Shown here: one piece after another, positions 1 through 64,000 of the stretch | Position numbering within the stretch: the first letter of the stretch is position 1 | Layout of the letters: each line of letters opens with the position of its first letter | From: an uncultured archaeon | GTDB lineage: Archaea > EX4484-52 > LFW-46 | DNA length: 64,000 nucleotides | Direction: 5' to 3' | NCBI GenBank assembly: GCA_902384675.1 | Contig: CABMCT010000031.1 | Coordinates: 3,425 to 67,424 of the forward strand | Notes under the pieces: model-generated | The model's input: the letters and a program-made list of their open reading frames with translations, nothing else | The model's database searches: none | What the model was told of the DNA's origin: nothing | Program-made: the position numbers and the translations under genes

Positions 1-316
1 TCATGTTTGTAGTAAGAAGGCGGACTCCGCAATTTATGTCGTACCCGATTCCTCCGGGCGATATGACCCCTCCTTCTTTCGGGTCAAAGGCAGCAACTCC
101 GCCTATCGGGAATCCGTATCCCTCGTGCGCATCCGGCATTGCCAGCGCATGTTTCTGTATTCCCGGGAGGCACGCGACATTTGATGCCTGCTGCAGGGTT
201 TTGTCAAGCTTTATTTTTTCCATCAGCTTGTCGGAAGCAAAAACAATGTCAGGGACATTCATTTTGCCCTCTTTTTCAATCGACCATGAAAAATCGTTTA
301 TGCGGGTGAGTTTCAT
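1..316 (-). CDS. rtcB: tRNA-splicing ligase RtcB, N-terminal part (gene continues beyond window start)
   Basis: Minus-strand translation from ATG at 316..314: [34 protein letters not shown]...[54 protein letters not shown], the conserved RtcB N-terminus. Absent from the ORF track because it runs off the window. Confidence 0.8.
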
Positions 317-706
317 AGAATCACAAGGAATATTTGGTGGAGAAGGTTTATAACGAAATGAATTATGGCGGGAAATGCTTCGACATCACTTTTTATACCC
401 TCGCGCTAAACTATATTCGGCAAATGATGATACTGACCTACTCTGAAAAAGGATGAAGAGAGATGGGCGGACTGATGCCAAACTTCCACAAAAGTTTGAT
501 CATTGGTGTGACATTCGCTCGCGCGAAGTCACATATTCTCGCGATTTTGAAGCCCTCCGGGCTTCACGCTTTTTTGGTAAGCTTGCCAAAAAAGCTAAAA
601 TCACTCGACTTTGTGATTTGGCTCTCAGAACCCATAAGAAATCATTTCGCTGCCTGTCGATGGCTTTTCTGCATTTTTAAACTTTGGACGCCAATTAAGC
701 GCAAAT

Positions 707-1582
707 ATGGCTTCTGAAAAGCATGGGACGGATGGAAAAGCTCCAGATATTGCGGATTCAAGAATATCAAATAATCGAAATTTAGAGAGCTTGAATTCGC
801 AATCTATTCAATCGCGTAATATCACAAAGACTAAAAAATGTGCGATTGAATATAACCAAAATGAGGCGGCAAAAAAGAAGACACATACGCCGTCATGGAG
901 CGTTTCAGGCATGATTCTTGGAGTTGCGGGAGCCTTGTCAGGCTCGCCAAAAGCCACTTCTTTGAGGGCTGATAACAAGGCGCCTTTAGTCAGTACCGTC
1001 AAAAACAACCCGCGATATGATAAAAGCGTTATCGAGCTCATAAAATCGGACATGAAGCAGCATCGGCAGGCGATTATAGCGGCTTCTGCTGTTCTTTTTG
1101 TATTGTCCGCAGTTTTCTTCTATAATTATATGCGGGCAGGCATTGTTCTTCTTGCGCTTACCGGGATGGGCGCGGTTTCGCGTACCTGGCAGCGCTTCTT
1201 TCCGCTTTCATTCGGTATCGAGTTGGTAATGCTGGCAACAGTGATTTCCGGGGTAGTTTATGGAGCTCTGGCAGGCGCTATTGTGGGCATTGTTTCGATG
1301 GTCTTAAGCACGCTTCTGACGCAGGAAGACCCCGGGAAGATGTGGCCTGCATTTGCAACAATAACTCTTATAGGGATACTTTCCGGAACGCTTCCGATAG
1401 CGAATATAGCGCTCTGGGGCGTTATTTTCACTGTTGTGTACGATGCAATAATTTCGGCAATATACATCGCGACCGGGTTCAGCCCCATTAAAACCCTGAT
1501 TTTTGATGCCACTCATATCGCTTTTAACTATTTTATCTTTTATAACCTGGCGCCGGTGCTGATGTCGATTGTCGGGCGGTAA
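707..1582 (+). CDS. Polytopic membrane protein, start uncertain (C-terminal 180 aa strongly hydrophobic)
   Basis: ORF 291 aa; multiple TM-like stretches from ~1050 on; the N-terminal 110 aa is hydrophilic and may not be translated. Confidence 0.45.
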   Translation: MASEKHGTDGKAPDIADSRISNNRNLESLNSQSIQSRNITKTKKCAIEYNQNEAAKKKTHTPSWSVSGMILGVAGALSGSPKATSLRADNKAPLVSTVKNNPRYDKSVIELIKSDMKQHRQAIIAASAVLFVLSAVFFYNYMRAGIVLLALTGMGAVSRTWQRFFPLSFGIELVMLATVISGVVYGALAGAIVGIVSMVLSTLLTQEDPGKMWPAFATITLIGILSGTLPIANIALWGVIFTVVYDAIISAIYIATGFSPIKTLIFDATHIAFNYFIFYNLAPVLMSIVGR

Positions 1583-1621
1583 ACTAAAACCTATTTAAAA
1601 CTTATCGTTTAAACATCACGC

Positions 1622-1954
1622 ATGGCAACAGTTCATTTGACTTCGGATAATTTTGAGGCAGAAGTCCTGAAAAGCAAGATTCCGGTAATAGTTGATTTCT
1701 GGGCAAACTGGTGCCCTCCATGCAAAATGATGGGGCCGGTTTTGGAAGAGCTTTCAGGGGATAAAAAGTACCAGAACAAGCTCAAATTCGGCAAGCTTGA
1801 TACGGAAGAAGCTCCTGAAATTGCAGGCAAATATGGAATCGTAAGCATTCCTTCATTTCTTCTTTTCAAAAACGGCGGGATAAAGGCGCAGATTGTCGGG
1901 GCGATGCCAAAAGACGCATTTGCAAAAAAGATAGACGAGGCTTTAAAGAAATAA
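1622..1954 (+). CDS. trxA: Thioredoxin
   Basis: 110 aa, WCPPCK redox motif in thioredoxin-fold context (FWANWCPPCKMMGPVLEEL). Confidence 0.9.
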   Translation: MATVHLTSDNFEAEVLKSKIPVIVDFWANWCPPCKMMGPVLEELSGDKKYQNKLKFGKLDTEEAPEIAGKYGIVSIPSFLLFKNGGIKAQIVGAMPKDAFAKKIDEALKK

Positions 1955-1997
1955 AGCTAGGTCTGCCTTATTTATTCTTCCCTATTTAGTTGATATT

Positions 1998-2792
1998 ATG
2001 CTTTCTTCAAATCATGGCACACGAGTGCCAGGCTTTCCAGACCCGCGAGAGTCTGGAAAAGATAATGCGCGCTATTCCCGCCAGATTGCATTCAATAAAA
2101 TCGGCCAAAAAGGGCAGGAAAAGCTCTCCCGCGCAAAAGTCGCAATTGTGGGCATGGGAGGACTTGGCTCTGTAATTGCAATGATTCTTGCAAGGGCAGG
2201 AATAGGATATTTGCGCCTGATTGACCGGGATGTTGTCGAGCCGGACAATCTGCAGAGGCAGGTCCTATTCGACGAATCCGATATATGGGCGCCCAAAGCT
2301 CATGCATCCAAAAAAAGGCTATCTGCGATAAATTCAGGCATTAAAATCGATGCCATCTGCGGGGATTTGAACGGGAAGAACACAAAAAAACTGCTCTCAG
2401 GCGTTGACCTTATTCTTGACGGGACAGATAACATGGAAACCCGAGTGATAATAAATGAATTTGCCGTCAAAAACAAAATTCCGTTCATTTACGGCGCAGC
2501 AGTCCGCGATAAGGGAATGGCAACATTAATAATTCCGGGGAAAACACCGTGCCTCAAATGCATCTTCAGGCGGGTTTCAGGCTTAGGAATGGATTGCGGC
2601 AGCTTCGGGGTTCTTCCAACAGCTGCAGGACTCATCGGAACAGTAGAGGCCAACGAAGCAATAAAACTCATCTGCGGTTTTGGAAAAACGCTTCAAGGAT
2701 TGCTCTTTTATCTGGATTTGTCGGAAAACAGGTTTGATGTTTTGGCTATTAAAAAGGATAGAAAATGCGGGATTTGCGGGATATGTAGATAA
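1998..2792 (+). CDS. ThiF/MoeB/HesA-family E1-like adenylyltransferase with C-terminal CxxC pairs
   Basis: VAIVGMGGLGSVIAMILARAGIGYLRLIDRDVVEPDNLQRQ Rossmann/E1 signature; CLKC...CGIC Zn motif. Confidence 0.85.
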   Translation: MLSSNHGTRVPGFPDPRESGKDNARYSRQIAFNKIGQKGQEKLSRAKVAIVGMGGLGSVIAMILARAGIGYLRLIDRDVVEPDNLQRQVLFDESDIWAPKAHASKKRLSAINSGIKIDAICGDLNGKNTKKLLSGVDLILDGTDNMETRVIINEFAVKNKIPFIYGAAVRDKGMATLIIPGKTPCLKCIFRRVSGLGMDCGSFGVLPTAAGLIGTVEANEAIKLICGFGKTLQGLLFYLDLSENRFDVLAIKKDRKCGICGICR

Positions 2793-2849
2793 AATTGCTT
2801 GAAATGCTTTAATCTCTCTTTCTTGTAAATATATATCTTTCTTTTCACA

Positions 2850-3299
2850 ATGTCGTACATGCCCATAGATATTGAAGAGAAAGGAGATAACAAAATTGTG
2901 AGAATTATTCTTATTTCGCTAGGCATCGTGGCGTTTATCTCCGTAGTTTCCAGTTCTTATCAGATAATGAAGGAAAACAATTCCGATTTGCTGAATAATT
3001 GCATCGAAAAGTATGCTCCAATGCTTCTGAACGGCAGCAGTGTTGCATCAAAAGAAGAAGGAGCGCAGCTTCTTTCGGATTCTGTGGGAGGAAGCTTTAC
3101 ATTCTCATCCAATACAGTGGAAGCCTGCGATCCATCCTATACGGGCTATGTTTATCTGTCACAGGATAAGAAGAAGTATATCGTCTGCGGTGACGGGAAA
3201 ATATACTCGTCCGAGAGTTCCTGTACCAATGACGGAAAAGTCAAGAGCTTTGTATCTACCCTTATGGGAGCCAGGAGTAGTGAGATAAAAGTCAAATGA
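2850..3299 (+). CDS. Hypothetical membrane-anchored secreted protein
   Basis: 149 aa, one N-terminal TM (IVRIILISLGIVAFISVV), Ser/Cys-rich ectodomain. Confidence 0.45.
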   Translation: MSYMPIDIEEKGDNKIVRIILISLGIVAFISVVSSSYQIMKENNSDLLNNCIEKYAPMLLNGSSVASKEEGAQLLSDSVGGSFTFSSNTVEACDPSYTGYVYLSQDKKKYIVCGDGKIYSSESSCTNDGKVKSFVSTLMGARSSEIKVK

Positions 3300-3326
3300 T
3301 CTATTAAACCCGGTTAGAAACTAAAG

Positions 3327-4028
3327 TTGTGCTATTGGATATATATTTTTCTTTTTCCAATTCTCTTTTGCAGTCGTATGAGAGCAAAAATGACAGACAA
3401 GGCGGTTGCCCTTATTTCAGGGGGCATAGACAGTGTTGTTGCAGCGTATTTGATACAGAGGCAGGGCGTCCAGATTATACCTATCTATTGCGATAATTCT
3501 CCTTTTTCCGGGGAAACCACAAAAAAGCGCGCTTTAGATGTAATAAAACGGCTTGCGACGCATGCTTCAAAGCCTCTTAGGACATATATCGTTCCGAACG
3601 GCGAAACCCAGATTGCTATCTTAAAGAATACCCCGCGAAAGATGACCTGCATTTTTTGCAGGCGGACAATGCTTAGGATAGCGGAGAAGATAGCGAAAAA
3701 GGAGAAGGCAGGCGCGGTAATAACCGGGGAGGCAATGGGGCAGAAAGCGAGCCAGACCCTTGCCAATATGCTCGTTACAACAGAAACTATAAGCTTGCCG
3801 GTATTGCGCCCTCTTCTTGGGCTTGATAAAATAGAAATCGAGAAAATAGGAAAAGAAATAGGCACATTTGAATTATCAATCCAGCCTGCGGTCTGCTGCA
3901 CAATTACTCCTGAAAAACCATCCACTGCTGCGGATTTAAGGGATATTCTTGAGATTGAGAAAGATTGGGATTATAAGAAAGTGGTTGATAAGGCTGTGAA
4001 GGAAAGCACGGTTGTGGAGACAAGCTAA
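3327..4028 (+). CDS. PP-loop ATP pyrophosphatase, ThiI-like sulfurtransferase domain, short form without THUMP
   Basis: ALISGGIDSVVAAY PP-loop (SGGxDS); ITGEAMGQKASQTLANM and LRPLLGLDKIEIEKIGKEIGTFE resemble the ThiI C-terminal domain. Probable start at the internal MRAKMTDKAV. Confidence 0.7.
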   Translation: MCYWIYIFLFPILFCSRMRAKMTDKAVALISGGIDSVVAAYLIQRQGVQIIPIYCDNSPFSGETTKKRALDVIKRLATHASKPLRTYIVPNGETQIAILKNTPRKMTCIFCRRTMLRIAEKIAKKEKAGAVITGEAMGQKASQTLANMLVTTETISLPVLRPLLGLDKIEIEKIGKEIGTFELSIQPAVCCTITPEKPSTAADLRDILEIEKDWDYKKVVDKAVKESTVVETS

Positions 4029-4035
4029 ATACGTA

Positions 4036-4368
4036 TCATTCGCCCATTGCTTCTTCTATGGGTACTTCCCGCGCTTCTGTGAAGTTCCATATCCCGAGAA
4101 ATTTCTTCTGCGCGAGTTTTTTGAACTGTCCGTTATCGATTTGCTTAAGGTTGTTAAGTATTTCATCAAAATGGTTTGCCTCGAAGGTTTCGGAATTGCT
4201 TGCCGAATCAACGAATTTATGGACATCCTGCCCTGCTTCTGTCTCTATTACAAGCTCTGCAGATATCCTTTTGTCTTTTTGCATTTTTGAGACTACTTTA
4301 ATCTGCTTCCCATCCTCTGTCGAGAAAATTACGAACCTGTGGAACTTTTCCCCTGCATTGATATCCAT
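4036..4368 (-). CDS. Hypothetical protein
   Basis: 110-aa ORF, no recognisable motif. Confidence 0.5.
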   Translation of the reverse strand: MDINAGEKFHRFVIFSTEDGKQIKVVSKMQKDKRISAELVIETEAGQDVHKFVDSASNSETFEANHFDEILNNLKQIDNGQFKKLAQKKFLGIWNFTEAREVPIEEAMGE

Positions 4369-4376
4369 AAAATCTC

Positions 4377-4574
4377 CTATTGTTTACCTGCTCCTGCCAG
4401 CTTGGCTCCGGCTTTTCTCATATCATCTATTGCTTTCTTCTTTATATATTCCCGCCATTCTTCCTCGCTTACATTCTCGGGTTTCCCTTTTACTGTTTCT
4501 GCCTTCTTCTGGTTAAGGCTCTTTTTTCTTCGCTCGTAGTCGTCATCCATGATTTTGTCGATGAGAATGGCCAT
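4377..4574 (-). CDS. Small basic hypothetical protein
   Basis: 65 aa, Lys/Glu-rich. Confidence 0.35.
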   Translation of the reverse strand: MAILIDKIMDDDYERRKKSLNQKKAETVKGKPENVSEEEWREYIKKKAIDDMRKAGAKLAGAGKQ

Positions 4575-4692
4575 GGATGTATATTGTGCCGAAAAATATA
4601 TTAAGCTTATAAGAATTCAAAAAAATCATGGCACTCGTATGTCAAGCTTTTCATTCCGAAGAAGTTGATGAATGAATAAAAATTAGCGGCTC

Positions 4693-4736
4693 TATAGAGA
4701 CAGTGAAGAAGATTTTATCTCTATAGAGCCTAAAAA
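4693..4736 (-). terminator. Perfect 13-bp-stem hairpin followed (minus sense) by a T-rich tract; likely terminator of the pilin-like gene
   Basis: ggctctatagaga...tctctatagagcc inverted repeat immediately 3' of the 4756..5223 gene. Confidence 0.45.
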
Positions 4737-4755
4737 CTCTTTAATATTTTTTAGT

Positions 4756-5223
4756 TTAGCAGGTTACTCCTGGTCCTGCCGTCGTCGGGTCGCATGTGAA
4801 TGAGATGTCATAGCCGCCGGGGGTTGCAAGCCTTATTATCTTGGTTTGAGCCACGCTCGGGAAGCTTACATTTGTATTTATTGTCAAAACCTGGTTTGGC
4901 GCAAGCGACTGGCCGCTAAAACCCGTGATTGTTGCAGCCTGGCCGTTCAAATAGTATGCTGTTCCTGCAGCTCCAAGGTCCACTGCCGTTGTTCCCGTGT
5001 TTCTAAGGGCGATCGAGATGTTTGAAAGCGAGTTATTCCACATGGAATCCGCTTTAAGGGATGTCTGGGCCTGCTGCTGTATTTGGTTGACTCCCTGGGT
5101 TCCTGTATCCTGGGCACCCTTTTGCAGACCGCCTACCCACATGTAGGCTAATCCCGCTGCTGCAACAGTCATCATGAGCAGCAAAACAATCGCCACAACC
5201 GCCGTTATTCCTTTTTTTCCCAT
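4756..5223 (-). CDS. Archaeal type IV pilin-like protein (class III signal peptide)
   Basis: MGKKGITAVVAIVLLLMMTVAAAGLAY: short charged N-terminus followed by a hydrophobic helix; Thr/Gly/Asn-rich body. Confidence 0.7.
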   Translation of the reverse strand: MGKKGITAVVAIVLLLMMTVAAAGLAYMWVGGLQKGAQDTGTQGVNQIQQQAQTSLKADSMWNNSLSNISIALRNTGTTAVDLGAAGTAYYLNGQAATITGFSGQSLAPNQVLTINTNVSFPSVAQTKIIRLATPGGYDISFTCDPTTAGPGVTC

Positions 5224-5324
5224 TTTTAATCAACTCCATTTTCATTGGATTAAAAAGCTTTCTGCGTTAGCAGAATGATGTATTTCACCTAATTTATTGA
5301 GATTTAACGCATGATTGAAAAATA

Positions 5325-5882
5325 TTAGCACCATGTTTGCGAGGATGAAGGTATATCGCATTTGTATGGGACCTCGGTTCCCAAATCTGTTACTATTTTT
5401 ATTGTTTTAGGATTGCCTACCGTAACAAAATTCTCCTGTGTGTTTACGGTGGTCACACCCCCTGGCGAAAGACCGCCATCCGGATTATAAGTGGGGATAG
5501 TTGTTACCGGGACCCCATTAGCATACAATGAAAATTTTGATACATCTGCAAATGCATATGAACCAGTATTTCTAAGTATAAATGAAATTTTTCCAGCGTC
5601 ATTCCACATCGAATCTATGTTTAGTTTTGCGCCGGTTCTCGCCTGATTTTTATTGAGGTCGTCTTGTGCATTGATCTGGATGCTATTTTGCGTATTCATA
5701 ATCCATTTGTAAGCTAATCCCGCTGCTGCAACCGTCATCATGAGCAGCAGGACAGTTGCAACGATAGCAGTTACACCTTTTTTCGGGACACGCCCGAAAA
5801 TCCGTTCGCTCCACTCTCGGCTTTCCAAGCTTAGCTTGGAAAAGCTTGAAAATCTATGATGATTTTCATGATTTCTTTCCAT
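5325..5882 (-). CDS. Pilin-like paralog; annotated N-terminal 33 aa are read through a dispersed-repeat copy, true start uncertain
   Basis: KKGVTAIVATVLLLMMTVAAAGLAY is identical in core to the 4756 gene; upstream MERNHENHHRFSSFSKLSLESREWSERIFGRVP is encoded by repeat-element DNA (5790-5882). Confidence 0.6.
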   Translation of the reverse strand: MERNHENHHRFSSFSKLSLESREWSERIFGRVPKKGVTAIVATVLLLMMTVAAAGLAYKWIMNTQNSIQINAQDDLNKNQARTGAKLNIDSMWNDAGKISFILRNTGSYAFADVSKFSLYANGVPVTTIPTYNPDGGLSPGGVTTVNTQENFVTVGNPKTIKIVTDLGTEVPYKCDIPSSSQTWC

Positions 5883-5914
5883 TCTTTAACCCCGAACTAT
5901 TGATATGCTTTAGT

Positions 5915-6217
5915 TTATTTATTCTTTATTCCTTTTTGTTCTATCCTTACTAAAAAAATTGATATCAATAGCAGTGCTCCAAGAGTTAACATTTGGAAAA
6001 ATACGCTTACGATAGACAACGTTAGCCCGTTAAACTGTACCGCTGCGCCGACGATAAGTGTTGCAGAAATAATGACCACCGCAAGAGCCACAGCAAGCAT
6101 TGCTTGCATACTATCCGATGTTTGAAGCTTTGACTTATTGGTTATGCGAATCACAAAATCTCCTTTCCATATTATAGAACTAGCGAATATATATACTTTA
6201 AGGCTGGTTATCCGCAT
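5915..6217 (-). CDS. Small membrane protein (2-3 TM)
   Basis: 100 aa, hydrophobic. Confidence 0.4.
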   Translation of the reverse strand: MRITSLKVYIFASSIIWKGDFVIRITNKSKLQTSDSMQAMLAVALAVVIISATLIVGAAVQFNGLTLSIVSVFFQMLTLGALLLISIFLVRIEQKGIKNK

Positions 6218-6285
6218 GCGATATTCGATTAGCCGAACATTCGGCTAATCGAAAAGCCTAGAGCGACAGCGAAAGGATACCCCGA

Positions 6286-8052
6286 TTATTCGTAATAAAC
6301 GCCTTTTTCTTTCTGCTTTGTATCTTTCTGAGAATCCGGCTTATTTGCCCTAGGCCTTCCGGATTCTGTTTCTCTCCTGAATGTTATATTCAAGTCTTTC
6401 AGAAATTCATTCATGCCTTCTTTGAGAGCTTTTGGCGCATTTGCGTGCCCTTCTATGGCGGCTTTGCCGAAAAAGATAATCGAGCGGTCGGAAACGTAAT
6501 GGAGAAGAAGCATGTCGTGGTCGATAATCATGCATGTTTTCTGGTTTGCCTCGACAAACTTGCGCATCATTTTTGCGAATTTCACTCTCTGCTCGACATC
6601 AAGGTACGCAGACGGCTCATCAAGCAGGTAAAATTCTACATCCTGCCCGAGGCATATTGCAATTGCAACTCTTTGCAGTTCTCCTCCCGAGAGGCTTGCA
6701 ACCCGGTTATCAAGCAATCCTTCAAGCTCAAGCGGGCGCAAAATTTCCATCTTGAATTCCTGCGAAAGGAATTTCTTGACGCTTCCTGAAAGCAGCTCGC
6801 CGACAGTCCCTGAAAAATCGCTTTTCAAATATTGCGGCTTGTATGCAATCCGCACGGTTTCGGCGAAATCAACATTGTCCGGCTTTACTTCCCCGGCAAG
6901 CATTTTTGCAAACGTTGTTTTTCCAAGAGCATTCGCCCCGAAAACACCGACTATTTCCCCAGCCATAAGCGAGCCGGCATCCACTTTTAGCGAGAACCCC
7001 GAGTCCATGAACTTTTTCCGAAATTCAGGATAGCTTACAACGCTGTACTTTCCCTTAAAAATCTGGCCTGCTGTCCTGAAGTCAAGTGCCTCCTGCCTGA
7101 ATCTTATATTCTCCTCGCGTATGAATCCGTCAAGATATGTGTTTATGCCGCGCAGGGAATGGTATGGCGCGGAAATAATCCCGTAAACCCCTGCATGGCC
7201 GTATACAAGATGCACGATGTCTGCAAGAATATCCAAGGTTGCAAGGTCGTGCTCTACCACAAGAACTGCTTTCTCTGCTGCAAGTTCTTTTATCGCTTTT
7301 GCAACAATGACACGATGCCTTACGTCCAGAAAAGACGACGGCTCGTCAAAGTAATAGAAGTCCGCATCCTTGCATATCGCTGCGGCAATTGCAACTCTTT
7401 GCAGTTCTCCTCCCGAGAGGTCTGCTATATTTCGCAAAAGTATGGATTCTATCTCAAGCTTTTTTGCAATATCTGCGAGAACTTTTCTTTCATCTTTTAG
7501 TAAGTCAGATACTTTTCCGTTTATACTTGCAGGAATTTTGTCGACCTGCTGCGGCTTGTAAACTGCCCTGATTTTTTTGTCGCGCAAATCCTTAAGATAA
7601 GTCATCAATATGCTTCCTTTGAATTTTGCAATTATTTCATCCCATTCGACACCCTTATCGAAATTTCCAAGATTTGGTTTTAGATTCCCACTTAGAATTT
7701 GTAATGCTGTAGTTTTTCCTATTCCGTTTGCGCCAAGAAGCCCGACCACTTTTCCTTTTTCAGGGATGGGCAGGCCATAAAGCCTGAACGAGTTCTTGCC
7801 GTACTGGTGGATGGGGTCGCTTAATTCCTGCTCTATGTTGATAATTGTGATTGCATTTTTAGGGCACTTTTTTGTGCAGATTCCGCATCCGACGCATAGC
7901 TCCTCCGCTATGTAAACCTTCCCGTTCTTCTCGAACACCGTCTCATCGCCGGTTCTTACTCTTGGGCAGAATCTGATGCATGGCTTGTCGCATTTATCCG
8001 GCCTGCACTTCTCCCGGTCGATGACTGCTATGCGTTTTGGCATACAAACCAA
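6286..8052 (-). CDS. abcE1: ABCE1 / RNase L inhibitor (ribosome recycling factor)
   Basis: 588 aa; N-terminal 2x[4Fe-4S] (CRPDKCDKPCIRFCP, CVGCGICTKKCP) plus two ABC cassettes (Walker A GANGIGKT and GANALGKT, LSGGELQRV signatures). Confidence 0.95.
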   Translation of the reverse strand: MVCMPKRIAVIDREKCRPDKCDKPCIRFCPRVRTGDETVFEKNGKVYIAEELCVGCGICTKKCPKNAITIINIEQELSDPIHQYGKNSFRLYGLPIPEKGKVVGLLGANGIGKTTALQILSGNLKPNLGNFDKGVEWDEIIAKFKGSILMTYLKDLRDKKIRAVYKPQQVDKIPASINGKVSDLLKDERKVLADIAKKLEIESILLRNIADLSGGELQRVAIAAAICKDADFYYFDEPSSFLDVRHRVIVAKAIKELAAEKAVLVVEHDLATLDILADIVHLVYGHAGVYGIISAPYHSLRGINTYLDGFIREENIRFRQEALDFRTAGQIFKGKYSVVSYPEFRKKFMDSGFSLKVDAGSLMAGEIVGVFGANALGKTTFAKMLAGEVKPDNVDFAETVRIAYKPQYLKSDFSGTVGELLSGSVKKFLSQEFKMEILRPLELEGLLDNRVASLSGGELQRVAIAICLGQDVEFYLLDEPSAYLDVEQRVKFAKMMRKFVEANQKTCMIIDHDMLLLHYVSDRSIIFFGKAAIEGHANAPKALKEGMNEFLKDLNITFRRETESGRPRANKPDSQKDTKQKEKGVYYE

Positions 8053-8093
8053 TAGGTGTTAAAGTATTTAAAATCCCGCTGCAATAAACTTCT

Positions 8094-8624
8094 ATGCCAA
8101 AAATTTCTGTTCAAAAGCCAACGCGATTGATACACCACAATCCGGTCTGTCTTGTGACTTCAAAATCCGATACTGTTGAGAACGTATTTACAGCTTCGTG
8201 GGTCATGCCTGTTTCAAACAACCCGCCGATGGTTGCGCTCAGCGTTGCAAAATCTCGTTTCTCGTATGGGCTGATAAAGAAAAGCGGCGCGTTTGTGCTT
8301 AATATCCCGAACAAATCAATGCTAAAAGAAGTCATTTACTGCGGCAGCGTCTCAGGCAGGGACAAGAACAAATTCGCGGAAATGAAGTTCCAAAAAGAAA
8401 TGTCGCCCCATGCAAATATCCTGCTTTCAAAATGCATAGCATATCTTGAGTGCAAAGTTACCAAAGAAATCGAGGTGAGCGATCGCACTATTTTTATCGC
8501 GGAGATTATTGCAAACGGTGTCCAGAAAGGATTGTTTGAAAACGACAAATGGATTCTTTCGGAAAAATCGGAAATACTTCTTTATTTGGGCGACGGGAAA
8601 TACTGCACAGTTAGACCGGTTTGA
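8094..8624 (+). CDS. Flavin reductase-like FMN-binding protein
   Basis: VCLVTSKSDTVENVFTASWVMPVSNNPPMVALSV split-barrel flavin-reductase signature. Confidence 0.75.
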   Translation: MPKISVQKPTRLIHHNPVCLVTSKSDTVENVFTASWVMPVSNNPPMVALSVAKSRFSYGLIKKSGAFVLNIPNKSMLKEVIYCGSVSGRDKNKFAEMKFQKEMSPHANILLSKCIAYLECKVTKEIEVSDRTIFIAEIIANGVQKGLFENDKWILSEKSEILLYLGDGKYCTVRPV

Positions 8625-9324
8625 ACGCTTCTATAACGACAAGCTCTTCCCAATCAAACTTCTGCCGCGCAATTGCTTTTGCTGAGAAACCGATTTTTTT
8701 GAAGTGCAGCAGTGTTTTTTCATAGCGCGAAAGCGAGGATTCCAACAAGATTATTTTTCCGTGCGGATTCAGGAATTTTGGCGCGTCTTTTAAGAATCGC
8801 TCAATTATTTGCCTTCCGTCTTTTCCGCCATCAAGCGCGATGTTTTTGTAAATCGGTTCATCAGGCAGATACGGCGGATTGAAGACAATCAAATCAAATT
8901 TCCTCTCACTTGCGTTCGAGGCTTTTGAGGATTTTCCAGCTTGTCTGGAAATCATGCCTTGCGGCAAGCTTTTCAACCTTCGGTTGAAAAAGCCGAGAGT
9001 GTAACGAACGGACTCCCTATTCCTCAAAATTCCTTTTACATTCGCGAATAAATCGCTTTTGTGAAATTCTGCATTTTTTATTTTGTTCTGTTCGGCATTT
9101 TCTTTTGCGCACTTTACAGCTTCCGGGTTTATATCAACTGCAAGAACATGTTTCGCTTTCTTCGCTAAAACCAGCGCGATAATTCCGCTTCCTGTTCCGA
9201 TTTCCAAAACATTTTTCCCTTCTAAATTCAAATTCTGGAGCGCAGAAATCAGGAGAAATGTGTCTTCGGCGGGCTCGTAGACGTTTCCTGAAGTTTGGAT
9301 TTGAAAACCGTAAAGTCCGAGCAT
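8611..9324 (-). CDS. HemK/PrmC-like SAM-dependent methyltransferase (NPPY) with an in-frame ~37-aa repeat-derived insertion
   Basis: VLEIGTGSGIIAL motif I and LIVFNPPY motif IV. Segment ESVRYTLGFFNRRLKSLPQGMISRQAGKSSKASNASE between them is encoded by a dispersed-repeat copy (8915-9015). Confidence 0.8.
   Translation of the reverse strand: MLGLYGFQIQTSGNVYEPAEDTFLLISALQNLNLEGKNVLEIGTGSGIIALVLAKKAKHVLAVDINPEAVKCAKENAEQNKIKNAEFHKSDLFANVKGILRNRESVRYTLGFFNRRLKSLPQGMISRQAGKSSKASNASERKFDLIVFNPPYLPDEPIYKNIALDGGKDGRQIIERFLKDAPKFLNPHGKIILLESSLSRYEKTLLHFKKIGFSAKAIARQKFDWEELVVIEAFKPV
8915..9015. mobile_element. MITE-like dispersed hairpin repeat copy inside the hemK-like CDS
   Basis: 84 bp identical to 32819-32902; contains hairpins gcttttcaacc/ggttgaaaagc and ttccag/ctggaa. 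Confidence 0.7.
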
Positions 9325-9451
9325 ACAATCTCCTAGAATATCATGCCTTGCGGCAAGCTTTTCAATCCAGTAAATCCTTTCACTTCGTTCTAGGCTTTTT
9401 AGCCCAAAGTGAAAGGTGAATGGCTAAAAATGGATAATGATTGAAAATGAG

Positions 9452-9724
9452 CGAGCCTGGAGGGATCTTCAGCGGCTTCGGATAGTATTCTGTGACATCA
9501 ACTTCGTTGATGTCGCTCGTTTTTCTCTTTCTACCCGGATTTCAAACCATTCACCAACCGCTTTGGGTTGGAAAGCTTACCAATCGCAATTGGCATGATT
9601 TGTCTATCTCTTTTTGGAAAAAAGAGAAAGAAACCGTTTTTGAACCCCCGACCCCTGGCTTAGAAGGCTTACACGGAATATTTGCATAATCCACAGTGCT
9701 CTATCCAAGCTGAGCTACAGGCCC
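9452..9724 (-). tRNA. tRNA-Arg(UCU) with two non-canonical introns (in anticodon stem ~29/30, 25 nt; in T-loop ~59/60, ~172 nt); CCA not encoded
   Basis: Exon1 GGGCCTGTAGCTCAGCTTGGATAGAGCACTG (9724-9694); exon2 GCCTTCTAAGCCAGGGGTCGGGGGTTCAAA (9668-9639), anticodon loop CTTCTAA; exon3 TCCCTCCAGGCTCG (9465-9452). Exon3 completes the T-stem (GGGGG/CCCTC) and a 7-bp acceptor stem against GGGCCTG. Confidence 0.5.
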
Positions 9725-9762
9725 GTACTCCTTAATTATTGCAGAAAAAGAATTTAAAGAGA

Positions 9763-10035
9763 TTAATCCGCCTCAATAATTGCCCCGAACTCTTTCGCAA
9801 TCCTCTCGGCATCCTCCTTTGTCTTAATGTTCTTTGCCATTATTTTACCGCTTTTAAACAGCGTAATTTCGGAATCAGGCGACTTTAGGAGCAGGACTTC
9901 CGGAGTTTCAACACATACTTCGAATTTTGTGCCCTTGAGCTTCTGTATTATGCTTTTGAAATCGACTTTGCGCAAGCCGTCGAAATTTATCACAAAAACA
10001 GTCCCGCCTGCGCAGGGTTTGACGACGAATGACAT
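9763..10035 (-). CDS. Single-repeat TBP-fold protein (half-size TATA-binding-protein-like domain)
   Basis: 90 aa; SEITLFKSGKIMAKNIKTKEDAERIAKEFGAII parallels the TBP repeat motif (LIFsSGKiVcTGAKSeed...arkyarii). Confidence 0.45.
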   Translation of the reverse strand: MSFVVKPCAGGTVFVINFDGLRKVDFKSIIQKLKGTKFEVCVETPEVLLLKSPDSEITLFKSGKIMAKNIKTKEDAERIAKEFGAIIEAD

Positions 10036-10040
10036 GTGTA

Positions 10041-10286
10041 TTACCTTCTTAGATTTTTAAGAAACTCTTCTTTATCAATTCCTGCCAAATCCAATATGCC
10101 GAGTAAGGTCCCGATTTTGACTTCCTTATGCATCGGAACAACAGTAACTTTCTTTTGTTTACTTAGGGTATTTTTTAGAATTACATGACTCCCGCTCTGC
10201 CTGATGGCCTCAAAGCCGAAATCTTTAGCAAGAATCTTAACTATTTCCTTTCCTGAAAGCTTAGGCAAGTTCGACACTAATAGCAC
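10041..10286 (-). CDS. hicA: HicA-family mRNA interferase toxin
   Basis: LSGKEIVKILAKDFGFEAIRQSGSHVILK...VPMHKEVKIGTLLGILDLAGI, YcfA/HicA signature. Confidence 0.8.
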   Translation of the reverse strand: MLLVSNLPKLSGKEIVKILAKDFGFEAIRQSGSHVILKNTLSKQKKVTVVPMHKEVKIGTLLGILDLAGIDKEEFLKNLRR

Positions 10287-10479
10287 CTACCGTTTTAATG
10301 CTTTTTAATTCCTCTCTCACTTCAGGCATTTCTTCAAGATAAAGCTCTACTGCCTCTTTTATATTTGCCATGGCTTCTTCTATTGTTTTTCCTTGCGTGG
10401 TTACGCCGGTAATAACTTCCTTGATAACATACATGTCTTCTTCTTTCCATACGACGGTCTGCAATTCCATAGAATACAT
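10261..10479 (-). CDS. hicB: HicB-family antitoxin
   Basis: 72 aa UPF0150-like (TQGKTIEEAMANIKEAVELYLEE); overlaps hicA by 26 nt. Confidence 0.8.
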   Translation of the reverse strand: MYSMELQTVVWKEEDMYVIKEVITGVTTQGKTIEEAMANIKEAVELYLEEMPEVREELKSIKTVGAISVELA

Positions 10480-10575
10480 TTGGCTTGGAAGAATTTAAAG
10501 GTTTAATATATCTGTTAATGATATATAAAGGAAGGAAAAGGCGGGGTTAAGAGCAATGCGCTTCTAATCCCAATT

Positions 10576-10893
10576 TCATAGCTTATTGTAACCGATTGCT
10601 TCTATCAGTTTGGTTTCCCTTACAGTGCCTCGGGGCTCGTCGTTATATTCTTTGACAAGTATTTCTTCTGCTTCTTTGCTTCGGGTGTTGCCCAATGCGG
10701 CTATCGTCGTTAGTTTCCTTGCACTGCCTCTTGGTTCCTCTTTATAGGCACCAATAAGAAGCGATTCTGCTTTACCGCATCCAGTTTTACTCATGGCATT
10801 CATGATAGTCTTTTCTCTTTCACTACCTCTTGGCTCATCCTTGAATTCTTGGATGAGCTTTTTGGTTGCTTCTACATCACATCTGTCGCCCAT
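10576..10893 (-). CDS. HEAT/PBS-lyase-like repeat protein
   Basis: Three EPRGS/EPRGT-containing ~30-aa repeats. Confidence 0.55.
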   Translation of the reverse strand: MGDRCDVEATKKLIQEFKDEPRGSEREKTIMNAMSKTGCGKAESLLIGAYKEEPRGSARKLTTIAALGNTRSKEAEEILVKEYNDEPRGTVRETKLIEAIGYNKL

Positions 10894-11313
10894 AATTCAT
10901 TCCTTATTTTCGAGGTGGACCAATCCTCATTGTGAGTCCAAGTCGTTCTTCATTCTTTTGCTTAATCCTCAAAACCTCCGGTATCGCAGAAATCCCAAAA
11001 AATTGCAATTTCAGAAGTCAACAGTTACCGATGAACATTTGTCTTTTTGATGTCTTTTGTTTATTGTAGTTGTTTTACCAGCTGCAATAAGACGCCTGCA
11101 AGAAATGTTGTGTTTTGAGGAACATTAAGCCCGAATATATCTGTAGAACTAACCATAGCCAACACCTATCCCTTTTTTAGAATTGTAATTACATTTATAA
11201 ATCCGCGCGACCAACAACTAGATATATTGGCGCTTTTTTTCTGTAAATTTTGCAAAAATGTTTCTTTTCAATTGTTTGATTGCTTTATAGAAATGCCATT
11301 AAAGTTACTCTTT

Positions 11314-11646
11314 TTAGACAACTCGCGGCCCCTTGAAAAACCCGTTCTCCTTATGCTTCGTATTAGAAAGCGCATCTTCCTGCGAAAGGCACGGCTCAAC
11401 CAGGTCTTCGCGAAGGGCATTCTTAGTTTCAATCGGCTGGAAAGCAGGCTCTACGCCGTCTGTTTTTGCCTTATCCAGAGTACTAAACGCTGAAAGAATT
11501 TCCTTCATGTCCTTCTCAAACTTCTTTTTCTCGGCTTCGGAAAGCTGGAGCCTTGCGACTTTTGCGACCTTTTCAACAATCCGTTCACTCACTTCGTTCG
11601 TTCTCGGCTTTTGAGAACTCTCTTCTCTCAAAATCAATTCGGGCAT
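11314..11646 (-). CDS. gatC: Asp/Glu-tRNA amidotransferase subunit C
   Basis: VEKVAKVARLQLSEAEKKKFEKDMKEILSAFSTLDKAKTDGVEP, the GatC pattern. Confidence 0.75.
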   Translation of the reverse strand: MPELILREESSQKPRTNEVSERIVEKVAKVARLQLSEAEKKKFEKDMKEILSAFSTLDKAKTDGVEPAFQPIETKNALREDLVEPCLSQEDALSNTKHKENGFFKGPRVV

Positions 11647-11654
11647 AATCTACT

Positions 11655-13040
11655 TTAGTGCTGGAAGTTTAAAAAACCGAAATCCTTTTTTTGTTTTTGG
11701 GGCACGTCAAACAAGTAGTATTTGCTAAACTGCTTTACAATGCTATCCAGCTCGCGCCCGTTTTTTGCAAGCAGTTCCATTACCTCGCTATATGCTTCTA
11801 TTGCGCCCCTGTTTGATTCCTCCCAGTTTATCGCCTCTACGCGCGGCGCTTCTGTATCAACAGGCATCAATGCGTCTGCGTTCTTTTTTGAGAACTCCAG
11901 GACTAAAGGAACCAAAACAGACACAGGGCACGTTTCCTCTATTTTCTTGTAGTGATTCTCTATCGAGTCCTCTGCACTACGGTAGCCCTGCCCTAAACTT
12001 TGGATTTCCTCAAGCATTCCAAAATATTCCTGTCGCTCCTCCACAGACGGTTCAGTATCCGCAATGCTTTTTTCAAAATCTTCCAGCGCCCTCATTTTTT
12101 CCCTGAATTCTTTTCGGCGTTGGGTAAACTCATTTTTGCAGCTTTCCAGCACCGGGTTTTCACTAAATCCGGTGAATTCAGCGTCCTCTGCCTTTGAATT
12201 CTTCATAGCCCTTATTTCAGGGTGTGTGTAAGCATCGATAAGAGCGAGCTCAATTGCGCTGTCAAACTCAAGGGCCTTCAGATACAGCGCCTTGATACTA
12301 TCCATTGACTGTTTTGAAAGCTCATCTTTTTCTGCTTTGCCGGCTTCTGCAAGCGCTTTTACGGCTTTGTCTGCAATAACTGCGGTCTTCAGTTTCAGCA
12401 ATACCTCGTTATACTGCTTAAGGGAATCTTCAAGAGCCGCACGCGCTCCGTCGTAGCAGAATTCGGGATATGCTTCGAATATGGCGTTTACTGTTGTCCT
12501 GTTTATCGCATGCTCTTTGTATATTTCTTTGAATCCCTCGCCGTACGCCCAAAAAACTCTTGCAAGCTGCACGTCGCTTATTTCGCTTCCTTCAAAGAAA
12601 GGCCTGGTATCGGCGCAAAGCCGCGCGTTTTCCGGTGATATAAGGAATTGCTTTTTGGCTTCTATGCTGCGCCTGATAGCCTTTTTGACTTCTTTTTTGA
12701 GCGCGTCCGCTGCGTCTTTGTAAGTGATGTCGGCTTTATCGTACTCCGGGTCGAAGGTTCTGACCGATTCATAAAGCTTTTCTTTTGGGATATTTCCGCC
12801 CCGCAAGCCGGACAGCCACTCTGACATATTTATTGCTTTTTTAACCCATTTGAAGAAGCGATAGTTACAGTCATTTTCCAAATAGTTCCCGTTTTCGGCA
12901 CGCTTCACAAAGTCTTCTGACATTGCTTCAGGGTCGTAGTCTATCCAGCTTTCGGGATCTTTGCATATCTGCAGGTCTCTCAAAAAGCTATCCCTGCCTA
13001 CCATTGTTCTAAAACGCCGCAGCGTATCGTTATAGTTCAT
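11655..13040 (-). CDS. Hypothetical protein (461 aa)
   Basis: Long ORF with protein-like composition; no motif recognised. Confidence 0.6.
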   Translation of the reverse strand: MNYNDTLRRFRTMVGRDSFLRDLQICKDPESWIDYDPEAMSEDFVKRAENGNYLENDCNYRFFKWVKKAINMSEWLSGLRGGNIPKEKLYESVRTFDPEYDKADITYKDAADALKKEVKKAIRRSIEAKKQFLISPENARLCADTRPFFEGSEISDVQLARVFWAYGEGFKEIYKEHAINRTTVNAIFEAYPEFCYDGARAALEDSLKQYNEVLLKLKTAVIADKAVKALAEAGKAEKDELSKQSMDSIKALYLKALEFDSAIELALIDAYTHPEIRAMKNSKAEDAEFTGFSENPVLESCKNEFTQRRKEFREKMRALEDFEKSIADTEPSVEERQEYFGMLEEIQSLGQGYRSAEDSIENHYKKIEETCPVSVLVPLVLEFSKKNADALMPVDTEAPRVEAINWEESNRGAIEAYSEVMELLAKNGRELDSIVKQFSKYYLFDVPQKQKKDFGFLNFQH

Positions 13041-14765
13041 ATCAAATCAAAAAGTACACAACCCGAAGGTATAGCGTCAATCTATGTCTTAAACAAAAAC
13101 AAAGACAGTAAAACAGAAATAAACGGGTCATCAGAAAGTTAGGTTAAAACGTGCACAGGAGCGTAGAATCATTCCCTGCAATTATTTGCCTGTTTTTTTA
13201 GTGCAGATTGATACATACATGCTTCTAACACAGGCGGACATGTGCCAAGAACTTGGATTTGCGGTTAGAAACTGCATGCGTAACCCTAGGCTATATTGTG
13301 TGTTTAAACTATATAAAGCTTTTCGACGATTGTCTATTTAAACGTAGTGATATGCCACATGTGAGTAACTATTAAAAAGTTATGAGCAGGTCATTGTCAT
13401 GTTTTTCAAAACAACTTTATTCATAAAATATACGGTTTTTTCTTTAATCTGATTTATGTCTTTTAGACGTAGTCAGGTCGAGGCATCGCGAATATAATTC
13501 GGGATGACAAAAAAGCCGGTGACGAGAGACACAGTAGACGCTGTGGGTAGTTCTACTTCTAGATTACCACGGCTGAATTGTCTTTGGTCAATTACAATCA
13601 TACCATCTGATGAAACGGAAGAAAAACGTCGAGGGGATGGTGCACGAGCAACGCCGTGCGAGCAATTTATTGCTCATGAGAGTTGCCAAAAGTATGGAGG
13701 CAAAGTATTATGGAGAGAACCAGTTTGGTAAAAAAGAGGTTTCAAAACCTCGGAGTCGAAAGTGACAGCTGCGGGATAATTGGAGGCGGTATAGATGGCG
13801 GAGAAATCGGGTTCTGAACCAGAGATTGACAAGACCTCAATAATTGCTCGGTTCGAAGAACTTTCGTCGGAAAAACAAGAAGCGCTCAACGCGCAGGTTG
13901 AAATCGTGGCGGAAAAGGAAGGCAGGATAATTTAACTGCAGTTCTGTGTAATGGACGAAGCGCCCACTCCCTTTGTCCATTACTTTTTTACGATGATAAA
14001 TAATTAACAGGAGGTGAAACATGAAGCAAAAAGGAAGAACTGGGAGGACTAAAGATAGGATAAGCCGAAGAAACCGATTAGTGAACCACGGTTAGTCGCG
14101 AGCTTTCTTTCTTTTAATTTCTTAATTTTTCCTTTTTTTACATTCATAACCCACTCAAGGGTTTTGAAGCAGGCGAAGTAGTGGCAACGTCTTCTTTAAA
14201 TAAATCCACTTTGGGCGCCGCTGTTCTTAGCAAACAATGCCTTTTTAGGGCATCAATTAGGACGGCGGCAAACAGTTTTGCAGTAACTCTTTTTTCTCTA
14301 AAAAAGAGGGGATGGACAGTTGTGGAAAAAAGTGACGGCAAGCGGTGGCGTTTGCCGGAGGTAAAATATGCGAGCTATTCAAGGAATACATAACAAGCGG
14401 ATCGGTGGATCCGGTAAAGAATCGTGGAAATATGGTGGAAACCGAGGGGATTCAAATGCAGGCAGTTGGCGACCTTTCTAGCGGAGAACTAGGGGGTGCT
14501 TTGGGACAAAATCCGCTCTTGCGGATAATAGCCTATGCGGAGCGTAAGGTTATTGACGGTATACGCGGATTGGCGTTGCGCCTAGGGCTCTATGTCGAGC
14601 CAGAGGAGCGACCTATACTCACTGCCGTTCGTATACCTGATGTGGTGACGTTCCAAGGCATTAGAAGGTCTTGCGTGGTTAAGCGCCTTCTGGATCCTTT
14701 TGGAAGAATAGTTGAAACATACTATCTCTTTTCAGGAGGTGCATCCTCCCCTACTTTTTTTCTCT

Positions 14766-14858
14766 TATATATCATTATCAGATATTAGTGAAACATCTTT
14801 AAATATTCTCCTCCCCATAATTGTCTTAAGTCCTGCTGTTTCGTCTTTCGTCGTGATT
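14766..14858 (+). promoter_or_regulatory. Copy A of shared ~95-bp TATA-containing promoter/leader repeat (upstream of 14860 gene)
   Basis: T-run, then tatatcattatcagata, ~45 bp, then gtcttaagtcctgctgtttcgtcttt; ~75% identical to 18401-18490. Confidence 0.6.
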
Positions 14859-14859
14859 C

Positions 14860-15432
14860 GTGATAACTATGGTCCGCCCGCCAAAGGAAGTAAAAGACCT
14901 GACAAAGCGCTATATCAAGCCCGATGAGGTTTATCGGGAACTTGAAGAGCGACCTGAGCCGCGCTTTCTTGAGGAGCCGGAGGAAGAGTATCTCGAGAAG
15001 GAGCCAAAGGAGAAGATAATTAAGCTCCGCGAGCGGGAGACGCTTCCAAGGGCAGAGGATGAGGAGATAAAGTCCCTGCAAAGGGTGAGCCCGCAAATAA
15101 TCGGAAACCTGTTTGACCGTGTGCGGTTTTTAAGCGAGAGGATAGCGGAATTAAAGGCCGCAATCGAGGAGCGAAAGCGGGTAAATAAGGAAATACTTTC
15201 GGAAATAAACGAGGATATCCTGACAAGAAAGGAATTCATGCGCACTCTGGCAGAATTGTCGGACAAGCGGGATTTTATGCTTGATATGTCCCTTCTTGCG
15301 CGGGAAAAGCGAAAGGAAAACGTGCAGTTCTGGCGCGATTTATTGGAAATATCAACCGAATTGCGCGAATTGCAGGAACAGTGGGAGATGGAAAGCAAGA
15401 TTGCATCGATATTTAACTCGATTAAGAGTTAA
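14860..15432 (+). CDS. Acidic coiled-coil protein, unknown function
   Basis: 190 aa, E/K/R-rich heptad-like sequence; probable start at ATG 14869. Confidence 0.5.
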   Translation: MITMVRPPKEVKDLTKRYIKPDEVYRELEERPEPRFLEEPEEEYLEKEPKEKIIKLRERETLPRAEDEEIKSLQRVSPQIIGNLFDRVRFLSERIAELKAAIEERKRVNKEILSEINEDILTRKEFMRTLAELSDKRDFMLDMSLLAREKRKENVQFWRDLLEISTELRELQEQWEMESKIASIFNSIKS

Positions 15433-15885
15433 ATAGCTGAGAGCGGCAGCGAAAGGATATTTGATTCTATCAATACGAAGTGATTCCTATGGTCGTAAGC
15501 ACAAAATATGTCGGGTACAGGGGCCTTTCGTACTGCATATATTGCGATATTCGCGACAGGGTGCAGAAGGCAGTGCGCAGGCTCATCAATCGCCTTAAAG
15601 GAAAGAAAGAGGAAAAAACACGGCAGAAAAAAGACCTCGGCTACAGGCGCTGGATGAAGACCGAATGGGGAGGAGGAGAAGTGTAGGCATTGAGAGGCAA
15701 TTGCATTGTACAGCCTACAATTCGACGACGAGTGAGGAGGAGAAGTATGATTTCTTTGTGCATAGCTTTATTGAGTACAAATCATATTTCGATTGGAGGC
15801 GAGGTATAATGGGATTGTACGTAGAGCTCATTGAAAACCATTGTACTGAGCCGATTGGTGGGGAAGTATAGATAATCATAAAGCT

Positions 15886-16521
15886 CTATTCGCTCTTTAG
15901 CTTTTTCAAAAGTTCGGCCTTTCTTATCTTAAATTCCCTTTGATTGAGCCCTAAATACGCTATATTTTTGGGGCTAAATGCGGTTATTACCTTTGATAGT
16001 TCTCCAGAGAGGTGAGGCAGTCCATACTTTTCCAGAAGCGCGCGATATTTTTTGAAGTCAACATCCACACTCAAAACCAAAGTCATTATATCTATCGCGT
16101 CTTTTTCGCCCTTTATACTCCCACGCCTGTCAATTTCTGCCGCCTGTTTTAATATAAGCAGGGCTTCCGGGATAATCACGTCAATGCCTTCCAGTTTTGT
16201 AGAGCAGTTTTTCAAATCTTGGAGCGGTATTACAAATTTTGAAAAAAACGGCACGTAAATATCGATATCTATCTCGTCGATTTTTATCTCATATTTTCGC
16301 AGTTGCTCGTTTTTTCGTAAGTCATAGTGCTGTTTCAGATAGTCAAGCGTCTTAAAGTCCTTCAAAACAATGTCGATATCTTTCGATTTATGCGCCTTTG
16401 TCCATAGAAACGCAGCCCACCCGCCGATAAGAATGAACTCAAACGGGAGCATTTTCAAGTCTAAAAGAATCTCCCAGCTTCTTCTTGTTACCATATCGCT
16501 CCAAAACTCCTTAATGGCCAT
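15886..16521 (-). CDS. Minimal nucleotidyltransferase-fold protein (AbiEii/MNT-like)
   Basis: ILIGGWAAFLWTKAHKSKDIDIV matches the GG...[ST]xDID NTase motif; overlaps its upstream partner by 11 nt. Confidence 0.55.
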   Translation of the reverse strand: MAIKEFWSDMVTRRSWEILLDLKMLPFEFILIGGWAAFLWTKAHKSKDIDIVLKDFKTLDYLKQHYDLRKNEQLRKYEIKIDEIDIDIYVPFFSKFVIPLQDLKNCSTKLEGIDVIIPEALLILKQAAEIDRRGSIKGEKDAIDIMTLVLSVDVDFKKYRALLEKYGLPHLSGELSKVITAFSPKNIAYLGLNQREFKIRKAELLKKLKSE

Positions 16522-17095
16522 GTATTTTCGCCTCCAGCGCCTTCAAAAAATCCTTTGCATACCACTCTTTTATATTCCAGAGGTCGGCAAAGGTCTGGCC
16601 GATTGTCGTTACGCTTCCGTATTTTTGAATATTCTTGTCTGCATTCAATACAAATAAGTTCGGCGGGTTTCTTGATGCGGGAAAACGCTTCTTAATTTCC
16701 GAAATATCCCGGGAATAAACATATACTTCTGAATAATCTGCAGGAACGTCCTTAAAAGCGAACTTATACGCAGAATACGCTGCAAAAACAGTATTTGAAG
16801 GCAGTAATTTCTCAATTTCTGAAACAGGCAGCTCAACGCGCGTGGAATAAATGATATCTCTTTGCAGGTTTCTGATATTCGCCCAGTAATACAGGATTTT
16901 TTCAATGTCGGTTACTTTAAAACCGCGCGCAAGAACCGCTATTGCGCCCATGGCCCTGAGCGGCCTTAGCGCATAATTGACAACGCTTATTGATATTCTA
17001 AGATTTTTGGAGAGCTCAAGCTGGGTAAAAGTGTGGCGCTTCTTCTCGATTGCCTGATAAAGCAATTCGCGATAAATCTGTTCTATGATTCTCAT
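16511..17095 (-). CDS. Winged-HTH protein partnered with the NTase (AbiEi-like)
   Basis: N-terminal FTQLELSKNLRISISVVNYALRPL wHTH; 194 aa. Confidence 0.55.
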   Translation of the reverse strand: MRIIEQIYRELLYQAIEKKRHTFTQLELSKNLRISISVVNYALRPLRAMGAIAVLARGFKVTDIEKILYYWANIRNLQRDIIYSTRVELPVSEIEKLLPSNTVFAAYSAYKFAFKDVPADYSEVYVYSRDISEIKKRFPASRNPPNLFVLNADKNIQKYGSVTTIGQTFADLWNIKEWYAKDFLKALEAKIHGH

Positions 17096-17589
17096 AAGTT
17101 TCTAATTATAAACTTTTGTATTTATAAATGTTTCTAATATATTAGAAACTCTTAATTTCTCTTTAATATGTAACCTTTTCTCAGTAGCAAAGATTTATAA
17201 GTATGGATATTCTAATAGTAGCGGGCTTTAGCGCTTCAATCATTTTCCTACAAACATTCCAATAAAGAACGAAGTCTTTGCTACTTTGTTTCCAAATGCC
17301 TTTGGGCTTTGGTTTTTTTGAGCCTCTGGCAAGAGAAAGACAAAACAGGTAGCTGGGCTGTTGTTTTCTGAATGTGATGTGGGAAGCGGTCGCATCATAC
17401 GCGCAGTAAGCGAAGATGCAGGAGATAAAAGTGGAATTAAGAGAAAAGTTAGAAAAAACCCTCGTTCTTCTTATCGGCGGCATTCTATTTTGGATAGTCT
17501 CAAAAGGAGCATATGCCGTACCTTTAGTGATTCTTGAATCATTGGCCATAGGATGGCTATGGCTTATAAAAGGAAGGAGGTGACAAGCG

Positions 17590-17736
17590 ATGAAGCATAA
17601 CATATTTACAGCCGTTTGGCTTGTATTGACTGGAGCGGTCGGGTACTTTACCTTACCAGTTCTCGGTCACGCAGCGATTTTCCCTACGGGTATATTCTAT
17701 GTTGCAGGAATCCTGGTGGGAAAGAACATACCGTAA
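17590..17736 (+). CDS. 48-aa two-TM membrane peptide (below ORF-track cutoff)
   Basis: ATG preceded by ggaaggaggtga; MKHNIFTAVWLVLTGAVGYFTLPVLGHAAIFPTGIFYVAGILVGKNIP; 16 nt upstream of the next gene. Confidence 0.45.
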   Translation: MKHNIFTAVWLVLTGAVGYFTLPVLGHAAIFPTGIFYVAGILVGKNIP

Positions 17737-17752
17737 TAAGGAGTAAAGCAAT

Positions 17753-18367
17753 ATGAAAAAAATAGAAGCCCTGTTATCTTATTTTCTTTTGTTCATTCAA
17801 AAGAAAATTGAACCGATTATGAAAACAAATATTGTCTCTTCCTTTATTTCGTTCACACGAAAAAAGGAGAAAGAGATAAGAAATATAGAACGCCCTTCAC
17901 AGAGAGCAATTTACGCCATACTATTTGGCGTCATTGCTGGAAGTCTATTTGTGATGGAATTTGCGAGAGAGTTGAGCAGCAACCACGAGACTTTAACAAA
18001 GTTTATATGGCTGGATGCTATAGTTTACGGATACCTGTTTCTTTTTGGGGCTACCCCTACCAGTGCATTTATGTATCTTTGGGTACTTCCATTTATATCT
18101 AAATTGAAGAGACCCAAAACATGGAATCCTCTTGAATGGGTTTTGGCACTAATGGAAACAAGCGTGTTCTGGTTCGTTTTAGTTCTGCTCATCCTTCTTC
18201 CCGTTTTCGGGACCGCTGTGTACAGGCTAAGGGTATTCGGATGGGCAGATTATGCAGCCAATATGCTGTTATTGATTAGTGCAGGTGTCTTCGGTTTTCT
18301 TGTGTGGTTATTCGCGCAAGAATCAAAATGTACTAGTACATCTTCATGCGAAAGTTCTATAATTTGA
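17753..18367 (+). CDS. Polytopic membrane protein (~6 TM), candidate channel subunit
   Basis: 204 aa; TM segments AIYAILFGVIAGSLFVM, IVYGYLFLFGA, FMYLWVLPFI, VFWFVLVLLILLPVF, LLLISAGVFGFLVWLFA; SD aggagt upstream. Confidence 0.6.
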   Translation: MKKIEALLSYFLLFIQKKIEPIMKTNIVSSFISFTRKKEKEIRNIERPSQRAIYAILFGVIAGSLFVMEFARELSSNHETLTKFIWLDAIVYGYLFLFGATPTSAFMYLWVLPFISKLKRPKTWNPLEWVLALMETSVFWFVLVLLILLPVFGTAVYRLRVFGWADYAANMLLLISAGVFGFLVWLFAQESKCTSTSSCESSII

Positions 18368-18400
18368 GGCAACTGCCCATTTCTTTTTTATTTTCTTAAC

Positions 18401-18490
18401 TATATCATTATAAGATACTTTTAAACCTTTAAATACCTCGCGCGCCAATATGTCTTAAGTCCTACTGTTTCGTCTTTTGTGAGGATTATA
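18401..18490 (+). promoter_or_regulatory. Copy B of the shared promoter/leader repeat (upstream of ATPase gene)
   Basis: tatatcattataagata ... gtcttaagtcctactgtttcgtcttt; see 14766-14858. Confidence 0.6.
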
Positions 18491-18601
18491 TTTTCGCTCG
18501 CAGCATAGTTTGATGACGAAAAATCCGTCGCGACACCTTATGAACCATTGATTGTGTCGCTTTCGGCTTTTAAATCCAATGAATATGGGGAATGATTTAA
18601 A

Positions 18602-20752
18602 ATGGCAGATTATATCCGTATAGATGTCGCGTCCGAAATAAAAAAGCTCGTTCCTGTTCTTGGAAAAGAGAACGCCCTTAAAATCGAGCAGGCGTACCTG
18701 TTGGGCGACGAGGAGATGAAAAAGCGCGTAATCGAGATGCTTGATTCTGTAAAAGCTGCTGCGTATGCCGACGAAAGCCTCAAAAATGCGGTTCTTCTTG
18801 AGGCGCCTTCGCGCGAAACAGCATCATGCGGGGATATTTTTGCAGGCACGGTGCTTTATGGCCAGAAAAGGCTCTACCCGTTCCTTCTTGACCGAAATAT
18901 GTTCCTCACGCATCTCGGGATTTTTGGCTCCTCAGGCTACGGGAAAACCAATGTGGTCCATAATCTTGTCCGCGAATTATCCGAAAAAAGCGTCCCTGTT
19001 CTTATTTTCGACTTCTCAAAGCGGAATTACCGCGACCTCATCAATATCCCGGAATTAAAGGAGCGCGTACAGATTTTCACTATCGGAAGAAACGCCTCGC
19101 CTTTTAAATTCAACCCGCTTTACCCGCCGGAAGGTGTTGAAATATCGCAGTGGATTAAGGAATTCGCAGAGATTTTCGACCATGCATACTGGCTTTTGGG
19201 CGGAGGACGGCATATTATTCTTAAAGTGCTTGATAAGGTTTACAAAAATCCTAAACCCTTCGATTACCCCCAATTACGGGCCATAAAATACGTATTGGAC
19301 GAGCTTGAAAGCGACAAGAATTCCGCAAGGGAGAGGAACTGGATTGTGACTGCGCAAAGGCCCCTGGAATCGCTGTGCTTCCGCGAAACAGGGCAGATAT
19401 TTGATACGAATAAAGGCATTCTTCCCTCGACTTTCTTTGAGGGGCAGAAAATCACAATCCTTGAGCTTGATTCCCTTACCACGAACGACAAGACTTTTTT
19501 CATCGAAATCATGCTGCAGTGGATACGCGACTGGCTTATCGTGAAGAACGCAAAGGAAAAGCTGTCAGGTGTTATTGTTCTTGAGGAGGCGCACCATGTC
19601 CTGAACCGCGAAAAATCGAAAAAAATGGGTGCTGAAAGCGTTATTGACCTTGTCTTTCGTGAGGTGCGAGAGCTTGGCATGGGCATAATCTATGTCGACC
19701 AGCATCCGTCCCTTATCAGCTATCCTGCTCTTGGGAACACGAGCACGCACATCTACATGAACCTGGGGCTTGATACGCAATATTCCTCTGATATTCAGGA
19801 TGCGTGCAGCATGTTGGGCCTGGATTACCGGAGCGAGGGCAAATACCTGCGCCAGCTGCCTGTAGGGGACGGCTTTCTGCTTTGCAGGAGATTGAGCTTT
19901 CCGCACCCGTTTTTAATACAGTTCCCCCTTGCAAAAATAGACAAGGGCTCAGTAACCGATGATATTGTAAAAAGCATTGCGCCAAAGCTTCCGGATGACG
20001 AAATCACAGTTCCTGCGGTCCATGGCCTTCATAGAAAAAAAGAAATCTCTGAGACCCATGAAACTCCTGCGGTGCATATTCAGGAAGTGGCACAGGAAGC
20101 ACCAGTACCCCCGCAAATTCCATTACCTCCTCCTGAAATCGAGAGGCAGCAAAGCAATAATATCATAAAACACAATCTTCCTGAAAGCTGCCTGAAGATT
20201 CTGCGCGTCCTGGGCCGCTTTGATGCATCTGCAACTTCTGAAATTTACAAGGGAATTTCAATGTCGGGCAGCACATTCAAGCAGAATGCGGACCGGCTAG
20301 TCAGCGAAGGGCTCTTGGGCGCAAGGACTGCAAAAGTGTATCGCCAGACATCGATTTTCTACTTCCTTACCAATAAAGGCGCAGCGCTTTTCTCAGGCAC
20401 TTTCAGCATGCTGCACGAGGATATCAATGCGGAGGAATTTTACAACGCTGCAGAGCGGCTTTTTAAGGGCGAGGGATGGGCTGTTGACCGGAGCAAAAGC
20501 ATCTGGACGCTTTTGCGAAAAGACAAGCAGGTGAACGTGATTCTTGTATCGGGGCTTGAGAGGGCCCAGCTTTCCGGCCAGGTTGCGAATGAAAGTGCTT
20601 ATTTTGTTGCTGCGACAGAGCATATCAAGAATGCAATAATCCAGATGGCAGCAAAGCGGGTGAGCGAGACCGGAAAGCCGTTTATTCTGTCTGTTTCTTC
20701 GTTTGAGGCGCTCCATAAGGGCGAGAAATTCAGAAAACTGGCGTTTGAATAA
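18602..20752 (+). CDS. HerA/FtsK/VirB4-superfamily ATPase with ~240-aa C-terminal extension (predicted wHTH plus unknown domain)
   Basis: Walker A GIFGSSGYGKTNVV; HerA-type Walker B VIVLEEAHHV; IIYVDQHPS (QRP-like) motif; C-terminal LPESCLKILRVLGRF...EIYKGISMSGSTFKQNADRLVSEGLL helix-turn-helix. Confidence 0.8.
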   Translation: MADYIRIDVASEIKKLVPVLGKENALKIEQAYLLGDEEMKKRVIEMLDSVKAAAYADESLKNAVLLEAPSRETASCGDIFAGTVLYGQKRLYPFLLDRNMFLTHLGIFGSSGYGKTNVVHNLVRELSEKSVPVLIFDFSKRNYRDLINIPELKERVQIFTIGRNASPFKFNPLYPPEGVEISQWIKEFAEIFDHAYWLLGGGRHIILKVLDKVYKNPKPFDYPQLRAIKYVLDELESDKNSARERNWIVTAQRPLESLCFRETGQIFDTNKGILPSTFFEGQKITILELDSLTTNDKTFFIEIMLQWIRDWLIVKNAKEKLSGVIVLEEAHHVLNREKSKKMGAESVIDLVFREVRELGMGIIYVDQHPSLISYPALGNTSTHIYMNLGLDTQYSSDIQDACSMLGLDYRSEGKYLRQLPVGDGFLLCRRLSFPHPFLIQFPLAKIDKGSVTDDIVKSIAPKLPDDEITVPAVHGLHRKKEISETHETPAVHIQEVAQEAPVPPQIPLPPPEIERQQSNNIIKHNLPESCLKILRVLGRFDASATSEIYKGISMSGSTFKQNADRLVSEGLLGARTAKVYRQTSIFYFLTNKGAALFSGTFSMLHEDINAEEFYNAAERLFKGEGWAVDRSKSIWTLLRKDKQVNVILVSGLERAQLSGQVANESAYFVAATEHIKNAIIQMAAKRVSETGKPFILSVSSFEALHKGEKFRKLAFE

Positions 20753-22502
20753 TTCGTTTCTTTTCTTTCTACCTGTCTCGTACTCCAAAGAATTAGCTTC
20801 GCATAAGTGACAAAAGTGGCAAAGGCTTATAAAGCTTTCTTATCAAATAAATTCGTCAATCGTACTACGCGTGCTTGCGCGGTTTCCATTTCATGCTTCC
20901 AAACACAAATTTCTTTTAAAGACATATCACAACCTTTCTAAGCAAGTGATATGCGCGTGTCAAGACATTGAAGACATCATAGGTAGTGCCAATTTGAGGT
21001 CGCGGCTACGCGAACCGAATAAAGACACTACATAGATCCTTAGAGCTCTTGCACGCGGGTTTGTGCTTTTGGGAGTTCAGAGGCGATGGGGAAGTATATC
21101 GTCTCTAGATTCTGGGGCGCTAACGAGAGCCTAGACTCGATGAGGGTGAAGCGCTCAGAATCTACAACCAAAGGAACGGCGAGCGAACATAAAAAAGAGG
21201 CGAACCCTAATGGGAAACCCTCAAAAAGGTGGTGAGAAATTATGGGAACCCATCAGTTCCATTTTGAGCAGTTCTAGATTGCTGATGAACCTAAAGTAGC
21301 TTCAGAGCGGCTACGAAGAGCATAAAAGAGAAGAATTCTCGCTCTTGCCTGAACCTACAGGCCTTTGTTCTGGAGAGGACGCGGGTGCCAAAAAAAGCTT
21401 AAGAACTTCTCGAATTTATAAGGGTTTGACCGTTTGGTCCCCGAATCCCGGACGTGTTGACTGAATGCAGGAAGGGCGCTTCAACCACAGTACAAGAAGG
21501 TAAATAAACGTGGCTGACACTTTAGACCTAGGAGCAGAAGCGCCTCTTCCAAATTTCTAATTAAATTGGAAAGAGCCTAAGACACTTTATGGGGCTTCGT
21601 AGCATCCCCTCCGATGACTCCATTAGTGCGCGTGTCTTGGGCTCCTTCTTTCTTGTTATGAAAAAACGGGAGTTGAAAGCATCGAATCCTCGTAGAAGTT
21701 GAGAGGCTTAAAGCGTTCTCGGTGCTTGCTTCATAACCGTCGGAGATGCACACATACCTCCGGCGGCGGGCAACTTTTTTAAGGTCTCATTGAACATTAG
21801 TTCAGTGACTCCTCGATACCACCCCCACTCCCCACCGCCCGTTCAACTCCCATTATGGTTTTGCATGTTGAGTAACAGAAACCATTTTCTGTGTCGCCCT
21901 ACACTGCCGGTAGGGCGCAAAAAAGTCGGGCGATACCTCATATCCTATCCATTGGCACGCCCGCGGAGATTCGGAAGGTAAGGTGAACGGTTGTGCAACT
22001 TTGGGACCTTCCGAATTTCTAATCATTTTTACAAAAACGGGGTCGCGGCGTTCGGTTTCCTCCTTCGCCGCTATTCATATTGGGAGAGCAGGGCTGATAG
22101 CAACAGAAGAGGCTCTCCCGATTCTAATTATAGAGGCATGGCGCAGTATTCCTTACATACTCTCGCTATGCACGAGGAAGGCACACCTTCTGTTAAAACT
22201 GTCATTGCCTTCCTCTTCCTTGCGATCATCAAAAACGCACCCTCTCCTTACGAACTGTCATAGGGGGTGTAGCTTTGATGGGGCGGCGGTCTTTTTTAGT
22301 AACTCCGAAACCCCAGCGGCTACCGCCGTCAGTATTCTAAGAGACGCCAACTTGGAACACTACCGCAGGGGTTTACATTTATCAGAGAAACTCTGGTAGA
22401 AATGGAATGAGGACGAGCGAAAGGTACGACTTTTTTAATTAACCCCCACTCCCCAACTCCTTGCCCGTTCTCACATTTTCTATTTTTAATGAATTACTAT
22501 GT

Positions 22503-22578
22503 GCCCGGATAGTGTAGTGGCCTATCATGAAGGACTATCAATCCTTCGACCCGGGTTCAAATCCCGGTCCGGGCGCCA
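22503..22578 (+). tRNA. tRNA-Asp-like gene with anticodon ATC (A34) and encoded CCA
   Basis: GCCCGGA acceptor paired with TCCGGGC, T-arm CCGGGTTCAAATCCCGG, anticodon arm GAAGGA-CTATCAA-TCCTTC. Body matches the archaeal tRNA-Asp(GUC) family except G34A and C38A. Confidence 0.75.
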
Positions 22579-22658
22579 TTCTATTTTTCTTTTTTCTTTA
22601 TTATATCATTATCAAATATATCATAACTATATAAACTCTTTCAGCCAATATATCCTGC

Positions 22659-22955
22659 ATGAAACGCGAAGAATCCTTTATTACAAACCTGACAAAGCTT
22701 TACGTCCTACTGATTTTATCCCGCGGTCCTGCACATGGTTATGATATAATGAAGGAGTTCAAGTCCGCGACAGGGAAGACACTCAGCCCCGGCCAGATTT
22801 ATCCTCTTCTTTCCGCAATGCAGAGAAAGGGATTCGTCGAGATGAGCGCAAAAATCGAGGGCAAGCGGCAAAGAAAAATTTACGCGCTTACGGATAAAGG
22901 CAGGGAATTCGCGGATAATCTCAAAGGAAAGATTGTAAAATTGCTGGGGCTATAA
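22659..22955 (+). CDS. PadR-family transcriptional regulator
   Basis: LYVLLILSRGPAHGYDIMKEF...IYPLLSAMQRKGFVE. Confidence 0.8.
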   Translation: MKREESFITNLTKLYVLLILSRGPAHGYDIMKEFKSATGKTLSPGQIYPLLSAMQRKGFVEMSAKIEGKRQRKIYALTDKGREFADNLKGKIVKLLGL

Positions 22956-22989
22956 CTGTATTTATATTCTAACCAAAACAATATGTAAT

Positions 22990-23376
22990 ATGCTCAAACA
23001 GCTTGCGCCTCTTCTTAAAAGGGCAAAAAAAGACAAGGACATAGTTGCAGTCATGCTTTTCGGCAGCGCAGCACGGGGCGAGAAATACCGCGATATCGAT
23101 GTTGCACTTGTGCTTAGAGCAGGCATAGATAGCGGTTCCATGTTTGATAAGCGCCTTGATTACTTGGGGGAGTTCTCTAATCTCGACATTCAGATATTTA
23201 ACCAGCTGCCGCTTTATATCCGGCAAAGGATACTTAAAGAGGGAAAGATATTGCTCCAAAACGATACTGATGCGCTTTACGATATTGCATTTGATACCAT
23301 ACGCGCTTATGAGGACTTCAAGTCTATTTACGAAGGATACCTTGAAGCTATAGAAAACCAATATGCTACTGCATAA
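22990..23376 (+). CDS. MNT-type nucleotidyltransferase antitoxin (MntA-like)
   Basis: VMLFGSAARGEKYRDIDVALV matches GSxxRGxxxxxSDIDv. Confidence 0.8.
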   Translation: MLKQLAPLLKRAKKDKDIVAVMLFGSAARGEKYRDIDVALVLRAGIDSGSMFDKRLDYLGEFSNLDIQIFNQLPLYIRQRILKEGKILLQNDTDALYDIAFDTIRAYEDFKSIYEGYLEAIENQYATA

Positions 23377-23388
23377 CAGGTTATTGCT

Positions 23389-23811
23389 ATGCTTGACAAA
23401 AATCGTATACTTGTAAAGCTGGACGAGATAGGCGGCTATTTATCAGAGCTTGAGGAAATAGCGCCGGATAGCTTTAGCGAGTACAAATCATCCATAGAAA
23501 AGCGAAGGGCGTGCGAGAGGCTTCTTCAAATAGCGATTGAATCTGTGGTTGATATTTCCCAATCCATCGTTAAAGGAATGCTGCTTGGCATGCCGAAAGA
23601 CGAGGATAGCATCTTCGAGACTCTTGCAAAGAAGAACCTCATCACAGAAAACATGGCAGGGACGCTGCGGGATATGAAGAATTTCAGGAACATCTTAGTG
23701 CACAGGTACGGGGTAGTGGACGATGCCAAAGTGTTCACGGCAATGAAAGCGCGTATCTTGGATTTTGAGGAGTTCAAAAAAGTAGTGCTGGAAATAGTAA
23801 AAGCATCCTAG
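23389..23811 (+). CDS. HEPN-domain toxin (HepT/DUF86-like)
   Basis: FRNILVHRY Rx4-6H HEPN motif near the C-terminus; 13 nt after the MNT gene. Confidence 0.8.
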   Translation: MLDKNRILVKLDEIGGYLSELEEIAPDSFSEYKSSIEKRRACERLLQIAIESVVDISQSIVKGMLLGMPKDEDSIFETLAKKNLITENMAGTLRDMKNFRNILVHRYGVVDDAKVFTAMKARILDFEEFKKVVLEIVKAS

Positions 23812-23922
23812 TGAATTAATATTCAGGAAATTTGGTGCGGATACTCGACTAATTGCCTAAGACAATATTCAGTAATTTGTGTAGATTTTAACTAATTACC
23901 AATTTTAATGCGAAACTATTAT

Positions 23923-24345
23923 TCATTCTATGCCATATTCTTTCAATATCTCATGATAATGTTTTTCTGAAATACTTTTTGTATCTATAAGCTTTTTTGC
24001 CTCAGAATATATTTCTTCCTCAAGTGCCTTTGCGATTTTCTCAACGTCATTTCTATTTTTGCCCGTGATTTTAATCTGCCAGCCATCATCAGATCTTACA
24101 CGCGCTTCATTCACCTCTATGCGTAGTCCCCAACCTCTGTTTCGGGCGTACAGATGGTCACAGGTTGAATCCACTAAAAAATCCATATTTTTTAGCCTAC
24201 TGTCTCTTTCTGCATCCCTTCGCATTACATTGTAACCAAGCGCAGTTAGAACTCTTTCGAATTCTTTATATCCAATCAAGCGTGGGTTCGGCAAATTATT
24301 TGATTCATAGACTATCTCGGAGCCAATCTGTAATTTGTGGAACAT
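23923..24345 (-). CDS. Hypothetical protein
   Basis: 140-aa ORF. Confidence 0.5.
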   Translation of the reverse strand: MFHKLQIGSEIVYESNNLPNPRLIGYKEFERVLTALGYNVMRRDAERDSRLKNMDFLVDSTCDHLYARNRGWGLRIEVNEARVRSDDGWQIKITGKNRNDVEKIAKALEEEIYSEAKKLIDTKSISEKHYHEILKEYGIE

Positions 24346-24520
24346 ACTACTTTTGAGTGAAGTAAAATATATAAAGCTTTATCCCAAACGGTCCGGCATA
24401 TAATCGCCAAATATGGCTTTACAACGCCGAAACATGATATGAATCAATACTTGTATTTCTCTTCCTTATTGTCGTCGAATTATATTGCATTTCAATAAGT
24501 GATTTGAACAATTCTTAGCC

Positions 24521-26737
24521 TTAGTATTTATACTTTTCTTCCTCCCACTCCTTCGCTTTCCCTTTCTCGTGCGCGGCTTTGGAGAAAACGCCGTGGTCGA
24601 CCTCAGGCACCAATATCATGCCTTTTAGCGGGTCAAGGCCATGCTCCCGTATTGCGTGATGCTGCGCTGCCCAGAGAGTCTCGTCAATCCCGTAGAATCT
24701 TGGCGGAAGGTCGTTTGGCTTTGTCTCTTTCTGCAGCTCGGCAACCATGTTCCTGAATGCAATGGCACTCTGGTCAATGCCAAAAGAGCCCATTTCCCAG
24801 ATAAAATACGCGTCCTTCATGCCCTTCTGGCGCAGGCTGAAAAGCCAGCCGTAGAGGACAAACATATCGTGCGACATGATATAAATCGGGGAATGGGCGC
24901 CTATTATCGGCCTTGGGGCGTTTATGTGCATCATTTTTATGTACTTGGCATCGCCATCCTTGAGGCTTGCTATATCCTGATCTACCCTTACAAAGTTTAC
25001 CGTGAGGTGCTCGAAGTCCATGGTGTAGCCGGTTATTTCGCCTTTATCCAGATGCTTGATAAGCGTGACATGATCATGCGCCGACATTACCCTTAATTCA
25101 CCCTCCTGGCCTTCGGGCGGCATTGCGGTTTCAATGAAAATCATCATTTTTGCGTCTTTTGTGTAGCTGTAGACTGATTCGTCTTTGAGGTGCTTGTATT
25201 CCGGGAATTCCGCAGCCATCCCCCATAAATCCCCTGAGACAAACAAATGGCCTTCGATGTATTTGCATGCGACTGCTGTGATGAGCTTTTTGACAAGGTC
25301 TTCTATAACTGTTTTATCTTCTTTACTATGCTCTTTATGTTTTTCGGAAGGTTCCACTTCTTCTCCAAGAAGCTCTTCTTCTTTAAAAATATTTTTGTCA
25401 TATTTTGATTTTCCTTTATCAGCGCATTTAATGATTATATCAGGGTCGTAGTCGCCTACGATATCCGTCCATAGAGGGTCGCGTGTCCAGTACATGAATT
25501 TTGCAATAACGCGATATGCAACTTGTTCCTCGCATTCGGAGCCTTTCGTCTTCCAGAAATCGAAAACTTTGTCAAAGTCGGTAGTCTTGAGGTAATACAA
25601 AACATGGTCATATATCTGATATATTTTGTATATTTTTGAAAGCTCGCCTAATGCATCTTCAAGCGTTTTTCCATTGTTCAATTCACGGATCATCAGTTCG
25701 TCCTTTTCACGTTCAACAGCGTAATCAAAAGACAGGTATTTTTCTGGCTTTCCGCTGTTGATTTCAGCGATTACTGCATTTGACGCAGAAGCTTCTCTGA
25801 AAAGCTGGTTATATTGCGGATTATTTCTTAGATTCTGGTCGACAGCTAACTCCAAGTCCTCTCCTTTAACTCCTCGGGATATCAGATATTTCCTAAGTTG
25901 TTCTCTTAATACATTCATTTGCGATTGGGCTTGAGTAAATATCTTTGTGTACCTTTCCAGCATGATTTTTTTAACCTTCTCATCCCATATTTTATCTCTG
26001 AGAGCGGTGTGTCTTTTTCCAGCCTCTTTTGCTCCGTCACTGAAGTTATCAAATGTTTCCATGAATGTTAGAACACCGACATCCCCGGAAAGCCCCATTA
26101 CATGAAAAAGCACTTTTGTAAACTTTGCTTTAAACCACTCGCGCATGCTTTGTCCTTTTGGCAACGTGATTTTTTTCCCTGTCTTTGGGTCTTTAAATTC
26201 GCCTTTATCAACAGCGTCGATCCATTGCCCTAAATTCGTTCCGTCAAACGAGTTCTGCTGTACCGGCGGCTCCTGATGCCCTACAGTAAACGTGACATGC
26301 GGCCTTATTCGCGAGGAAGTGTGGAAAAGAAAGAACTTTGAGCCTATGATTTCTTTTGATGAATAAGCTCCCTTGCGCAGGATTTCATGCATTTCCTTCC
26401 ATTCAAAGGCATTTGCTATGCAGAGGTCGACTTTTACAGGCAGGTGCAGGCCGACTTCCATTTTTTGGACGTCCTTGACGTGCATTATCAGTTCCTTGAC
26501 GTGGGGCTCGTACATTTCAGAAAGCGCTTCATAATCTATTTCGGTAAAATCAAAGCCAAGGCGCGCTGCTTTTACTATCTTTCTCGCCAAGCCCATGTTT
26601 ATCAGGCGCTCTTCTCCCTGTGCAACACTGGCAAAACCCGGGCTTGCTCCAAGAATGTAGCCGACAGGGTGGTTTTTGGCATCCCATCTGCCGTTTATGT
26701 GCGGCTGTTTCTTTTGTTCGTGGCCATGCTCGGACAT
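24521..26737 (-). CDS. Large hypothetical protein (738 aa from MSEHGHEQ; the ORF's upstream 69 codons look non-coding)
   Basis: ggaga SD 9 nt before ATG at 26737; no family recognised by eye. Confidence 0.6.
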   Translation of the reverse strand: MSEHGHEQKKQPHINGRWDAKNHPVGYILGASPGFASVAQGEERLINMGLARKIVKAARLGFDFTEIDYEALSEMYEPHVKELIMHVKDVQKMEVGLHLPVKVDLCIANAFEWKEMHEILRKGAYSSKEIIGSKFFLFHTSSRIRPHVTFTVGHQEPPVQQNSFDGTNLGQWIDAVDKGEFKDPKTGKKITLPKGQSMREWFKAKFTKVLFHVMGLSGDVGVLTFMETFDNFSDGAKEAGKRHTALRDKIWDEKVKKIMLERYTKIFTQAQSQMNVLREQLRKYLISRGVKGEDLELAVDQNLRNNPQYNQLFREASASNAVIAEINSGKPEKYLSFDYAVEREKDELMIRELNNGKTLEDALGELSKIYKIYQIYDHVLYYLKTTDFDKVFDFWKTKGSECEEQVAYRVIAKFMYWTRDPLWTDIVGDYDPDIIIKCADKGKSKYDKNIFKEEELLGEEVEPSEKHKEHSKEDKTVIEDLVKKLITAVACKYIEGHLFVSGDLWGMAAEFPEYKHLKDESVYSYTKDAKMMIFIETAMPPEGQEGELRVMSAHDHVTLIKHLDKGEITGYTMDFEHLTVNFVRVDQDIASLKDGDAKYIKMMHINAPRPIIGAHSPIYIMSHDMFVLYGWLFSLRQKGMKDAYFIWEMGSFGIDQSAIAFRNMVAELQKETKPNDLPPRFYGIDETLWAAQHHAIREHGLDPLKGMILVPEVDHGVFSKAAHEKGKAKEWEEEKYKY

Positions 26738-27275
26738 TTTTAAACATCTCCTTCTTCTTTGGTTTAAAAAGCTTGGAAACTGCATTTGCACCTTGGTATG
26801 CAAAGCTTGGAAATTCTTGCGAATTTCCATGAGTTTCCATGATTTCAAATCATTCCTCAATCTACTTGGATTTGAATCATCTCGTTCGCATAGCGAACTC
26901 GAAGCTTTTGGGAACCCTAAATCCCAAAAAGCTTGAAAGCGCAACTTATGCGCAAGCTTTCATGATGACAATCTATTGGTGAAGAGGGTATATAAAATCT
27001 GATATGATTTTTAAGCCGCGCTTCCACAACTTAAAATCCGTTCGCTATCGCTCTCGGCTTTTCAGACTTTGTCTGAAAAAGCGTGAAACTCGAATAAGCC
27101 GCAAGGAAGTTTCATGATTTTTATATACTCCTGTTTCCAATAATATTCAGTAATCTAATTTGGTGATATTATCGGAATTCTTGGCAAGCTCAAATCCAGT
27201 TTCGGTGGGGGGAAAAGCGATATTGACTCGAAAATAGACTCGGCATTCTCAAACCCCAACATTTCCGGAAAACTT

Positions 27276-27773
27276 GTGCAGCCGGCTTCACCTTCCTCTG
27301 TATCCGAGCGTGTGCTTGCAGGGCACAGGAAATTCGGCGAGCAGTTCCAGTCAAGGCCCGCGTCCTCCGAAAGCGATTATGGCAGATTTAGTGATTCTGA
27401 TAGCGAATTTGGCGCAAATCCACTGGATTTAAATGCAGATACAGACACAAGAGAGCCGCCAAGAGCGCCCGAGCCTTTGCAGATGAGGAGCGACAGCTCG
27501 ATAAATCAAGCTCGAGATGGAGTGACGGTAAGGCGAGATGCCTTTGAGCCGAAGACAAGGGAGCAGCCGCGCAATTTCGGCCAGGAAACCGTTAACAAGC
27601 CCGTAGGATTTCCGGACGCGAACACTAATATTCCTGAAAAAACAGATTATACACCCGGCAAACCCGTATCGGGTTCGCTTGAGCAGCGCCTGATCGACGA
27701 GCTTGAGGACGTCAGGGCGCAGAATAACGAGATTTTAAGGAGAATACAACGTCTGGAAACGAAAATACGGTAA
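27276..27773 (+). CDS. Ser/Asp/Pro-rich disordered protein with C-terminal coiled coil
   Basis: 165 aa, GTG start; C-terminal LEQRLIDELEDVRAQNNEILRRIQRLETKIR. Confidence 0.4.
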   Translation: MQPASPSSVSERVLAGHRKFGEQFQSRPASSESDYGRFSDSDSEFGANPLDLNADTDTREPPRAPEPLQMRSDSSINQARDGVTVRRDAFEPKTREQPRNFGQETVNKPVGFPDANTNIPEKTDYTPGKPVSGSLEQRLIDELEDVRAQNNEILRRIQRLETKIR

Positions 27774-27816
27774 TTGTTAACTTTATTTTATAAGCTCTGA
27801 AACCTAGTAGTCGATT

Positions 27817-28071
27817 ATGCCAGTTAAAAGAAAATCAAGGCCTTCTGAGAAAACCGAAGTCAAGCGACTCTATCGCTCGGGAAAAGACCGCATTCTTGGC
27901 GGCGTTTGCGGCGGGATTGCAGAGTATTTTAATGTCGACCCCACGCTAATCCGGCTGCTCTGGGTTCTTTTCACGCTCGCTTCTTTTGGCACCGGGATTC
28001 TGCTTTACATCATTGCCTGGATTATTGTGCCGAGGAATCCGAGAGATAAGTCATGGAACTCCTTGGCATAA
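27817..28071 (+). CDS. PspC-domain membrane protein
   Basis: [35 protein letters not shown] followed by a TM helix. Confidence 0.8.
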
Positions 28072-29653
28072 ATGCGAGTTCCAAGCTTTCGAACCCAAAT
28101 TGGTTGCGAATGGTTCGAAATGGGAATAAACCTCACAATTTCTGAAGAACTAGCGGGATTAGATGAAATATCGGGCTTTTCGCCCAATACATAATCCAAA
28201 TGGCGAAAAGTCTGTTCGCTTGCTCTCAGCTTTACAGCCCAAAGCATCTGCGAATGGCTGTAAATCTTCTCACTTCGCCTTATTAACCATTAATAGCTCC
28301 GTTCGAGGCTCTTCATTCCAAAGAAGTTGGCGAATGAATGAAGATGGTGTGGAGAGTAAGCCCCCTTTTGTTTGGCCCGTCTCTGTCTCTGCTTAATTTG
28401 CAGGACTGGTGGGCGTTATCGCATTAGACTCCTCTCACTTTCGTGAAAGACGCGAATTGCTTCGCGCGCGTCGTTCGACTTGCACGCATGGACGGTCATG
28501 AAAATCTTTGCAGATTTTCAAGCTTTCCAAGTTCGTAAGAACCTGGAAATCGTTTCATCCTTATTCCGGAAACGTCGAATACTCTCATTCTTAACCGGAG
28601 GAGGTATCGTTTCTAATCCGTTGCCGCGCCTCCCGGCGCCCTGGTTTTCCAGGATTAAATGCCTTGCGGCATCCGTGGGGGGACTTTCCTCAATTCCTTA
28701 AAGCGCCATATCACAAGCAGGCGCTCTGAACGCCAACCTATGACAAAACACCCAAAAACCACAGCAACCCTTCCACACCACGCCATTATTACTTGCTCAA
28801 CTATTTAAATTTTAACTCCCCTTTCTTCTCCCAATTTTTCCAGATTTTGAGGCTGCCACGAATCCGAATCGCGCATGTCTTTCGTGTCTTTTGTTGTCTT
28901 TCGCCTGTCTTTCGCTTCGTTTTATAGGGCTTTGTTTACGCCAGTTGATATTCACGAGTGAATAAATTAGTAAAGAGACCTGAGTAGCGCAAATTCTTTT
29001 CAAAAATGGGTGCAAAAGTGTTTTACGTCGGATTTCTCAGGAGAAATGGTCGAAGAGCTGGCAGGAAAGTGGCTGAAAGTGCGGCTGTTGATAGAAGATG
29101 CACTACAGCTGAGCGAGAAAAGTCATGAAAATCTCTATGCAATGTGCAGATTTTCAAGCTTTTCAACCCAATGCAGTTGGCGAATGGTTGAAAATGAGAC
29201 TTTTGACCTTGTAAATCCTTTCGAGTGGCGCTCTAGGCCTTTCAATCTTCGGTTGAAAACTCAAGCTTGACCATAATCATATAGAAGATACAAGAAGGCA
29301 ATGGGCGAGATAGTGTGTGTGGCTAAGCCGGGAGGATATGTGCTGATAACCGTAGTCAATCCGCCTAAAGAGAGCGAATGTATGAAGGGATGAGAAAGGC
29401 AATCTGCGCTATAAAGCGAGCCTTTTTAACGATTCGCGAGGAAAGCCAGTATTTATGAAGCTTTACAGACGCTCGAGAGAAGAATATATGCGCGCCATGC
29501 AAGCCGCGGGCCTGGAAGTGCTTGAAGCAGTCGCGCCAACGCTTGAAGAGCTGGGGAAGTTGGGCCGCTGAAGGAGAAAGATGCGAAGAAGTTTGACAAA
29601 GACGCAATGAATGTGAGAGTTAATTTGGTGATTTTGGGAAGAAAATGCTTTAA

Positions 29654-30262
29654 TCAGTAAATTGGTGCAGATTTGTAGAACTCGTCTAAGATTTTTAATG
29701 TCTTTATTAGCTCATCTCTATCAATCTCCCGCTTCCTGACTTGGCGGCGAGGATAGCTGAAACCTATCATTTTCGCAGCCATGTGCCAGTCTTTCTCTGC
29801 ATTTTTATTTTCAGGATCATCCTTGCTCAAGAATTGTGAGCCTGTCTTGCATGCGCTGAGTTCGCTGGTTTCAGAGAAACCGCCGCTTTCAATAATTATC
29901 CTTTTAAAAAGCTCTTCTTCATTTTCCAGAGAATCGCCATTTGATTTAGGTATGAATATCATTTCATAGACTGTGATATCATCTCCCGTAATAAAAGGAA
30001 TCTTACCACAGCATCCAAAAGCGCTTTCCTCCATTATCGCGACTATTCCGCGATTTTTGTATTTGTATACATCAGCCCTTACGTTAACGTCGTCGCGCGA
30101 GAACCTGTGCCAGTTGGCAATCGGTTCTATGTCCGGATAACGCGACCTGTTAGTGCCTGAATAGACTTTCACAAACTCGTTGCCTGTAAGCGCATCAAAC
30201 GCGCATACAGCCTTTTGATACTGCCCTTTGAAAGGATTAAGTTTGCTTAGCGATTGCACCAT
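29654..30262 (-). CDS. Hypothetical protein
   Basis: 202-aa ORF. Confidence 0.5.
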   Translation of the reverse strand: MVQSLSKLNPFKGQYQKAVCAFDALTGNEFVKVYSGTNRSRYPDIEPIANWHRFSRDDVNVRADVYKYKNRGIVAIMEESAFGCCGKIPFITGDDITVYEMIFIPKSNGDSLENEEELFKRIIIESGGFSETSELSACKTGSQFLSKDDPENKNAEKDWHMAAKMIGFSYPRRQVRKREIDRDELIKTLKILDEFYKSAPIY

Positions 30263-30297
30263 AGTCTCACATTTATTTAACGAATTTTTAAACTTTT

Positions 30298-30978
30298 CTA
30301 AGCTCCGCGATATATGAGATTGGCGTGAGCCGTTTTATTTCGCCGGAAAGCCCAGCGGCTTTTGCCAGTGATTTCAGCGCCTGCATCGAATAACGCTTTG
30401 GATTGCAGGCCTTCTTCTGTATATACTGTATCCGCAGTCACTTCCCTGACATTCAGGCCGAGCGCAGCGTACATTCCGAGCTGTTCCGGAAGCGCCTTTT
30501 TGCTGTAAACGCTGAAAAGTATACTTCCTTCAGGCTTTATTATGCGCTTAGCCTCATTCAGCGCCTGAATTTCGCGGTTTAAGTTTCCGAGCGTATTGAA
30601 CATAAACAGCGCGTAATCGAAAGATTCATCCTTCAGCGGCGTATTTGTCGCATCGCCTCTCACAATTCCTGAGCAGGGCGCCTTTTCCTTTGCCTTGCTT
30701 ACGTAATAGTGGCTGAAATCAAGGCCTATTATTTTATCGCTGTATTTGCCAAGCAGGCTGACTATTCTGCCGTCGCCGCAGCCAAGCTCGGCAATAGCTG
30801 CGCCGTTTTTCACCCTGCCGAGCAAAAATTCTTCCTCATTTGTGAGATATCGCGCTATTTTTTCAGGTTTTGTTCTGAGAGCCTCTTCGAAAACCGGCTT
30901 TTCATAAAATTCTTTCACACTGCTTTCATTTTTTTCATTTCTATTTTGTGGTAACATTCTCTGAGGTATGTTATTCAC
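30298..30978 (-). CDS. Class I SAM-dependent methyltransferase
   Basis: IAELGCGDGRIVSLL motif I, post-I acidic residue, DYALFMFNTLGNL. Confidence 0.8.
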   Translation of the reverse strand: MNNIPQRMLPQNRNEKNESSVKEFYEKPVFEEALRTKPEKIARYLTNEEEFLLGRVKNGAAIAELGCGDGRIVSLLGKYSDKIIGLDFSHYYVSKAKEKAPCSGIVRGDATNTPLKDESFDYALFMFNTLGNLNREIQALNEAKRIIKPEGSILFSVYSKKALPEQLGMYAALGLNVREVTADTVYTEEGLQSKALFDAGAEITGKSRWAFRRNKTAHANLIYRGA

Positions 30979-31058
30979 AGTAATTAAATATTTCCGTCAA
31001 AAATACGAAAAATATATAAAGAAATAAGCATAATATCGTATAATATTCCAAAATCACG

Positions 31059-31547
31059 GTGACATACATGAAAGAACTCGATGAAAAAGAGCGACAGTTG
31101 CTGAATTTGCTTCAGGAAGGAACATTGTGCGTCCCAAGAATAACAAGATTGGCGCATAAACTGCAGATTCCAACTACAACACTTCATTCAAAATTGAAAA
31201 AACTGGAAAACGATGGCGTAATCAAAGGCTACAAAGCGGAACTTGACGGAAAGAAAATCGGCAAAAGCATGATTGTTTTCGCGGTGATAAAAGTAAACTA
31301 TGAAAAAGTTTATCACAACAAAGATGCCATGGAAGATTTCGGTATGCGGCTCGCGAAAATTCCAGAAATACTGGAAGTTCATTCATGTTCCGGCGACTGG
31401 GATTATCTAATCAAGGTTAAAATTAAAGACGCGGATGAGTACGCGAAGGTTGCCCAGAATAAAATACTTCCGCTCGGAGGGATACAGAAATTGGAGAGCT
31501 ATGTTTCGTATGTTACGTTCAAAGAAACTTCGGAAATAAAGCTCTAA
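31059..31547 (+). CDS. Lrp/AsnC-family transcriptional regulator
   Basis: N-terminal HTH (LDEKERQLLNLLQEGTLCVPRITRLAHKLQIPTTTLHSKLKKLENDGVIKGY) plus RAM domain (CSGDWDYLIKVKIKD). Confidence 0.9.
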   Translation: MTYMKELDEKERQLLNLLQEGTLCVPRITRLAHKLQIPTTTLHSKLKKLENDGVIKGYKAELDGKKIGKSMIVFAVIKVNYEKVYHNKDAMEDFGMRLAKIPEILEVHSCSGDWDYLIKVKIKDADEYAKVAQNKILPLGGIQKLESYVSYVTFKETSEIKL

Positions 31548-31553
31548 TTGAAT

Positions 31554-32042
31554 CTATTCCCCGCCCTTTCCGCCACCGATAAACGCGATTGCCCCGACCA
31601 TTACCAGAAGTATCACAATCGTAATAACAGTATCCGAATCAATGCCTGCGCCAAAAGCCGACAGCCCTCCTGCAGAAAGGAAAATGAACAGTACAAGAAG
31701 TGCAAGCGCAATGCCGAGAGCAGCCTTGTGCTCTCCGAAAAGCTCCTCGGGCTTTAACCCGAACATTGCAAGGAACACAAGCAGTATCACAAGCCCTGCG
31801 GCAACAACGCCCATTGTGCCGAAAATTCTGGTGTAAAGAAACCCTCTTGCAATAAAGGCAGTAAGAAATGCAGCAACAATCGCGATAACTCCGTTTACCG
31901 CAGCGTCCTCGCTTATTGTTTTTTTGCTCTGCAAAAGCCCGTAGAATACTGCAAGGAATAAGAGCCACGGAAGCATGAAGTCATAGAACCCCAGATTGCT
32001 TAGGGTTGTAAGCATATTTGAAAAAACGGACATAGATATCAC
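31554..32042 (-). CDS. Paralogous small polytopic membrane protein (LGFYDFxLPWLLF family), copy 1
   Basis: 162 aa; N-terminus SNLGFYDFMLPWLLFLAVFYGLL. Confidence 0.6.
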   Translation of the reverse strand: MISMSVFSNMLTTLSNLGFYDFMLPWLLFLAVFYGLLQSKKTISEDAAVNGVIAIVAAFLTAFIARGFLYTRIFGTMGVVAAGLVILLVFLAMFGLKPEELFGEHKAALGIALALLVLFIFLSAGGLSAFGAGIDSDTVITIVILLVMVGAIAFIGGGKGGE

Positions 32043-32057
32043 ATAAGTTGTTCCTTA

Positions 32058-32612
32058 TCATACACCGGGATGCGCAGGAGGTGGCTTTGGTGCCTCGGTT
32101 TCGCTTTTCCCCTCACCCTTCGTAGCAAACCCAATAACCGCGATGATGAATAAAAACACTAGCCCGATTGTTATGTCGTCGCTGCTTAATCCTAAGGAAA
32201 TGCTTCCTCCGGAAGCCTGGGAAAAAACCACTGCTGCGAACAATACCAGGGCGATGAAGATTATCGAGTACCATTCCTTGTTCTTTTCTGTAATTATTGT
32301 TTTATCAAACCCAAGAACCCCGATGAAAATTATCAATATAACCAGCGTTGCAAGTATCTGCGCCATCGAGCCGAAAAGAGTGCTGTAATAAGCCGAAATT
32401 CCGCCAACAGGAGTGAAATTGACTATGAAAAAAGCAAGAACAGCCGCGATTATTGCGTTTACCTGTTTGGCGCTTTTGTCTTTTTCATCACCGAAAATTG
32501 CCACCTTTGTCAGTACTCCAAGAATCACTGCAAAGAACAAAAGCCATGGCAATACGAAGTCGTAGAATCCAAGACGCTGCAAATTTCCCACAATACTTGT
32601 TAAATCGACCAT
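32058..32612 (-). CDS. Paralogous small polytopic membrane protein, copy 2
   Basis: First 30 aa MVDLTSIVGNLQRLGFYDFVLPWLLFFAVI are identical to copy 3; 110-bp near-identical DNA tract (32358-32467) shared with copy 3. Confidence 0.6.
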   Translation of the reverse strand: MVDLTSIVGNLQRLGFYDFVLPWLLFFAVILGVLTKVAIFGDEKDKSAKQVNAIIAAVLAFFIVNFTPVGGISAYYSTLFGSMAQILATLVILIIFIGVLGFDKTIITEKNKEWYSIIFIALVLFAAVVFSQASGGSISLGLSSDDITIGLVFLFIIAVIGFATKGEGKSETEAPKPPPAHPGV

Positions 32613-32818
32613 TTTTTATCATTCTCCATATTTATTGGATAAAAAAGCCTGGAAACCGCAGTTTCCATGATTTTTTATCATTCTCCATTTTTAACCATTC
32701 ACAATTATTATTGGGTTGAAAAGCTTGACACGAAGCCATCTCGATAAATCTCGAAGGCTTCCAGCTTGAAAAGCTGGAGGTGTCATGATTTTACTTGGAT
32801 AAAAATCATCTCGTTTTA

Positions 32819-32920
32819 CTCGAGGCTTTTGAGGATTTTCCAGCTTGTCTGGAAATCATGCCTTGCGGCAAGCTTTTCAACCTTCGGTTGAAAAAGCCGA
32901 GAGCGCAAGCGAACGGATTA
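32819..32920. mobile_element. MITE-like dispersed hairpin repeat copy (intergenic), twin of the copy in hemK-like gene
   Basis: 84 bp identical to 8915-8998. Confidence 0.7.
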
Positions 32921-32961
32921 ACCTGATGCTTCGGGTTGGAAAGATTAATTATCCTTCCTCC

Positions 32962-33447
32962 TTATTCTTTCATTGCATACCACATTACGCCGAGCACAAA
33001 CAAAGCCACGAATATTGTTGTCATAGTATCGCTTCCGATGCTTGCTATTGCCCCGCCTGCCTGCGTGAAAACCAAAAATGCGAATATTACAAGCACGACG
33101 AAAATCAACGAGCCCCATTTGCTTTTTTCATCGCCGGTCAGGCTCTTTATATTTGTCCCAAGCGACCCCGCGAAAATCACGAGCACCAGAAGTATTGCAA
33201 TTATGGTTCCTGCCGAGCCGAAAAGAGTGCTGTAATAAGCCGAAATTCCGCCCACAGGAGTGAAATTAACTATGAAAAAAGCAAGAACAGCCGCGATTAT
33301 TGCGTTTACCTGCTTTGCGTTGCCGCCGAATATCTTTGCCTGATTAAGAAGCCCGAAAATAACTGCGAAGAACAAAAGCCAGGGAAGAACGAAATCATAA
33401 AAGCCCAAGCGCTGTAAATTACCTACAATTGAAGTCAGGTCGACCAT
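32962..33447 (-). CDS. Paralogous small polytopic membrane protein, copy 3
   Basis: 161 aa; see copy 2. Confidence 0.6.
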   Translation of the reverse strand: MVDLTSIVGNLQRLGFYDFVLPWLLFFAVIFGLLNQAKIFGGNAKQVNAIIAAVLAFFIVNFTPVGGISAYYSTLFGSAGTIIAILLVLVIFAGSLGTNIKSLTGDEKSKWGSLIFVVLVIFAFLVFTQAGGAIASIGSDTMTTIFVALFVLGVMWYAMKE

Positions 33448-33547
33448 TGTATCTCCACTCTTTAATTGTCACTGCGAATATATAAATCTGCTCGGCGGCT
33501 GCCGCGCTTCCAATAAGCTTAAATAAATCCCTTCTTACATAATCCTG

Positions 33548-34294
33548 ATGCTTGACGTCTGGATGTATTCCCTGGGGAGCGTTTTGCTTATCAGCATGAT
33601 TTCATTTACAGGAATATTTACTTTTTCCATGAACGAGAATACCCTAAAGAAGATATTGCTGTTTCTTGTGAGCTTTTCTGCAGGAGCACTTTTCGGCGAT
33701 GCGTTTATCCACCTCCTGCCCGAAGCAGTAGCCGAGGAAGGGTTCAGCATTAATGTTTCATTGGGTTTGCTTGGCGGTATAGTGATGTTTTTTGTGGTGG
33801 AGAAATTCGTGCACTGGAGGCACTGCCATATCCCGACTTCGGAGCATCACCCGCATCCGCTTGCGTTCATGAATCTTGTAGGAGACGGCGTGCATCATTT
33901 TATTGACGGGCTTCTTATCGGCGGGAGCTATCTGGCATCGATTCCTGTAGGCATTGCAACCACGACTGCTGTTGTTTTTCACGAAATTCCGCAGAGGATG
34001 GGTGATTTTGGCGTGCTTATCCATGCAGGGTATTCGAAAGAGAAGGCGATTGTTTTTGATTTTCTGTACTCGCTGACAGCGATTCTTGGTGCGGCAGTCG
34101 CCCTGGCTATAGGAGGCGCCTCGCAAATTTCGCACCTTATAGTCCCTTTTGCCGCAGGAGGATTCATTTATGTCGCGGGCTCTGATTTGATACCCGAATT
34201 GCACAAAGAAACTGACCCTTCAAAATCAGCGGCGCAGCTTATTGCTTTTGTCGCGGGCGTTTTGGTGATGCTGGGATTGCTGGCGGTCGGGTAG
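33548..34294 (+). CDS. ZIP-family zinc/iron permease (ZupT-like)
   Basis: HEIPQRMGDFGVLI ZIP signature; His-rich loop HWRHCHIPTSEHHPHP; 7-8 TM. Confidence 0.85.
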   Translation: MLDVWMYSLGSVLLISMISFTGIFTFSMNENTLKKILLFLVSFSAGALFGDAFIHLLPEAVAEEGFSINVSLGLLGGIVMFFVVEKFVHWRHCHIPTSEHHPHPLAFMNLVGDGVHHFIDGLLIGGSYLASIPVGIATTTAVVFHEIPQRMGDFGVLIHAGYSKEKAIVFDFLYSLTAILGAAVALAIGGASQISHLIVPFAAGGFIYVAGSDLIPELHKETDPSKSAAQLIAFVAGVLVMLGLLAVG

Positions 34295-35054
34295 GTTGTA
34301 TTTCTTCTGATAACTCTTCGATAAAATCAGGTGTGTATGTACTAATAATCGAACTTATGATTTTTTCAAGTTTTGATGTCACCTCATCAGTTCTAACGAG
34401 CGGCTCTTCCTCTTCCTTACATTTATAGTAAATCCGTATCCCAATTTCTCCAAGAAGATGCTTACCAGACGGTATTTTGTGCTCGATATTTAAGTGGAAA
34501 CTTCCTAAGCCGTTAATGCCGCCAAATAATGCTTCATTGAACGGTGCCCTCTCAATGGAGTTCACAAATTTCTCATCGCTTATGCAGTCTTTATTCAGAA
34601 CAGCAATTTCAGAATCATCAACATAATAGATAAGATTTTTCTCTATTCTCTGGGGAGGCGGCATATACACGTGCTTTTCAAGAGTGTGTTTAAAAGATGC
34701 ATCTTTAGAAACGGTTAATACTACTCCCCGCATGAATTCTATGCAGATCTCTTTTGTTTTTTCGATTCCGGGATCGGACTCCTCCTCTATGTAAGCTGCA
34801 ACTATATCCCCTAAATTAGTATTCTGAAAAGGCTTCTTTATCAAATCTAGGTAAGCTCGGTCAAGCGCGATAATTTTCGATTTTCCCGGAAGAGATTCGC
34901 TTAACACGCTGATGCCGGACGCACAGCAATATGCAATTTTACGCCTTGCAAGACTATGCCTTAATACCGGACTATCCAATGCTGGTTCAAGAGAGGTGTA
35001 TGCATCATGTCCTCCATTGAATAAGTAGCTTAAACTTTGTTCATAATCACCCAT
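34239..35054 (-). CDS. Hypothetical protein (start probably internal; 5' end overlaps ZIP gene)
   Basis: 271-aa ORF. Confidence 0.45.
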   Translation of the reverse strand: MGDYEQSLSYLFNGGHDAYTSLEPALDSPVLRHSLARRKIAYCCASGISVLSESLPGKSKIIALDRAYLDLIKKPFQNTNLGDIVAAYIEEESDPGIEKTKEICIEFMRGVVLTVSKDASFKHTLEKHVYMPPPQRIEKNLIYYVDDSEIAVLNKDCISDEKFVNSIERAPFNEALFGGINGLGSFHLNIEHKIPSGKHLLGEIGIRIYYKCKEEEEPLVRTDEVTSKLEKIISSIISTYTPDFIEELSEEIQPTRPPAIPASPKRPRQKQ

Positions 35055-35170
35055 GCAATCGCCATACAGTAACCACTATTACGTGATTCTTATGTGTAGT
35101 TACGTTTAAATACCTTTGCATTACTTAGGCGATTGTCGTATTATGTTTATCTGTCTGCAACATATAAGAA

Positions 35171-35461
35171 CTAGCCCGATACATTCGCCGGGATTATCCT
35201 GCATCTGCTGTCGATACACCTGATTTCTCCCCGCCTGCAGTCCAGGGGGCCTATGCAGGCTTCTGTGCAAAGTTCTCCGGTGCAGTCAGGGGCGTATTTC
35301 CTATTTACCAGTTCTGCCGGATGGCAGCATGTTGCAGGGATGCAATCAGAATCGCTTTGGCAGTATCTTCTTTCTGCCTGCCTTACCGACAAAACCGCAA
35401 TCCAGATAAGCAATATTATGCCTGCAGCCATAATCACAAGAACGAGAATTCTGTTTGCCAT
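35171..35461 (-). CDS. Small membrane-anchored Cys-rich protein
   Basis: N-terminal TM then 12 Cys in 65 aa. Confidence 0.5.
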   Translation of the reverse strand: MANRILVLVIMAAGIILLIWIAVLSVRQAERRYCQSDSDCIPATCCHPAELVNRKYAPDCTGELCTEACIGPLDCRRGEIRCIDSRCRIIPANVSG

Positions 35462-35543
35462 GAAAAGGCTTATTCCTGCCGCTTAAAAAGTTCCTGTTTT
35501 TATCCGGGAAAAGAGTTGCGATTGTCGATTGAATATATGCGAT

Positions 35544-35711
35544 TTATACGGTTATCGCTCCTGCAGGGCACATCTGCGCACAGGTGCCGCACTTTTTGCA
35601 TTTCTTGTTGTCGAATTTCGGGCCATTTTGGCTTTCAGAAATAGCACTATTCGGGCATGCGGAAAGGCATGCAAAGCATTTCATACATAATTTTGAATCG
35701 AGTACTGGCAT
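35544..35711 (-). CDS. 2x[4Fe-4S] ferredoxin, 55 aa (below ORF-track cutoff)
   Basis: MPVLDSKLCMKCFACLSACPNSAISESQNGPKFDNKKCKKCGTCAQMCPAGAITV: two CxxCxxCxxxCP motifs. Confidence 0.7.
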   Translation of the reverse strand: MPVLDSKLCMKCFACLSACPNSAISESQNGPKFDNKKCKKCGTCAQMCPAGAITV

Positions 35712-35991
35712 TTTTGACCATCTCCATTAATTATTTTCCTTTCGCTCCGGGCTAAATCTGCGAAAATCTTCGGATTTTCGCAGATTTCGGAAATACCTCT
35801 TGGTATTTCCTGTATTTCCGAAATGAGGAAATGCTCGCGCATTTCGGAAACCTTGAAAAGCTTTGCTTTTCATGGAAGCCGAGAGTTCCGCGCACAATGG
35901 TTAGTAGGGCGAAACGAAAGGATTTTTAATCATTCACTAATGCATTGGGTTAAAACAAGGTATATTAAAACCAAAATATTAAAAAGATATT

Positions 35992-37020
35992 ATGGGCGTA
36001 AAAATTAGTGAAATCGTTACGAAAGAAGAAATATCAGCCGAAGCGCTCTCCGGAAAAACGCTTGCAGTAGACGCATATAATACAATCTACCAGTTTCTCA
36101 CTATCATCCGCCAGCCGGACGGAACGCCCTTAATGGATTCCGCGGGCAATGTCACGTCGCACCTTTCAGGCATTTTTTACCGCAATGTCAACCTGATGCA
36201 GAACAACATCAAGCCGGTTTATGTTTTCGACGGACCGAGGCCGGAATTCAAGCGCGCGACAACAGAGGCGCGAAATGCGCTCAAAGAGGCAGCGGAAAAA
36301 AGACTTGAGGAAGCAAGGGAAAACGGCGACTTCGCCGAGGCGCGAAAACAGGCACAGCTGGCAACGCGGCTTACTCCTGAAATGGTCGCTGAGGCAAAGG
36401 AACTGCTTGTGGCCCTTGGAATCCCGATTGTGCAGGCTCCGTCAGAAGGGGAGGCGCAGGCCGCTTTCATGGTGAAAAACAAGGACGCGTATGCTTCTGT
36501 TTCGCAGGATATGGATTCCCTGCTGTTTGGCGCGCCAAGGCTCGTGCGCAATCTCAACATTACAGGAAAGCGCAAAATACCGGGAAGCGGAATGTATCGC
36601 GAAATAGTCCCTGAAATAATTCATCTTGACAAGACGCTTGCAGATTTGAAAATCACGCAGGACCAACTGATTATTCTTGGAATTCTTGTGGGCACGGATT
36701 ACAACCCCGGCGGGATTCCGGGAATAGGGCCGAAAAAGGCGCTCAAGCTGGTTACCGAATACAAGGAGTTCGATAAAATCATGGGGCAGGTAAGCTGGAA
36801 TTTTGATATCAGCGCGCGGGATATTTTTGATTTTTTCAGGAGCGTGCCTGTCTTGCACAATTATTCGATTGAGGCGCCGCCGCTTGACAGGCAAAAAATA
36901 CTTGAGATTCTGGTTGAGAAGCACAACTTCTCGCGAGAACGAATAGAATCGATGTTTGCAAAGCTTGACGAGGCAGCCAGAAAGAAGAAGCAGACGACGC
37001 TGTTTGGGTTTAGGAAGTAA
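35992..37020 (+). CDS. fen: Flap endonuclease 1
   Basis: 342 aa; XPG-N/XPG-I domains (LAVDAYNTIYQFL, KPVYVFDGPRPEFK, GIPIVQAPSEGEAQAA, ILVGTDYNPGGIPGIGPKKA); C-terminal PIP-like QTTLFGF. Confidence 0.95.
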   Translation: MGVKISEIVTKEEISAEALSGKTLAVDAYNTIYQFLTIIRQPDGTPLMDSAGNVTSHLSGIFYRNVNLMQNNIKPVYVFDGPRPEFKRATTEARNALKEAAEKRLEEARENGDFAEARKQAQLATRLTPEMVAEAKELLVALGIPIVQAPSEGEAQAAFMVKNKDAYASVSQDMDSLLFGAPRLVRNLNITGKRKIPGSGMYREIVPEIIHLDKTLADLKITQDQLIILGILVGTDYNPGGIPGIGPKKALKLVTEYKEFDKIMGQVSWNFDISARDIFDFFRSVPVLHNYSIEAPPLDRQKILEILVEKHNFSRERIESMFAKLDEAARKKKQTTLFGFRK

Positions 37021-37059
37021 TCTGTTAGCTTTATATATTTTGAACGCCATTATTCAAAT

Positions 37060-37635
37060 ATGAATAATATTATTCAAGAATGTATAACCCGAAGAAGGAT
37101 AGTCGAATTATTCCTGAAATATCCGAAACGGGAATTTACTGTTAATCAGATGTCAAAAATTTCAGGAATTTCCTATGCTACCGCGTGGCGTTTTATTCAG
37201 AAGCTGGACAAATCAGGGATAATTTTTGCACACCCTGTCGGGCATTCGTTGGCCTGTACGCTAAATGAATCTGCGCCGTTTTTAAACGAGGTAAAGGCAG
37301 CGCTTGATATCGAATCATCACCTCACAGACTCGCAGCTAAGGATTTTGTAAGGCGAGCTAAAAAACTCAAAGGTATAAAAAAGATTATCTTATTTGGAAG
37401 CGTATCGAAGGGAACTGAAAAATTAAGAAGCGATGTGGATATTGCCGTTGTTGTTGATAGAGCTTATAAATATTTAGACAATATGACTACAATAATATCC
37501 GGAGAAATTTTAGAAAAATCAAAGATGCAGGTTACACCTATAGTATTAACTGAAAAAGAATATTGGGAAAACGCGCAATTTGCCGGAGAGCTTGAAAAGG
37601 GGATAATTTTGTATGAAAGAGATAAAAGAAGCTGA
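37060..37635 (+). CDS. Winged-HTH fused to MNT nucleotidyltransferase (antitoxin-like)
   Basis: N-terminal HTH (QMSKISGISYATAWRFIQKL) plus ILFGSVSKGTEKLRSDVDIAVVV NTase motif. Confidence 0.75.
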   Translation: MNNIIQECITRRRIVELFLKYPKREFTVNQMSKISGISYATAWRFIQKLDKSGIIFAHPVGHSLACTLNESAPFLNEVKAALDIESSPHRLAAKDFVRRAKKLKGIKKIILFGSVSKGTEKLRSDVDIAVVVDRAYKYLDNMTTIISGEILEKSKMQVTPIVLTEKEYWENAQFAGELEKGIILYERDKRS

Positions 37636-37638
37636 ATT

Positions 37639-37998
37639 TTGGCTCGTAAGTGCAAAAAATTGCTATGGTCCGAACCGGAAGATAGCGAGAAATATACGGT
37701 AGCAGTAGCGCAATCAATACATTCGATAATACGAATAAATGATGCATTGGTTGCAAAATTCCTGAACAAGATAGTTGAAAAACATGACGATGCGCCTGAG
37801 CTATTTTTGGAGATTATCCGCCGAAATGCAATCCCGGCAAAGTTTGCTGATTTCAGGAATACCGTAATCAACCCGGCAGTCAAACTAAAGTCAAAGGTAG
37901 ATTACAAAGGCTATTACAGCAGCAAATCCGATGCCGAGCGCTGGATTCGCAATGCCCAGAAGTTTTTGGATGCAGCAAAGGAATGCTTGAATTGTTAG
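37639..37998 (+). CDS. HEPN-domain protein (cognate toxin-like partner)
   Basis: 119 aa helical; C-terminal ERWIRNAQKFLDAAKECL; starts 3 nt after the MNT gene. Confidence 0.7.
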   Translation: MARKCKKLLWSEPEDSEKYTVAVAQSIHSIIRINDALVAKFLNKIVEKHDDAPELFLEIIRRNAIPAKFADFRNTVINPAVKLKSKVDYKGYYSSKSDAERWIRNAQKFLDAAKECLNC

Positions 37999-38041
37999 TT
38001 TCCTGCTTATCTTTTTAAAGAAATTACGCATATTTAGTTGT

Positions 38042-38605
38042 ATGCCGAAAGATTTCCACCATTTCAAGGGAAAGGGATTATCGCGCTCCGAGAAGCTGCA
38101 GCGCAAAGTGACCGAACTGATTCTTGAAAGCAAGATTCCTGATGAGGCGCGCGAAAATTCAAAAATATGGGAACTGAAGCATTCTGCAGGGTGCTGCCAG
38201 ATTGGAAGAATCCTGGCACAGAAAAGAGATCTTGATGTCGAGCTTTCGGAAATCATATGCACACTTCATGATATCTATGCAATTATTGAAGGAAAGTACA
38301 AGGAGCACGCAAAAAGAGGTGCGCAAATCGCCAAAAAGATGCTCATCAATTCTGGAGACTTTAAGCCAGAGGAAATAGAGATTATCACCGAAGCAATAGC
38401 GCAGCATAGCGAAAAAGAGGTATTTACCAATAAGCCTTTTGTTGAGCTGATAAAGGATGTCGATGCATTTGATTGCTCATTGTATGAGAACTCTGAGGCG
38501 TATTATCTTTTGCACAAACCTAAAGAGGTTTACGAGCAGTACGCAAAGCGAATCAAAAATGTACGAAAGGAACTTGATCTAAAAGCGAATAATGTCTTTA
38601 GGTGA
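38042..38605 (+). CDS. HD-domain phosphohydrolase-like protein
   Basis: H...HD spacing (LKHSAG...ICTLHDIYAI). Confidence 0.55.
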   Translation: MPKDFHHFKGKGLSRSEKLQRKVTELILESKIPDEARENSKIWELKHSAGCCQIGRILAQKRDLDVELSEIICTLHDIYAIIEGKYKEHAKRGAQIAKKMLINSGDFKPEEIEIITEAIAQHSEKEVFTNKPFVELIKDVDAFDCSLYENSEAYYLLHKPKEVYEQYAKRIKNVRKELDLKANNVFR

Positions 38606-40937
38606 TATGTTGAAAAATATTTTGTGGCTGGATGAACTCGATAAAAGTTTTGTTGCTCTTGCAGGAAGAAAAGGCGCAAATCTTGGAGAACTCAAAAAAC
38701 CGGGATTTCCGGTTCCTGACGGGTTCGTGATTTCTACCGGTGTTTATAAGGCGATTATCAAGAATTCCGGCTTGTCAAAAAAGATTCAGGCGCTTTTATC
38801 AAACTCGGACATGCAGGATATAAGGATGCTTAATGAAGTATCTGATAAAATACAACCGTTAATATTTGCCGCAGAGTTTCCGGAAAGTATCAAAAAAGAA
38901 ATACGTGAGGCTTATAAAAGAATCGGCGGTCTGGTTGCTGTCCGAAGTTCTGCAACCGCAGAGGATTTAGAATGCTCATCTTTTGCAGGACAGTATGCCA
39001 CGTTCCTGAACGTGACTGAGGGTACTCTTATCGAATCTGTTAAAAAGTGCATTGCATCTTTATTCACACCGCGTGCGATTTCCTATAGAGAGCAAAATCG
39101 TATAGGTAGTAAGGATATTTCCATTGCAGTTATTGTGCAAAGAATGGTTGATTCAAAGAAGGCAGGTGTTGCTTTTTCTATAAATCCAGTAACAGGCAAC
39201 AAAGGCGAAACAGTAATTGAGGCTGTATCCGGTTTAGGCACGCAGGTTGTCGGCGGGGAGGTTATCCCGGACAATTATGTAGTTGCAAAAGATGCTGGTA
39301 AAATAAAGGAATGCCACACTGCCAAAGAGCCTACTCTTAGCGATTCCGAGATTATCTTGCTTTCTGAAAGTATAAGGAAAATCGAGGCGCACCAGAATGC
39401 ACCACAGGATATCGAATGGGCTATTGATAATTCAGGCAAGATACATATTCTGCAAGCGCGTTCTGTAACCGCAGTAAGTCCGAAGAAATCCGTATGGAAG
39501 AAAATCATGGCACGTGAGTATGGTGTGCAGTATACTGAAATGTCCTTGCGCTCTTTGAGCCCTGAGTGCAGTTTTATAATTGATGCGCCTTTTTACGAAC
39601 ACGTGTATGTGCCCGAGGATAAGAACGAGGCTCTTTATGTGGATGAGGCGAAATGGAATGCCTTTGTTTCTTCTCTGAAAAAGACGTATTTGGAGAACCC
39701 GAAGAACTACGAGAAATTTGAAAAGCAATTCATGGAAACCGGTAGCAGTTATGTAAAAACTGCAGAAAAAATATCCGAATCTGCACTTAATGGCAAAACA
39801 AATTCAGAGTTAAAAAAGGATTATCTTGCATATCAGAAAGCGTCTCTCAGATACGCGCCGTTTATCTGGGTACAGTTTTTGATTAATAATTTTTTTGCAG
39901 AAAAAGCCAGGGAAATAATTGGCAGTAGATTGGGCAGCAGCGAAAACCTGCCTGCTTTGTATGATATTGCTCTGAGGCCTGATAAAAAAGCTGCAGCATT
40001 CCAACTAAGTAAAGCGGCTTCTGAATGGGAAAAATTAGATGATGCTGGAAAAACTGAAGTATATGAAAAATTCAAATGGATGCCTTGTATGGATATTCAC
40101 AATCAGCCATGGACAAAGGAAGAATTCTTTTTGCATGTATCGGAATTCAAAAAGCCTGAAAAAAAGCAGGTCTTATCTTACGAAGCATTGATAAAGCAAC
40201 TTAATCCGTCAAAGAAAGAAAAAGAGGTTCTGGACATCGCAAAAAGGCTTGCATACCTGAAAGACTTAAAGGACGATTTCAGGAGGCAGGGAGTATTTTA
40301 CGGGCAGATACTATTCGGGAATATCGCAAACAGAATGGGCATAACACTGGAGGCAGCTTCATATTTATTAGAGTCGGAGATTATTGATTTTCTTGATAGC
40401 GGCAAAGCAGCACAGAAAAGCATTATTGACGAGCGGAAAAAGGGCTTTGTAATCTACTTCCAATGCTCGAAAGAGCTTGGAAGGCTTGAAAATCAGAATC
40501 ATATGCAAGAAGATTTTCATGATTACACACCTCAAAAAACCATATCATGCAAGGCAGGGCGCGATATAACATCTGTAATGAATCTGCTTGGGATAATCGC
40601 AGCTGAAAAATTCTCTGAAGAGATAAAAGGGACACCTGCATCGCTTGGCAATGCGAAAGGCTGTGTGAGAATTGTAAAAGGAGTTTCGGATTTGGGTAAA
40701 GTTATGAAGGGAGATATTATTGTAGCGATAACCACGCATCCTGATTATGTGCCTGCTATGCAAAGGGTTGTTGCAATAGTGACAGATGAAGGCGGCATTA
40801 CTTCGCATGCAGCGATAGTAGCGCGCGAATTAGGGTTGCCCTGCGTGGTCGGCACAAGGCATGCCACAAAGTCGCTGAAGGACGGAGACATAGTGGAAGT
40901 TGACGCGAATTTAGGGGTTGTGAGAAAGATATTGTGA
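38592..40937 (+). CDS. PEP-utilising-enzyme-family phosphotransferase (PPDK-N ATP-grasp plus C-terminal phosphohistidine swivel domain; no TIM-barrel PEP domain)
   Basis: N-terminal LDELDKSFVALAGRKGANLGEL; C-terminal GGITSHAAIVARELGLPCVVG at the extreme end of the 781-aa protein. Confidence 0.85.
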   Translation: MSLGDMLKNILWLDELDKSFVALAGRKGANLGELKKPGFPVPDGFVISTGVYKAIIKNSGLSKKIQALLSNSDMQDIRMLNEVSDKIQPLIFAAEFPESIKKEIREAYKRIGGLVAVRSSATAEDLECSSFAGQYATFLNVTEGTLIESVKKCIASLFTPRAISYREQNRIGSKDISIAVIVQRMVDSKKAGVAFSINPVTGNKGETVIEAVSGLGTQVVGGEVIPDNYVVAKDAGKIKECHTAKEPTLSDSEIILLSESIRKIEAHQNAPQDIEWAIDNSGKIHILQARSVTAVSPKKSVWKKIMAREYGVQYTEMSLRSLSPECSFIIDAPFYEHVYVPEDKNEALYVDEAKWNAFVSSLKKTYLENPKNYEKFEKQFMETGSSYVKTAEKISESALNGKTNSELKKDYLAYQKASLRYAPFIWVQFLINNFFAEKAREIIGSRLGSSENLPALYDIALRPDKKAAAFQLSKAASEWEKLDDAGKTEVYEKFKWMPCMDIHNQPWTKEEFFLHVSEFKKPEKKQVLSYEALIKQLNPSKKEKEVLDIAKRLAYLKDLKDDFRRQGVFYGQILFGNIANRMGITLEAASYLLESEIIDFLDSGKAAQKSIIDERKKGFVIYFQCSKELGRLENQNHMQEDFHDYTPQKTISCKAGRDITSVMNLLGIIAAEKFSEEIKGTPASLGNAKGCVRIVKGVSDLGKVMKGDIIVAITTHPDYVPAMQRVVAIVTDEGGITSHAAIVARELGLPCVVGTRHATKSLKDGDIVEVDANLGVVRKIL

Positions 40938-41007
40938 ATTTAAGCACAAATTTGATATACCTAACGATATAAAAGAGTTTAGGCTAATTCCCTATAAAGC
41001 GGATTTT

Positions 41008-42168
41008 ATGCTTTCCAACATTCCCAAAATGAATCTCATCCAGTTTCTTTTTCATTTGCAGTTTTTCGCAGCGGTTACTGTGCCGTTTTTTACAGAATGG
41101 GGCGGGCTTAATTTCAGGCAGGTCATGCTGCTGCAGTCATGGTTTCTTTTCTGGGTTTTTGCATTTGAAGTTCCCACAGGAGCGTTTGCGGACAAATTAG
41201 GAAGGAAAAAATCAATAGTCCTTGGCTGCATTACTGCGGGTATTGGAGCATTTGTCTACAGCAGCATCCCAAGCATTTACATCTTTATGCTGGCAGAATT
41301 TTTGTGGGCTCTTGGCACTGCTTTTATTTCCGGGGCAGATGAGGCAATAATCTATGACACGCTCAAGACTTTCAAGCTGCAGGCGCGCTCAAAGGACACT
41401 TTCGCGAAATATTCAATGATACTCTCGCTTGCATTCATAATCGCATCGCCGCTTGGAAGTATTATTGCGGTAAAATTCGGGCTTAATTACCCTATGCTCT
41501 TTTCCGGAGTCCCGATGGCGCTGGCAGGAATTATTGCGCTGACGCTAAAAGAGCCGAAAAGAAAGGCAGAGACAAAACGGAATTATTTGTCCATAATGAA
41601 AGAAAGCATGCTATATATCAGGAGGCATCCGAAGCTGCGGCCGCTTGTGATTAATTCAATTCTGGGGGGTGCCCTGCTTTATTACATCCTGTGGCTGTAC
41701 CAGGTCATGCTTAAGAACTCCGGTGTGGGGATAGGGTTTTATGGCTGGGTTTCCTCGGGGATGAATATTTTTCTGATACTGCTCCTGTCGCAAATCACGC
41801 GGCTTGAGGCGCTTTTGGGAAGAAAAAACCTGATTGCTGCGACGCTGTTAATTCCCGGGATTGCTTTTGTTGCAGGGGCATTTATAACGAATTTTGTTGT
41901 TACTATTCTTTTGATACTTGCAATTTTTGGCGCATGGGGTTTCAGGGCCCCGCTTTATTCCTCGTATTTCAATGTGCACATTCCGTCAAAGAGCCGCGCA
42001 ACAATGCTTTCCTCGATTTCAATGCTCGCTAAAATAGCTGCGGCAGTGCTGAATCTGTTTGTCGGCGCAATGATGGACTGGTCGGTGCAGGGCACGATGA
42101 TTGCGATTGGGGTTGCTGCGCTAGGAGTTGCGGTTTTTAGCAGGGTGAGAGAAGAAGAGTTGAAGTAA
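41008..42168 (+). CDS. MFS transporter
   Basis: 386 aa, ~12 TM; GAFADKLGRKKS loop motif. Confidence 0.8.
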   Translation: MLSNIPKMNLIQFLFHLQFFAAVTVPFFTEWGGLNFRQVMLLQSWFLFWVFAFEVPTGAFADKLGRKKSIVLGCITAGIGAFVYSSIPSIYIFMLAEFLWALGTAFISGADEAIIYDTLKTFKLQARSKDTFAKYSMILSLAFIIASPLGSIIAVKFGLNYPMLFSGVPMALAGIIALTLKEPKRKAETKRNYLSIMKESMLYIRRHPKLRPLVINSILGGALLYYILWLYQVMLKNSGVGIGFYGWVSSGMNIFLILLLSQITRLEALLGRKNLIAATLLIPGIAFVAGAFITNFVVTILLILAIFGAWGFRAPLYSSYFNVHIPSKSRATMLSSISMLAKIAAAVLNLFVGAMMDWSVQGTMIAIGVAALGVAVFSRVREEELK

Positions 42169-42243
42169 TGATAGATGTTTTCTTGAAGAACACCGAAATT
42201 ACCAATGATAACGAATTTAAATCTACTTTAAAGTAGTACTTAC

Positions 42244-42972
42244 ATGGTTACGCTATTCGGTCCGTATAACCTTAATGAAGCCCGAGCAATCTCTATATCA
42301 GATCCTGTAGATTGTACATATTGGAAGAGTAGAACCCATCTTGAAGATGCTGGTGTGGGCGCTTTGCATCTTGCGGGCATAAAGAAAGCAGGTTGCAGGA
42401 GCCATCACTTTGGAGGAGAAATATCAACAATAACTTATCGCGGCGCGAAGATAGTACAATGCAATATTGATAATGCAGAAGGCGCTTACATTTGTTCGGA
42501 TAAACTAGCACCCGTTTTCTCCAAAGGGCTTGATTTGTTGATTGAGGAAAAGCTGAACCCAGAAAGCGAAATTAACAAAAGGTTAAGCGAAGGGCGCAAA
42601 ATGGTAGAAGAGGGGCTTAAAAGCGCCATTATGGATGCTGATGAACTTTCGAAGATAAAGCAATCAGCGATTTTTGAACTAATTGACGAACCTGCTTTAC
42701 GGGGCATGAAGAAAAAGTGTATACCTAAGTACGTTTCCGAAACAGAGTTGATTGATTTTATAGAAGGATTTTACCATCCGAACTTAGCAGGAAGAAATGT
42801 GAATATTGGAATGGTTCTTTATTATTTTAGTTTACCTGTCGGACATTTAATAGAACCTGCAATTAAAGAGCAAATAGATATCTTTAGGACATATAACTCT
42901 TTAGATGATCCAAAAGTTTGGGAGAACTGCTTGAGGCAAAATCCTGAAGAACTCTTATTTGGAGAAGAGTGA
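42244..42972 (+). CDS. Hypothetical protein
   Basis: 242-aa ORF. Confidence 0.45.
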   Translation: MVTLFGPYNLNEARAISISDPVDCTYWKSRTHLEDAGVGALHLAGIKKAGCRSHHFGGEISTITYRGAKIVQCNIDNAEGAYICSDKLAPVFSKGLDLLIEEKLNPESEINKRLSEGRKMVEEGLKSAIMDADELSKIKQSAIFELIDEPALRGMKKKCIPKYVSETELIDFIEGFYHPNLAGRNVNIGMVLYYFSLPVGHLIEPAIKEQIDIFRTYNSLDDPKVWENCLRQNPEELLFGEE

Positions 42973-42991
42973 TTTATCCGGTAAATACGCT

Positions 42992-43129
42992 TTATTTCTT
43001 AATCTCCGTGTACCCGCACCCGCCGCAGTAGACGCGGTTTTTCATCTGGGCCAGGAAATTCCTGCATTTGGGGCACTGCCTGTTCTTGCGAACAACGCCG
43101 CCTTCTTTGACTTCGTAAAGCTTCCACAT
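42992..43129 (-). CDS. rps27ae: Ribosomal protein S27ae (below ORF-track cutoff)
   Basis: MWKLYEVKEGGVVRKNRQCPKCRNFLAQMKNRVYCGGCGYTEIKK: C4 zinc ribbon in the S27a pattern. In-frame upstream KKPKSKNKHKNVQ suggests a longer N-terminus with a non-AUG start. Confidence 0.7.
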   Translation of the reverse strand: MWKLYEVKEGGVVRKNRQCPKCRNFLAQMKNRVYCGGCGYTEIKK

Positions 43130-43241
43130 TTGCACGTTCTTGTGCTTGTTTTTTGACTTGGGTTTTTTGGGAATAGTAATCGCCTGCGAACCATTAACGG
43201 TAATAAAGCTTTAAATATGTTTGTTTTGCGGGCTAATGCAA

Positions 43242-43961
43242 TCAGCGGGGGCGGATTATCTCGATAGTTACATTACGCATCAACAGTGATTCAGGCGCTC
43301 CTTCCATGTTTTTCGTTTTCTGCAGTCCTACATAGACGTCTATTTTCTTGCCTGTTACGCCAAAAAATTTATCATCCGCATAAAATGTCTTGTTCATTAG
43401 AAGCTCTTTAACCCATCCATAGCTATTCTCTTTTCCAGAACCTAAGTCCTTGAAACGTATTATAGTGCCGGGTGGAAGCGGCGGATTTACTGCTATGCTT
43501 GCCCGCTCGCTTGTCCATGATACGAGCTCATTCCCGTATGCTCCTAATGATTTATCAGAAAGATAATATGTTTTTCCGTTATCGACATTATAATCATAGT
43601 GCAGGAATTTGCCTGGGTTTCCTTTGCCATCACCCTTTCCGGCGCCATCTATCCTTATTTGTTCGAGGAAATCGCTTTTATAGAATCCCAGCGATTTCCC
43701 GCCTGAATCAAAGACCTCCACTTTATTGCCGGAATAAACATCCTCATTGACGTCCTGATAAGATGTAATTGTCCAGCCGGATGAAATTTCAAGATTTTCG
43801 GGCGCAGCAGGAGTTCCATTATTACTCCCGGTCGGGTTGGAGACATTCGATGGCGCTGCAGGATTATTCTTTGATTCCCTGTTCCCTGAAAGCGCAAATG
43901 CCGCCAGAACTGCAGCTAGTGCAATGCATCCTACAATTATCGCGAACTTTCTCCTTGACAT
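43242..43961 (-). CDS. Membrane-anchored 3D-domain (MltA/YuiC-like) protein
   Basis: N-terminal TM; C-terminal IAVNPPLPPGTIIRFKDLG...YADDKFFGVTGKKIDVYVG. Confidence 0.55.
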   Translation of the reverse strand: MSRRKFAIIVGCIALAAVLAAFALSGNRESKNNPAAPSNVSNPTGSNNGTPAAPENLEISSGWTITSYQDVNEDVYSGNKVEVFDSGGKSLGFYKSDFLEQIRIDGAGKGDGKGNPGKFLHYDYNVDNGKTYYLSDKSLGAYGNELVSWTSERASIAVNPPLPPGTIIRFKDLGSGKENSYGWVKELLMNKTFYADDKFFGVTGKKIDVYVGLQKTKNMEGAPESLLMRNVTIEIIRPR

Positions 43962-44221
43962 AAAATGCGCTCCCTTTCTTGGTTTATTTTCCAGTTTGGG
44001 TTCAATACCCCGTAGCTCTGCTACGACCGAACTGGAAAAGATAGAAAATTGCCGGTCGCCCGAAGGGCGAAAAATTTGCGCAATACTCCGCAGCTTGCTG
44101 CGGTTGAGATGTGCAAATTTTAGGCAATTTTCTTTATTAATTAATTAGCTAACCGCGCTTTTTTGATAGCTGCGGTCTACGCGGTTGGCTAAAATCTGAA
44201 CTTCTTTTTGCTTTTTATGTA

Positions 44222-47200
44222 TCAGGACACGGTTCCTTGTTTTCTGAAAAGTCCTGTCAGTAGGCGCTTTTTTGCCGCAAGATAAAGCGCAGCCAGAACT
44301 GCCAGGACCGTCAAGCCTATGACGCCCGCCCTTCCTCTGGAATCTGCAGATAAAAGGTTTCCGGTAACTTTACTTTCAGGCGTTGTACCCGGCGATGTTG
44401 ATAGGGTTGTCTGGTTGCTGGCATTGAGCGCGATCTGCCTGCCGCACGATTGGCTGGTTGCCGGGCGGTCTTTCTTTGTGTCGCACTTGTTGATATCTGC
44501 ACATTCCCTTGTTTGCGAGCCGTTAACACAGCCGGACCAGGAACTGCATATCCACCGCTCAGAGCAGGATCTGCTTGACGCTTTGGTCAGGCCGAGGCTG
44601 TCGGTAATTTCATCTTTTATTTCTTCCGCTTTCTGGCTGACAGACGCGCTCCATCCTCCGCCGCCGGATGAAGGCGGAACCTGGGGCGACATATCGTCTT
44701 CATTTGTAGTGTTCCCTGTCGAATTCCCTGTATTGTTGCCTGTAAAGTTTCCAGTGAAATTTCCGGTTGTGTTGCCAGTCGAGTTTCCTGTTGTATTTCC
44801 GCCGGTGTTATTTGTTGGCTGCGTCGGGTGCCTCAGGTTATATACATCCTGGCCCTTTATGAGCCTGAACCTGCTGTCGTTTTTTAGCATCTCAAGCGTT
44901 CTGGTATATGTGTCCCATTTTGTTTGATTGAGCGTATCGCTTGAGTCGTTGGTCCTGAAGTCCTGCTGGTGTGCCATCAGCGGAATGACCGTTGTGCCGT
45001 TTATGTAAAGCGCATGGTCATTCTGGAAGTCCAGCAGATTCTGTATTACCTCGTTCGGCTGCTTGAATATTTCATTTGGACCCGGGTGCCCGCTTTGCGT
45101 AAAGCTTACAGAGTACTGGGTGATGTCAAAGTCAGGCAGCGAATCGGTATAGCCGTGCTCAGGGGTTATATACTCCTCAAGATATATGTTGAACCCGAGG
45201 TCATGCACTGCCGAGCGTATGGTTGGGTCGAATCTTCCGTACAACTGGTTATATGTGCGGGGCGCGCTCACGTTGCTTGTGTTCAGGATTTGCTGCATTT
45301 TGCTTTTGAAGTAATCCTGGTCCGAGCCGATTATCGCCTTAACCTCATCGTACGACATATTGTCCAAATCTCTTTCGCTTGTTCCCTGGCTCTTGGTGGC
45401 AAGCTCGCAGTTTGGGCATTTGTACATATTGGCAACGGCATTGTTGAATTGCGCATCGTCTTTGATGGTTTTTGAATAAAAGCTGAATGTTACGCTTATG
45501 TTATTGTCCTGGTGCCATTTCCTGAGCTGGTCATAGAAGTAAAACCAGCCCGAATCTATGCTGCCGTCAATGTCGCCGATATAAGGCACTACATACGCTT
45601 TTAGTGTTGTTGCGTTTTTGGTTATGTTTTTGCAATCAGCAGTGCAGGTGCTATTTGCAGCGCCGTTCTGTGCGCCGAGGTCGCATTCTTCCGGCGCTTC
45701 TACTATGCTGTTGCCGCAAGTTGCGTTCACACTGTTATTTGAGCCGGATACGGATATTTCAACAGTATTGCTATTTTTTGCAGGCACGTTGAATCGGATA
45801 TAATCCCTGTTGCCTACAATAAGCTTGGTGAATCCTGTATCTGCCCCGTTTACAGCAACTTTGGAAACATTGCCGCTTCCGACGTGCACCCTAAGCGTCA
45901 GGCCTTTGTCGAATATCGTTGCGTTCAGCGGATTGACGACATTGAATTTTATTCCTGTTGATGTGTTTGCGATGTCAGTTACCGTGGTTGCCTGCCGCTC
46001 TTTTATGTATTTTGCCACGCTGCCGATAGTGTCGACCCATATGTTTTTGGTCTTAATGTAATCCATAATTTCCGGATTGTTGCAGTAGTCGTGGTAGACA
46101 TAATTTACCCAGTCCCGGTAATTCTCGGCTACATCTGCCAGCGTGAAATAATCCGGCGGGGTGTCGCCGAAATTCAGGCTGTTGACGCTCTTAAGATTCC
46201 AGAAATCTTCGGGATTCTTGGATTCTATCTGGTTAATGTGGTATCCTCTTGCAAACTGAAAGTACGGGGAAAGCCAGTCTGCATATTCAGGGAAATAATT
46301 GCCGCAGGGCCAGTCGTATGTGACTAATTTAGATGCAGGCATCCCGATATTTTGCGTGATTTCCGCGATATTCTCCTGCGTGTCGCTGGTTAAGAAAGTT
46401 TTATCAAGCGGCGTTGCTGTGCAGGCATGAGATACCGAATGTCCGCCTATCTCATGGCCTTTTGCGTATGCGTTTCTCCAGATATCCCAATCTGATTGAT
46501 TGTATGTGTTGGTATATGCCAGGAAATACGTTCCTTTGATGCCTTTTTCATCCAGCTTGTCCTGGCACACCGCCTTTACATAACCAAGCGTGGGCTGGAA
46601 TCCGTCGTCCATCGAGAATGATGCGGCACCTTCGGAGCAGTTTTGCCAGTTGCATACTTCAATAGAGTTGCTGCTTATTTTTCCGAAAGCGAACCTGTGC
46701 TCCATGCTGTACGGGTTTACTTTGCCGCTTGAGCTTGCACATTTGTAATATATTTCTGCGGAATTGTTTGCAGGCCTGGTCATATTATATGAATGAGTCA
46801 GGCCGTCTGTTGTCGAAAGACCGGTGCCGCCACCCATGATGAAATTCTTATCCTTGCCGAATTCGCATGTTGACGGAATATCGGTAGAGATTTGGAGCCG
46901 GACGCTGTTTTGCGAATCGTCAATCAGCTTGTCCTGTTCCGGGCTGGCTATGCTTATTTTCGGATAGGTGTCTGATGTGCCGCAAAGCTTTGCCGCATCT
47001 ATTGCAGCGAAGCTCCAGCCGCATGTCTCAACCATTGCCTTGTTTGTCTTGAAATTCAGGTCGCTGAAATTGTAATCTATATTGCAACTGCTGCCATTCA
47101 AGCCAAGGCCCCGGTCAATGGCGCCCGCCTGTGCAAGATACCAGCTGTTGTTTCTCCAGAACCAGACCCTGTTGATGCATAAATCATAATCGCCAAAAAT

Positions 47201-48013
47201 GGTCAGGTTTGCCGGGTATGTATACGGGAATGTTAATGTGATATTTGAAGGGACATTCCATGCCGCTTTTTGCCATGCTGTTTTCGGTGAAGGCGCAGTG
47301 CCGCAGTTTCCATCAGAATCCGGTGCCCCTGTCGCATAAATCGCTTCGTATCCAGGCAGCTCGCTTGACGATTCTGCACTTAACGCGTATGAGCATCCTG
47401 TTCCGGATATGTTCTCGATTTTACAATTTGCGCTGCAGCCGCTGCCTGCCTGGCCGTTCTGTGCGCCGAGGTCGCATTCTTCCGGCGCCTCTATCTTGCC
47501 ATTTCCGCAAACAGGGCCTGTCGGAATAGACCCGCACAATTGTACTGCATCAGTAGAGCTCCATGACCATCCGCATGTCTGGAGTATCACTGTGTCAACC
47601 GGGAAATTGGCATTTACATTACGTACAGAAGTGCAATTATTATCAATGCTGTTTTGAACCAATTGTTTTTTGCCTGTGGTGCTGTTTGCGACCCACATGC
47701 TATTTGTGCACATATCATAGTCGCCGATTACTGTGATGTTATTTGCATTAACTGAGGTGTTGTATCGCAATGTAAGGTTCGCCATAATGTTCCAGTTTTG
47801 CGGAGCCCATGAATAACCCGGGCCGCTCCAGTTGCTGCACTCCCCTCCGGACGGCGCATCAGGAATACCGATGGCGTATATTGCCCTTGATGCATCGCTC
47901 TCGGAAGTTGCGCTTGCCTCGGAGGCATATTGGCAGACATCTTCTGCATATGCGTTGTTCAACGACATCAGGGCCATAACAGCCAGTGCCGAAATCAAAA
48001 TTGATGTTTTCAT
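44222..48013 (-). CDS. Giant (1263 aa) secreted, C-terminally anchored protein with central CE4/NodB polysaccharide-deacetylase domain and Cys-rich CGNGxxExxEECDxGxxN repeats
   Basis: Signal peptide MKTSILISALAVMALMSLNNAYA. Tandem ~170-aa duplicated N-terminal domains, each ending CGNGKIEAPEECDLGAQNG. NodB motifs FSMDDGFQP and GHEIGGHSVSH. TGN(T/S/F)TGN low-complexity stretch; C-terminal TM GVIGLTVLAVLAALYLAAKKR. Confidence 0.8.
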   Translation of the reverse strand: MKTSILISALAVMALMSLNNAYAEDVCQYASEASATSESDASRAIYAIGIPDAPSGGECSNWSGPGYSWAPQNWNIMANLTLRYNTSVNANNITVIGDYDMCTNSMWVANSTTGKKQLVQNSIDNNCTSVRNVNANFPVDTVILQTCGWSWSSTDAVQLCGSIPTGPVCGNGKIEAPEECDLGAQNGQAGSGCSANCKIENISGTGCSYALSAESSSELPGYEAIYATGAPDSDGNCGTAPSPKTAWQKAAWNVPSNITLTFPYTYPANLTIFGDYDLCINRVWFWRNNSWYLAQAGAIDRGLGLNGSSCNIDYNFSDLNFKTNKAMVETCGWSFAAIDAAKLCGTSDTYPKISIASPEQDKLIDDSQNSVRLQISTDIPSTCEFGKDKNFIMGGGTGLSTTDGLTHSYNMTRPANNSAEIYYKCASSSGKVNPYSMEHRFAFGKISSNSIEVCNWQNCSEGAASFSMDDGFQPTLGYVKAVCQDKLDEKGIKGTYFLAYTNTYNQSDWDIWRNAYAKGHEIGGHSVSHACTATPLDKTFLTSDTQENIAEITQNIGMPASKLVTYDWPCGNYFPEYADWLSPYFQFARGYHINQIESKNPEDFWNLKSVNSLNFGDTPPDYFTLADVAENYRDWVNYVYHDYCNNPEIMDYIKTKNIWVDTIGSVAKYIKERQATTVTDIANTSTGIKFNVVNPLNATIFDKGLTLRVHVGSGNVSKVAVNGADTGFTKLIVGNRDYIRFNVPAKNSNTVEISVSGSNNSVNATCGNSIVEAPEECDLGAQNGAANSTCTADCKNITKNATTLKAYVVPYIGDIDGSIDSGWFYFYDQLRKWHQDNNISVTFSFYSKTIKDDAQFNNAVANMYKCPNCELATKSQGTSERDLDNMSYDEVKAIIGSDQDYFKSKMQQILNTSNVSAPRTYNQLYGRFDPTIRSAVHDLGFNIYLEEYITPEHGYTDSLPDFDITQYSVSFTQSGHPGPNEIFKQPNEVIQNLLDFQNDHALYINGTTVIPLMAHQQDFRTNDSSDTLNQTKWDTYTRTLEMLKNDSRFRLIKGQDVYNLRHPTQPTNNTGGNTTGNSTGNTTGNFTGNFTGNNTGNSTGNTTNEDDMSPQVPPSSGGGGWSASVSQKAEEIKDEITDSLGLTKASSRSCSERWICSSWSGCVNGSQTRECADINKCDTKKDRPATSQSCGRQIALNASNQTTLSTSPGTTPESKVTGNLLSADSRGRAGVIGLTVLAVLAALYLAAKKRLLTGLFRKQGTVS

Positions 48014-48066
48014 AATTGATCACTATGAATGATTTATTCTCCCAGGAAACTGCAGAGTACGCCCTG

Positions 48067-49194
48067 TTATCTCATATGGTTCGGAGAGCCATTAGCCCAG
48101 ACCCTATTTATAGATTTGCAGATACGGCTAATTTCTTCGTCATTTAGCGACGGGTAAATCGGTACTGAAATTGCACGGCTCATGGCGCGCTCTGCGTTTG
48201 GGAATTCACCGCATTTACCGAAGTATTTGTGCAGCGGCCTGAAAACCGGCTTTGCGCAATTGACGCCGCATTTCTTCATCGCTTCAATGTATTTGTCCGG
48301 ATTATCGACTTCGACAACATACCTGAAACATATGCCATCCCGATTCGTTCTGCCATCCATACCGATGCGCTCAAACGCATCATCATAAATTTTTGCGATT
48401 TCATTTCTTCGCCTGATGAAAGAGTCAAGCTGCCTTAACTGGCTTCTTCCAAGAGCTGCGGCAAAGTCGGCCATTTCATAATTATAAGAAACGGCGTAGC
48501 CTTCCCGCTCGTCATATTTCGTCAAATCCGCAAATCTGTCCAGTAACTGCGGCGAGTTTGCCAGAGCCATTCCTCCATGGCCGGTTGTCAGGACTTTTGT
48601 TGCATAAAACGAAAATATGGACAAGTCCCCGAGGCTGCCGAGCTTTTTTCCTTTATACTCCGCACCTATTGCCTGCGCGCAGTCTTCGATGAGCGGCACA
48701 TCTATTTTTAGCAGCCTGTCAAGATTTGCCGGGATGCCGAACATGTGCGGCACAATTATTGCTTTTGTTTTTTTTGATAATTTTTCCTCAACCGATTCAG
48801 GGCTGATATTATATCCGCCGGGCTCTATGTCTGCAAGTACCGGCGTTGCTCCGGTGTAATTTACTGCGCTAAGCACCGATGCGCAAACATAAGTCGGTAG
48901 CACAACCTCATCGCCGGATTTTATACCAAGAGCCTTAAGCGCAAGATGCAGGGCATTGGTGCCCGAGTTTGCGGCGACACCCATGCGGACACCTATAAAG
49001 CTACTCATCTCTTTTTCAAACAAGCCAACCTCTTTGCGGGATGCAATTTGTCCGCTAAGCAGATTGCGGGCTACAGAATCCATGTCTCTCTTGCTGATTG
49101 TCGGCCTTGAGTGCGGAATTATCATTTGATCACTTCGAATAGTCGAAGACTTTCGAAGGCTTGAAAATCTGTGCGATTGCCTGAAGATTTTCAT
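48067..49194 (-). CDS. DegT/DnrJ/EryC1-family PLP-dependent sugar aminotransferase
   Basis: IPHSRPTIS start region, FSFYATKVLTTGHGG (PLP-Lys region); probable true start MIIPHSRP at 49125, upstream 23 codons being repeat-derived. Confidence 0.9.
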   Translation of the reverse strand: MKIFRQSHRFSSLRKSSTIRSDQMIIPHSRPTISKRDMDSVARNLLSGQIASRKEVGLFEKEMSSFIGVRMGVAANSGTNALHLALKALGIKSGDEVVLPTYVCASVLSAVNYTGATPVLADIEPGGYNISPESVEEKLSKKTKAIIVPHMFGIPANLDRLLKIDVPLIEDCAQAIGAEYKGKKLGSLGDLSIFSFYATKVLTTGHGGMALANSPQLLDRFADLTKYDEREGYAVSYNYEMADFAAALGRSQLRQLDSFIRRRNEIAKIYDDAFERIGMDGRTNRDGICFRYVVEVDNPDKYIEAMKKCGVNCAKPVFRPLHKYFGKCGEFPNAERAMSRAISVPIYPSLNDEEISRICKSINRVWANGSPNHMR

Positions 49195-49218
49195 GACCTC
49201 CTAATATCCTTTGGCTCT

Positions 49219-50976
49219 TTAAGCTATACCTGCTTTCCGGCTGTTTGTATCGCGGCATACAGTATCGCGAATCGAATCAATTGAATCTCCTCCGTATCTG
49301 TCGCGCGCCAGATCTTTCTTATAAAAATTCCTGGTTTTTTTGTCGGTCCCCTTAACTTCCCCGCAAGGGACGTAGCCCAGGTTGATGTAAAAATTATTTG
49401 CAGATGGATTGTCTGTCAGTGCTTTCAGTTCCGCCTGCGTTATGTTGTTTTCAAGGCACCTGCTTTCAAACGCATCCAGAAGCAGTTTGCCGATGCCATT
49501 TTTCCTGTGATTTCTGTCCACCAGGATTTTGTTGACCCTTGCCAATTTTTCATTTGCCTGCGAGCCTATGAGGTATCCGATTATGGCGCTGTTCCGGGTT
49601 GCTGCAAAACTAAGCTTCCATTTTCCGGGAATCCGGCACATGAAATTATCCCTGCTCCATGGCCGCTCGCCAAGCTCAGTCCAGTTGTCTTCAAGCGAAA
49701 GAAACTTTGAAAGATTCTTCATCACATATCTTTCGGAAATCCTGCGGATGATAATCTTTTGGGAGGATTCGCTGTCTTTGCGCCATGTATTGCTCCAGTT
49801 AAGCTGCTTGTGCGCGGCTTTTTCATAAGTAATTTTTGAAAAAGACACAAGAGTTAGCGCGCTTCCTATAAACTTGTAGACGTAAATTTCAGGGGTGTAG
49901 CGAAGGTATTTTGGAGAAATAATTGCCGTCGGAACTATAGTCAGGAAAGCGTCTGCCAGGAAAAAACCTTTTACATAGCTCATGCCAAAGAGCGGTAGTG
50001 CCCCGGGTGCGGCAACATTGATTGCAAAAACCAGCGGAAGGGTGACCACCCCCAAAGCATATGGCACAGACTCTATCATGCTCGGCAGAACAGTTGTCAG
50101 GAATAATTTTTTCGCTTTAACAAGCTTTCTTCCGTGGATGTAAATGCTCTGGAACGTTCCGGAGTACCATCTGAACCATTGGCGCATGAGAGCAGACGGC
50201 TTTTCCGAATCAAACGAATGAATCAGCGCGCCCTCCTCGTAAATTATTTTATACCCGTGCTCCTGTAGCACCCACGTGTAGTCGGTATCCTCTGTCTTTG
50301 TCCTTACAGGGATAGGAAGGTCATGCAGGATTTTTGTCCTGTATGCAGTGCCAGCGCCGCAAACAACAGAAACGGCGTTCCTGTAGCTCTGGGCAACTTT
50401 CCGGATTTTAAAGACCTCATTGTTCCAGGAATTTCCATAATGCAGCGCCCTTGCAAGCGGGTTATTGGGTGGGAGCGTATAGCCATAAGGCGTAACAGCG
50501 GCTATGTCATCCGAAGTAAAATTCCCGGCCATTTTTTCAATACATTCCTTGTCCAGGAGGATGTCGCTGTCAACAACAACCGTAATGCTGCCAAGCTGAT
50601 GCATTAATTTCTTAACAGCGTAATTTATGTTTTTCGCCTTGCCCATGTTTTTCTTCCGCCTCAGGTAAAAGAAATTATCAAATTCGAGCTGGAGCTTTTG
50701 GCATATTTCGTGCGTCCTGTCTGTTGAGCAGTCGTCAATGACAACCACATTTTTTGGCTTTAGCGTCTGGCTGTAAATTGACATGACAGTGGTTTCAAGC
50801 GATTTTTCCGAATTGTATGCAGGTATGATTACAGAAACTTTACGGTTATTTCCCCTTGACATGCAGCCCCGCTTCCCGGGATTTTTTTTAATCTTATCCC
50901 GGATGTACTTTAATCCGAGCGTTATGGCATCTATTGAAAACGTGAGAGGCATTATATACGGAATCCCGATTCCCAT
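49219..50976 (-). CDS. Processive-type family-2 glycosyltransferase fused to C-terminal GNAT N-acetyltransferase
   Basis: VSVIIPAYNSEKSL, DDCSTDRT, DSD, QWFRWYSG (QxxRW) followed by TM helices; C-terminal VDRNHRKNGIGKLLLDAFE GNAT motif A. Confidence 0.8.
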   Translation of the reverse strand: MGIGIPYIMPLTFSIDAITLGLKYIRDKIKKNPGKRGCMSRGNNRKVSVIIPAYNSEKSLETTVMSIYSQTLKPKNVVVIDDCSTDRTHEICQKLQLEFDNFFYLRRKKNMGKAKNINYAVKKLMHQLGSITVVVDSDILLDKECIEKMAGNFTSDDIAAVTPYGYTLPPNNPLARALHYGNSWNNEVFKIRKVAQSYRNAVSVVCGAGTAYRTKILHDLPIPVRTKTEDTDYTWVLQEHGYKIIYEEGALIHSFDSEKPSALMRQWFRWYSGTFQSIYIHGRKLVKAKKLFLTTVLPSMIESVPYALGVVTLPLVFAINVAAPGALPLFGMSYVKGFFLADAFLTIVPTAIISPKYLRYTPEIYVYKFIGSALTLVSFSKITYEKAAHKQLNWSNTWRKDSESSQKIIIRRISERYVMKNLSKFLSLEDNWTELGERPWSRDNFMCRIPGKWKLSFAATRNSAIIGYLIGSQANEKLARVNKILVDRNHRKNGIGKLLLDAFESRCLENNITQAELKALTDNPSANNFYINLGYVPCGEVKGTDKKTRNFYKKDLARDRYGGDSIDSIRDTVCRDTNSRKAGIA

Positions 50977-52053
50977 TTAATTCACCCCCTGAAAAACAGC
51001 ATCTTTTGAGGACGCGGAATTCTCCGGCAGGGCGGAGTCCCAGAAAATTTTTTTCCCGCCCACTTCCGTTTCATACCTCATGATTTGAACGCCTTCCTTG
51101 TAATCGAATTCCGGGTATGGTTCGTGCAGGTAATCCAGAACCGGCAGCAAGGCGATATTTCTTCCGCTTGCCGATGAAAGATAAATGCTGCCGCCGACAC
51201 GAGGGTTGACATCCAGGACATAAATTTTTCCTGAGTTGTCTTTTCTCATTTCAATCTCAATCAGGCCTTTGAGGTTAAGCGCTTCTATTATTTTTCTGCA
51301 CACTTCTTCCATTTCCGGCGCGTACACTGAAACAGAGCGCATTCCTATTATTTTGTCTCCTGCAGCAACCCTGAGCTTTTTGCGGACAGCGCCAAAATAT
51401 ATGCTTCCGCGGCTGTTGATATATGCGTCGATGCCATAATCGCTGGATTCGATGAACTGCTGGCATATCGGCGGGCCGAAGTCGTTTTTAAAAGAATTCC
51501 AATAATCCTCGAGCTTTTTCTTCTCATCAGGCGAATTGCCTTTTACTGTATGCGTGTGTCTTCCGCCCCTGCCCGTCCGCGGTTTTATAAAAGCCGGGAT
51601 GCCGACAAGTTTCCGGATATCCTCTATACTTGTGCCTTTTTCTATGCTTGCTGTCAGTGGAACGATATCAAGGTGCTTTGTTGTTTCATACAGTTTCAGC
51701 TTGTCCTTTGCAGACATGACGCCGCCATGATTTCCTATCGGAAGCGTGTTGATTTTTTCCGTGTTCCGGCAGCTCCCGGACAGCGCCACCATTTCTTCAT
51801 CAGAAGTAGGAATCACCAAATCGATGCCCAGGCTTTGGACAACTTTTTGCATTTGAGGTATGTACTCATTGCTTCCAGGGTTTGGAAGAATTACGAAATC
51901 ATCGCATAAGATTTTAGGGTGGTCCGGGCTCATATCTGCCCCGACAAAAAATAATCTTTTGCCCAGGTACGACTCTTTAAGGCATCTGACAAAGTTGTAC
52001 GCCGCTCTTCCTCCGATTGATGTAATAAGAATTTTGGTGTTCATAAAAAACAC
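50977..52053 (-). CDS. ATP-grasp ligase
   Basis: 358 aa; FIKPRTGRGGRHTHTV, YVLDVNPRVGGS ATP-grasp features; abuts the GT2 gene. Confidence 0.75.
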   Translation of the reverse strand: MFFMNTKILITSIGGRAAYNFVRCLKESYLGKRLFFVGADMSPDHPKILCDDFVILPNPGSNEYIPQMQKVVQSLGIDLVIPTSDEEMVALSGSCRNTEKINTLPIGNHGGVMSAKDKLKLYETTKHLDIVPLTASIEKGTSIEDIRKLVGIPAFIKPRTGRGGRHTHTVKGNSPDEKKKLEDYWNSFKNDFGPPICQQFIESSDYGIDAYINSRGSIYFGAVRKKLRVAAGDKIIGMRSVSVYAPEMEEVCRKIIEALNLKGLIEIEMRKDNSGKIYVLDVNPRVGGSIYLSSASGRNIALLPVLDYLHEPYPEFDYKEGVQIMRYETEVGGKKIFWDSALPENSASSKDAVFQGVN

Positions 52054-52083
52054 ATCTCCGGGTTTTCGAAATCCCGCAATTCA

Positions 52084-52932
52084 TTAATCGCTGCGCATAA
52101 GATCCATGACGTCGTTTTTGTTTCCGCCAGCAGACCTTAGCATTTCCAGTGCCCATGAAATATCGCCTACTTTTGAAGCATGGTGCGCATCGGAGCCGAT
52201 GCTGAATTTTACGCCATGGAACCTGCATATCCTGATAAACTCAGGCGGAGGCACGCAGTAGTTCGTGTTTATTTCAACAGCCTTCCCGTGTGCACCAATA
52301 AAGCTGGCAAGATTGTGCATTTCGGTTTCATCAGGCATCGTGATGTTGAACTTATGCAATAGGTCAAAAGGATGGCCTATGATATCGACTGATTTGTTCC
52401 TGCATATCGCCCTGAGCGCCTCAAGGTATACTTCCTTTGTTTTATGCGGGTCCAGCTTCTGTATAGTCGTGTCCCCTTCCATTATGTTCAGGCCAGGAAT
52501 CCTGTGAAGAGAGCAGACAATAAGTTCTGCACGATTTTCTGCGGATTTTGAAATGTCCAATGTTCCGTTCATATCAAGAAGCTTGGTTTCAAATCCGAGA
52601 ATCACTGCGGAGCCGCTGCTTTTTCTTCCATTTTCTACAGCTTCGATGTATTTGTCAACCCATGGAGAGCCAGCCCTTATATGTTCGGTTATTGCAATCT
52701 TTGCAAGGCCCTTTTCATTTGCAGCCCGAATCATATCCTGGACGCTTGAGTCCCCGTCGGTAAAATTCGTGTGCATATGAAAATCGGATTTTATTTCCAA
52801 CGCTCGAAAGCGCTGTTGGATCCGTTCGCTTGCGCTCTCGGCTTTCCAACCCAAAGCAGTTGGTGAATGGTTGCAAAAGGTTTGAAACTCGTGCCTTTTG
52901 CAAGCGAGTTTCATGATCTTTATTTCTTCCAT
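52084..52932 (-). CDS. PHP-domain phosphoesterase
   Basis: HMHTNFTDGDSSVQDMIRAANEKGLAKIAITEH; N-terminal ~40 aa repeat-derived. Confidence 0.75.
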   Translation of the reverse strand: MEEIKIMKLACKRHEFQTFCNHSPTALGWKAESASERIQQRFRALEIKSDFHMHTNFTDGDSSVQDMIRAANEKGLAKIAITEHIRAGSPWVDKYIEAVENGRKSSGSAVILGFETKLLDMNGTLDISKSAENRAELIVCSLHRIPGLNIMEGDTTIQKLDPHKTKEVYLEALRAICRNKSVDIIGHPFDLLHKFNITMPDETEMHNLASFIGAHGKAVEINTNYCVPPPEFIRICRFHGVKFSIGSDAHHASKVGDISWALEMLRSAGGNKNDVMDLMRSD

Positions 52933-53579
52933 GAACTCCCCTCCATTACGTTCAGGACAATATGATTCGCACAGAAAGGCTCTGCGTATGGGTGCGTGGG
53001 AGTACGTGCCGTACAGAAACAGTAGAACCTTAAATCCGCTTTCACCCGTTCCATATCTACACTGCCGCTTTTTATTTGCGATTTGTAGTGGGATAGCGCT
53101 TCTTTTTTCTTAAGAAAATCGTTTTTTGAGCCGACATGAAATATGTGCGGCTGAAACGATGCAAGGGCTGTTGCCGGCGTTTTATAAAAAAAGATATTGG
53201 GCACATCCCTGCACGCAATCGATGATGCATGGCTGACAGTTTCATGGTCCTGGTGCCGGTCTTGTGGAAAATGCAGATATGCAACAAGCGGGTTCTCGCG
53301 CGATATTATTTTTTCAAGGTCGTCCTTTAGCTCGTTAAAATGTTCGTGGAGGCGCGTATCAGGATAGTGAAGAAAATGCAATCGTTTTATCCCGATAAAA
53401 TCTGCAGCGCGCCTCGCTTCCATCATCCGGGTGTTCTTTTCGCCGCCCAGCTCGCCGTCGCTGCATATTATGCCTATAACATCGTCGCCCTGCAAAGCGT
53501 GGAACATCAGCCGCATCGCAGCTCCCAATTCGTAGTCGTCCGGATGAGCTCCGATTGCAACAACTTTTCTGTTTGCCAT
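52920..53579 (-). CDS. PIG-L/LmbE-family N-acetylglucosaminyl deacetylase
   Basis: VVAIGAHPDDYELGAAM and HQDHETV motifs. Confidence 0.85.
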   Translation of the reverse strand: MANRKVVAIGAHPDDYELGAAMRLMFHALQGDDVIGIICSDGELGGEKNTRMMEARRAADFIGIKRLHFLHYPDTRLHEHFNELKDDLEKIISRENPLVAYLHFPQDRHQDHETVSHASSIACRDVPNIFFYKTPATALASFQPHIFHVGSKNDFLKKKEALSHYKSQIKSGSVDMERVKADLRFYCFCTARTPTHPYAEPFCANHIVLNVMEGSSWKK

Positions 53580-54139
53580 AAATCACAGCATCACCCCGGT
53601 TAAAGCAGAAATCAATGCGCAAAGAAGAACGTTTGGTTTTGCACAATAACTATGGACGTTTTGGAAGAATTCTGCGAACATATCATCACCTTAAGAGTAG
53701 CGGTGTATTATCTCCCTTAAGATGGATATATCGGTTGCTCTTTAGCTTATGAGTATGAGAATACAGTATATAAACTTTCAAAATATTTTTGCCAAAAAAT
53801 CGCTAAACGCCGAAGATAAAAAATTCGTCAGGCGTTGAAAAGAAATATTTTTTCAGGGTGTGCTGTGCAAAAATGCATAACGAGAATCAGACGATGTTTG
53901 CGGGCTTAGAATCGGCGATTGCGTAATAATATAGAACCTTATTCACTTGCAATACGGGCAGTTGCATGCAGTTCTAGTTCCATTGTCCCGTGCGCCCGCC
54001 AGCTTTTTTTCAATATAACCTGCTTCGTTAGGCATATCGAATTGAGAGTTGATATCTACTATAATAGGACCTACAACGTTTCCTATAGTTCGTTCCGCAT
54101 ATATTTGTCCGGACATATAATCCATCATTTACTATTTTT

Positions 54140-54442
54140 CTATTTCTTCTCTTCAGTTGCAGGTGCTGCTCCTTCAGCGGGCTTTGCTTCGCCTTTCTTT
54201 GATTTCTTTTTCGGCGCCTCTTTGTCGTAGACGCTTGCAATTACTTCGCTCTGTAGCTTGCCGTATTTCTGGTAAACGTGGCTGACTGCGATATTCTCTT
54301 CTTTTGCAGAGAGCGACTTTGCCAATTCTTTCAGGACATCAGCCTTGCTCGGCGTTGCGCCGTCTTTTGTGAAAACTGCCTTTATCTCTTTTCTGGCGAG
54401 CAGTTCGTTTCTTTTGTCTGAAATTATTTTTAGTTCTTGCAT
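54140..54442 (-). CDS. rps24e: Ribosomal protein S24e
   Basis: MQELKIISDKRNELLARKEIKAVFTKDGATPSKADVLKELAKSLSAKEENIAVSHVYQKYG; start at the internal Met of the ORF. Confidence 0.85.
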   Translation of the reverse strand: MQELKIISDKRNELLARKEIKAVFTKDGATPSKADVLKELAKSLSAKEENIAVSHVYQKYGKLQSEVIASVYDKEAPKKKSKKGEAKPAEGAAPATEEKK

Positions 54443-54455
54443 ATTAACAACCTTT

Positions 54456-54728
54456 TCAACCAAGTTCAATAACATAAAGCCCGTTTGTTTCAAGTTGCTT
54501 TGGCGTATAGAACTTTGAAACGTCAAGCTTAAAAACCTTGCTGCATTTCTTTGTGATTTTCCTGCCAGTGTATTTCTTTGTCTTTGGGTCGAATTCCTCG
54601 AGGATGAGCATGTCGCCTGCCTTTAAATCGAAATCAGCGAGGCGCAATTCGAATTTCTTTTCGCCTTTTTGAATTGCATCGAAATATTCCGGCCAGATTT
54701 TTTTGCGTATTTCGGACATAAAAATCAC
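54456..54728 (-). CDS. ASCH/PUA-like small protein (DUF3850-like)
   Basis: IWPEYFDAIQKGEKKFELRLADFDLKAGDMLILEE pattern. Confidence 0.5.
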   Translation of the reverse strand: MIFMSEIRKKIWPEYFDAIQKGEKKFELRLADFDLKAGDMLILEEFDPKTKKYTGRKITKKCSKVFKLDVSKFYTPKQLETNGLYVIELG

Positions 54729-54889
54729 CGTTAATCAGTAGGCGTGCACCCTATCGAATGCATTATGTGGTACTGCCAGTTCATTGTTTTTGCATAATTT
54801 TCCTGTGAGGTTTCTACGAATTTTTTACTGATTCTTTCCATAGACTTTGAGATAATGTCTGGATTGTATATGCCAACCATAAATTTGCC

Positions 54890-55075
54890 TCACATCACCT
54901 GCAGCGCGTATTTACCCGGCACTGCAATTCCCGCCTTTTTCGCGATTTCGGAATCAGGGCTGAATACGACAATTACTCCTTTCCAGTTGGTTGTCAGGTC
55001 GTTTGATTTGCATACGTCGCATTCGTTTCCTTCCTCAATCAGGCGTTTACAAACCCTGCATGCGCGTTCATTCAT
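54890..55075 (-). CDS. spt4: Transcription elongation factor Spt4 / RNAP subunit E''
   Basis: ACRVCKRLIEEGNECDVCKSNDLTTNWKGVIVVFSPDSEIAKKAGIAVPGKYALQV. Confidence 0.8.
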   Translation of the reverse strand: MNERACRVCKRLIEEGNECDVCKSNDLTTNWKGVIVVFSPDSEIAKKAGIAVPGKYALQVM

Positions 55076-55273
55076 TTTTAACCATCTCCAATAATCATAA
55101 TTTTCATTTGCTCTGGGTTAAAAAGCCGAGAGTTCCGCACATAATGGTTAGTAAGGCGGAACGAACGGATTTCCAACAATTAACATATTGCTTTGGGTTG
55201 GAAAGCTTGATATGTTAATATCATGATTTTTCGCCGTTAACCTAATGCATTAGGCGAAAATATCTTTTTCACC

Positions 55274-55882
55274 TTATTTCTCTTTTTTGCCCTTTTCCTT
55301 GGGCTTTTCCTCTTCTCCTGCTTTCTTGGCCTTTTTTTCCTTCTCTTTTCTTTCGGCTTCTATCCAGTCAAGAGAACCCAGACCATCCTGGCGCATTGTG
55401 ATTGTGATTTTGTTCACTTCCTTTTTCTCAAGGCTTATTGCGGTTATTCGCGCGCGGACCGTATCCCCGATTTTAAGCACTTTTGCGGTTTTTTTGCCGA
55501 CTATGACATTTGCTTTCGGGTCGCGGCTTACGTAATCATTCATGACCTGCGAAATGTGGCACATCCCGTCAATCGGCCCGAATCTTACAAATACGCCGAA
55601 ATCCGTTATGTCTATAACCTGCCCCTCGATGATTTCATGAAGCTTCGGGACAAAGAGCATTGCCTCGAATTTTGCGGAATAAAATATGCCCGGGTCGTCT
55701 GCTTTTATTGTGCCTCCCTTGACATCTGATGCCTGCGTTACTGCAAGCACAACGCCTACATCGGGAATTATGTGGTTCTCGTATTTCTGCACAAGGCTTT
55801 TCAGTACCACGTCTTCTTTTTTGCCGCCGATATTTTCCGGCGGGACTCTTATTTCGTCTTCAAAATTTGCCATTTCGAACAT
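55274..55882 (-). CDS. rpoE: DNA-directed RNA polymerase subunit E' (Rpb7-like, S1 domain)
   Basis: 202 aa; Rpb7 N-domain plus S1 fold (GQVIDITDFGVFVRFGPIDGMCHISQV); Lys/Glu tail. Confidence 0.9.
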   Translation of the reverse strand: MFEMANFEDEIRVPPENIGGKKEDVVLKSLVQKYENHIIPDVGVVLAVTQASDVKGGTIKADDPGIFYSAKFEAMLFVPKLHEIIEGQVIDITDFGVFVRFGPIDGMCHISQVMNDYVSRDPKANVIVGKKTAKVLKIGDTVRARITAISLEKKEVNKITITMRQDGLGSLDWIEAERKEKEKKAKKAGEEEKPKEKGKKEK

Positions 55883-56130
55883 TTTTTATCATTCTCCTTC
55901 TTCTTTAGATAAAAAAGCTTAAAATCCGTAGATTTTATGATTTTTAGCCATCTCCATTTTTAACCATTAGCCCCTTACTTGGGCTAAAAAGCTTGCCACG
56001 TTGTGGCAAGATTAATTCACCATTTACTATAAGAATAAAACCGTACGGGATTCTGGCTCAGGTTGTCTCTAATTAGATGCTGCTTATTCTTTATAAATCT
56101 AATCGGGAGCCAAAACCCCCTAAAATTTCT

Positions 56131-58134
56131 TTACCCAAGCGCAATCAATCCGCCATAAGCCGCAATTGCAGCCGCGAATATCAGCGCTATTGTGTTCATT
56201 ACCTTGATAAGCGAGTTGAGCGCAGGTCCTGCAGTGTCCTTGAACGGGTCCCCTACAGTGTCTCCAACAACTGCTGCCTTGTGCGGCTCTGATTTTTTGC
56301 CGCCGTAGTTGCCCTTTTCGATGTATTTCTTTGCGTTGTCCCAGGCTGCGCCTCCTGATGTCATTTGTATTGCAAGCAAAAGGCCGCTAATGATAACTCC
56401 GACAAGCAACCCTCCAAGAGCTACCGGGCCAAGCAGGAATCCGACAGCAAGCGGGGATATTACAGCAAGCAATGCAGGAACGGTCATTTCCTTTATTGCC
56501 GCCTTTGTTACAATATCAACGCATTTGCCGTATTCGGGTTTTGCAGTGCCTTTCATTATGCCTTTGATTTCGCGGAACTGCCTTCGGACTTCCTCGACTA
56601 TTTCGAATGCTGCCCTGCCCACAGCGCTCATCGCATAGGATGAGAACAGGAACGGCAGCATTCCTCCGATGAAAAGCACTGCCAGGACAAGAGGGTCGCT
56701 TAAGCTGAAAGTGATGGCTCTTATTTTTGAAGTCTCTGCCGTGAATGACGCAAAAAGCGCCAGCGCTCCAAGTGCTGCAGAGCCTATTGCATAGCCTTTT
56801 GTTACTGCTTTTGTGGTGTTTCCGACAGCATCCAAATTATCCGTGATTTCCCTGACCTTTTCGGAAAGCCCTGACATTTCTGCTATGCCTCCTGCATTGT
56901 CTGTTATAGGCCCGTAAGAGTCGATTGCAACAATCATTCCTGTTGTCGAAAGCATCGCAACAGCCGCTATTGCAACCGAGTAAATGCCAAAAGTTCCGCC
57001 GAGCATGTAAGCCCCAAGCATTCCTGCTGCGATAACAAGAACAGGCAGCGCTGTGCTCTGCAAGCCTACTGCAAGGCCGGTTATTATGTTAGTTCCGGGC
57101 CCGGTCTGCGAAGCCTTTGCAATGCTTCTGACAGGGTAGTATTCTGTTGAAGTGTAATATTCGGTTATCAGGATTATTGCGACTGTGACGCCGAGTCCGA
57201 TTATGCCTGAATAGAACAGGTTCATTCCAAGGCCAAGGTATTTTGTCACTTCGTAAAATCCGATTGCTGAAAGCGCGCCTGATGCTATTGCGCCTTTGTA
57301 CAGTGCGCCCATTATGTTCTGCGAGCTTCCGAGCCTGACGAAAAATGTCCCCAGGATGCTTGCGATTATTGCAACAGAGCCAAGCATCAGCGGGTAAAGG
57401 GAGTAAACAGTGTCCTTCATAATGAGGGAACCGATAAGCATTGCCGCGATTAATGTGACTGCATAAGTCTCGAAAAGGTCCGCGCCCATTCCTGCGCAGT
57501 CCCCTACATTGTCACCGACATTGTCTGCGATAACTGCGGGGTTTCTCGGGTCGTCCTCAGGGATTCCTGCCTCGACTTTTCCGACCAAATCAGCGCCCAC
57601 GTCTGCTGCTTTTGTGTATATCCCGCACCCGACTCTAGCGAAAAGCGAAATTAAAGACTCGCCAAAGCGGAATCCGATAATCATGACCGGGTCGCCATAA
57701 ACATAATAGAATGCGCTGACTCCAAGAAGCCCCAAACCGACAACTGAAAGCCCGGTTACCGCACCGCCCCTGAAAGCGACTGAAAGCGCATCGCTAAGCC
57801 CGTTTTTGGCAGCTTCTGCAGTTCTTACGTTTGCGCGCACAGATATATTCATGCCGATGTATCCTGCCAAGGCCGAGGAAATCGCCCCTGCCACAAAACC
57901 AATGGCAGTTGGCGCATTTATTGCATAATATAAAATTAATGCAATAATTACTGCAAAGACAGCGACTGTCCTGTACTGGCGATTGAGGTACGCCATAGCG
58001 CCTTCCTGTATTGCTTTTGCTATCGACTGCATTTTTTCGCTGCCCTGAGGCTTTCGAAGCACGTTAGCCGCGAGAATTCCCGCAAAAACAATCGATAAAG
58101 CACTTGCAATAAATGCCAAGAAAACAGGTTGCAT
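56131..58134 (-). CDS. hppA: Membrane-bound proton-translocating pyrophosphatase
   Basis: 667 aa, ~16 TM; [43 protein letters not shown] motifs. Confidence 0.95.
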
Positions 58135-58204
58135 TGTGACACCAATCGATAATAATCCTATGAAAGGATAGTTTTATAAAGGTTGTGATGTATAAATATA
58201 GTTA

Positions 58205-58897
58205 TTGTTTAGTGGTTACAATGGTGATGTTATGAGTGATAATGACTTCCCTTTATCTGAAATGCAGGATATTCTTCGTAAGTCTCTGGAGCCGGATAAA
58301 ATTTATTCTCCAGACTGGAAAAAATCGGAGTTCGTAGGTTTTGAGGGTACAAATGATTATAAAGAACTCGCTAATATTGTAAAAAAATTAGACGCTGATA
58401 AAGAGAACAACGCTTTTTATAACGCTCTGATTAAAACCCATGATAATTTTTTTAGGGCTTTGGATGCCGGTGAATTTGACCTATTGAAGGAGCGTGCGAA
58501 ATCATCTGATGATCTGGATGAGGCGGGCAGGCGCGCTTTATATGGCGATTGGCAACGGTATATTTCATGGAAAAAAGATGAGGTTATAAGAGACTTTAAA
58601 ACATACCTAATAGAAAGAGATTTCTATAAAAATAAATCCGAAGAGCTTCGGAATCAGTTCTACGATGACTGGAAGTCTTTAGTACTCTTGGGAAAAAGAA
58701 AGGTGTTTAAATATAGCCAATGGATGGAAGTAAATGGGGGAATTAGTAGCTCGCGCGACGATATTTATGATTTTATAGGGTTTGTTAATGAGTGCTATGA
58801 GGACTGTCTTTCCACCAGAACTGCTACAACAAAAACATCCTTGATGGCCGGCAATCGAAGGCATACCGCTTCTAAAAAAGCTCTTGCCAAAGGATAA
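58205..58897 (+). CDS. Hypothetical protein
   Basis: 230-aa ORF. Confidence 0.5.
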   Translation: MFSGYNGDVMSDNDFPLSEMQDILRKSLEPDKIYSPDWKKSEFVGFEGTNDYKELANIVKKLDADKENNAFYNALIKTHDNFFRALDAGEFDLLKERAKSSDDLDEAGRRALYGDWQRYISWKKDEVIRDFKTYLIERDFYKNKSEELRNQFYDDWKSLVLLGKRKVFKYSQWMEVNGGISSSRDDIYDFIGFVNECYEDCLSTRTATTKTSLMAGNRRHTASKKALAKG

Positions 58898-58965
58898 GGA
58901 CGTTGACATATATTCGCAGAAGAAGAAAGAGGTTGGCGGGGTGTAGGAATGAAAAGTGATTTATA

Positions 58966-59226
58966 TCATCTGCGGTAAGCGCTATCATGATTATCTAAAT
59001 CGAGAAAAACCACCGAATCGCTTCTGATTTCAAATAAAAGAACGAATGACTTCATTATATGAACGCGCCTGATGTTTTTCATGTCATAACGCAGTGGCTT
59101 GTAATGTTCCGGATTTTGTATAATTTCGTCGATTTTCTTCATGCAGATTTCGTAGCACTTTCTATCTTTTTTGAATAGTTTTTTCAGAATATCGCGGAGT
59201 TTATCTTCCAGTACCGGCTTATGCAT
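58966..59226 (-). CDS. RelE/ParE-superfamily toxin
   Basis: IIQNPEHYKPLRYDMKNIRRVHIMKSFVLLFEIRSDSVVFLDLDNHDSAY. Confidence 0.75.
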   Translation of the reverse strand: MHKPVLEDKLRDILKKLFKKDRKCYEICMKKIDEIIQNPEHYKPLRYDMKNIRRVHIMKSFVLLFEIRSDSVVFLDLDNHDSAYRR

Positions 59227-59243
59227 AAAATCCGCTCAAAGAA

Positions 59244-59489
59244 TTAGTCTGTTTCAATATCTTTTCTTAGCTCCCGCATATTGTTGTAAGAATGGAATTT
59301 TCCTTCAGCTATTATTTTTTTTATTTTTTCAACATATTCGGGCCTTACTTCATGAATATCGTTGCTCACCGCGTCTATTTCTTCTTCCATAACGCGTATT
59401 TTTTGTTTTAAAAGTATCATTTCCTTTTTTAAACTGTTTAACTGATTTGTATTGACAGACGATCTAATTTTCTTTAATCCGCGTTCCAT
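59244..59489 (-). CDS. Putative cognate antitoxin (coiled-coil small protein)
   Basis: 81 aa directly upstream of the toxin. Confidence 0.45.
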   Translation of the reverse strand: MERGLKKIRSSVNTNQLNSLKKEMILLKQKIRVMEEEIDAVSNDIHEVRPEYVEKIKKIIAEGKFHSYNNMRELRKDIETD

Positions 59490-59534
59490 AAGATCACATA
59501 TTTAATTGAGCAGCATTGCTTAAATATTTTCAAT

Positions 59535-60320
59535 TTAAAGCACCTTAATCACTCCCGGCTTCGGTTCGTAACAAGAACCTTCTTCAAGAAGCTCGTTCAT
59601 TGCGCTTTCTGTGACATTTTCTGGAAGGTTTGCTTTCTCTATTATCGCAGAATATGAAACTCCTTCGCCTTTGTCCAGCTCTCCTATCACTTTGAGAACT
59701 ATTTCCCGGCCTGTTTTGTTGTCAACCGCGACGGCTTCGGTTTCTCCGCCGTCTTTTGCGCTTTCCTCGGCTTCAAGAATTCCCTCGACATCGTTCTCGT
59801 CGATTTTGTGCTTTTCAAACATTTCTTTTTTCAGCTCGTCAACCGGAAGATTCTTGTTCTCAAGCACAAGCTTGCGCTTCTGTGCCCATTTTTTTGTAAA
59901 AAGAAGTATTTCAAGCTTTCGCATGGACTCAAAGTTAGGGTCGCTGACAGGCGCCACAACTTCGGGCACAAGGTATCTTTCGTCGTTATACTCGCGCACT
60001 TTTCCGACAAAATCCACAACGTCGCCCACTTTTACATTTGCAAGCGGGGCTGTGTCCTGGAATGCCTTTGAGCGCACAATTCCCGTGCCGTCGTCAAGCA
60101 CGATGAAGGCGTATTTCTTGTCTTCTGTAATATAGGTATTGATTACTGTTGCAAGAACATGCACGCGCGAAAGCCGCAGGCCGTAATTAGTCAGGACATA
60201 GCTCGGGTTAAACCCTCCCAAAGAAACGAATTTTCCGCTAACAATGTCCTTTATTCTTGCTTTGTATGCCGTCAGCCGGCGCTTTTCTTTTTCAATACGA
60301 ATCACCGTTCGATTACCCAA
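59535..60320 (-). CDS. RPA-like OB-fold ssDNA-binding protein with C-terminal winged helix
   Basis: VHVLATVINTYITEDKKYAFIVLDDGTGIVRSKAF...VKVGDVVDFVGKV OB fold; acidic linker; C-terminal SYSAIIEKANLPENVTESAMNELLEEG. Confidence 0.6.
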   Translation of the reverse strand: MGNRTVIRIEKEKRRLTAYKARIKDIVSGKFVSLGGFNPSYVLTNYGLRLSRVHVLATVINTYITEDKKYAFIVLDDGTGIVRSKAFQDTAPLANVKVGDVVDFVGKVREYNDERYLVPEVVAPVSDPNFESMRKLEILLFTKKWAQKRKLVLENKNLPVDELKKEMFEKHKIDENDVEGILEAEESAKDGGETEAVAVDNKTGREIVLKVIGELDKGEGVSYSAIIEKANLPENVTESAMNELLEEGSCYEPKPGVIKVL

Positions 60321-60400
60321 TATAGAAGATATTCGTCGTCCTATGTTTAAAAAGATAACTGCTGTGGATTGCCGATAGATATGCGACTATCAAGAAAGAA

Positions 60401-60853
60401 TCAGAGCACTAGCTCATTTATCCATGTGTTGATAGGTTTATAGGAACGTTGTTTTACAAGCATTATTTCTGTCAGAAGATTTTCAAATTCAGAAACATAT
60501 TTTTTGGCATCTGCGATATCCGTTTGAACTTTTTCATAGTCCCAAAGCCCATCGCCGTGAACTCTGAAAAAACCGGCTGACCCAACATACGCTTCGGCTT
60601 TGGCTATATAATCTCGCATATCGCTAATTTCATTTTTTATTCCTTCTGTATTCTCGAAATTTGCTCGTCCGGCGCGTAAATTCCTTAGGCATTCCGTGCA
60701 CTCTATCTCGCCTATATATTTAGCATTATTAGCCTTTAACGCTTCATCAAAATAATTATTTTCAATAATGACTTCTTCTATATTTCCATAGCTGACCAAA
60801 TGTACGTTTACCTTCTTTGCTTCATCAGATCTTTTCTTGGTTGTCATAACCAA
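60401..60853 (-). CDS. Hypothetical protein
   Basis: 150-aa ORF. Confidence 0.5.
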   Translation of the reverse strand: MVMTTKKRSDEAKKVNVHLVSYGNIEEVIIENNYFDEALKANNAKYIGEIECTECLRNLRAGRANFENTEGIKNEISDMRDYIAKAEAYVGSAGFFRVHGDGLWDYEKVQTDIADAKKYVSEFENLLTEIMLVKQRSYKPINTWINELVL

Positions 60854-60910
60854 TCAATGACCATCTATCTTTTTAAATCTTTTCTCGCGCTAAGTTGAGA
60901 AGGCGCGTTT

Positions 60911-61864
60911 ATGAAACCCAAGCCCCTTAAAATCGACAACCTCAAGATAGATACGCCGCTTATTCTTGCCCCGATGTGCGATGTTTCGCGCGCTCCGTAC
61001 CGCCTTCTTTGCAAAGAATTCGGCGCAGGGCTGGCATATTCGGAAATGCTTGAGGCAGGAAAATTCAAGATGGACCGAAAGCAGTTTGATGATTTTATTG
61101 AAGAGGAGCGTCCGGTAGGCGCGCAGATTGTCGGCAATAACGCAGATAATATCAAGTCACTGGTCGAATCGATTCAGGATAAGGTCGACATCATCGATTT
61201 TAATGCAGGCTGCTCAAAGCGCAGATACATTGCAAGAAAATGGGGCGGCTGGTTTTCGGGGCATCCGGAAGAGCTTGGAAAAATCCTTTCAAAAACGCGG
61301 GACTTCGTGAATCTTCCCTTGACAGTAAAAGTGCGCCTTGGCATGAACCGGAAAGAGCCTGAGATTTTCCGGATTCTCGAGCTTTGCGAAGATATCGGGA
61401 TTGACGCGATTGCGATTCACGCGCGTTTTGTTGCGCACAATTATCTTGATAAGGCGGACTGGAATCTGCTAAAGAAAATAAAAGATGTTGCAAATATTCC
61501 TGTCATTGCAAACGGCGATATTTTTTCTGCAAAAGATGCGGTACGCGCTTTTCAGGAAACCGGATGCGACGCCGTCATGATTGGCCGCGGCGCGATGGGA
61601 AACCCGTTTGTTTTCAGCGACGCTAAACTCGCGATTGCTGGAAAGGATTATCCCAAAGAGCATTCCCTGGAAGAGCGGCTTTCGGCATTCTCCCGATTTC
61701 TGTCCTATTATAAAAAGTATTCGCAAAAACAGAATTTCGCCGAGATAAAGGCGCAGGCAACGTGGTTTACAGTAGGCGCGCCCGGAACCCGTAAGTTAAG
61801 GGTCGATATACAGAAAGCTAAAAACGAAGATGAACTAATGCATATTTTAAAATTAGGCTCTTAG
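60911..61864 (+). CDS. dus: tRNA-dihydrouridine synthase
   Basis: LILAPMCDVSRAPYRLLCKEFGAGLAYSEM, IDFNAGC, MIGRGAMGNP. Confidence 0.9.
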   Translation: MKPKPLKIDNLKIDTPLILAPMCDVSRAPYRLLCKEFGAGLAYSEMLEAGKFKMDRKQFDDFIEEERPVGAQIVGNNADNIKSLVESIQDKVDIIDFNAGCSKRRYIARKWGGWFSGHPEELGKILSKTRDFVNLPLTVKVRLGMNRKEPEIFRILELCEDIGIDAIAIHARFVAHNYLDKADWNLLKKIKDVANIPVIANGDIFSAKDAVRAFQETGCDAVMIGRGAMGNPFVFSDAKLAIAGKDYPKEHSLEERLSAFSRFLSYYKKYSQKQNFAEIKAQATWFTVGAPGTRKLRVDIQKAKNEDELMHILKLGS

Positions 61865-62229
61865 ATGCATTTATTTAGGCACCTGTATTGCGCGTCTATG
61901 ATGTTGTCGGCTGCTTTTTTATACGTTTGCAGATCAGCATCCAGTCCTCTTAAAAACTGCCTTTGCGCTTCAGTAAGCGGAATTGTTTCGCTGTCTGAAG
62001 CCGCTTTCGGATTGCCTAACAGGTCGGCCACAAACCAGAATATTTTATGAGCGCCATTTTTCCCGTATTTTTTAATCTGCGCTTCAACTTCGGTTTTAAA
62101 GGCTCCATCTCCTTCGATTAATGCATCAAGCGCGCCATTCCATCCGATGAATCTTGCGTCAATCTGATTTTCATACGGCACGTTCCTTTCGTCAGGGCTG
62201 CAATAAATATGCTTTGCAGAGTTTTGCAT
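61861..62229 (-). CDS. Hypothetical protein
   Basis: 122-aa ORF. Confidence 0.45.
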   Translation of the reverse strand: MQNSAKHIYCSPDERNVPYENQIDARFIGWNGALDALIEGDGAFKTEVEAQIKKYGKNGAHKIFWFVADLLGNPKAASDSETIPLTEAQRQFLRGLDADLQTYKKAADNIIDAQYRCLNKCI

Positions 62230-62318
62230 GATGTATAATTTCTTCTGAAATTTAAATACTTTACGGTAGTTACGTAAGTCAATTAATTATTTATAAATTA
62301 CCGGCACCTATTTAACAG

Positions 62319-62867
62319 ATGAAATGCGCAAACTGCCCGACAAAAGAATGTAATCTCGGAAAGGACTGCCTCGGTAATTCGCCAAAATACAAGGCGCTTT
62401 ACACCGGCAAATATTCCGCCATGATAAAATCTTCTGCAGAAGTGATTCGCGAGGCGCACAGCAAGTTAAACAGGCTTGATGAAATAATATTGTTCTCAAA
62501 GAAAATGAATTATACAAAACTCGGTGTGGTGTTTTGTATCGCCACTAAAAGAGAAGCGGAGATACTGGCCAATAAATTAAAAAACGATTTCGAGGTATAT
62601 TCGGTTTGCTGCAAGGTAAATGGCATTGATAAAAAAGACATCGGCACAGTAAACACAATCGACGATAAGAAGGAAGTGAGCTGCAATCCCTGCTGCCAGG
62701 CCGACGTTTTAAATGGGTTGCATACGGATTTGAATATAATACTCGGCTTATGTGTCGGCCATGATATCCTTTTCCAGGCGGGGAGTAAAGCTCCTTGCAC
62801 AACATTGCTGGTGAAGGACAGGGTTAATGAAAATTGCACTTCAAAAATATTTTTACCGAGCCATTAA
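62319..62867 (+). CDS. Cys-rich metal-binding protein (DUF1847-like)
   Basis: N-terminal CANCPTKECNLGKDC; CCKVNG; CNPCCQADVLN. Confidence 0.5.
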   Translation: MKCANCPTKECNLGKDCLGNSPKYKALYTGKYSAMIKSSAEVIREAHSKLNRLDEIILFSKKMNYTKLGVVFCIATKREAEILANKLKNDFEVYSVCCKVNGIDKKDIGTVNTIDDKKEVSCNPCCQADVLNGLHTDLNIILGLCVGHDILFQAGSKAPCTTLLVKDRVNENCTSKIFLPSH

Positions 62868-62881
62868 CCTATTTCTTAAAA

Positions 62882-62953
62882 TGGACTTGCCGGGAATCGA
62901 ACCCGGAGCCTCCGCCATGCCATGGCGGCGTCATACCGTTAGACCACAAGCCC
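62882..62953 (-). tRNA. tRNA-Ala(GGC)
   Basis: GGGCTTG/CAAGTCC acceptor with G3:U70; anticodon arm CCGCC-ATGGCAT-GGCGG; T-arm CCGGGTTCGATTCCCGG; no encoded CCA. Confidence 0.85.
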
Positions 62954-62968
62954 AATAAATTATATCTT

Positions 62969-63439
62969 CTACTCTCCGAACATCACTTTGATTCCGCAGT
63001 TCGGGCAGATTTTCTCATTTGTCTTAAATCCGCAAGCCGTGCATTTTCCTGTCCAGGCAATCTCCCTTTTTATGCCTTCCTGCATTACGCCGGAATATTC
63101 CAATTTCAAGACTTTTGCAAGATTCTGCACGCCGTAATCATCGGTTATTATTACCGCGCTTTTTCCCTTTTTCTTAAAATCAAGGGCAAGCGCAACAATC
63201 AAGACATCTGTTTTTGACAATTTGTCCTGCGTCTTTTCCCGTGCTTTTTCAGCCTCGCCGATGCTTTCTTTTGTCGGCTCAAGTATTTGTAGGCCCGAAA
63301 GCATGAACCTGTCGATTTCAATTGCTGCAGGCGTTGATTTCATCTCCTCTACAACGCCGTAAACAGTGACGCATGGCTTTTCCGCGAATATCGACTGCAT
63401 GCCGTGTAAAAATACGTTTGAATCAAGTATGTAAATCAT
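62969..63439 (-). CDS. Nob1-like PIN-domain endonuclease with C-terminal Zn ribbon
   Basis: MIYILDSNVFLHG PIN start; CTACGFKTNEKICPNCG ribbon. The ORF's upstream 51 codons (63440-63592) are repeat-element DNA. Confidence 0.7.
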   Translation of the reverse strand: MIYILDSNVFLHGMQSIFAEKPCVTVYGVVEEMKSTPAAIEIDRFMLSGLQILEPTKESIGEAEKAREKTQDKLSKTDVLIVALALDFKKKGKSAVIITDDYGVQNLAKVLKLEYSGVMQEGIKREIAWTGKCTACGFKTNEKICPNCGIKVMFGE

Positions 63440-63629
63440 CTCGTTTCGCTCGCGCTCCACTCGAAGCTTTTGAGGATTTTGGGACATAGGGTTCCCGAAA
63501 GCTTGACGCAACGCGTCATGACACCCTTCCCTCAAAATTTGTTCTTTTTGCATGAGATTATAGAGGCGGGAAAATATAAAAACCATTGCCAATTAATAAA
63601 TATATAAACTTATAACACCGTTATATATT

Positions 63630-64000
63630 ATGCCAAAAATCTATATGGACCACGGAGCCACAACTCCTGTTGATACTGAAGTCTTGAAGGCGATGCAGCC
63701 TTATTTTTCAAAGAAATTCGGCAATGCGTCAAGCCTGCACCAGTTCGGTACTGAGGCGGCAGAAGCGCTCAAAGTTTCCCGCAAAACTATAGCGCAAGCC
63801 ATCAACGCGGAAGAGGACGAAATCATTTTCACATCTGGGGGAACGGAATCGAATAATATGGTCCTAAAAGGCATTGCATTCGCCAACAAAGATAAAGGAA
63901 AGCACATAATCACCACGAAAGTGGAGCATGACTGCATTCTTAATGCTTCAAAATGGCTCCAAAATCAAGGATTTGAAGTGACGTATCTTCCTGTCGATAA
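63630..64000 (+). CDS. iscS: Cysteine desulfurase (IscS/NifS-like), 5' part; continues beyond window
   Basis: MPKIYMDHGATTPVDTEVLKAMQPYFSKKFGNASSLHQFG...IIFTSGGTESNNMVLKG...HIITTKVEHDCIL. Confidence 0.85.
   Translation, partial: MPKIYMDHGATTPVDTEVLKAMQPYFSKKFGNASSLHQFGTEAAEALKVSRKTIAQAINAEEDEIIFTSGGTESNNMVLKGIAFANKDKGKHIITTKVEHDCILNASKWLQNQGFEVTYLPVD

Follow-up and report, generated by a model that had tools for sequence, protein, structure and literature searches.

Short palindromic modules form a mosaic repeat family, with a putative gene-start module, in the compact genome of a DPANN-type archaeon

Results

The sequence analyzed, hereafter the window, is a 64-kb stretch of DNA from an uncultured DPANN-type archaeon with a compact, small genome, whose relatives carry the same repeat family. 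Twenty-four regions of the window, amounting to 2,868 nt or 4.5% of its length, belong to this family. The initial annotation had given 21 approximate copy positions, and the blocks that it described are present at all of them; copies were overlooked at 8 further places (2011-2058, 5220-5281, 11576-11636, 15407-15459, 18563-18605, 35709-35840, 40454-40523, and 55072-55127). The most telling features of the family, namely, the copies in frame within three conserved protein genes and the one in the RNase P RNA, had not been picked up either.

Instead of the single repeat of 90 to 110 bp proposed initially, we found a mosaic of 20- to 45-nt modules in both orientations. Four short modules make up the family: A, AATCCGTTCGC..CTCTCGGC; P, a short-loop hairpin, GCTTTTCAACC/GGTTGAAAAGC; S, the P stem with a 17-nt loop that contains GGnGA and with an ATG directly after the stem; and H, ATCATG-variable hairpin-CAAGCTT. 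The hairpin modules meet at AAGCTT and TCATGA junctions, and combinations of two to four modules form movable units of 48, 57, 66, 81, and approximately 120 nt with the polarity 5'-ATC ... AAAA-3'. These units occupy A-rich sites, loops of earlier copies, positions between a Shine-Dalgarno (SD) sequence and its ATG, and sites within genes. Insertion into the loops of earlier copies gives rise to nested arrays; such nesting is supported by predicted folds that score z = -5.1 (8902-9030) and z = -3.8 (26734-26965) relative to shuffled sequences. The S stem covaries strongly: 96.5% of the cells are paired, six of nine pairs change on both sides, and none of 500 shuffles reached the observed percentage paired or the covariation score. 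Nearly all differences lead from one Watson-Crick pair to another, with 1 G-U among 144 cells. A covariance model of this SD-ATG hairpin, built from 16 seed copies, recovered these and some 14 weaker relatives in the window and also matched non-seed copies in related genomes (E values of 5e-12 to 3e-8).

The family is far more abundant than expected by chance. (i) With up to 3 mismatches allowed, the A-block pattern TCCGTTCGCTNNNNCTCTCGGCTTT matches 5 times, versus 0 in 100 shuffles. (ii) Perfect hairpins with a stem of at least 8 and a loop of 3 to 22 number 77 in the window versus 8 to 23 in shuffles. (iii) Strict H units (TCAT, a perfect stem, and AGCYT) number 13 versus 0 to 1. A repeat search of the window returned at least 60 direct repeat families and at least 77 inverted pairs. 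One pair is 89 nt long and 98% identical (8916-9004 and 32820-32908), and a 26-nt block exists in three unchanged copies (at 8951-8976, at 32855-32880, and in 9338-9448), which argues for recent copying. An Rfam search found no family matching the repeats. The view that most long spacers are due to the family was overstated: by our own repeat map, copies are present in 12 of the 21 spacers of at least 150 nt, repeat content amounts to half or more in only 6 of the 21, and the largest spacers (1,230, 560, and 463 nt) contain none.

The SD-ATG module, described initially as mimicking a translation start, is real: its ATG is the start codon of six or seven genes. Judged from the predicted genes, the module appears to be used as a start and not only to mimic one. 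In four cases an array separates the old SD of a gene from the ATG, and a new SD and ATG come with the terminal S; since GGnGA lies in its loop and the ATG directly follows the stem, S would replace the displaced ribosome-binding site. The clearest layouts are as follows. A lone S (18563-18605, plus strand; E = 1.8e-12) opens with its ATG (18602) the gene of a 716-aa CedD-like ATPase. An H-type hairpin with S (5220-5281, minus strand), identified by covariance match and junction comparison, provides the start (ATG 5223) of a pilin-like gene (4756-5223); the relatives L002 and L004 have GGTGA..|ATG directly at this junction, and the window keeps the old SD (TTAGGTGAAATA) 57 nt upstream, S bringing GGAG and a spacer. 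Repeat and paralogue comparison showed that, at a membrane-protein gene, a 338-nt array (32609-32950, minus strand) separates the old SD (TAAGGAGGAAGGATAATTA) from the ATG (32612); the array holds a 98%-identical copy of the HemK2 insert described below and a perfect 19-nt direct repeat, whereas the tandem paralogue (32962-33447) has a plain GTGGAGATACA|ATG. The array at 26734-26965 (minus strand) comprises an S whose ATG (26737) starts a gene for a 738-aa protein, one H lying within the loop of another, a hairpin flanked by ATGAT, a hairpin form of A in reverse orientation, P, and H. Between rpoE' and an spt4-like gene (55072-55262, minus strand), a hairpin, H, S, and long A are followed by an S with a loop insertion, and the ATG of this last S (55077) opens the spt4-like ORF. 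The rpoE' start (ATG 55882) is itself the last ATG of a hairpin-S-H-S composite (55879-56012, minus strand) that resembles, at about 75% identity by eye, an array preceding a different gene in L004.

At two further loci, family members adjoin likely gene starts. H and a hairpin (49129-49197, minus strand) lie directly upstream of ATG 49128 (MIIPHSRP), the likely true start of a DegT-family aminotransferase gene, as the Pfam domain begins at residue 32 of the long ORF. An A variant, a hairpin, and a reverse H (63436-63535, plus strand; repeat match with a strict H unit) adjoin the ATG within GAGATGATT (63437, minus strand), which is likely the start of a PIN-domain gene. By our own count from covariance hits and the ORF map, 12 of 18 S copies point to a downstream gene; 11 S copies are not followed by a gene, and in 6 of these the ATG is lost.

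Units of 48 to 129 nt lie in frame within three conserved genes whose homologues have empty sites. (i) Homologue alignment revealed a nested 129-nt element (8902-9030, minus strand) in the HemK2/MTQ2 methyltransferase gene (8611-9324). It consists of a 48-nt reverse A+P unit with 81 nt (A+P+H+hairpin) in its loop, and its fold, with the z of -5.1 given above, is an outer stem around four hairpins. The predicted 43-aa insert is absent from 11 of 13 aligned homologues; the homologues P0002 (encoded on L006) and P0003 have a 16-aa insert only. (ii) A hairpin + H unit of 66 to 70 nt (40454-40523, minus strand) lies in a PEP-synthase-like gene (38592-40937, plus strand), adding 66 nt (fold z = -3.6) and a predicted 22-aa insert (QCSKELGRLENQNHMQEDFHDY) that is absent from all eight aligned homologues, one of them at 60% identity. 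(iii) A 48-nt H+P unit (2011-2058, plus strand), with its hairpin at 2034-2059, follows codon 4 of a ThiF/MoeB-like gene (1998-2792). The predicted protein reads MLSS-NHGTRVPGFPDPRESG-KDNARYSRQ; the L002 orthologue is MLSSKDSLRYSRQ, with the empty site TTCAA|AAGAT.

Other copies are read through near gene starts. At the pilin-like gene 5325-5882, a hairpin, A, P, H, and S tail (5780-5884, sense on the plus strand) read in frame on the minus strand as a 33-aa extension of the leader, so that some 95 nt separate the ATG (5882) from AAAAAAGGT; the corresponding starts are ATG AGA AAA AAG GGC in L002 and ATG GCT AAG AAA GGA in L004. The minus strand of an A + P unit (11576-11636, plus strand) encodes residues 5 to 23 of ORF 11314-11646 (..ILREESSQKPRTNEVSERI..), and a hairpin, A, S, and reverse H antisense to a PHP gene (52797-52917, plus strand), when read through, extend the longest ORF at its N terminus.

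Within the RNase P RNA gene (28347-28714, minus strand), identified by an RNA family match, lie H and a hairpin (28493-28552, plus strand). The archaeal match is full length (E = 2e-14) and leaves unaligned 64 inserted nt in a terminal loop, among them CUUGAAAAUC..GAUUUUCAUGA; the copy shows 87% complementarity to 5841-5871. An array of H, S, hairpin, A, S, long A, and S (28050-28347, plus strand; S at 28082, 28226, and 28305) adjoins the 3' end of this RNA, and its H encodes the last residues and the stop codon of a PspC gene (27817-28071).

The remaining copies on the plus strand are an H-like unit with S, antisense to its neighboring genes (4615-4686; S at 4643-4685, E = 7e-11); H, A, S, and a partial S tail upstream of and divergent from HemK2 (9338-9448; S at 9391-9433, E = 2e-12); A, P, and a reverse H (27033-27125); and H, S, A, and P with the best-scoring S (29120-29262; E = 6e-14), where no gene starts at the ATG. 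On the minus strand, A and P (13-bp stem) follow the ABCE1 stop codon and precede the conserved promoter of the next gene (6224-6281), an H and S, 92% identical to 52841-52877, have an ATG decayed to ATCC (9536-9603), another A + P holds the stop codon of ORF 14860-15432 in its P stem (15407-15459), and an array of hairpins, long A, and S lies in the divergent spacer beside the FEN1 gene (35709-35955).

Comparison with relatives revealed different occupancy at orthologous junctions. The pilin-2 start has a copy in the window and none in L002 or L004, and the start of a 111-aa gene has one in L004 and none in the window or L002. The spacer 3' of ABCE1 carries A + P in the window, H+P in L002, and nothing in L004, a AAAGTATATATA box downstream of ABCE1 being kept in all three. 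The L002 spacer orthologous to that with 4615-4686 lacks a copy, the window paralogues at 32612 and 33447 differ in the presence of the array, and the same repeat family is found at other places in related genomes. Since syntenic relatives have no copies, or different ones, at the same junctions, the copies are not conserved 5' untranslated regions (UTRs), the alternative that the initial annotation had named. The comparison, from which we infer mobility, spans genomes 12 to 17% apart in ABCE1 protein rather than strains, so that at any single site loss may have occurred instead of gain.

The S covariation and the 12 of 18 S copies that face genes could mean host function rather than selfish spread. 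S would then be a translation-control hairpin, its loop presenting the SD and its stem ending at the AUG, and the arrays structured 5' UTRs that tune expression of the genes downstream, a cis-regulatory RNA device reused by many genes. We consider this unlikely, even though six or seven S copies coincide precisely with real start codons, most face a gene by our own count, and the folds of arrays are better than those of shuffled sequence. The element is missing from the same genes of syntenic relatives and from a 96%-identical paralogue, 11 S copies are not followed by a gene, and other copies are antisense, within coding sequences, or within the RNase P RNA. The covariation itself, almost all of it between Watson-Crick pairs, fits a DNA palindrome as well as it fits an RNA.

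Growth in place is also an unlikely origin. Here, local slippage, fold-back or template switching, unequal recombination, and gene conversion would have built the repeats from native SD-ATG regions, without transposition. At 32608-32688, a 40-nt piece lies between the copies of a perfect 19-nt direct repeat, a duplicated gene end of 24 to 28 nt flanks an element in L023, the stems are perfectly complementary, as though one arm had been copied from the other, and the 3' half of S resembles a native ribosome-binding site. However, related units stand at distant, unrelated loci and within three unrelated genes with clean empty sites, the same composite (~75% identical) precedes different genes in different genomes, and few copies in the window have long flanking repeats.

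As to the type of mobility, the description as a "MITE or small mobile cassette" stands for a small, non-coding, duplicatively spreading cassette family and fails for a strict MITE. No terminal inverted repeats were seen at the unit ends of the window copies, which begin with ATC and finish with AAAA. The five junctions with known empty sites have an ambiguity of 0 to 3 nt and no common duplicated sequence, whereas two sites show direct repeats of 19 nt and 24 to 28 nt. A parent insertion sequence (IS) or transposase, for which the initial annotation proposed a search, did not appear: transposase, Y1, and TnpB domains were absent from the 30 ORFs scanned in the 64-kb window and from the Pfam tables of the relatives' loci (~36 kb). 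The family is therefore not a classical MITE family, and a set of IS deletion derivatives with terminal inverted repeats and a fixed duplication, mobilized in trans by a DDE transposase, is very unlikely. Such a set would match the small size, the many copies without coding capacity of their own, the insertion polymorphism, and a census that ranks some DPANN genomes as the most MITE dense among archaea (PMC11602168). Two-hairpin units as short as 48 nt nevertheless fall below the usual MITE size.

The least probable reading is host punctuation as for REP/BIME, the T runs and hairpins acting as bidirectional terminators or 3'-end stabilizers between closely spaced genes: archaeal termination uses oligo-T, each P, S, and H arm has a T run on one of its strands (GCTTTTT.., CATTTTT.., GATTTTC..), and many copies directly follow stop codons (ABCE1, PspC, ORF 14860-15432, and an MCM-like gene of L023), but arrays within operon-like pairs (rpoE'-spt4) and between SD and ATG need read-through, termination in coding regions and the RNase P RNA would be harmful, and relatives manage without copies at the same junctions.

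Discussion

We favor, with a probability of roughly 75%, the reading that the family consists of palindromic DNA elements that are very small and non-autonomous and spread by duplication, similar to RPE and to REP/BIME mosaics, in a compact DPANN-type genome and its relatives. With spacers of 15 to 25 nt, nearly any insertion would strike something essential. The surviving copies would be those that (i) keep the reading frame open, as in HemK2, the PEP-synthase-like and ThiF-like genes, and the prepilin leader, (ii) lie in a tolerant RNA loop, as in the RNase P RNA, or (iii) end in S, its GGnGA and ATG taking the place of the displaced ribosome-binding site. The elements would be primarily selfish, and their hairpins may secondarily act in mRNA. 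Copying might proceed by a single-strand, hairpin-recognizing mechanism (REP/RAYT or IS200/IS605 type) or by template switching, as hinted at by three features: hairpin-loop targets, ends that are not inverted, and no fixed duplication. IS200/IS605-derived palindrome-associated elements (PATE) move by single-strand "peel and paste" transposition. Like these, the family has no inverted termini or fixed target duplication and has subterminal hairpins, polarity, and, presumably, a single-strand target; unlike in these, a TnpA/TnpB gene and a fixed 4- to 5-nt target motif could not be shown here, and the units are far shorter.

The gene-start, in-frame, and RNase P RNA insertions resemble the selfish palindromic elements of Rickettsia. 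[quoted passage not shown] 2000, 2002, in PMC2229807 and PMC10969869) that are found in intergenic regions, in frame in many conserved protein genes, and in RNase P RNA and tmRNA (PMC2229807, PMC10969869). Both families are small palindromic repeats of a reduced genome, with intergenic, in-frame, and RNase P RNA copies and no known transposase, the inserts being tolerated because the reading frame stays open. The archaeal elements differ in being mosaics of 20- to 45-nt modules (units of 48 to 130 nt) without inverted termini and of unrelated sequence, and in their SD-ATG module, which does not figure in the RPE descriptions cited. REP sequences carry GTAG or CGTC tags, are extragenic, and are tied to a RAYT (Y1) transposase gene (PMC3116915, PMC3733652). 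Shared with REP/BIME/REPIN (BIME as cited in PMC2229807) are imperfect palindromes with linkers, mosaic clusters in both orientations, conserved tags at the foot of a variable stem, and two-hairpin units as the movable entity. In the present family the tags are AAGC and CATG, genes are invaded, and the window ORFs scanned include no RAYT.

Prokaryotic MITEs include Correia, ERIC, and RUP and archaeal ones in Sulfolobus, Halobacterium, and Haloquadratum (PMC2229807, PMC10969869, PMC11602168). "Ribosome binding," "Shine," and "start codon" are not among the terms of a 2024 MITE review, and a built-in translation start is thus not a recognized MITE feature there. Like MITEs, the family is non-autonomous, multicopy, mostly intergenic, sometimes in frame in ORFs, and able to fold into stem-loops; the inverted termini and fixed target duplication by which MITEs are defined did not turn up when sought.

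Protein-coding palindromic repeats of Methanocaldococcus jannaschii were reportedly described by Suyama et al. in 2005, and small dispersed Nostoc repeats, with 20- to 30-nt hairpin units nesting inside one another, reportedly by Elhai et al. in 2008. Neither is known to have an SD-ATG module or an RNase P insertion. Although lineages and sequences differ, the former provides an archaeal precedent for potentially coding palindromic repeats and the latter a precedent for nested hairpin units of 20 to 30 nt.

Module structure and extent of the repeat family

On rereading the window, the repeat blocks of the initial annotation were found at all 21 of its approximate positions. Repeat finding over the window gave at least 60 families of direct repeats, together with 77 inverted pairs, and the same search returned a 98%-identical 89-nt pair (8916-9004 and 32820-32908) and a 26-nt block with three unchanged copies. 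What had been described as a single repeat of 90 to 110 bp proved to be a mosaic built from four short modules, which are found in either orientation and combine in many different orders. (i) Module A corresponds to AATCCGTTCGCnnnnGCTCTCGGC and also has a long form with an internal insert. (ii) Module P reads GC-TTTTCAACC-(3-9 nt)-GGTTGAAAA-GC. (iii) Module S has the same type of stem, a 17-nt loop (CCAAAGnAGTTGGnGAAT) with the SD sequence GGnGA, and ATGG directly thereafter. (iv) Module H reads (A)ATCATG-variable stem-loop-CAAGCTT. The palindromes AAGCTT and TCATGA are the junctions between modules; 23 of the 58 AAGCTT sites and 11 of the 26 TCATGA sites in the window lie inside annotated repeats, which make up 24 regions, 2,868 nt, or 4.5% of the window.

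The modules stand out clearly from shuffled sequence. The A-block pattern had 5 matches with at most 3 mismatches versus none in 100 shuffles, there were 77 perfect hairpins with stems of 8 or more versus 8 to 23 in shuffles, and 13 H units were counted by a strict definition versus 0 or 1. In the 16 S copies that can be aligned, 96.5% of the cells of the 9-bp stem are paired, and two-sided changes are seen at six of the nine pairs (25 cells). Neither this pairing percentage nor the covariation score was reached by any of 500 shuffles, and pairing drops to 37 to 61% when the alignment is slid to other registers. The stem contains one G-U pair only and has too few mismatches for G-U bias to discriminate between RNA and DNA hairpins. 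A covariance model built from the 16 copies matched, in the window, these seed copies and approximately 14 weaker P-like or S-like hairpins, and it also matched copies from related genomes that are absent from its seed. The Rfam search of the window returned no family at or near the gathering score on any repeat copy; its matches were two tRNAs, RNase P RNA, and a weak C/D-box match only. C/D-box sRNAs were considered as the source of the ATGATGA motifs and rejected, as the D boxes are inconsistent and Rfam has no match there.

The claim that the family accounts for most of the long spacers was overstated. According to a rough gene map of the window, on which all spacer figures rest, 12 of the 21 spacers of at least 150 nt hold copies, 6 are at least half repeat, and gaps of 1,230, 560, and 463 nt hold none. 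Repeats amount to 2.36 kb of the 10.9 kb of non-coding DNA, and a further 0.51 kb lies within genes. The segments 20753-21982, 53580-54139, 13041-13503, and 10894-11313 are long stretches that lack family copies as well as ORFs of at least 70 amino acids, and Rfam has no match in them.

Copies inside protein genes and RNase P RNA

Three conserved protein genes with element-free homologues contain in-frame insertions. (i) The HemK2/MTQ2 gene (8611-9324) has 129 nt between SDLFANVKG and KFDLIVFNPPYLP, at a site that is empty in 11 of 13 aligned homologues. Two close relatives carry there a 16-amino-acid (48-nt) insert consisting of A+P in reverse, and in the window gene the P loop of that insert holds an extra 81 nt (A+P+H+hairpin). 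The element folds into four hairpins within an outer stem (z = -5.1), and the predicted junction peptide is ILRNRESVRYTLGFF... (ii) In the PEP-synthase-like gene (38592-40937), a hairpin and an H unit (DNA 40454-40523) encode 22 amino acids that are missing from all eight aligned homologues (predicted junction peptide ..QCSKELGRLENQ..). (iii) In the ThiF/MoeB-like gene (1998-2792), an H+P unit of 48 nt follows codon 4 (predicted junction peptide MLSSNHGTRVPGF..), and the related contig L002 shows the empty site TTCAA|AAGAT.

Other copies affect the ends of proteins. In the pilin-like gene 5325-5882, a repeat replaces the short M-x-K-K-G of the relatives with a leader that is 33 amino acids longer; since prepilin leaders are cleaved off, this extension could be harmless. 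Repeat modules also encode the first residues of ORF 11314-11646 and the last residues and stop codon of both the PspC gene and ORF 14860-15432. In four gene-embedded copies, the reading frame through the reverse strand of module A is the same (..ES.SERI/K).

A full-length archaeal RNase P RNA was located at 28347-28714 (-) by an Rfam search in E-value mode (60.6 bits, E = 2e-14). This score lies below the gathering score of 84 bits, so that a default Rfam search misses the gene. The RNA has large insertions with respect to the Rfam model, one of which is a family H unit (28493-28531) inside a 64-nt insertion in a terminal loop. The Rfam alignment, together with the similarity to other H units, argues for an insertion into a structural RNA gene. 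The loci of relatives that were retrieved via the neighboring PspC gene, which is too widespread to serve as a marker, were not syntenic and gave no element-free RNase P RNA for comparison.

These sites bear on two readings that fit the data in part. Purely local growth of arrays would agree with the two long direct repeats found around elements, at 32.6 kb and in the metagenome locus L023, but clean insertions in three unrelated genes speak against it as the sole process. A role as terminator or punctuation matches the T-runs and the positions after stop codons, yet copies are also found within operon-like gene pairs, in coding regions, and in RNase P RNA.

Two further RNA observations were made. 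The segment at ~9630-9735 (-) contains a tRNA-like 5' portion (GGGCCTGTAGCTCAGCTTGGATAGAGCA ... GGGGGTTCAAA) that lacks a proper T-stem or 3' end; ARAGORN with introns allowed found no tRNA there, which dismissed an intron-bearing tRNA beside the repeats, and Rfam gave no match. This portion may belong to a tRNA that is truncated, split, or permuted, a case of interest for a DPANN genome. The tRNA-Asp at 22503-22578 (+) has the anticodon loop CTATCAA, corresponding to AUC (A34) in place of the usual GUC, and its 3' CCA is encoded.

The S module at gene starts

The ATG of module S is the real start codon in six or seven of the 18 S copies, in line with the gene-start module initially proposed; these genes encode a CedD-like ATPase (18602), a membrane protein (32612), RpoE' (55882), an Spt4-like protein (55077), a 738-amino-acid protein (26737), and a pilin (5223). 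No gene follows the other S copies, six of which have lost the ATG. S had been thought to mimic a translation start. It is more than a mimic, as it sits where the start signals are: four arrays still have the native SD recognizable on their upstream side, and the terminal S supplies GGnGA and an A-rich spacer before the ATG. S would presumably drive translation. The host may secondarily use some elements as leaders or terminators. Repeat copies at gene starts also cause false N-terminal extensions in longest-ORF calls, with four clear cases (the PHP, DegT, and PIN genes, and an 807- instead of a 738-amino-acid ORF).

Presence and absence at orthologous junctions

Four contigs from relatives are syntenic with positions 1 to 10,000 of the window. 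At the start of the second pilin gene, L002 (AAGGTGAAGAT|ATG) and L004 (TTAGGTGGATAAA|ATG) have no element, and the window retains TTAGGTGAAATA, followed by 57 nt (an H-type hairpin and S) and the ATG. Conversely, the gene encoding a 111-amino-acid protein is preceded by 16-nt spacers in the window and L002, and by a 117-nt hairpin-S-H-S array between TAGGTG and ATG in L004. By eye, its identity to the rpoE' array of the window (55879-56012) is ~75%, so this composite is a repeated unit in its own right, standing before different genes in different genomes. The spacer after the ABCE1 gene contains A+P in the window, H+P in L002, and nothing in L004, with the downstream box AAAGTATATATA retained in all three. 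L002 lacks the repeat at 4615-4686 but retains the adjoining unrelated hairpin, in which the changes are compensatory. The window itself contains two tandem paralogues whose 5' coding ends are 96% identical; one starts plainly with GTGGAGATACA|ATG, and the other has a 338-nt array between the old SD (TAAGGAGGAAGGATAATTA) and the ATG. As the relatives differ by 12 to 17% in the ABCE1 protein, some of these presence/absence differences could be losses.

Copies therefore differ at orthologous junctions, and the proposal of mobile DNA rather than conserved 5' UTRs is supported. A regulatory 5' UTR motif is contradicted: at the junctions compared, position and orientation before orthologous genes are not conserved in the relatives, some copies are orphans, antisense, or intragenic, and G-U pairs are nearly absent from the stem.

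Further observations were made at these loci. Past the pilin genes (window 4688-4730, L002 ~13856-13900) lies a hairpin with a 13-bp stem (GGCTCTATAGAGA..TCTCTATAGAGCC) that does not belong to the family; its conservation in L002 involves compensatory changes, and it may function as a terminator or small RNA. The tandem membrane-protein genes 32058-32612 and 32962-33447 (-) are 96% identical over their first ~106 nt, which suggests recent duplication or gene conversion. The gap between HemK2 and ABCE1 is a hot spot for gene insertion, occupied by a flavin-reductase-domain gene (8094-8624, +) in this genome only, by a 747-amino-acid gene in L004, and by 21- to 25-nt spacers in L002 and L006.

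Unit ends, target sites, and proposed mechanism

Empty sites delimited units of 48, 48, 57, 66, 81, and ~117 nt with a shared polarity from 5'-ATC.. to ..AAAA-3'. At their 5' ends units read ATC(A/T)T.. or (T)CC.., and at their 3' ends ..GGAA(AA) or ..TTAAAA. In the units with known empty sites, palindromes are internal and no terminal inverted repeats were found, nor did the junctions show a target-site duplication of fixed length. The junction ambiguity is 1 nt in the first HemK2 event, TCC in the second, and up to three A in the ThiF-like gene; AT is possible at three SD-ATG cases. Flanking duplications measure 0 to 3 nt at five sites, 19 nt at 32.6 kb, and 24 to 28 nt in L023. The reading as a classical MITE thus fails on both termini and duplication. 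Insertion sites are A-rich (TTCAA|AAGAT, AAAGAA|AAATTC, ..A|ATG) or are loops of older copies, and no single motif, such as the fixed tetra- or pentanucleotide target of IS200/IS605-type PATE, was common to all sites compared.

In L023 (880-1030), the A+S element that directly follows an MCM-like gene is bracketed by a 24- to 28-nt imperfect direct repeat derived from the final codons of that gene (MGRIRKV*), with three differences, all synonymous in the coding copy. A long target duplication as a general signature was rejected, as it is seen only in L023 and at 32.6 kb, and a window-wide search gave no other case.

No parent IS or transposase was detected in the 30 window ORFs scanned or in the Pfam tables of the relatives' gene lists, and no RAYT (Y1 transposase) gene was seen among the scanned ORFs. 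We infer that the family consists of selfish, non-autonomous elements copied by an enzyme that is encoded elsewhere. This enzyme would recognize hairpins with the conserved feet AAGC and CATG and could be of the REP/RAYT or IS200/IS605 type; template switching would be an alternative to an enzyme. With genome spacers of 15 to 25 nt, selection would leave only copies that are in frame, in RNA loops, or equipped with their own start signal.

A more far-reaching version, which we consider rather unlikely, is that the mover works by a mechanism undescribed in archaea, with recognition of loops and A-runs and duplications of 0 to 28 nt, and that S is a "portable translation start." Its targets would be single-stranded hairpin loops and A-runs, and candidates would be a hairpin-guided Y1-type enzyme or copying by template switching or in a reverse-transcription-like manner. 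S would then let the element colonize the 5-nt gap between SD and ATG where spacer DNA is almost nil, and one element family would have written part of the gene starts of this DPANN lineage, along with part of its protein and RNA loops.

Host, distribution, and relation to known elements

The window encodes archaeal housekeeping proteins (RpoE', Spt4-like, FEN1, ABCE1/RLI, membrane pyrophosphatase, and archaellin-like pilins). Its nearest named ABCE1 relatives are a "Nanoarchaeota archaeon" (83%), a "Nanohaloarchaea archaeon" (62%), and a "DPANN group archaeon" (61%), and because of these depositor-given names of homologues the host is treated as a DPANN-type archaeon. HemK2 and ABCE1 match proteins of an NCBI "uncultured archaeon" at 100% identity (VVB60123.1). 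An origin in Methanosarcinales or ANME, considered at first, was rejected on the homologue names. Genomes of DPANN archaea are among the smallest and most compact of cellular organisms.

Searches with the A pattern gave a single locus in genome contigs, so that the taxonomic spread is poorly sampled, and no match in viral contigs. In metagenomes, the pattern of 20 bases with a variable gap matched 18 loci, of which about ten are expected by chance by our own rough estimate. The three loci examined (L011, L016, and L023) each hold clear family copies, and the remaining ones have no S-model match. Family copies are found at unrelated places in L001, L002, L011, L016, and L023.

Rickettsia palindromic elements occur in frame in many conserved genes, and also in RNase P RNA and tmRNA, of a reduced genome (PMC2229807, PMC10969869). 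The present family behaves like them, with in-frame gene copies and a copy in RNase P RNA; the likeness claimed is one of behavior, and sequence homology would not be expected across domains. It also resembles REP, BIME, and REPIN sequences, which are 20- to 40-nt imperfect palindromes in mosaics of both orientations (PMC3116915, PMC3733652). Instead of the GTAG or CGTC tag of REP, its stem-foot tags are (A)AGC and (AT)CATG, and unlike both groups it is archaeal, with much smaller interchangeable modules that have no inverted termini and with an SD-ATG module. In a published census, the highest MITE densities among archaea were those of DPANN genomes (Altiarchaeum and a Woesearchaeon), and this count was the only statement on DPANN repeats that we found (PMC11602168). 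A 2024 review of MITEs lacks the terms "ribosome binding," "Shine," and "start codon," and, provisionally, neither this family nor gene-invading repeats in DPANN are described in the literature covered, which is incomplete.

Within 64 kb, one family has lengthened three conserved enzymes in frame, placed a copy in the catalytic RNA of RNase P, extended a prepilin leader, and replaced the ribosome-binding sites of core genes, including rpoE' and the spt4-like gene. Behavior of this kind originated independently in another reduced, host-dependent lineage, and this points to a general rule by which only translatable, start-signal-bearing elements spread in very compact genomes. In practice, copies distort N-terminal annotation and push RNase P RNA below the Rfam cut-off, and modular tag-flanked hairpins offer a clean system for finding the mover enzyme.

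Other features of the window

Three large ORFs have no or almost no Pfam/NCBIfam match, namely, 11655-13040 (-), 24521-26737 (-), and 44222-48013 (-), with 461, 738, and 1,263 amino acids, respectively. A separate short repeat, TTTTCTT(n)ATATATCATTATCA(G/A)A, is present at 14751-14784, 18384-18417, 22585-22618, and 44128-44152; it looks like a shared promoter box of the TATA type and not like a part of the hairpin family.

Follow-up and report, generated by a model that had tools for sequence, protein, structure and literature searches.

Small structured repeats nested in frame within an archaeal HemK2/Mtq2-type methyltransferase gene

Introduction

Rickettsia provides the textbook case of an oddity, palindromic repeats that have colonised housekeeping genes in frame. 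In yeast mitochondria, the var1 gene holds optional G+C-rich palindromic clusters that lie in frame, are patchily distributed among strains and spread by conversion. Palindromes of the REP/BIME type are themselves targeted by some insertion sequences, and archaeal bulge-helix-bulge introns occur in protein genes, cbf5 being one example. The bacterial RPEs are multi-copy palindromic repeats found in frame in unrelated housekeeping genes, where they are read as an extra peptide that the fold is considered able to accommodate (PMC10969869). SMR-A elements of Haloquadratum walsbyi, about 110 bp long, have inverted terminal repeats, create no target duplication, move by a mechanism that is unknown and insert in the near-terminal palindromes of other elements (PMC3119063).

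Here we describe a family of small structured repeats in a 64-kb stretch of DNA from an uncultured archaeon; the whole of this stretch is referred to as the window. Like RPEs, the family lies in frame in three genes within these 64 kb, one of which encodes a methyltransferase that carries two repeats, one inside the other. In the literature searched, we found no description of in-frame palindromic-repeat colonisation in an archaeon.

Results

The features discussed here are collected in Table 1. The open reading frame that hosts the insertion is matched by the Pfam MTS family (E 2.6e-22) as two stretches, its homologues are annotated as HemK2/MTQ2, and its top structural matches in the PDB (Foldseek) are human HEMK2-TRMT112 and E. 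cuniculi Mtq2, with TMt of about 0.8 to HEMK2 and 0.81 to Mtq2. Both class I SAM-methyltransferase signatures are present, motif I (LEIGTGSG) and the catalytic FNPPY. The catalytic core is intact: all 37 invariant columns of a 22-sequence alignment (A1) are kept in the window protein, by construction because it is itself one of the 22 rows, and the core is modelled by AF2 with pLDDT above 90. The same model places the insert outside the core, as a predicted helix (residues 96-118, pLDDT about 72-76) followed by a disordered stretch (about 51-53). The window protein is identical to NCBI entry VVB60123.1. In Mtq2-Trm112 complexes, Trm112 binds strand beta3 and the beta3-beta4 loop of Mtq2, and this loop both touches Trm112 and aids SAM binding (PMC3152332), so that tolerance of an insert here is not self-evident. 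A crude cysteine-motif screen of the small window ORFs gave no Trm112 candidate, which is uninformative for the genome because the window is a 64-kb piece.

Table 1. Positions of the methyltransferase gene, its insertions and related features in the window
Feature	Position	Strand	Basis or remark
HemK2/Mtq2-type protein (glutamine) methyltransferase, 237 aa, insertion host	8611..9324	-	ORF, Pfam, Foldseek/PDB
Whole in-frame insertion, 129 nt, residues 99-141 (ILRNRE...SNASER)	8902..9030	-	Alignment A1, residue-coordinate map
Older 48-nt unit, first part: 5' arm TTTTGAGGA and loop ATAGGGAG of hairpin H_A	9013..9030	-	
Older 48-nt unit, second part: 3' arm TCCTCAAAA and tail mini-hairpin GCCTCGAACGCAAGTGAGAGG	8902..8931	-	
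Younger 81-nt composite, antisense to the gene	8932..9012	+	Without counterpart in L001 and L002
84-nt identical block	8916..8999	none	Exact match to 32820-32903
Intergenic sister copy	32803..32920	+	Between two paralogous minus-strand membrane-protein genes
26-nt CATG-hairpin-AAGCTT module, third copy	9340..9365	+	16 nt upstream of the methyltransferase start codon
Hairpin-plus-tail unit in the tRNA-to-methyltransferase spacer	9372..9430	-	
T-loop intron of tRNA-Arg(UCU), 173 nt, packed with family modules	9467..9639	-	Orthologous intron 25 nt in L046
54-nt unit of family type, in frame after codon 4 of gatC, adds ILREESSQKPRTNEVSER	11581..11634	-	Model score 30.3 bits
AAGCTT-hairpin-CATGA module in a 64-nt expansion of an RNase P RNA loop	28495..28531	-	Module families D7, I8
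99-nt in-frame insertion after codon 5 of Nob1	63440..63538	-	Comparison with P0122/L048

The spacing from DIN to NPPY is 85 in the window protein as against 40-45 in 68 of 71 orthologues, these 71 being the ones in which both landmark motifs were located. An earlier note on this DNA had called for such an alignment and had estimated about 37 added residues; sized against the short loop of the 68 orthologues, the extra segment actually amounts to 43 aa (129 nt). It lies between motif I and NPPY as that note had proposed, after LEIGTGSG and the SDLF strand and before DLIVFNPPY, and it is open in the gene's frame without a stop, the peptide quoted earlier being right. Sixteen of the 43 residues recur in two relatives (P0002 and P0003) and 27 are unique to the window. 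Had relatives carried the same loop, the segment was to be read as ancestral protein sequence and its intergenic copy as a gene fragment; two relatives do share 16 residues, but these amount to a repeat unit in their own right, and it is family modules, rather than gene sequence, that make up the intergenic copy. For the insert-encoded peptide, which includes the stretch SVRYTLGFFNRR..., an exhaustive search of 1.84e9 cluster representatives returned two tandem-repeat artefacts and no real relatives. A word-index search gave no candidates for it and likewise missed the parent protein, so that search is uninformative.

What had been described as a single element of about 100 bp resolves into two nested ones, a 48-nt unit and an 81-nt composite. 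The 48-nt unit consists of a 9-bp hairpin (H_A) and a conserved mini-hairpin tail, which scores 39.2 bits at 8898-8925 in our covariance model, and is found at the same codon boundary in L001 and L002. The 81-nt composite, unique to the window among the sequences compared, sits at the junction of the loop and 3' arm of H_A, in the orientation opposite to that of the 48-nt unit; its boundaries are uncertain by 3 nt, with TCC on both sides. It is made up of hairpins at 8932-8951, 8953-8971 and 8968-8993 and a tail at 8989-9015 (38 bits in the covariance model).

The 84-nt block matches the intergenic copy with 0 mismatches, where none such is expected by chance; the identity reported earlier (8915-8998 with 32819-32902) is thus real, its coordinates being off by one base. 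The sister copy contains the same three hairpins bracketed by inverted tails (32803-32829 on the minus strand and 32893-32920 on the plus strand). Beyond the block, fainter likeness runs on to about 9015 and 32920, and in the 15-16 nt to its right there are three substitutions and a 1-nt indel relative to the intergenic copy. The right edge is sharp, with 0 differences in 84 nt versus 4 in the next 15 (Fisher p = 3.6e-4). Because the block ends abruptly in a diverged stretch that also holds the indel, it resembles a tract that was recently copied or converted between two members of the family, and the match is not proof of fresh transposition.

The 48-nt unit is 94-98% identical across its three carriers (the window, L001 and L002), yet these are not nearest kin. 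Between 45 and 47 of its 48 nt agree, compared with 70-75% in the coding flanks, and the three differences all fall in predicted loops and are all nonsynonymous. By pairwise nucleotide identity, L001 and L002 each stand next to an insert-free relative. Vertical inheritance of the unit predicts a clade of carriers, which neighbour joining recovered in 0 of 300 bootstraps. As judged from these sequences, the carriers are not a clade, and simple vertical inheritance of one selfish insertion would fail to explain the pattern; the strong conservation of the unit would also fit a selected nucleic-acid function.

The basic unit of the family begins with a hairpin of variable sequence, its 3' arm ending A-rich, and continues with a conserved mini-hairpin tail of about 20 nt, CCN-AGA-GC-GNRA-GC-GAA-NGG. 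Units and other small hairpin modules form mosaic combinations that are mostly intergenic, and the tail motif and shuffled modules also occur on related metagenome contigs. In 16 copies the tail fold is identical: all of 80 cells (100%) are paired, four of the five pairs show double changes, and the observed covariation score was reached by 0 of 500 shuffles. The covariance model finds about 20 tails in the window, versus 0-2 per 7.6-21 kb stretch of relatives; this number of tails in 64 kb, together with the hairpin folds, gives the family the multi-copy palindromic character of RPE-type repeats. Spacers are longer in the window than in the syntenic L046: those flanking pilin-like paralogue genes measure 125 versus 16 nt and 101 versus 21 nt, and the tRNA-to-methyltransferase spacer is 127 nt in the window versus 22-24 nt in L046 and L002 (22 in L046). 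The tRNA-spacer comparisons were aligned by hand, MAFFT having misplaced large gaps, and were checked with ARAGORN.

Rfam 15 returned no relevant match, whether at the gathering threshold genome-wide or at E up to 10 locally, and readings of the tail as a K-turn, C/D-box, sarcin-ricin or SRP-like motif were dropped because, by inspection, the consensus positions misfit. A motif scan of 185,579 species genomes yielded 33 single hits, the number expected by chance. None of the 10 largest window ORFs encodes a transposase or other mobilising enzyme. TCC flanks the 81 nt on both sides and the 48 nt are bordered by A-rich microhomology; we found no clear target-site duplication, ATT, GAAA and TCC each having been tried and none fitting all three genes. 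Tails bracket both the sister copy and the in-gene insert as imperfect terminal inverted repeats (32803-32829 with 32893-32920, and 8898-8925 with 8989-9015). Of the features expected under the MITE origin suggested earlier, the inverted ends are present, imperfect as they are; no parent transposon is seen among the 10 largest ORFs.

Two more genes in the window, gatC and Nob1, carry in-frame insertions. The gatC of L046 is without exactly those 18 codons, and its start, ATGCCCGAA, is conserved. The Nob1 insertion comprises a 54-nt unit common to P0122/L048 and 45 more nt within the loop of that unit. Mtq2, gatC and Nob1 are unrelated genes, orthologues with empty sites are found for each, and the insertions leave the frame unbroken, as RPEs do; in all three genes the 5' arm of the unit is read in one frame, ATT TTG AGR, as Ile-Leu-Arg. 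All five coding insertions (48, 81, 54, 54 and 45 nt) are stop-free and multiples of three, the latter having a chance probability of about 0.004.

Discussion

The methyltransferase gene has probably been colonised twice by lineage-specific, selfish, small structured repeats that are apparently translated and tolerated. The 48-nt unit would have landed first, in sense orientation, in the beta3-beta4 loop of the enzyme, and the 81-nt composite later, in the window lineage, antisense and at the loop/3'-arm junction of the first unit's hairpin. Part of the composite may then have been copied or converted recently against its intergenic sister, leaving the 84 identical bases. Each insertion has a length divisible by three and lies in the only open frame, so the mRNA would be read through, adding a basic 43-residue excursion to an otherwise intact catalytic domain, and insertions that broke the frame would be purged by selection. 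The insert peptide is presumably made and tolerated. As to how the repeats move, our guess is hairpin-dependent single-strand copy-and-paste, or template switching with gene conversion, as proposed for REP/IS200-type elements. Of the three outcomes that the earlier note had entertained, a tolerated, translated insertion fits best, whereas a fresh pseudogene and removal at the RNA level are not supported.

The 48-nt unit may be more than a passive passenger, although we doubt it: it could have been delivered in a site-specific, homing-like manner to the exact Mtq2 codon boundary in separate lineages, or be selected for RNA/DNA structure or for a new function of the enlarged Trm112/SAM 'activation loop'. 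Unlikely, in our view, is that hairpin-plus-tail units are selected as functional cis-acting nucleic-acid motifs (a protein-binding RNA, a processing signal or a promoter-proximal element), with the peptide a by-product. The tail fold is preserved by compensatory changes, the tail is near-identical between organisms that share only about 60-75% identity in their methyltransferases, 14 tails are sense and 5 antisense to local genes (one-sided p about 0.03), and one tail has an orthologous position in the window and L046. Moreover, the in-gene unit is almost unchanged in three lineages, and since its differences are confined to loops and are all nonsynonymous, constraint would act on the nucleic acid rather than the peptide. 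However, hand alignment of the orthologous intergenic tail in the window and L046 gives an identity of only 82%, the Nob1 unit is conserved no better than its flanks (85% versus 86%), close relatives differ several-fold in copy number, and for the most part positions are not conserved. Both orientations are used, copies sit inside a tRNA intron and RNase P RNA, no Rfam family matches, and structured ends are equally typical of selfish elements recognised as single strands.

It is improbable that the gene is a fresh pseudogene or encodes a crippled enzyme, the 81-nt insertion being too recent for visible decay and disrupting the 'activation loop'. The perfect 84-nt identity does point to a recent event, the 81-nt part is seen in one assembly only, and the site is the very loop that contacts Trm112 and SAM in Mtq2; but the length is divisible by three, only a single sense frame of the three is open across the insert and that is the frame in use, and the 1-nt indel relative to the intergenic copy makes the gene copy 81 and not 82 nt. 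No invariant residue has been lost, two more housekeeping genes show the in-frame pattern that holds for all five family insertions, and two other lineages retain the shorter insert in frame. A very small chance attaches to splicing out of the insert before translation, as the archaeal splicing endonuclease might do at a bulge-helix-bulge, to give a protein of normal length. The organism clearly does splice unusual introns, the adjacent tRNA-Arg having two, of which one is the repeat-filled 173 nt, and structure in the insert is strong (-50.1 kcal/mol, z = -4.1). Yet scanning the window gene and its L001 and L002 counterparts for bulge-helix-bulge motifs under relaxed criteria gave no cut that restores both the frame and the conserved KFD: the candidates are weak and AU-rich and would shift the frame or remove KFD, and the sole one conserved in the three carriers would excise 130 or 49 nt, shifting the frame. 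Spliced elements, moreover, need be neither multiples of three nor stop-free, as all five of these are. Scarcely credible is an assembly artefact in which the 81 nt were mis-joined into the gene through a repeat. Although the 81-nt part comes from a single assembly and a 16-nt stretch, TCCTCAAAAGCCTCGA, is common to the in-gene insert and the intergenic copy, the other junction shares 3 nt only, far under any assembler word size, the outcome is in frame and exactly at the hairpin loop junction, and the nested architecture is independently present in Nob1.

If the 48-nt unit is indeed more than a passive passenger, the family would represent a new class of mobile structured module, recognised via its GA-loop/GNRA mini-hairpin and able to establish itself in small archaeal genomes within ORFs, tRNA introns and RNase P RNA. 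With three translation-related genes affected in 64 kb, with nesting in hairpin loops, and with a tRNA intron and RNase P RNA invaded as well, the window offers a natural experiment in the insertion load that compact proteins and RNAs can bear, in the origin of new peptide segments out of non-coding DNA and in the machinery that moves structured repeats in archaea, a question also posed by haloarchaeal SMR elements. As the insertion site is the loop by which Trm112 activates Mtq2, the consequence for release-factor methylation is directly testable.

The comparison with described systems reveals partial likenesses. The window family resembles MITEs in being small, non-coding and multi-copy, with inverted ends (two tails) and presence or absence between relatives, but differs in showing no parent transposon among the 10 largest window ORFs and no clear target-site duplication, and in module shuffling without a fixed consensus. 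It shares with the REP/BIME of enterobacteria short structured palindromes arranged in intergenic mosaics, with stems kept by compensatory change; unlike REPs, which lie very rarely within coding sequence, it came with no RAYT among the 10 largest window ORFs, and inspection of alignment A2 showed no GTAG or CGTC tag at the palindrome end of the kind named in the title of PMC3733652. The SMR-A elements are, by description, alike in being archaeal and in inserting into other elements, as the 81-nt and 45-nt composites sit inside another unit's hairpin; their targets, however, are IS605-type transposons and PATEs, not units in genes, and in-frame coding insertions are not described for them. Archaeal protein-gene introns likewise place an extra structured segment in an ORF, and this organism is rich in non-canonical tRNA introns, but the methyltransferase insertion has no bulge-helix-bulge motif (3-nt bulges, 4-bp helix) at in-frame boundaries and keeps both the frame and the open reading. 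Like the var1 clusters, the window repeats are small mobile palindromes in frame in a protein gene, although that system is organellar and has no sequence or host relationship to this one. The RPEs, too, differ in several respects: they are about 100-150 bp long, whereas the units here measure 48-54 nt, are modular, nested and mostly intergenic, carry a conserved GA-loop/GNRA mini-hairpin, have no sequence relationship to RPEs and reside not in a bacterium but in an archaeon with DPANN-like relatives. By analogy, the window family nonetheless appears to be an archaeal counterpart of the Rickettsia "selfish DNA inside protein-coding genes".

A nested insert in a methyltransferase gene

We assign the host ORF to the HemK2/Mtq2 type because two separate stretches of it match Pfam MTS, its database relatives carry the names HemK2/MTQ2, human HEMK2/N6AMT1 matches it in a PDB sequence comparison (broken into residues 13-83 and 141-228), and both HEMK2-TRMT112 and E. 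cuniculi Mtq2 can be superposed on its AF2 model at a target-normalised TM-score of ~0.8. The identical protein in NCBI, VVB60123.1, is labelled 'uncultured archaeon'; the nearest named relatives come from Nanoarchaeota/DPANN MAGs.

In an alignment of 22 orthologues that includes the window protein, nearly all lack residues between '...SDLFxNVKx' and 'KFDxIxFNPPY', where the window protein has 43 extra (residues 99-141, nt 8902-9030). Among 120 homologues both landmark motifs were found in 71, of which 68 space them by 40-45 residues, two (P0002 and P0003) by 58 and the window protein by 85. The DNA of the intermediate cases, L001 and L002, has a 48-nt insert, ATTTTGAGGAATAAGGAGTCCTCAAAAGCCTCGAACGTARGTGAGAGG, at the same codon boundary, and the window insert is this sequence with 81 further nt inside it, flanked on both sides by TCC. 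The 48-nt unit folds into a 9-bp hairpin (TTTTGAGGA / TCCTCAAAA, 8-nt loop) with a small imperfect hairpin behind it; the 81-nt composite, which sits exactly where the loop meets the 3' arm, comprises, in the opposite orientation, three small hairpins plus another small, imperfect one. Folded as mRNA, the whole region has an unusually high stability (-50.1 kcal/mol, z = -4.1). The observation in the earlier note of a mobile hairpin repeat within this gene is sound, and its interpretation is right in outline but too simple.

Two more distant orthologues (P0017 and P0018) have unrelated insertions of ~33 and ~16 aa right behind NPPY, so this methyltransferase tolerates insertions at more than one loop; separately, the 231-aa database protein P0013 (L046 10001-10129) has an N-terminal extension because its start was called within the upstream tRNA gene. 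Methyltransferase and ABCE1 genes are adjacent in L001, L002 and L046, separated by 21-25 nt; in the window an extra 176-aa gene (8094-8624, plus) lies between them on the opposite strand, overlapping the methyltransferase 3' end by 14 nt.

The reported 84-nt identity between the gene and an intergenic locus is borne out, with coordinates one base higher than first given: 8916-8999 and 32820-32903 agree at 84 of 84 bases, a match that shuffled sequence does not yield. To the left of 8916 the loci turn unrelated, and to the right they are still similar, with three substitutions and a 1-nt indel within ~15 nt (0 differences in 84 nt versus 4 in 15; Fisher p = 3.6e-4). This sharp right edge indicates that family members are still being copied onto one another. 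Close upstream of the gene, at 9340-9365, lies a third copy of a 26-nt piece, ATCATGCCTTGCGGCAAGCTTTTCAA. Gene and intergenic copies have the same layout, edged by inverted tails at 8898-8925 and 8989-9015 in the gene and at 32803-32829 and 32893-32920 in the intergenic sister.

The sister copy lies between tandem paralogous membrane-protein genes (32058-32612 and 32962-33447, minus; a third paralogue at 31554-32042). These neighbours share a 106-nt tract of 96% identity (32367-32472 / 33214-33319) in otherwise diverged sequence, which suggests gene conversion between neighbouring repeats and, like the sharp edge of the 84-nt block, points to copying that still goes on.

A family of hairpin units with a conserved tail

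The tail is a small imperfect hairpin of the form CCN-AGA-GC-GNRA-GC-GAA-NGG that recurs across the window behind hairpins of many sequences. In an alignment of 16 copies (10 from the window, 6 from other contigs), all 80 pair cells are standard and four of the five pairs show two-sided changes, such as G-C to U-A or G-C to A-U, in a structure derived from the same sequences, some of which are related by descent; neither the 500 shuffles nor any slid register approached the pairing score. A covariance model built from this alignment finds ~20 tails in the 64-kb window, 2 in 20.7 kb of the relative L046, 1 in 20 kb of L048, 1 each in L041 and L043 and 0 in L044. Tails favour the sense strand of local genes by 14:5. 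Searched with the motif, JGI metagenomes yielded four contigs whose G+C content matches; on one, the CCAGCTTGTCTGG hairpin of the methyltransferase insert directly adjoins a tail, and repeat modules have thus been shuffled. Against 185,579 species genomes the same motif gave only single matches, at chance level, and the lineage is therefore absent from that collection.

A tail at 5798-5824 stands directly at the 5' end of a pilin-like gene (5325-c.5790, minus), one of two paralogues with an N-terminus of KKG plus a hydrophobic stretch; where the paralogue has its ATG this gene has none, which leaves a GTG within the tail as the sole in-frame candidate for a start, and the start codon may thus come from the repeat. 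Structures of AAGCTTTTT-stem-loop-stem type precede many gene starts (5223-5260, 26737-26774, 32613-32650, 55883-55994 and similar), with a GGAG/GGTGA ribosome-binding sequence in the loop and the start codon immediately 3' of the 3' arm. Degenerate copies with no following gene are scattered in both orientations, as if these 5' leaders were also being copied around.

Selected features of the window
Feature	Position	Strand	Details
HemK2/Mtq2-type methyltransferase ORF	8611-9324	minus	237 aa
tRNA-Arg(UCU) intron 1	9669-9693	minus	25 nt, position 29/30
tRNA-Arg(UCU) intron 2	9467-9639	minus	173 nt, T-loop
gatC insertion	11581-11634	minus	54 nt after codon 4; adds ILREESSQKPRTNEVSER; L046 orthologue insert-free
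Archaeal RNase P RNA	28347-28714	minus	60.6 bits; Rfam gathering score 84
Nob1 insertion	63440-63538	minus	99 nt (54 + 45, nested) after codon 5
tRNA-to-methyltransferase spacer			window 127 nt, L046 22 nt
First spacer around pilin-like paralogues			window 125 nt, L046 16 nt
Second spacer around pilin-like paralogues			window 101 nt, L046 21 nt

Repeats in spacers and RNA genes

Over most of 1-20 kb the window shares synteny with L046 (GCA_040960625.1), with orthologous matches at 56-88% protein identity. The window's spacers far exceed their orthologous counterparts in length and are filled with repeat modules, which is evidence for a spread of the repeats in this lineage. Some units are old, as a tail stands right behind the stop codon of an orthologous gene in both (window 15433-15460, L046 4652-4679; 82% identical by hand alignment); L046 also carries units that the window lacks.

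RNA genes are affected as well. Two introns hid the tRNA-Arg(UCU) gene (9452-9724, minus) from ARAGORN and Rfam; its three exons join into a canonical cloverleaf. The orthologous T-loop intron is 25 nt in L046 and ~22 nt in L002, and that of the window is inflated by hairpin modules. RNase P RNA, absent from a default Rfam scan because it scores below the gathering cut-off, has 64 nt in one loop versus 7 in the consensus, including an AAGCTT-hairpin-CATGA module (28495-28531) with copies elsewhere in the window; further hairpin-plus-tail units follow just downstream (28208-28312).

In-frame insertions and their fate

Two other coding genes carry units. L046 gatC starts with ATGCCCGAATCAATCGTT..., and the window gene shares this start and resumes the same sequence after its insert. 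Nob1 orthologues begin MQKEK-IHILD; the closest relative (P0122, on L048) has only 54 of the window's 99 extra nt. This 54-nt part is a 9-bp hairpin plus tail, with the additional 45 nt inside the hairpin loop, the same nesting as in the methyltransferase. Each of the three genes reads the 5' arm of its unit as ATT TTG AGR (Ile-Leu-Arg). All five coding insertion events (48, 81, 54, 54 and 45 nt) are stop-free multiples of three (chance ~0.004, considering length alone). The other two sense frames of the methyltransferase insert have stops. A 1-nt indel sets the 81-nt composite apart from the intergenic sister; but for this indel the composite would measure 82 nt.

The earlier note had left three fates for the insert: toleration, a fresh pseudogene or removal from the RNA. 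All 37 invariant alignment columns are also conserved in the window protein (by construction, as it is one of the aligned rows), so no conserved residue has been lost and the methyltransferase core is, judged by its residues, intact. A relaxed bulge-helix-bulge scan of the three carriers found no motif whose cutting would bring back both the conserved KFD and the frame; a single candidate is common to all three and would excise 130 or 49 nt, and we dropped a bulge-helix-bulge intron as the identity of the insert. Together with the frame statistics, the intact core and lack of a suitable motif make it likelier that the insert is read through and tolerated than that it is spliced out or has killed the gene. 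In the AF2 model the fold has pLDDT >90, residues 96-118 form a helix (~72-76) and 119-142 are disordered (~51-53). Among 1.84 billion cluster representatives the insert peptide has no genuine relatives, its two matches being tandem-repeat proteins. In Mtq2-Trm112 the beta3-beta4 loop is an 'activation loop' that touches Trm112 and helps bind SAM (PMC3152332); 43 residues inserted there could well alter how the enzyme is regulated or how far it depends on its partner.

Three explanations are candidates for the presence of the 48-nt unit in its carriers. The window, L001 and L002 are not one another's nearest relatives: insert-free sequences come closest both to L002 (L046, 81% nt) and to L001 (L044, 77% nt), and a carrier clade appears in 0 of 300 bootstraps of a star-like tree. 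Divergence of the flanks sets in 3-6 nt from the insert. Recurrent targeted insertion would place the unit independently at one codon boundary, and very short conversion tracts could have spread it between lineages. Strong selection on nucleic-acid structure, combined with repeated precise loss, is the third explanation. The unit is identical at 45-47 of 48 nt among carriers, the surrounding codons at 70-75% (third positions 51-58%), and its three variable sites, all nonsynonymous, fall in the hairpin loop and tetraloop. The Nob1 unit, at 85% identity between window and L048 versus 86% in its flanks, is no better conserved than its surroundings.

Discussion

The ten largest ORFs of the window include no transposase, and the repeat units have no clear target duplication. 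IS200/IS605-type ends and REPs are elements handled as single strands, and the window repeats resemble them in their structured, covarying ends, the absence of clear target duplication and the sense-strand bias. No Rfam family matches the repeat. In the open literature searched, MITEs are described from several archaea, in-frame palindromic insertions from none. In-frame palindromic repeats in coding genes are known from Rickettsia, and the archaeal case appears undescribed in that literature.

Neither by sequence nor by defining tags do the repeats appear to belong to the Rickettsia palindromic element, REP/BIME or SMR-A/PATE families. Their architecture nevertheless recalls REP/BIME mosaics, and their nesting recalls the haloarchaeal SMR-A repeats, which likewise insert into the hairpin of another element, without target duplications and by a mobilisation mechanism that is unknown (PMC3119063). 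The functional likeness is to Rickettsia palindromic elements, which are translated in-frame insertions in unrelated housekeeping genes (PMC10969869), as those of the window are predicted to be.

Follow-up and report, generated by a model that had tools for sequence, protein, structure and literature searches.

The locus analyzed here raises the question of whether a tRNA gene that is interrupted by two introns at non-canonical positions, the larger of which carries repeated sequence, can still be a working gene, and how an intron of this size came about. Non-canonical and multiple bulge-helix-bulge (BHB) introns have been documented in Thermoproteales, Thaumarchaeota and ARMAN-2 (PMC4033280; PMC8450103; PMC3239211). 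In Thermoproteales, up to three introns are found per tRNA gene, and their gain by transposition has been proposed (PMC4033280; PMC8450103). The present locus lies in a 64,000-nt stretch of DNA (hereafter, the window; G+C content 43.9%). The organism is an uncultured DPANN archaeon. As judged from sequence comparison, the locus is very probably a functional tRNA-Arg(UCU) gene with two introns that are removed by BHB splicing.

Structure and identity of the tRNA-Arg(UCU) gene

The gene occupies 9724..9452 on the minus strand, as do all of its parts given below, and is composed of three exons (31, 30 and 14 nt) and two introns. Exon 1 (9724..9694, 31 nt, GGGCCTGTAGCTCAGCTTGGATAGAGCACTG) holds the 5' strand of the acceptor stem, the D arm with its strands GCTC and GAGC, A26, and C27-G29 of the anticodon stem. 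Intron 1 (9693..9669, 25 nt) follows at position 29/30. Exon 2 (9668..9639, 30 nt, GCCTTCTAAGCCAGGGGTCGGGGGTTCAAA) resumes with G30-C31 and contains the loop CTTCTAA with the anticodon TCT at 9664..9662, then GCCAG, the variable loop GGGTC, the 5' strand of the T stem (GGGGG) and positions 54-59 of the T loop (TTCAAA). At position 59/60 the T loop is interrupted by intron 2 (9638..9466, 173 nt). Exon 3 (9465..9452, 14 nt, TCCCTCCAGGCTCG) provides T60, CCCTC, the 3' strand of the acceptor stem (CAGGCTC) and the discriminator base G73; CCA is not encoded. With a caret marking the cut, here and below, the predicted spliced junctions read ...GAGCACTG^GCCTTCT... for exons 1 and 2 and ...GGTTCAAA^TCCCTCC... 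for exons 2 and 3. A preliminary description of this DNA had recognized a tRNA-Arg(UCU) split at the non-canonical positions 29/30 and 59/60, and the layout bears this out. The T-loop location of the large intron also stands, but its length, then given as 172 nt, is 173 nt when measured, and the gene is on the minus strand.

When both introns were removed by hand, ARAGORN called a 76-nt tRNA-Arg(tct), in agreement with the earlier assignment, while removal of either intron singly gave no tRNA-Arg call. All 12 pairs of the acceptor stem (7) and the T stem (5) are formed in the spliced sequence, including G2.U71 and G50.U64, which reproduces the earlier count of 12/12 pairs with two G-U. The product is a canonical cloverleaf, in which direct reading also shows the conserved tertiary positions U8, A14, G18G19, U33, A37, T54-A58 and G53-C61. 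The unspliced gene was missed by ARAGORN, which found only two other tRNAs in the window, and also by Rfam, at the gathering threshold, at E<=10 in the local 600 nt, and at E<=1 over the whole window. ARAGORN detected no second tRNA-Arg(UCU) within the 64-kb window; a low-threshold 'tRNA-Arg(tct)' at 13210-13301 has mismatched stems and was rejected as a false positive. Since AGA makes up 22% of the Arg codons in 43 long ORFs of the window, tRNA-Arg(UCU) is needed.

A TATA-box-like sequence, TTTAAAT (9752..9758, minus strand), is located 34 nt upstream of tRNA position 1. The same heptamer precedes position 1 in all six orthologues introduced below, at a spacing of about 32-34 nt. From the archaeal TATA consensus, we infer a promoter role for it.

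Conservation of exons and turnover of introns

Six distinct orthologues of the gene were found in related DPANN archaea, namely those of the window, L005, L006 (identical to L010), L007, L008 and L009. The search was helped by the adjoining gene for an ABCE1/RLI protein (6286..8052, minus strand), whose closest other versions are 83-88% identical; one of these comes from a metagenome-assembled genome labelled Nanoarchaeota archaeon, and further matches are labelled Nanohaloarchaea and DPANN. L005-L007 are the contigs that carry the 83-88% relatives with enough flanking sequence for a comparison of gene neighbourhoods. L008, L009 and the locus identical to L006 came to light when metagenomes were scanned for a 29-nt segment of exon 2. 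The window and L005-L007 have in common the gene order of a 90-aa ORF, the tRNA, an MTS-type methyltransferase and ABCE1. In more distant ABCE1 relatives (64% identity; L011 and L012), synteny is lost, and neither the tRNA nor the hairpin family described below is present. Among species-representative genome contigs, the exact 30-mer of exon 2 had no match and a locus search based on ABCE1 returned unrelated bacterial ABC proteins only, so that the lineage is without a close species representative in that contig set. An exact database look-up gave no record for the 90-aa neighbour or for P0001.

The exons are 98-100% identical among the six orthologues, with a mean column identity of 98%. Only three columns of the spliced alignment vary, T-loop position 59 and positions 5 and 68, and the sole change in a paired position is compensatory, from C5:G68 to A5:U68. 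Exon 1 of the window matches that of L005 at 31/31 positions and those of L006 and L007 at 30/31. The first 29 nt of exon 2, that is, all except its last base, are exact in the five other distinct orthologues. Over position 59 and exon 3 the match to L005 is 15/15, and the exons of the window and L005 are identical at all 75 positions. Both introns occur in 6/6 orthologues, and an intron-less version occurs in none. The length of intron 1 is 25 nt in the window, 37 nt in L005 and L006, 139 nt in L007, and 36 nt in L008 and L009; that of intron 2 is 173 nt in the window, 25 nt in L005, L007 and L009, 50 nt in L006 and 33 nt in L008. Intron sequences cannot be aligned between orthologues. Near-identical exons beside unalignable introns thus point to a gene under selection and not to a decaying relic. 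On this comparison, both introns are ancestral to the clade. As in the window, ARAGORN detected none of the three unspliced genes of L005-L007.

Bulge-helix-bulge motifs at the splice junctions

The presence of BHB-like motifs at both junctions had been named beforehand as one of the points at which the two-intron reading could fail. Motifs were found at both, relaxed for intron 1 and near-strict for intron 2. Each strand was scored for a 4-nt central helix (H), a 3-nt bulge cut after its second base, and a flanking helix. In both introns of every orthologue, only one splice register gives a 4/4 central helix.

The motif of intron 1 is of the relaxed HBh' form, which is known from the literature (PMC5829648). 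Its central helix is formed by GCAC of the exon (9699..9696, positions 24-27) and GTGT of the intron (9674..9671), and thus uses G24-C27 of the D and anticodon stems. In the window, the bulges are TG^T and AA^G, and the inner helix consists of 3 bp, GGA with TCC. The same central helix, exon GCAC with intron GTGT, is formed at 4/4 positions across the orthologues, where the bulges follow TG^N and AN^G and the inner helix has 3-6 bp, counted in L009 after one initial mismatch. No orthologue has an outer helix. With the central helix borrowing G24-C27 and the outer helix missing, cleavage of intron 1 would need an enzyme of broad specificity.

Intron 2 has a near-strict hBHBh' motif, in which the T stem itself is the outer helix (GGGGG, 9649..9645, with CCCTC, 9464..9460). 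The central helix is TTCA (9644..9641) with TGAA (9471..9468), the bulges are AA^A and GA^T, and the inner helix, CGGTTTC (9636..9630) with GAAGCCG (9479..9473), extends over 7 bp after one A.C mismatch. Because this mismatch stands as the first inner pair, the 5' bulge is effectively 4 nt. Across the orthologues, the inner helix has 4-7 bp and the outer helix 4-5 bp. The splice position itself differs between them. In the window, L006 and L008 it is 59/60, where TTCA pairs with TGAA or TGGA and the T stem remains intact as the outer helix; in L005, L007 and L009 it is 58/59, where GTTC pairs with GAAC.

These motifs were compared with those in shuffled introns whose splice positions were fixed by the exons. 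A 4/4 central helix together with an inner helix of at least 3 bp was reached in a fraction of 7e-4 of the shuffles for intron 1 and 1.4e-3 for intron 2; for an inner helix of at least 7 bp in intron 2, the fraction was 1.5e-5. Pairs were also counted on splice-anchored alignments, in samples that are small but consistent. For intron 1 (five distinct sequences), 95.6% of the cells are paired, a figure that drops to 20-51% on sliding of the partner strand; the central helix does not vary, and four of the five inner-helix pairs show compensatory changes. As MAFFT shifted the six-sequence alignment of the intron 2 junction, the count for intron 2 was limited to the three sequences of the 59/60 type, in which 97.2% of the cells are paired against 39-56% when slid, and again four of five inner pairs are compensatory. 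The minimum free energy fold of the 273-nt precursor is a multi-hairpin structure predicted at -92.1 kcal/mol, in which the acceptor and T stems are preserved, as are the closing helix of intron 2 and part of its central helix. Intron 2 also contains an alternative BHB-like pairing (a=86, b=177).

Splicing machinery and proposed processing

RtcB is an RNA 3'-phosphate ligase that serves as the archaeal tRNA-splicing ligase. With the RtcB of L005 as a tblastn query, the N-terminal 105 codons of an rtcB gene were found at 2..316 on the minus strand, where the gene is cut by the window edge; its product is 86% identical to that of L005 (Pfam PF01139; E 1e-56), and L005 has the full gene. No splicing endonuclease of the PF01974 type was matched among about 50 window ORFs scanned against Pfam, which is expected for 64 kb of a genome and says little. 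Broad-specificity variants of EndA, together with disrupted tRNAs, have been reported in several DPANN lineages (PMC5829648).

According to the processing that we propose, the gene would be transcribed from the upstream TATA-like box into a precursor of about 273 nt. Both introns would then be removed by the archaeal tRNA-splicing endonuclease, an enzyme that recognizes BHB structures, intron 1 being offered as a relaxed HBh' substrate and intron 2 as a near-strict one with the T stem as outer helix. RtcB would join the three exons into a normal 75-nt tRNA, to which CCA would be added later.

A dispersed hairpin repeat inside intron 2

The preliminary description had noted dispersed-repeat sequence in the large intron, and this proved to be right by both BLAST and nhmmer. 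Nucleotides 63-94 of intron 2 match window positions 52841-52872 at 31/32 (E 1.4e-10, BLAST), with weaker matches at 29156, 55190 and 28083, and in a grouping of repeats the segment 9536-9578 clusters with five other sites of the window. An iterated nhmmer search seeded with the intron yielded a family of 79 positions with about 19 copies in the window and more in L005, L006 and L007. The family unit consists of AAAATCATG, a variable hairpin, CAAGCTT, and a 9-bp stem round a conserved 17-nt loop (CCAAAG...GGnGAAT). The copy in the intron (9603..9527, minus strand; intron nt ~36-112) is made up accordingly of AAATCATG, the hairpin CCAATTGCGATTGG, AAGCTT, and the hairpin with the 9-bp stem and 17-nt loop, TTTCCAACC...GGTTTGAAA. 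Over 20 copies, the 9-bp stem is 96% paired, six of its nine pairs are compensatory, and 0 of 500 shuffles equalled the observed covariation, from which it appears that the structure is maintained.

Copies of the family often stand in tandem. They are found in intergenic arrays, at gene starts and in one coding sequence, mostly outside tRNA genes. In at least seven copies, the stem is followed by the ATG of a real ORF; six of these seven have GGAG, GGGG or GAGG in the loop, which resemble a Shine-Dalgarno sequence. Among these start-codon copies are those of a HerA-like gene (18602), an Rpb7-like gene (55882), a gene at 32612, and an orthologous gene in L006 and L007. Copies away from genes have GGTG, GGCG, TGCG, GATG or TGTG in the loop, and the intron copy has GGTG. 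The family has no Rfam match over the whole window at E<=1, and about 50 window ORFs scanned gave no transposase match in Pfam.

Two further hairpins of intron 2 are unique. One is TCTCTTTTTTCCAAAAAGAGA (9607..9627, minus strand), which includes a run of six T (T6; 9623..9618), and the other is GACATCAACGAAGTTGATGTC (9494..9514, minus strand), of which the window has no other copy. The T6 run could act as a weak archaeal terminator and end some transcripts. On the sense strands of ORFs, T6 runs number 22 and A6 runs 81, a ratio expected from base composition, so that T6 is not avoided inside ORFs.

Origin of the enlarged introns

Since the T-loop intron is present in 6/6 genomes and measures 25-50 nt in the relatives, the repeat must have entered or expanded an intron that already existed. 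The earlier suggestion of a mobile element inserted into a tRNA gene is thus upheld as far as the repeat in the intron is concerned; insertion into an intact tRNA gene is contradicted by the orthologues, which already have the T-loop intron. The basal ~15 nt on each side of intron 2, which build the BHB motif, were left intact, and the apical part would have taken up the genome-wide modular hairpin repeat and the two unique hairpins. With the BHB base untouched, splicing would make such an insertion harmless. We consider it probable that inserted dispersed hairpin modules account for the size of intron 2.

As compared with the relatives, the locus has also gained sequence at two further sites. 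The spacer between the tRNA and the methyltransferase gene is 127 nt in the window and 23 nt in the relatives, and holds a family copy at 9372-9442. The methyltransferase gene itself carries between conserved motifs an in-frame, stop-free insert of 129 nt (43 aa) that is absent from the relatives, and 84/84 nt of this insert are identical to a copy near 32,8xx. The insert is flanked by a direct repeat, GGAAWTTTGA (9/10), whose copies lie 130 nt apart; this spacing does not fit an insert of 129 nt, and no clean target-site duplication was seen there. The insert was also considered as a BHB intron of the mRNA, but no in-frame candidate restores a protein like that of the orthologues, and it was therefore taken as an in-frame peptide insertion. 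In L007, it is intron 1 that has grown, to 139 nt against 25-37 nt elsewhere, and it includes a stretch that agrees at 30/31 nt with a hairpin module of the window at 26784-26814. In two genomes, therefore, two different introns of this gene contain sequence that recurs in the intergenic hairpin arrays of the window. We see in this good evidence for modules that move or are copied and for introns that tolerate them.

A wider interpretation, which we offer as tentative, is that the hairpins may form an undescribed mobile or self-propagating family of structured repeats in this DPANN clade for which BHB introns serve as safe harbours. The tRNA gene would then have been colonized twice independently, in intron 2 of the window and in intron 1 of L007; arrays in front of genes would supply a Shine-Dalgarno-like loop and a start codon, and the methyltransferase gene would have been entered in frame.

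Alternative explanations

The idea that the resemblance to a tRNA gene is due to chance, or that an integrase duplicated the 3' end of a tRNA at an att site, finds an argument only in the failure of standard tRNA finders to see the gene. The window ORFs that were scanned gave no integrase-like Pfam match, the exon structure is common to six orthologues, and the T-loop site of the relatives is occupied by only 25-50 nt; the orthologue comparison refutes this idea, which keeps next to no probability. It is also very improbable that the locus is an incipient split tRNA, whose exons 1 and 2 would end at the T6 run while the 3' part would be transcribed separately and the two RNAs, joined by pairing in the inner helix, the central helix, the T stem and the acceptor stem, would be trans-spliced. 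The T6 run is indeed placed just past the 5' strand of the inner helix of intron 2, and position 59/60 is a split site in tRNA-Glu of Nanoarchaeum equitans. Published models, moreover, derive split tRNAs from intron-containing ones (PMC3293823; PMC3218864). Yet direct reading revealed no TATA-like box in the 3' part of intron 2, the parts are co-oriented and 173 nt apart with the exons collinear within 273 nt, and T6 is apparently no strong terminator here. More weight has to be given to the possibility of a pseudogene, which we nevertheless regard as quite unlikely. According to this possibility, the ancestral two-intron gene was functional and has been silenced in this genome by the repeat, through the T6 run, misfolding or sheer length, and another gene supplies tRNA-Arg(UCU). 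At 173 nt, intron 2 is by far the longest among the six orthologues, it contains both the T6 run and the alternative BHB-like pairing (a=86, b=177), and the 84/84 identity of the methyltransferase insert to the copy near 32,8xx tells of recent repeat activity at the locus, so that decay of the exons may not show yet. If the insertion is recent, intact exons in this genome alone say little. What speaks against silencing is that, besides the exons being 75/75 identical to those of L005, the intron retains its BHB base, including the 7-bp closing helix, and the TATA-like box is kept. T6 runs are not under-represented on ORF sense strands, no other tRNA-Arg(UCU) exists within the window, and L007 tolerates an intron 1 of 139 nt in the same gene.

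A functional, spliced gene would also be compatible with intron 2 as the carrier of a functional RNA, in which case the hairpin module, or the excised and probably circularized intron, would be a stable small RNA. The covarying 9-bp stem with its conserved 17-nt loop (96% paired, 6/9 pairs compensatory, 0/500 shuffles) and the stable multi-hairpin fold predicted for the pre-tRNA (-92.1 kcal/mol) are in favor of such a role. A C/D-box RNA was rejected, since intron 2 has no exact C box (RUGAUGA) and its single CUGA is part of the 3' strand of the BHB motif; on the minus strand, Rfam gave no C/D family match and none at all better than E=1.3. Besides, the orthologues manage with introns of 25-50 nt without the module, and at least seven other copies of the family terminate with the start codon of a real gene, and this suggests a 5'-leader or selfish role instead of a trans-acting RNA. 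On balance, a functional RNA in intron 2 is unlikely.

Comparison with known systems and implications

Among the closest known cases is pre-tRNA-Cys(GCA) of ARMAN-2 (Ca. Micrarchaeum acidiphilum), in which an intron of 13 nt at 59/60 is a substrate in vitro for the splicing endonuclease, an enzyme of the epsilon2 type (PMC3239211). As in ARMAN-2, the present gene belongs to a DPANN archaeon, its BHB-type intron lies at the same position of the T loop, and the disrupted tRNA is missed by standard tools. The ARMAN-2 intron, however, is a 13-nt intron with a relaxed hBH motif and cleavage in vitro, whereas the present one, known from its sequence, has 173 nt, a near-strict predicted motif and a dispersed repeat. 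With Thermoproteales the gene shares several non-canonical BHB introns per gene, relaxed motifs, fast-evolving introns between conserved exons, and suspected mobile sequence. The difference, apart from the superphylum, is that in Thermoproteales similar introns would have moved between tRNA genes, and here a repeat found mostly outside tRNA genes entered introns already present. The tRNA-Trp intron of Haloferax volcanii, about 100 nt at the canonical position 37/38, encodes a C/D-box guide RNA. It resembles intron 2 in being a BHB intron of unusual length with a structured element inside. That element, however, is an RNA of known function with C and D boxes, whereas intron 2 here has neither a C box nor an Rfam match.

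For the hairpin family itself, parallels are found in bacteria. Bacteria have palindromic repeats of the REP/BIME type, and in Rickettsia, palindromic elements become inserted into genes with the reading frame kept. Like these, the present family consists of short non-coding hairpins in many dispersed copies, with intergenic tandem arrays and one in-frame, stop-free insertion into a coding sequence. It differs in its archaeal host and in the supply of start codons by at least seven copies, six of them with a Shine-Dalgarno-like loop. No associated transposase was found among the window ORFs scanned, and no clean target-site duplication was seen. A literature search of incomplete coverage returned no paper on repeats or MITEs within archaeal tRNA introns.

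Non-canonical tRNA genes with several introns are an already known type in DPANN archaea, and the repeat-swollen intron is a modest new twist. The novelty lies in the size of the T-loop intron, in its colonization by hairpins of a genome-wide family, and in the parallel seen in L007. For DPANN genomes, predicted tRNA sets have been described as incomplete (PMC5829648). A gene that escapes both ARAGORN and Rfam, of which this is a clear and comparatively well-supported example, makes the tRNA set look incomplete for the reader of a common codon. The six genomes also give a snapshot of intron evolution, in which the same sites are kept while the sequence turns over and the splice position is 58/59 in three and 59/60 in three. 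Two different introns of one gene were inflated from the same pool of hairpin repeats. As an increment to a known phenomenon, the finding bears on how archaeal tRNA introns arise and grow and on how split tRNAs originate. If the wider interpretation holds, colonization by repeats would be a general route of growth for archaeal tRNA introns, and perhaps the beginning of a path to split tRNA genes.

Introns of the orthologous tRNA-Arg genes

Among the orthologous two-intron tRNA-Arg genes of related DPANN archaea, the one at locus L007 has a first intron of 139 nt (L007 2829-2967), whereas the same intron measures 25-37 nt in the other orthologues. The enlarged intron contains hairpins flanked by AAGCTT, and 30 of 31 nt match positions 26784-26814 of the window. 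In L007, repeats appear to have colonised, independently, the other intron of tRNA-Arg from that affected in the window. The T-loop intron lies at 58/59 in L005, L007 and L009, with a GTTC/GAAC helix and a conserved 25-nt intron, and at 59/60 in the window, L006 and L008, with a TTCA/TGAA helix and a variable intron. Since this grouping is discordant with that based on the acceptor-stem pair (C5:G68 or A5:U68), the split in intron position suggests sliding, replacement or recombination.

Repeat units and their probable spread into neighboring genes

The unit of the hairpin family is built in the order AAAATCATG, a variable hairpin, CAAGCTT, and a 9-bp covarying stem with a conserved 17-nt loop; the family has no match in Rfam. 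Copies in the window are located at 4621-4696, 5212-5276, 9372-9442, 18558-18609, 26735-26788, 26827-26876, 28046-28130, 28206-28265, 28291-28349, 29118-29196, 32607-32675, 32679-32736, 35922-35955, 52832-52887, 55074-55143, 55169-55232, 55870-55945 and 55952-56015, frequently as intergenic tandem arrays.

Repeat sequence is also found within a coding region. The MTS methyltransferase ORF (8611..9324, minus strand) has its domain split by 129 nt of hairpin-repeat sequence (about 8904-9032), which adds 43 aa in frame and without stops, and is missing in three orthologues. Positions 8916-8999 of this insert (84 nt) match a copy near 32,8xx with 100% identity. A search for a BHB motif by which the insert could be excised from the mRNA gave no convincing candidate. 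The spacer between the 3' end of tRNA-Arg and the methyltransferase start codon (9325-9451, minus strand) is 127 nt long, whereas L005 and L007 have 23 nt at this place. The added sequence consists of hairpin modules, in which a stretch of 26 nt recurs without mismatch at 8951-8976 and 32855-32880. A PHP-domain protein is encoded by an ORF (52084-52932, minus strand) that begins some 50 codons before the domain, overlapping the copy at 52832-52887. Its 5' part would be either a mis-extended start or another N-terminal extension derived from the repeat.

A match to archaeal RNase P RNA (28347-28714, minus strand; E 2e-14) directly adjoins three copies within 28046-28349. Its score of 60.6 bits, against the Rfam gathering score of 84 bits, may reflect a reduced RNA or one interrupted by repeats.

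Other genes in the window

A high-scoring tRNA (22503-22578, plus strand; Rfam, 62 bits) has the anticodon loop CTATCAA and therefore the anticodon AUC (Asp). GUC is the norm for tRNA-Asp, and A34 is unusual. A weak C/D-box sRNA-like match lies at 420-478 (plus strand; snoPyro_CD, 29.9 bits, E 0.03, below gathering). Two toxin-antitoxin-like pairs are present, one HicA/HicB-like (10041-10479, minus strand; translations judged by eye) and the other a nucleotidyltransferase with a HepT-like RNase (22990-23811, plus strand; Pfam).

Possible roles of the hairpin family

In at least seven copies, the unit finishes with a real gene's start codon, and in six of these the loop carries GGAG, GGGG or GAGG. 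The family may represent a 5' leader, a promoter/terminator cassette or a selfish repeat.
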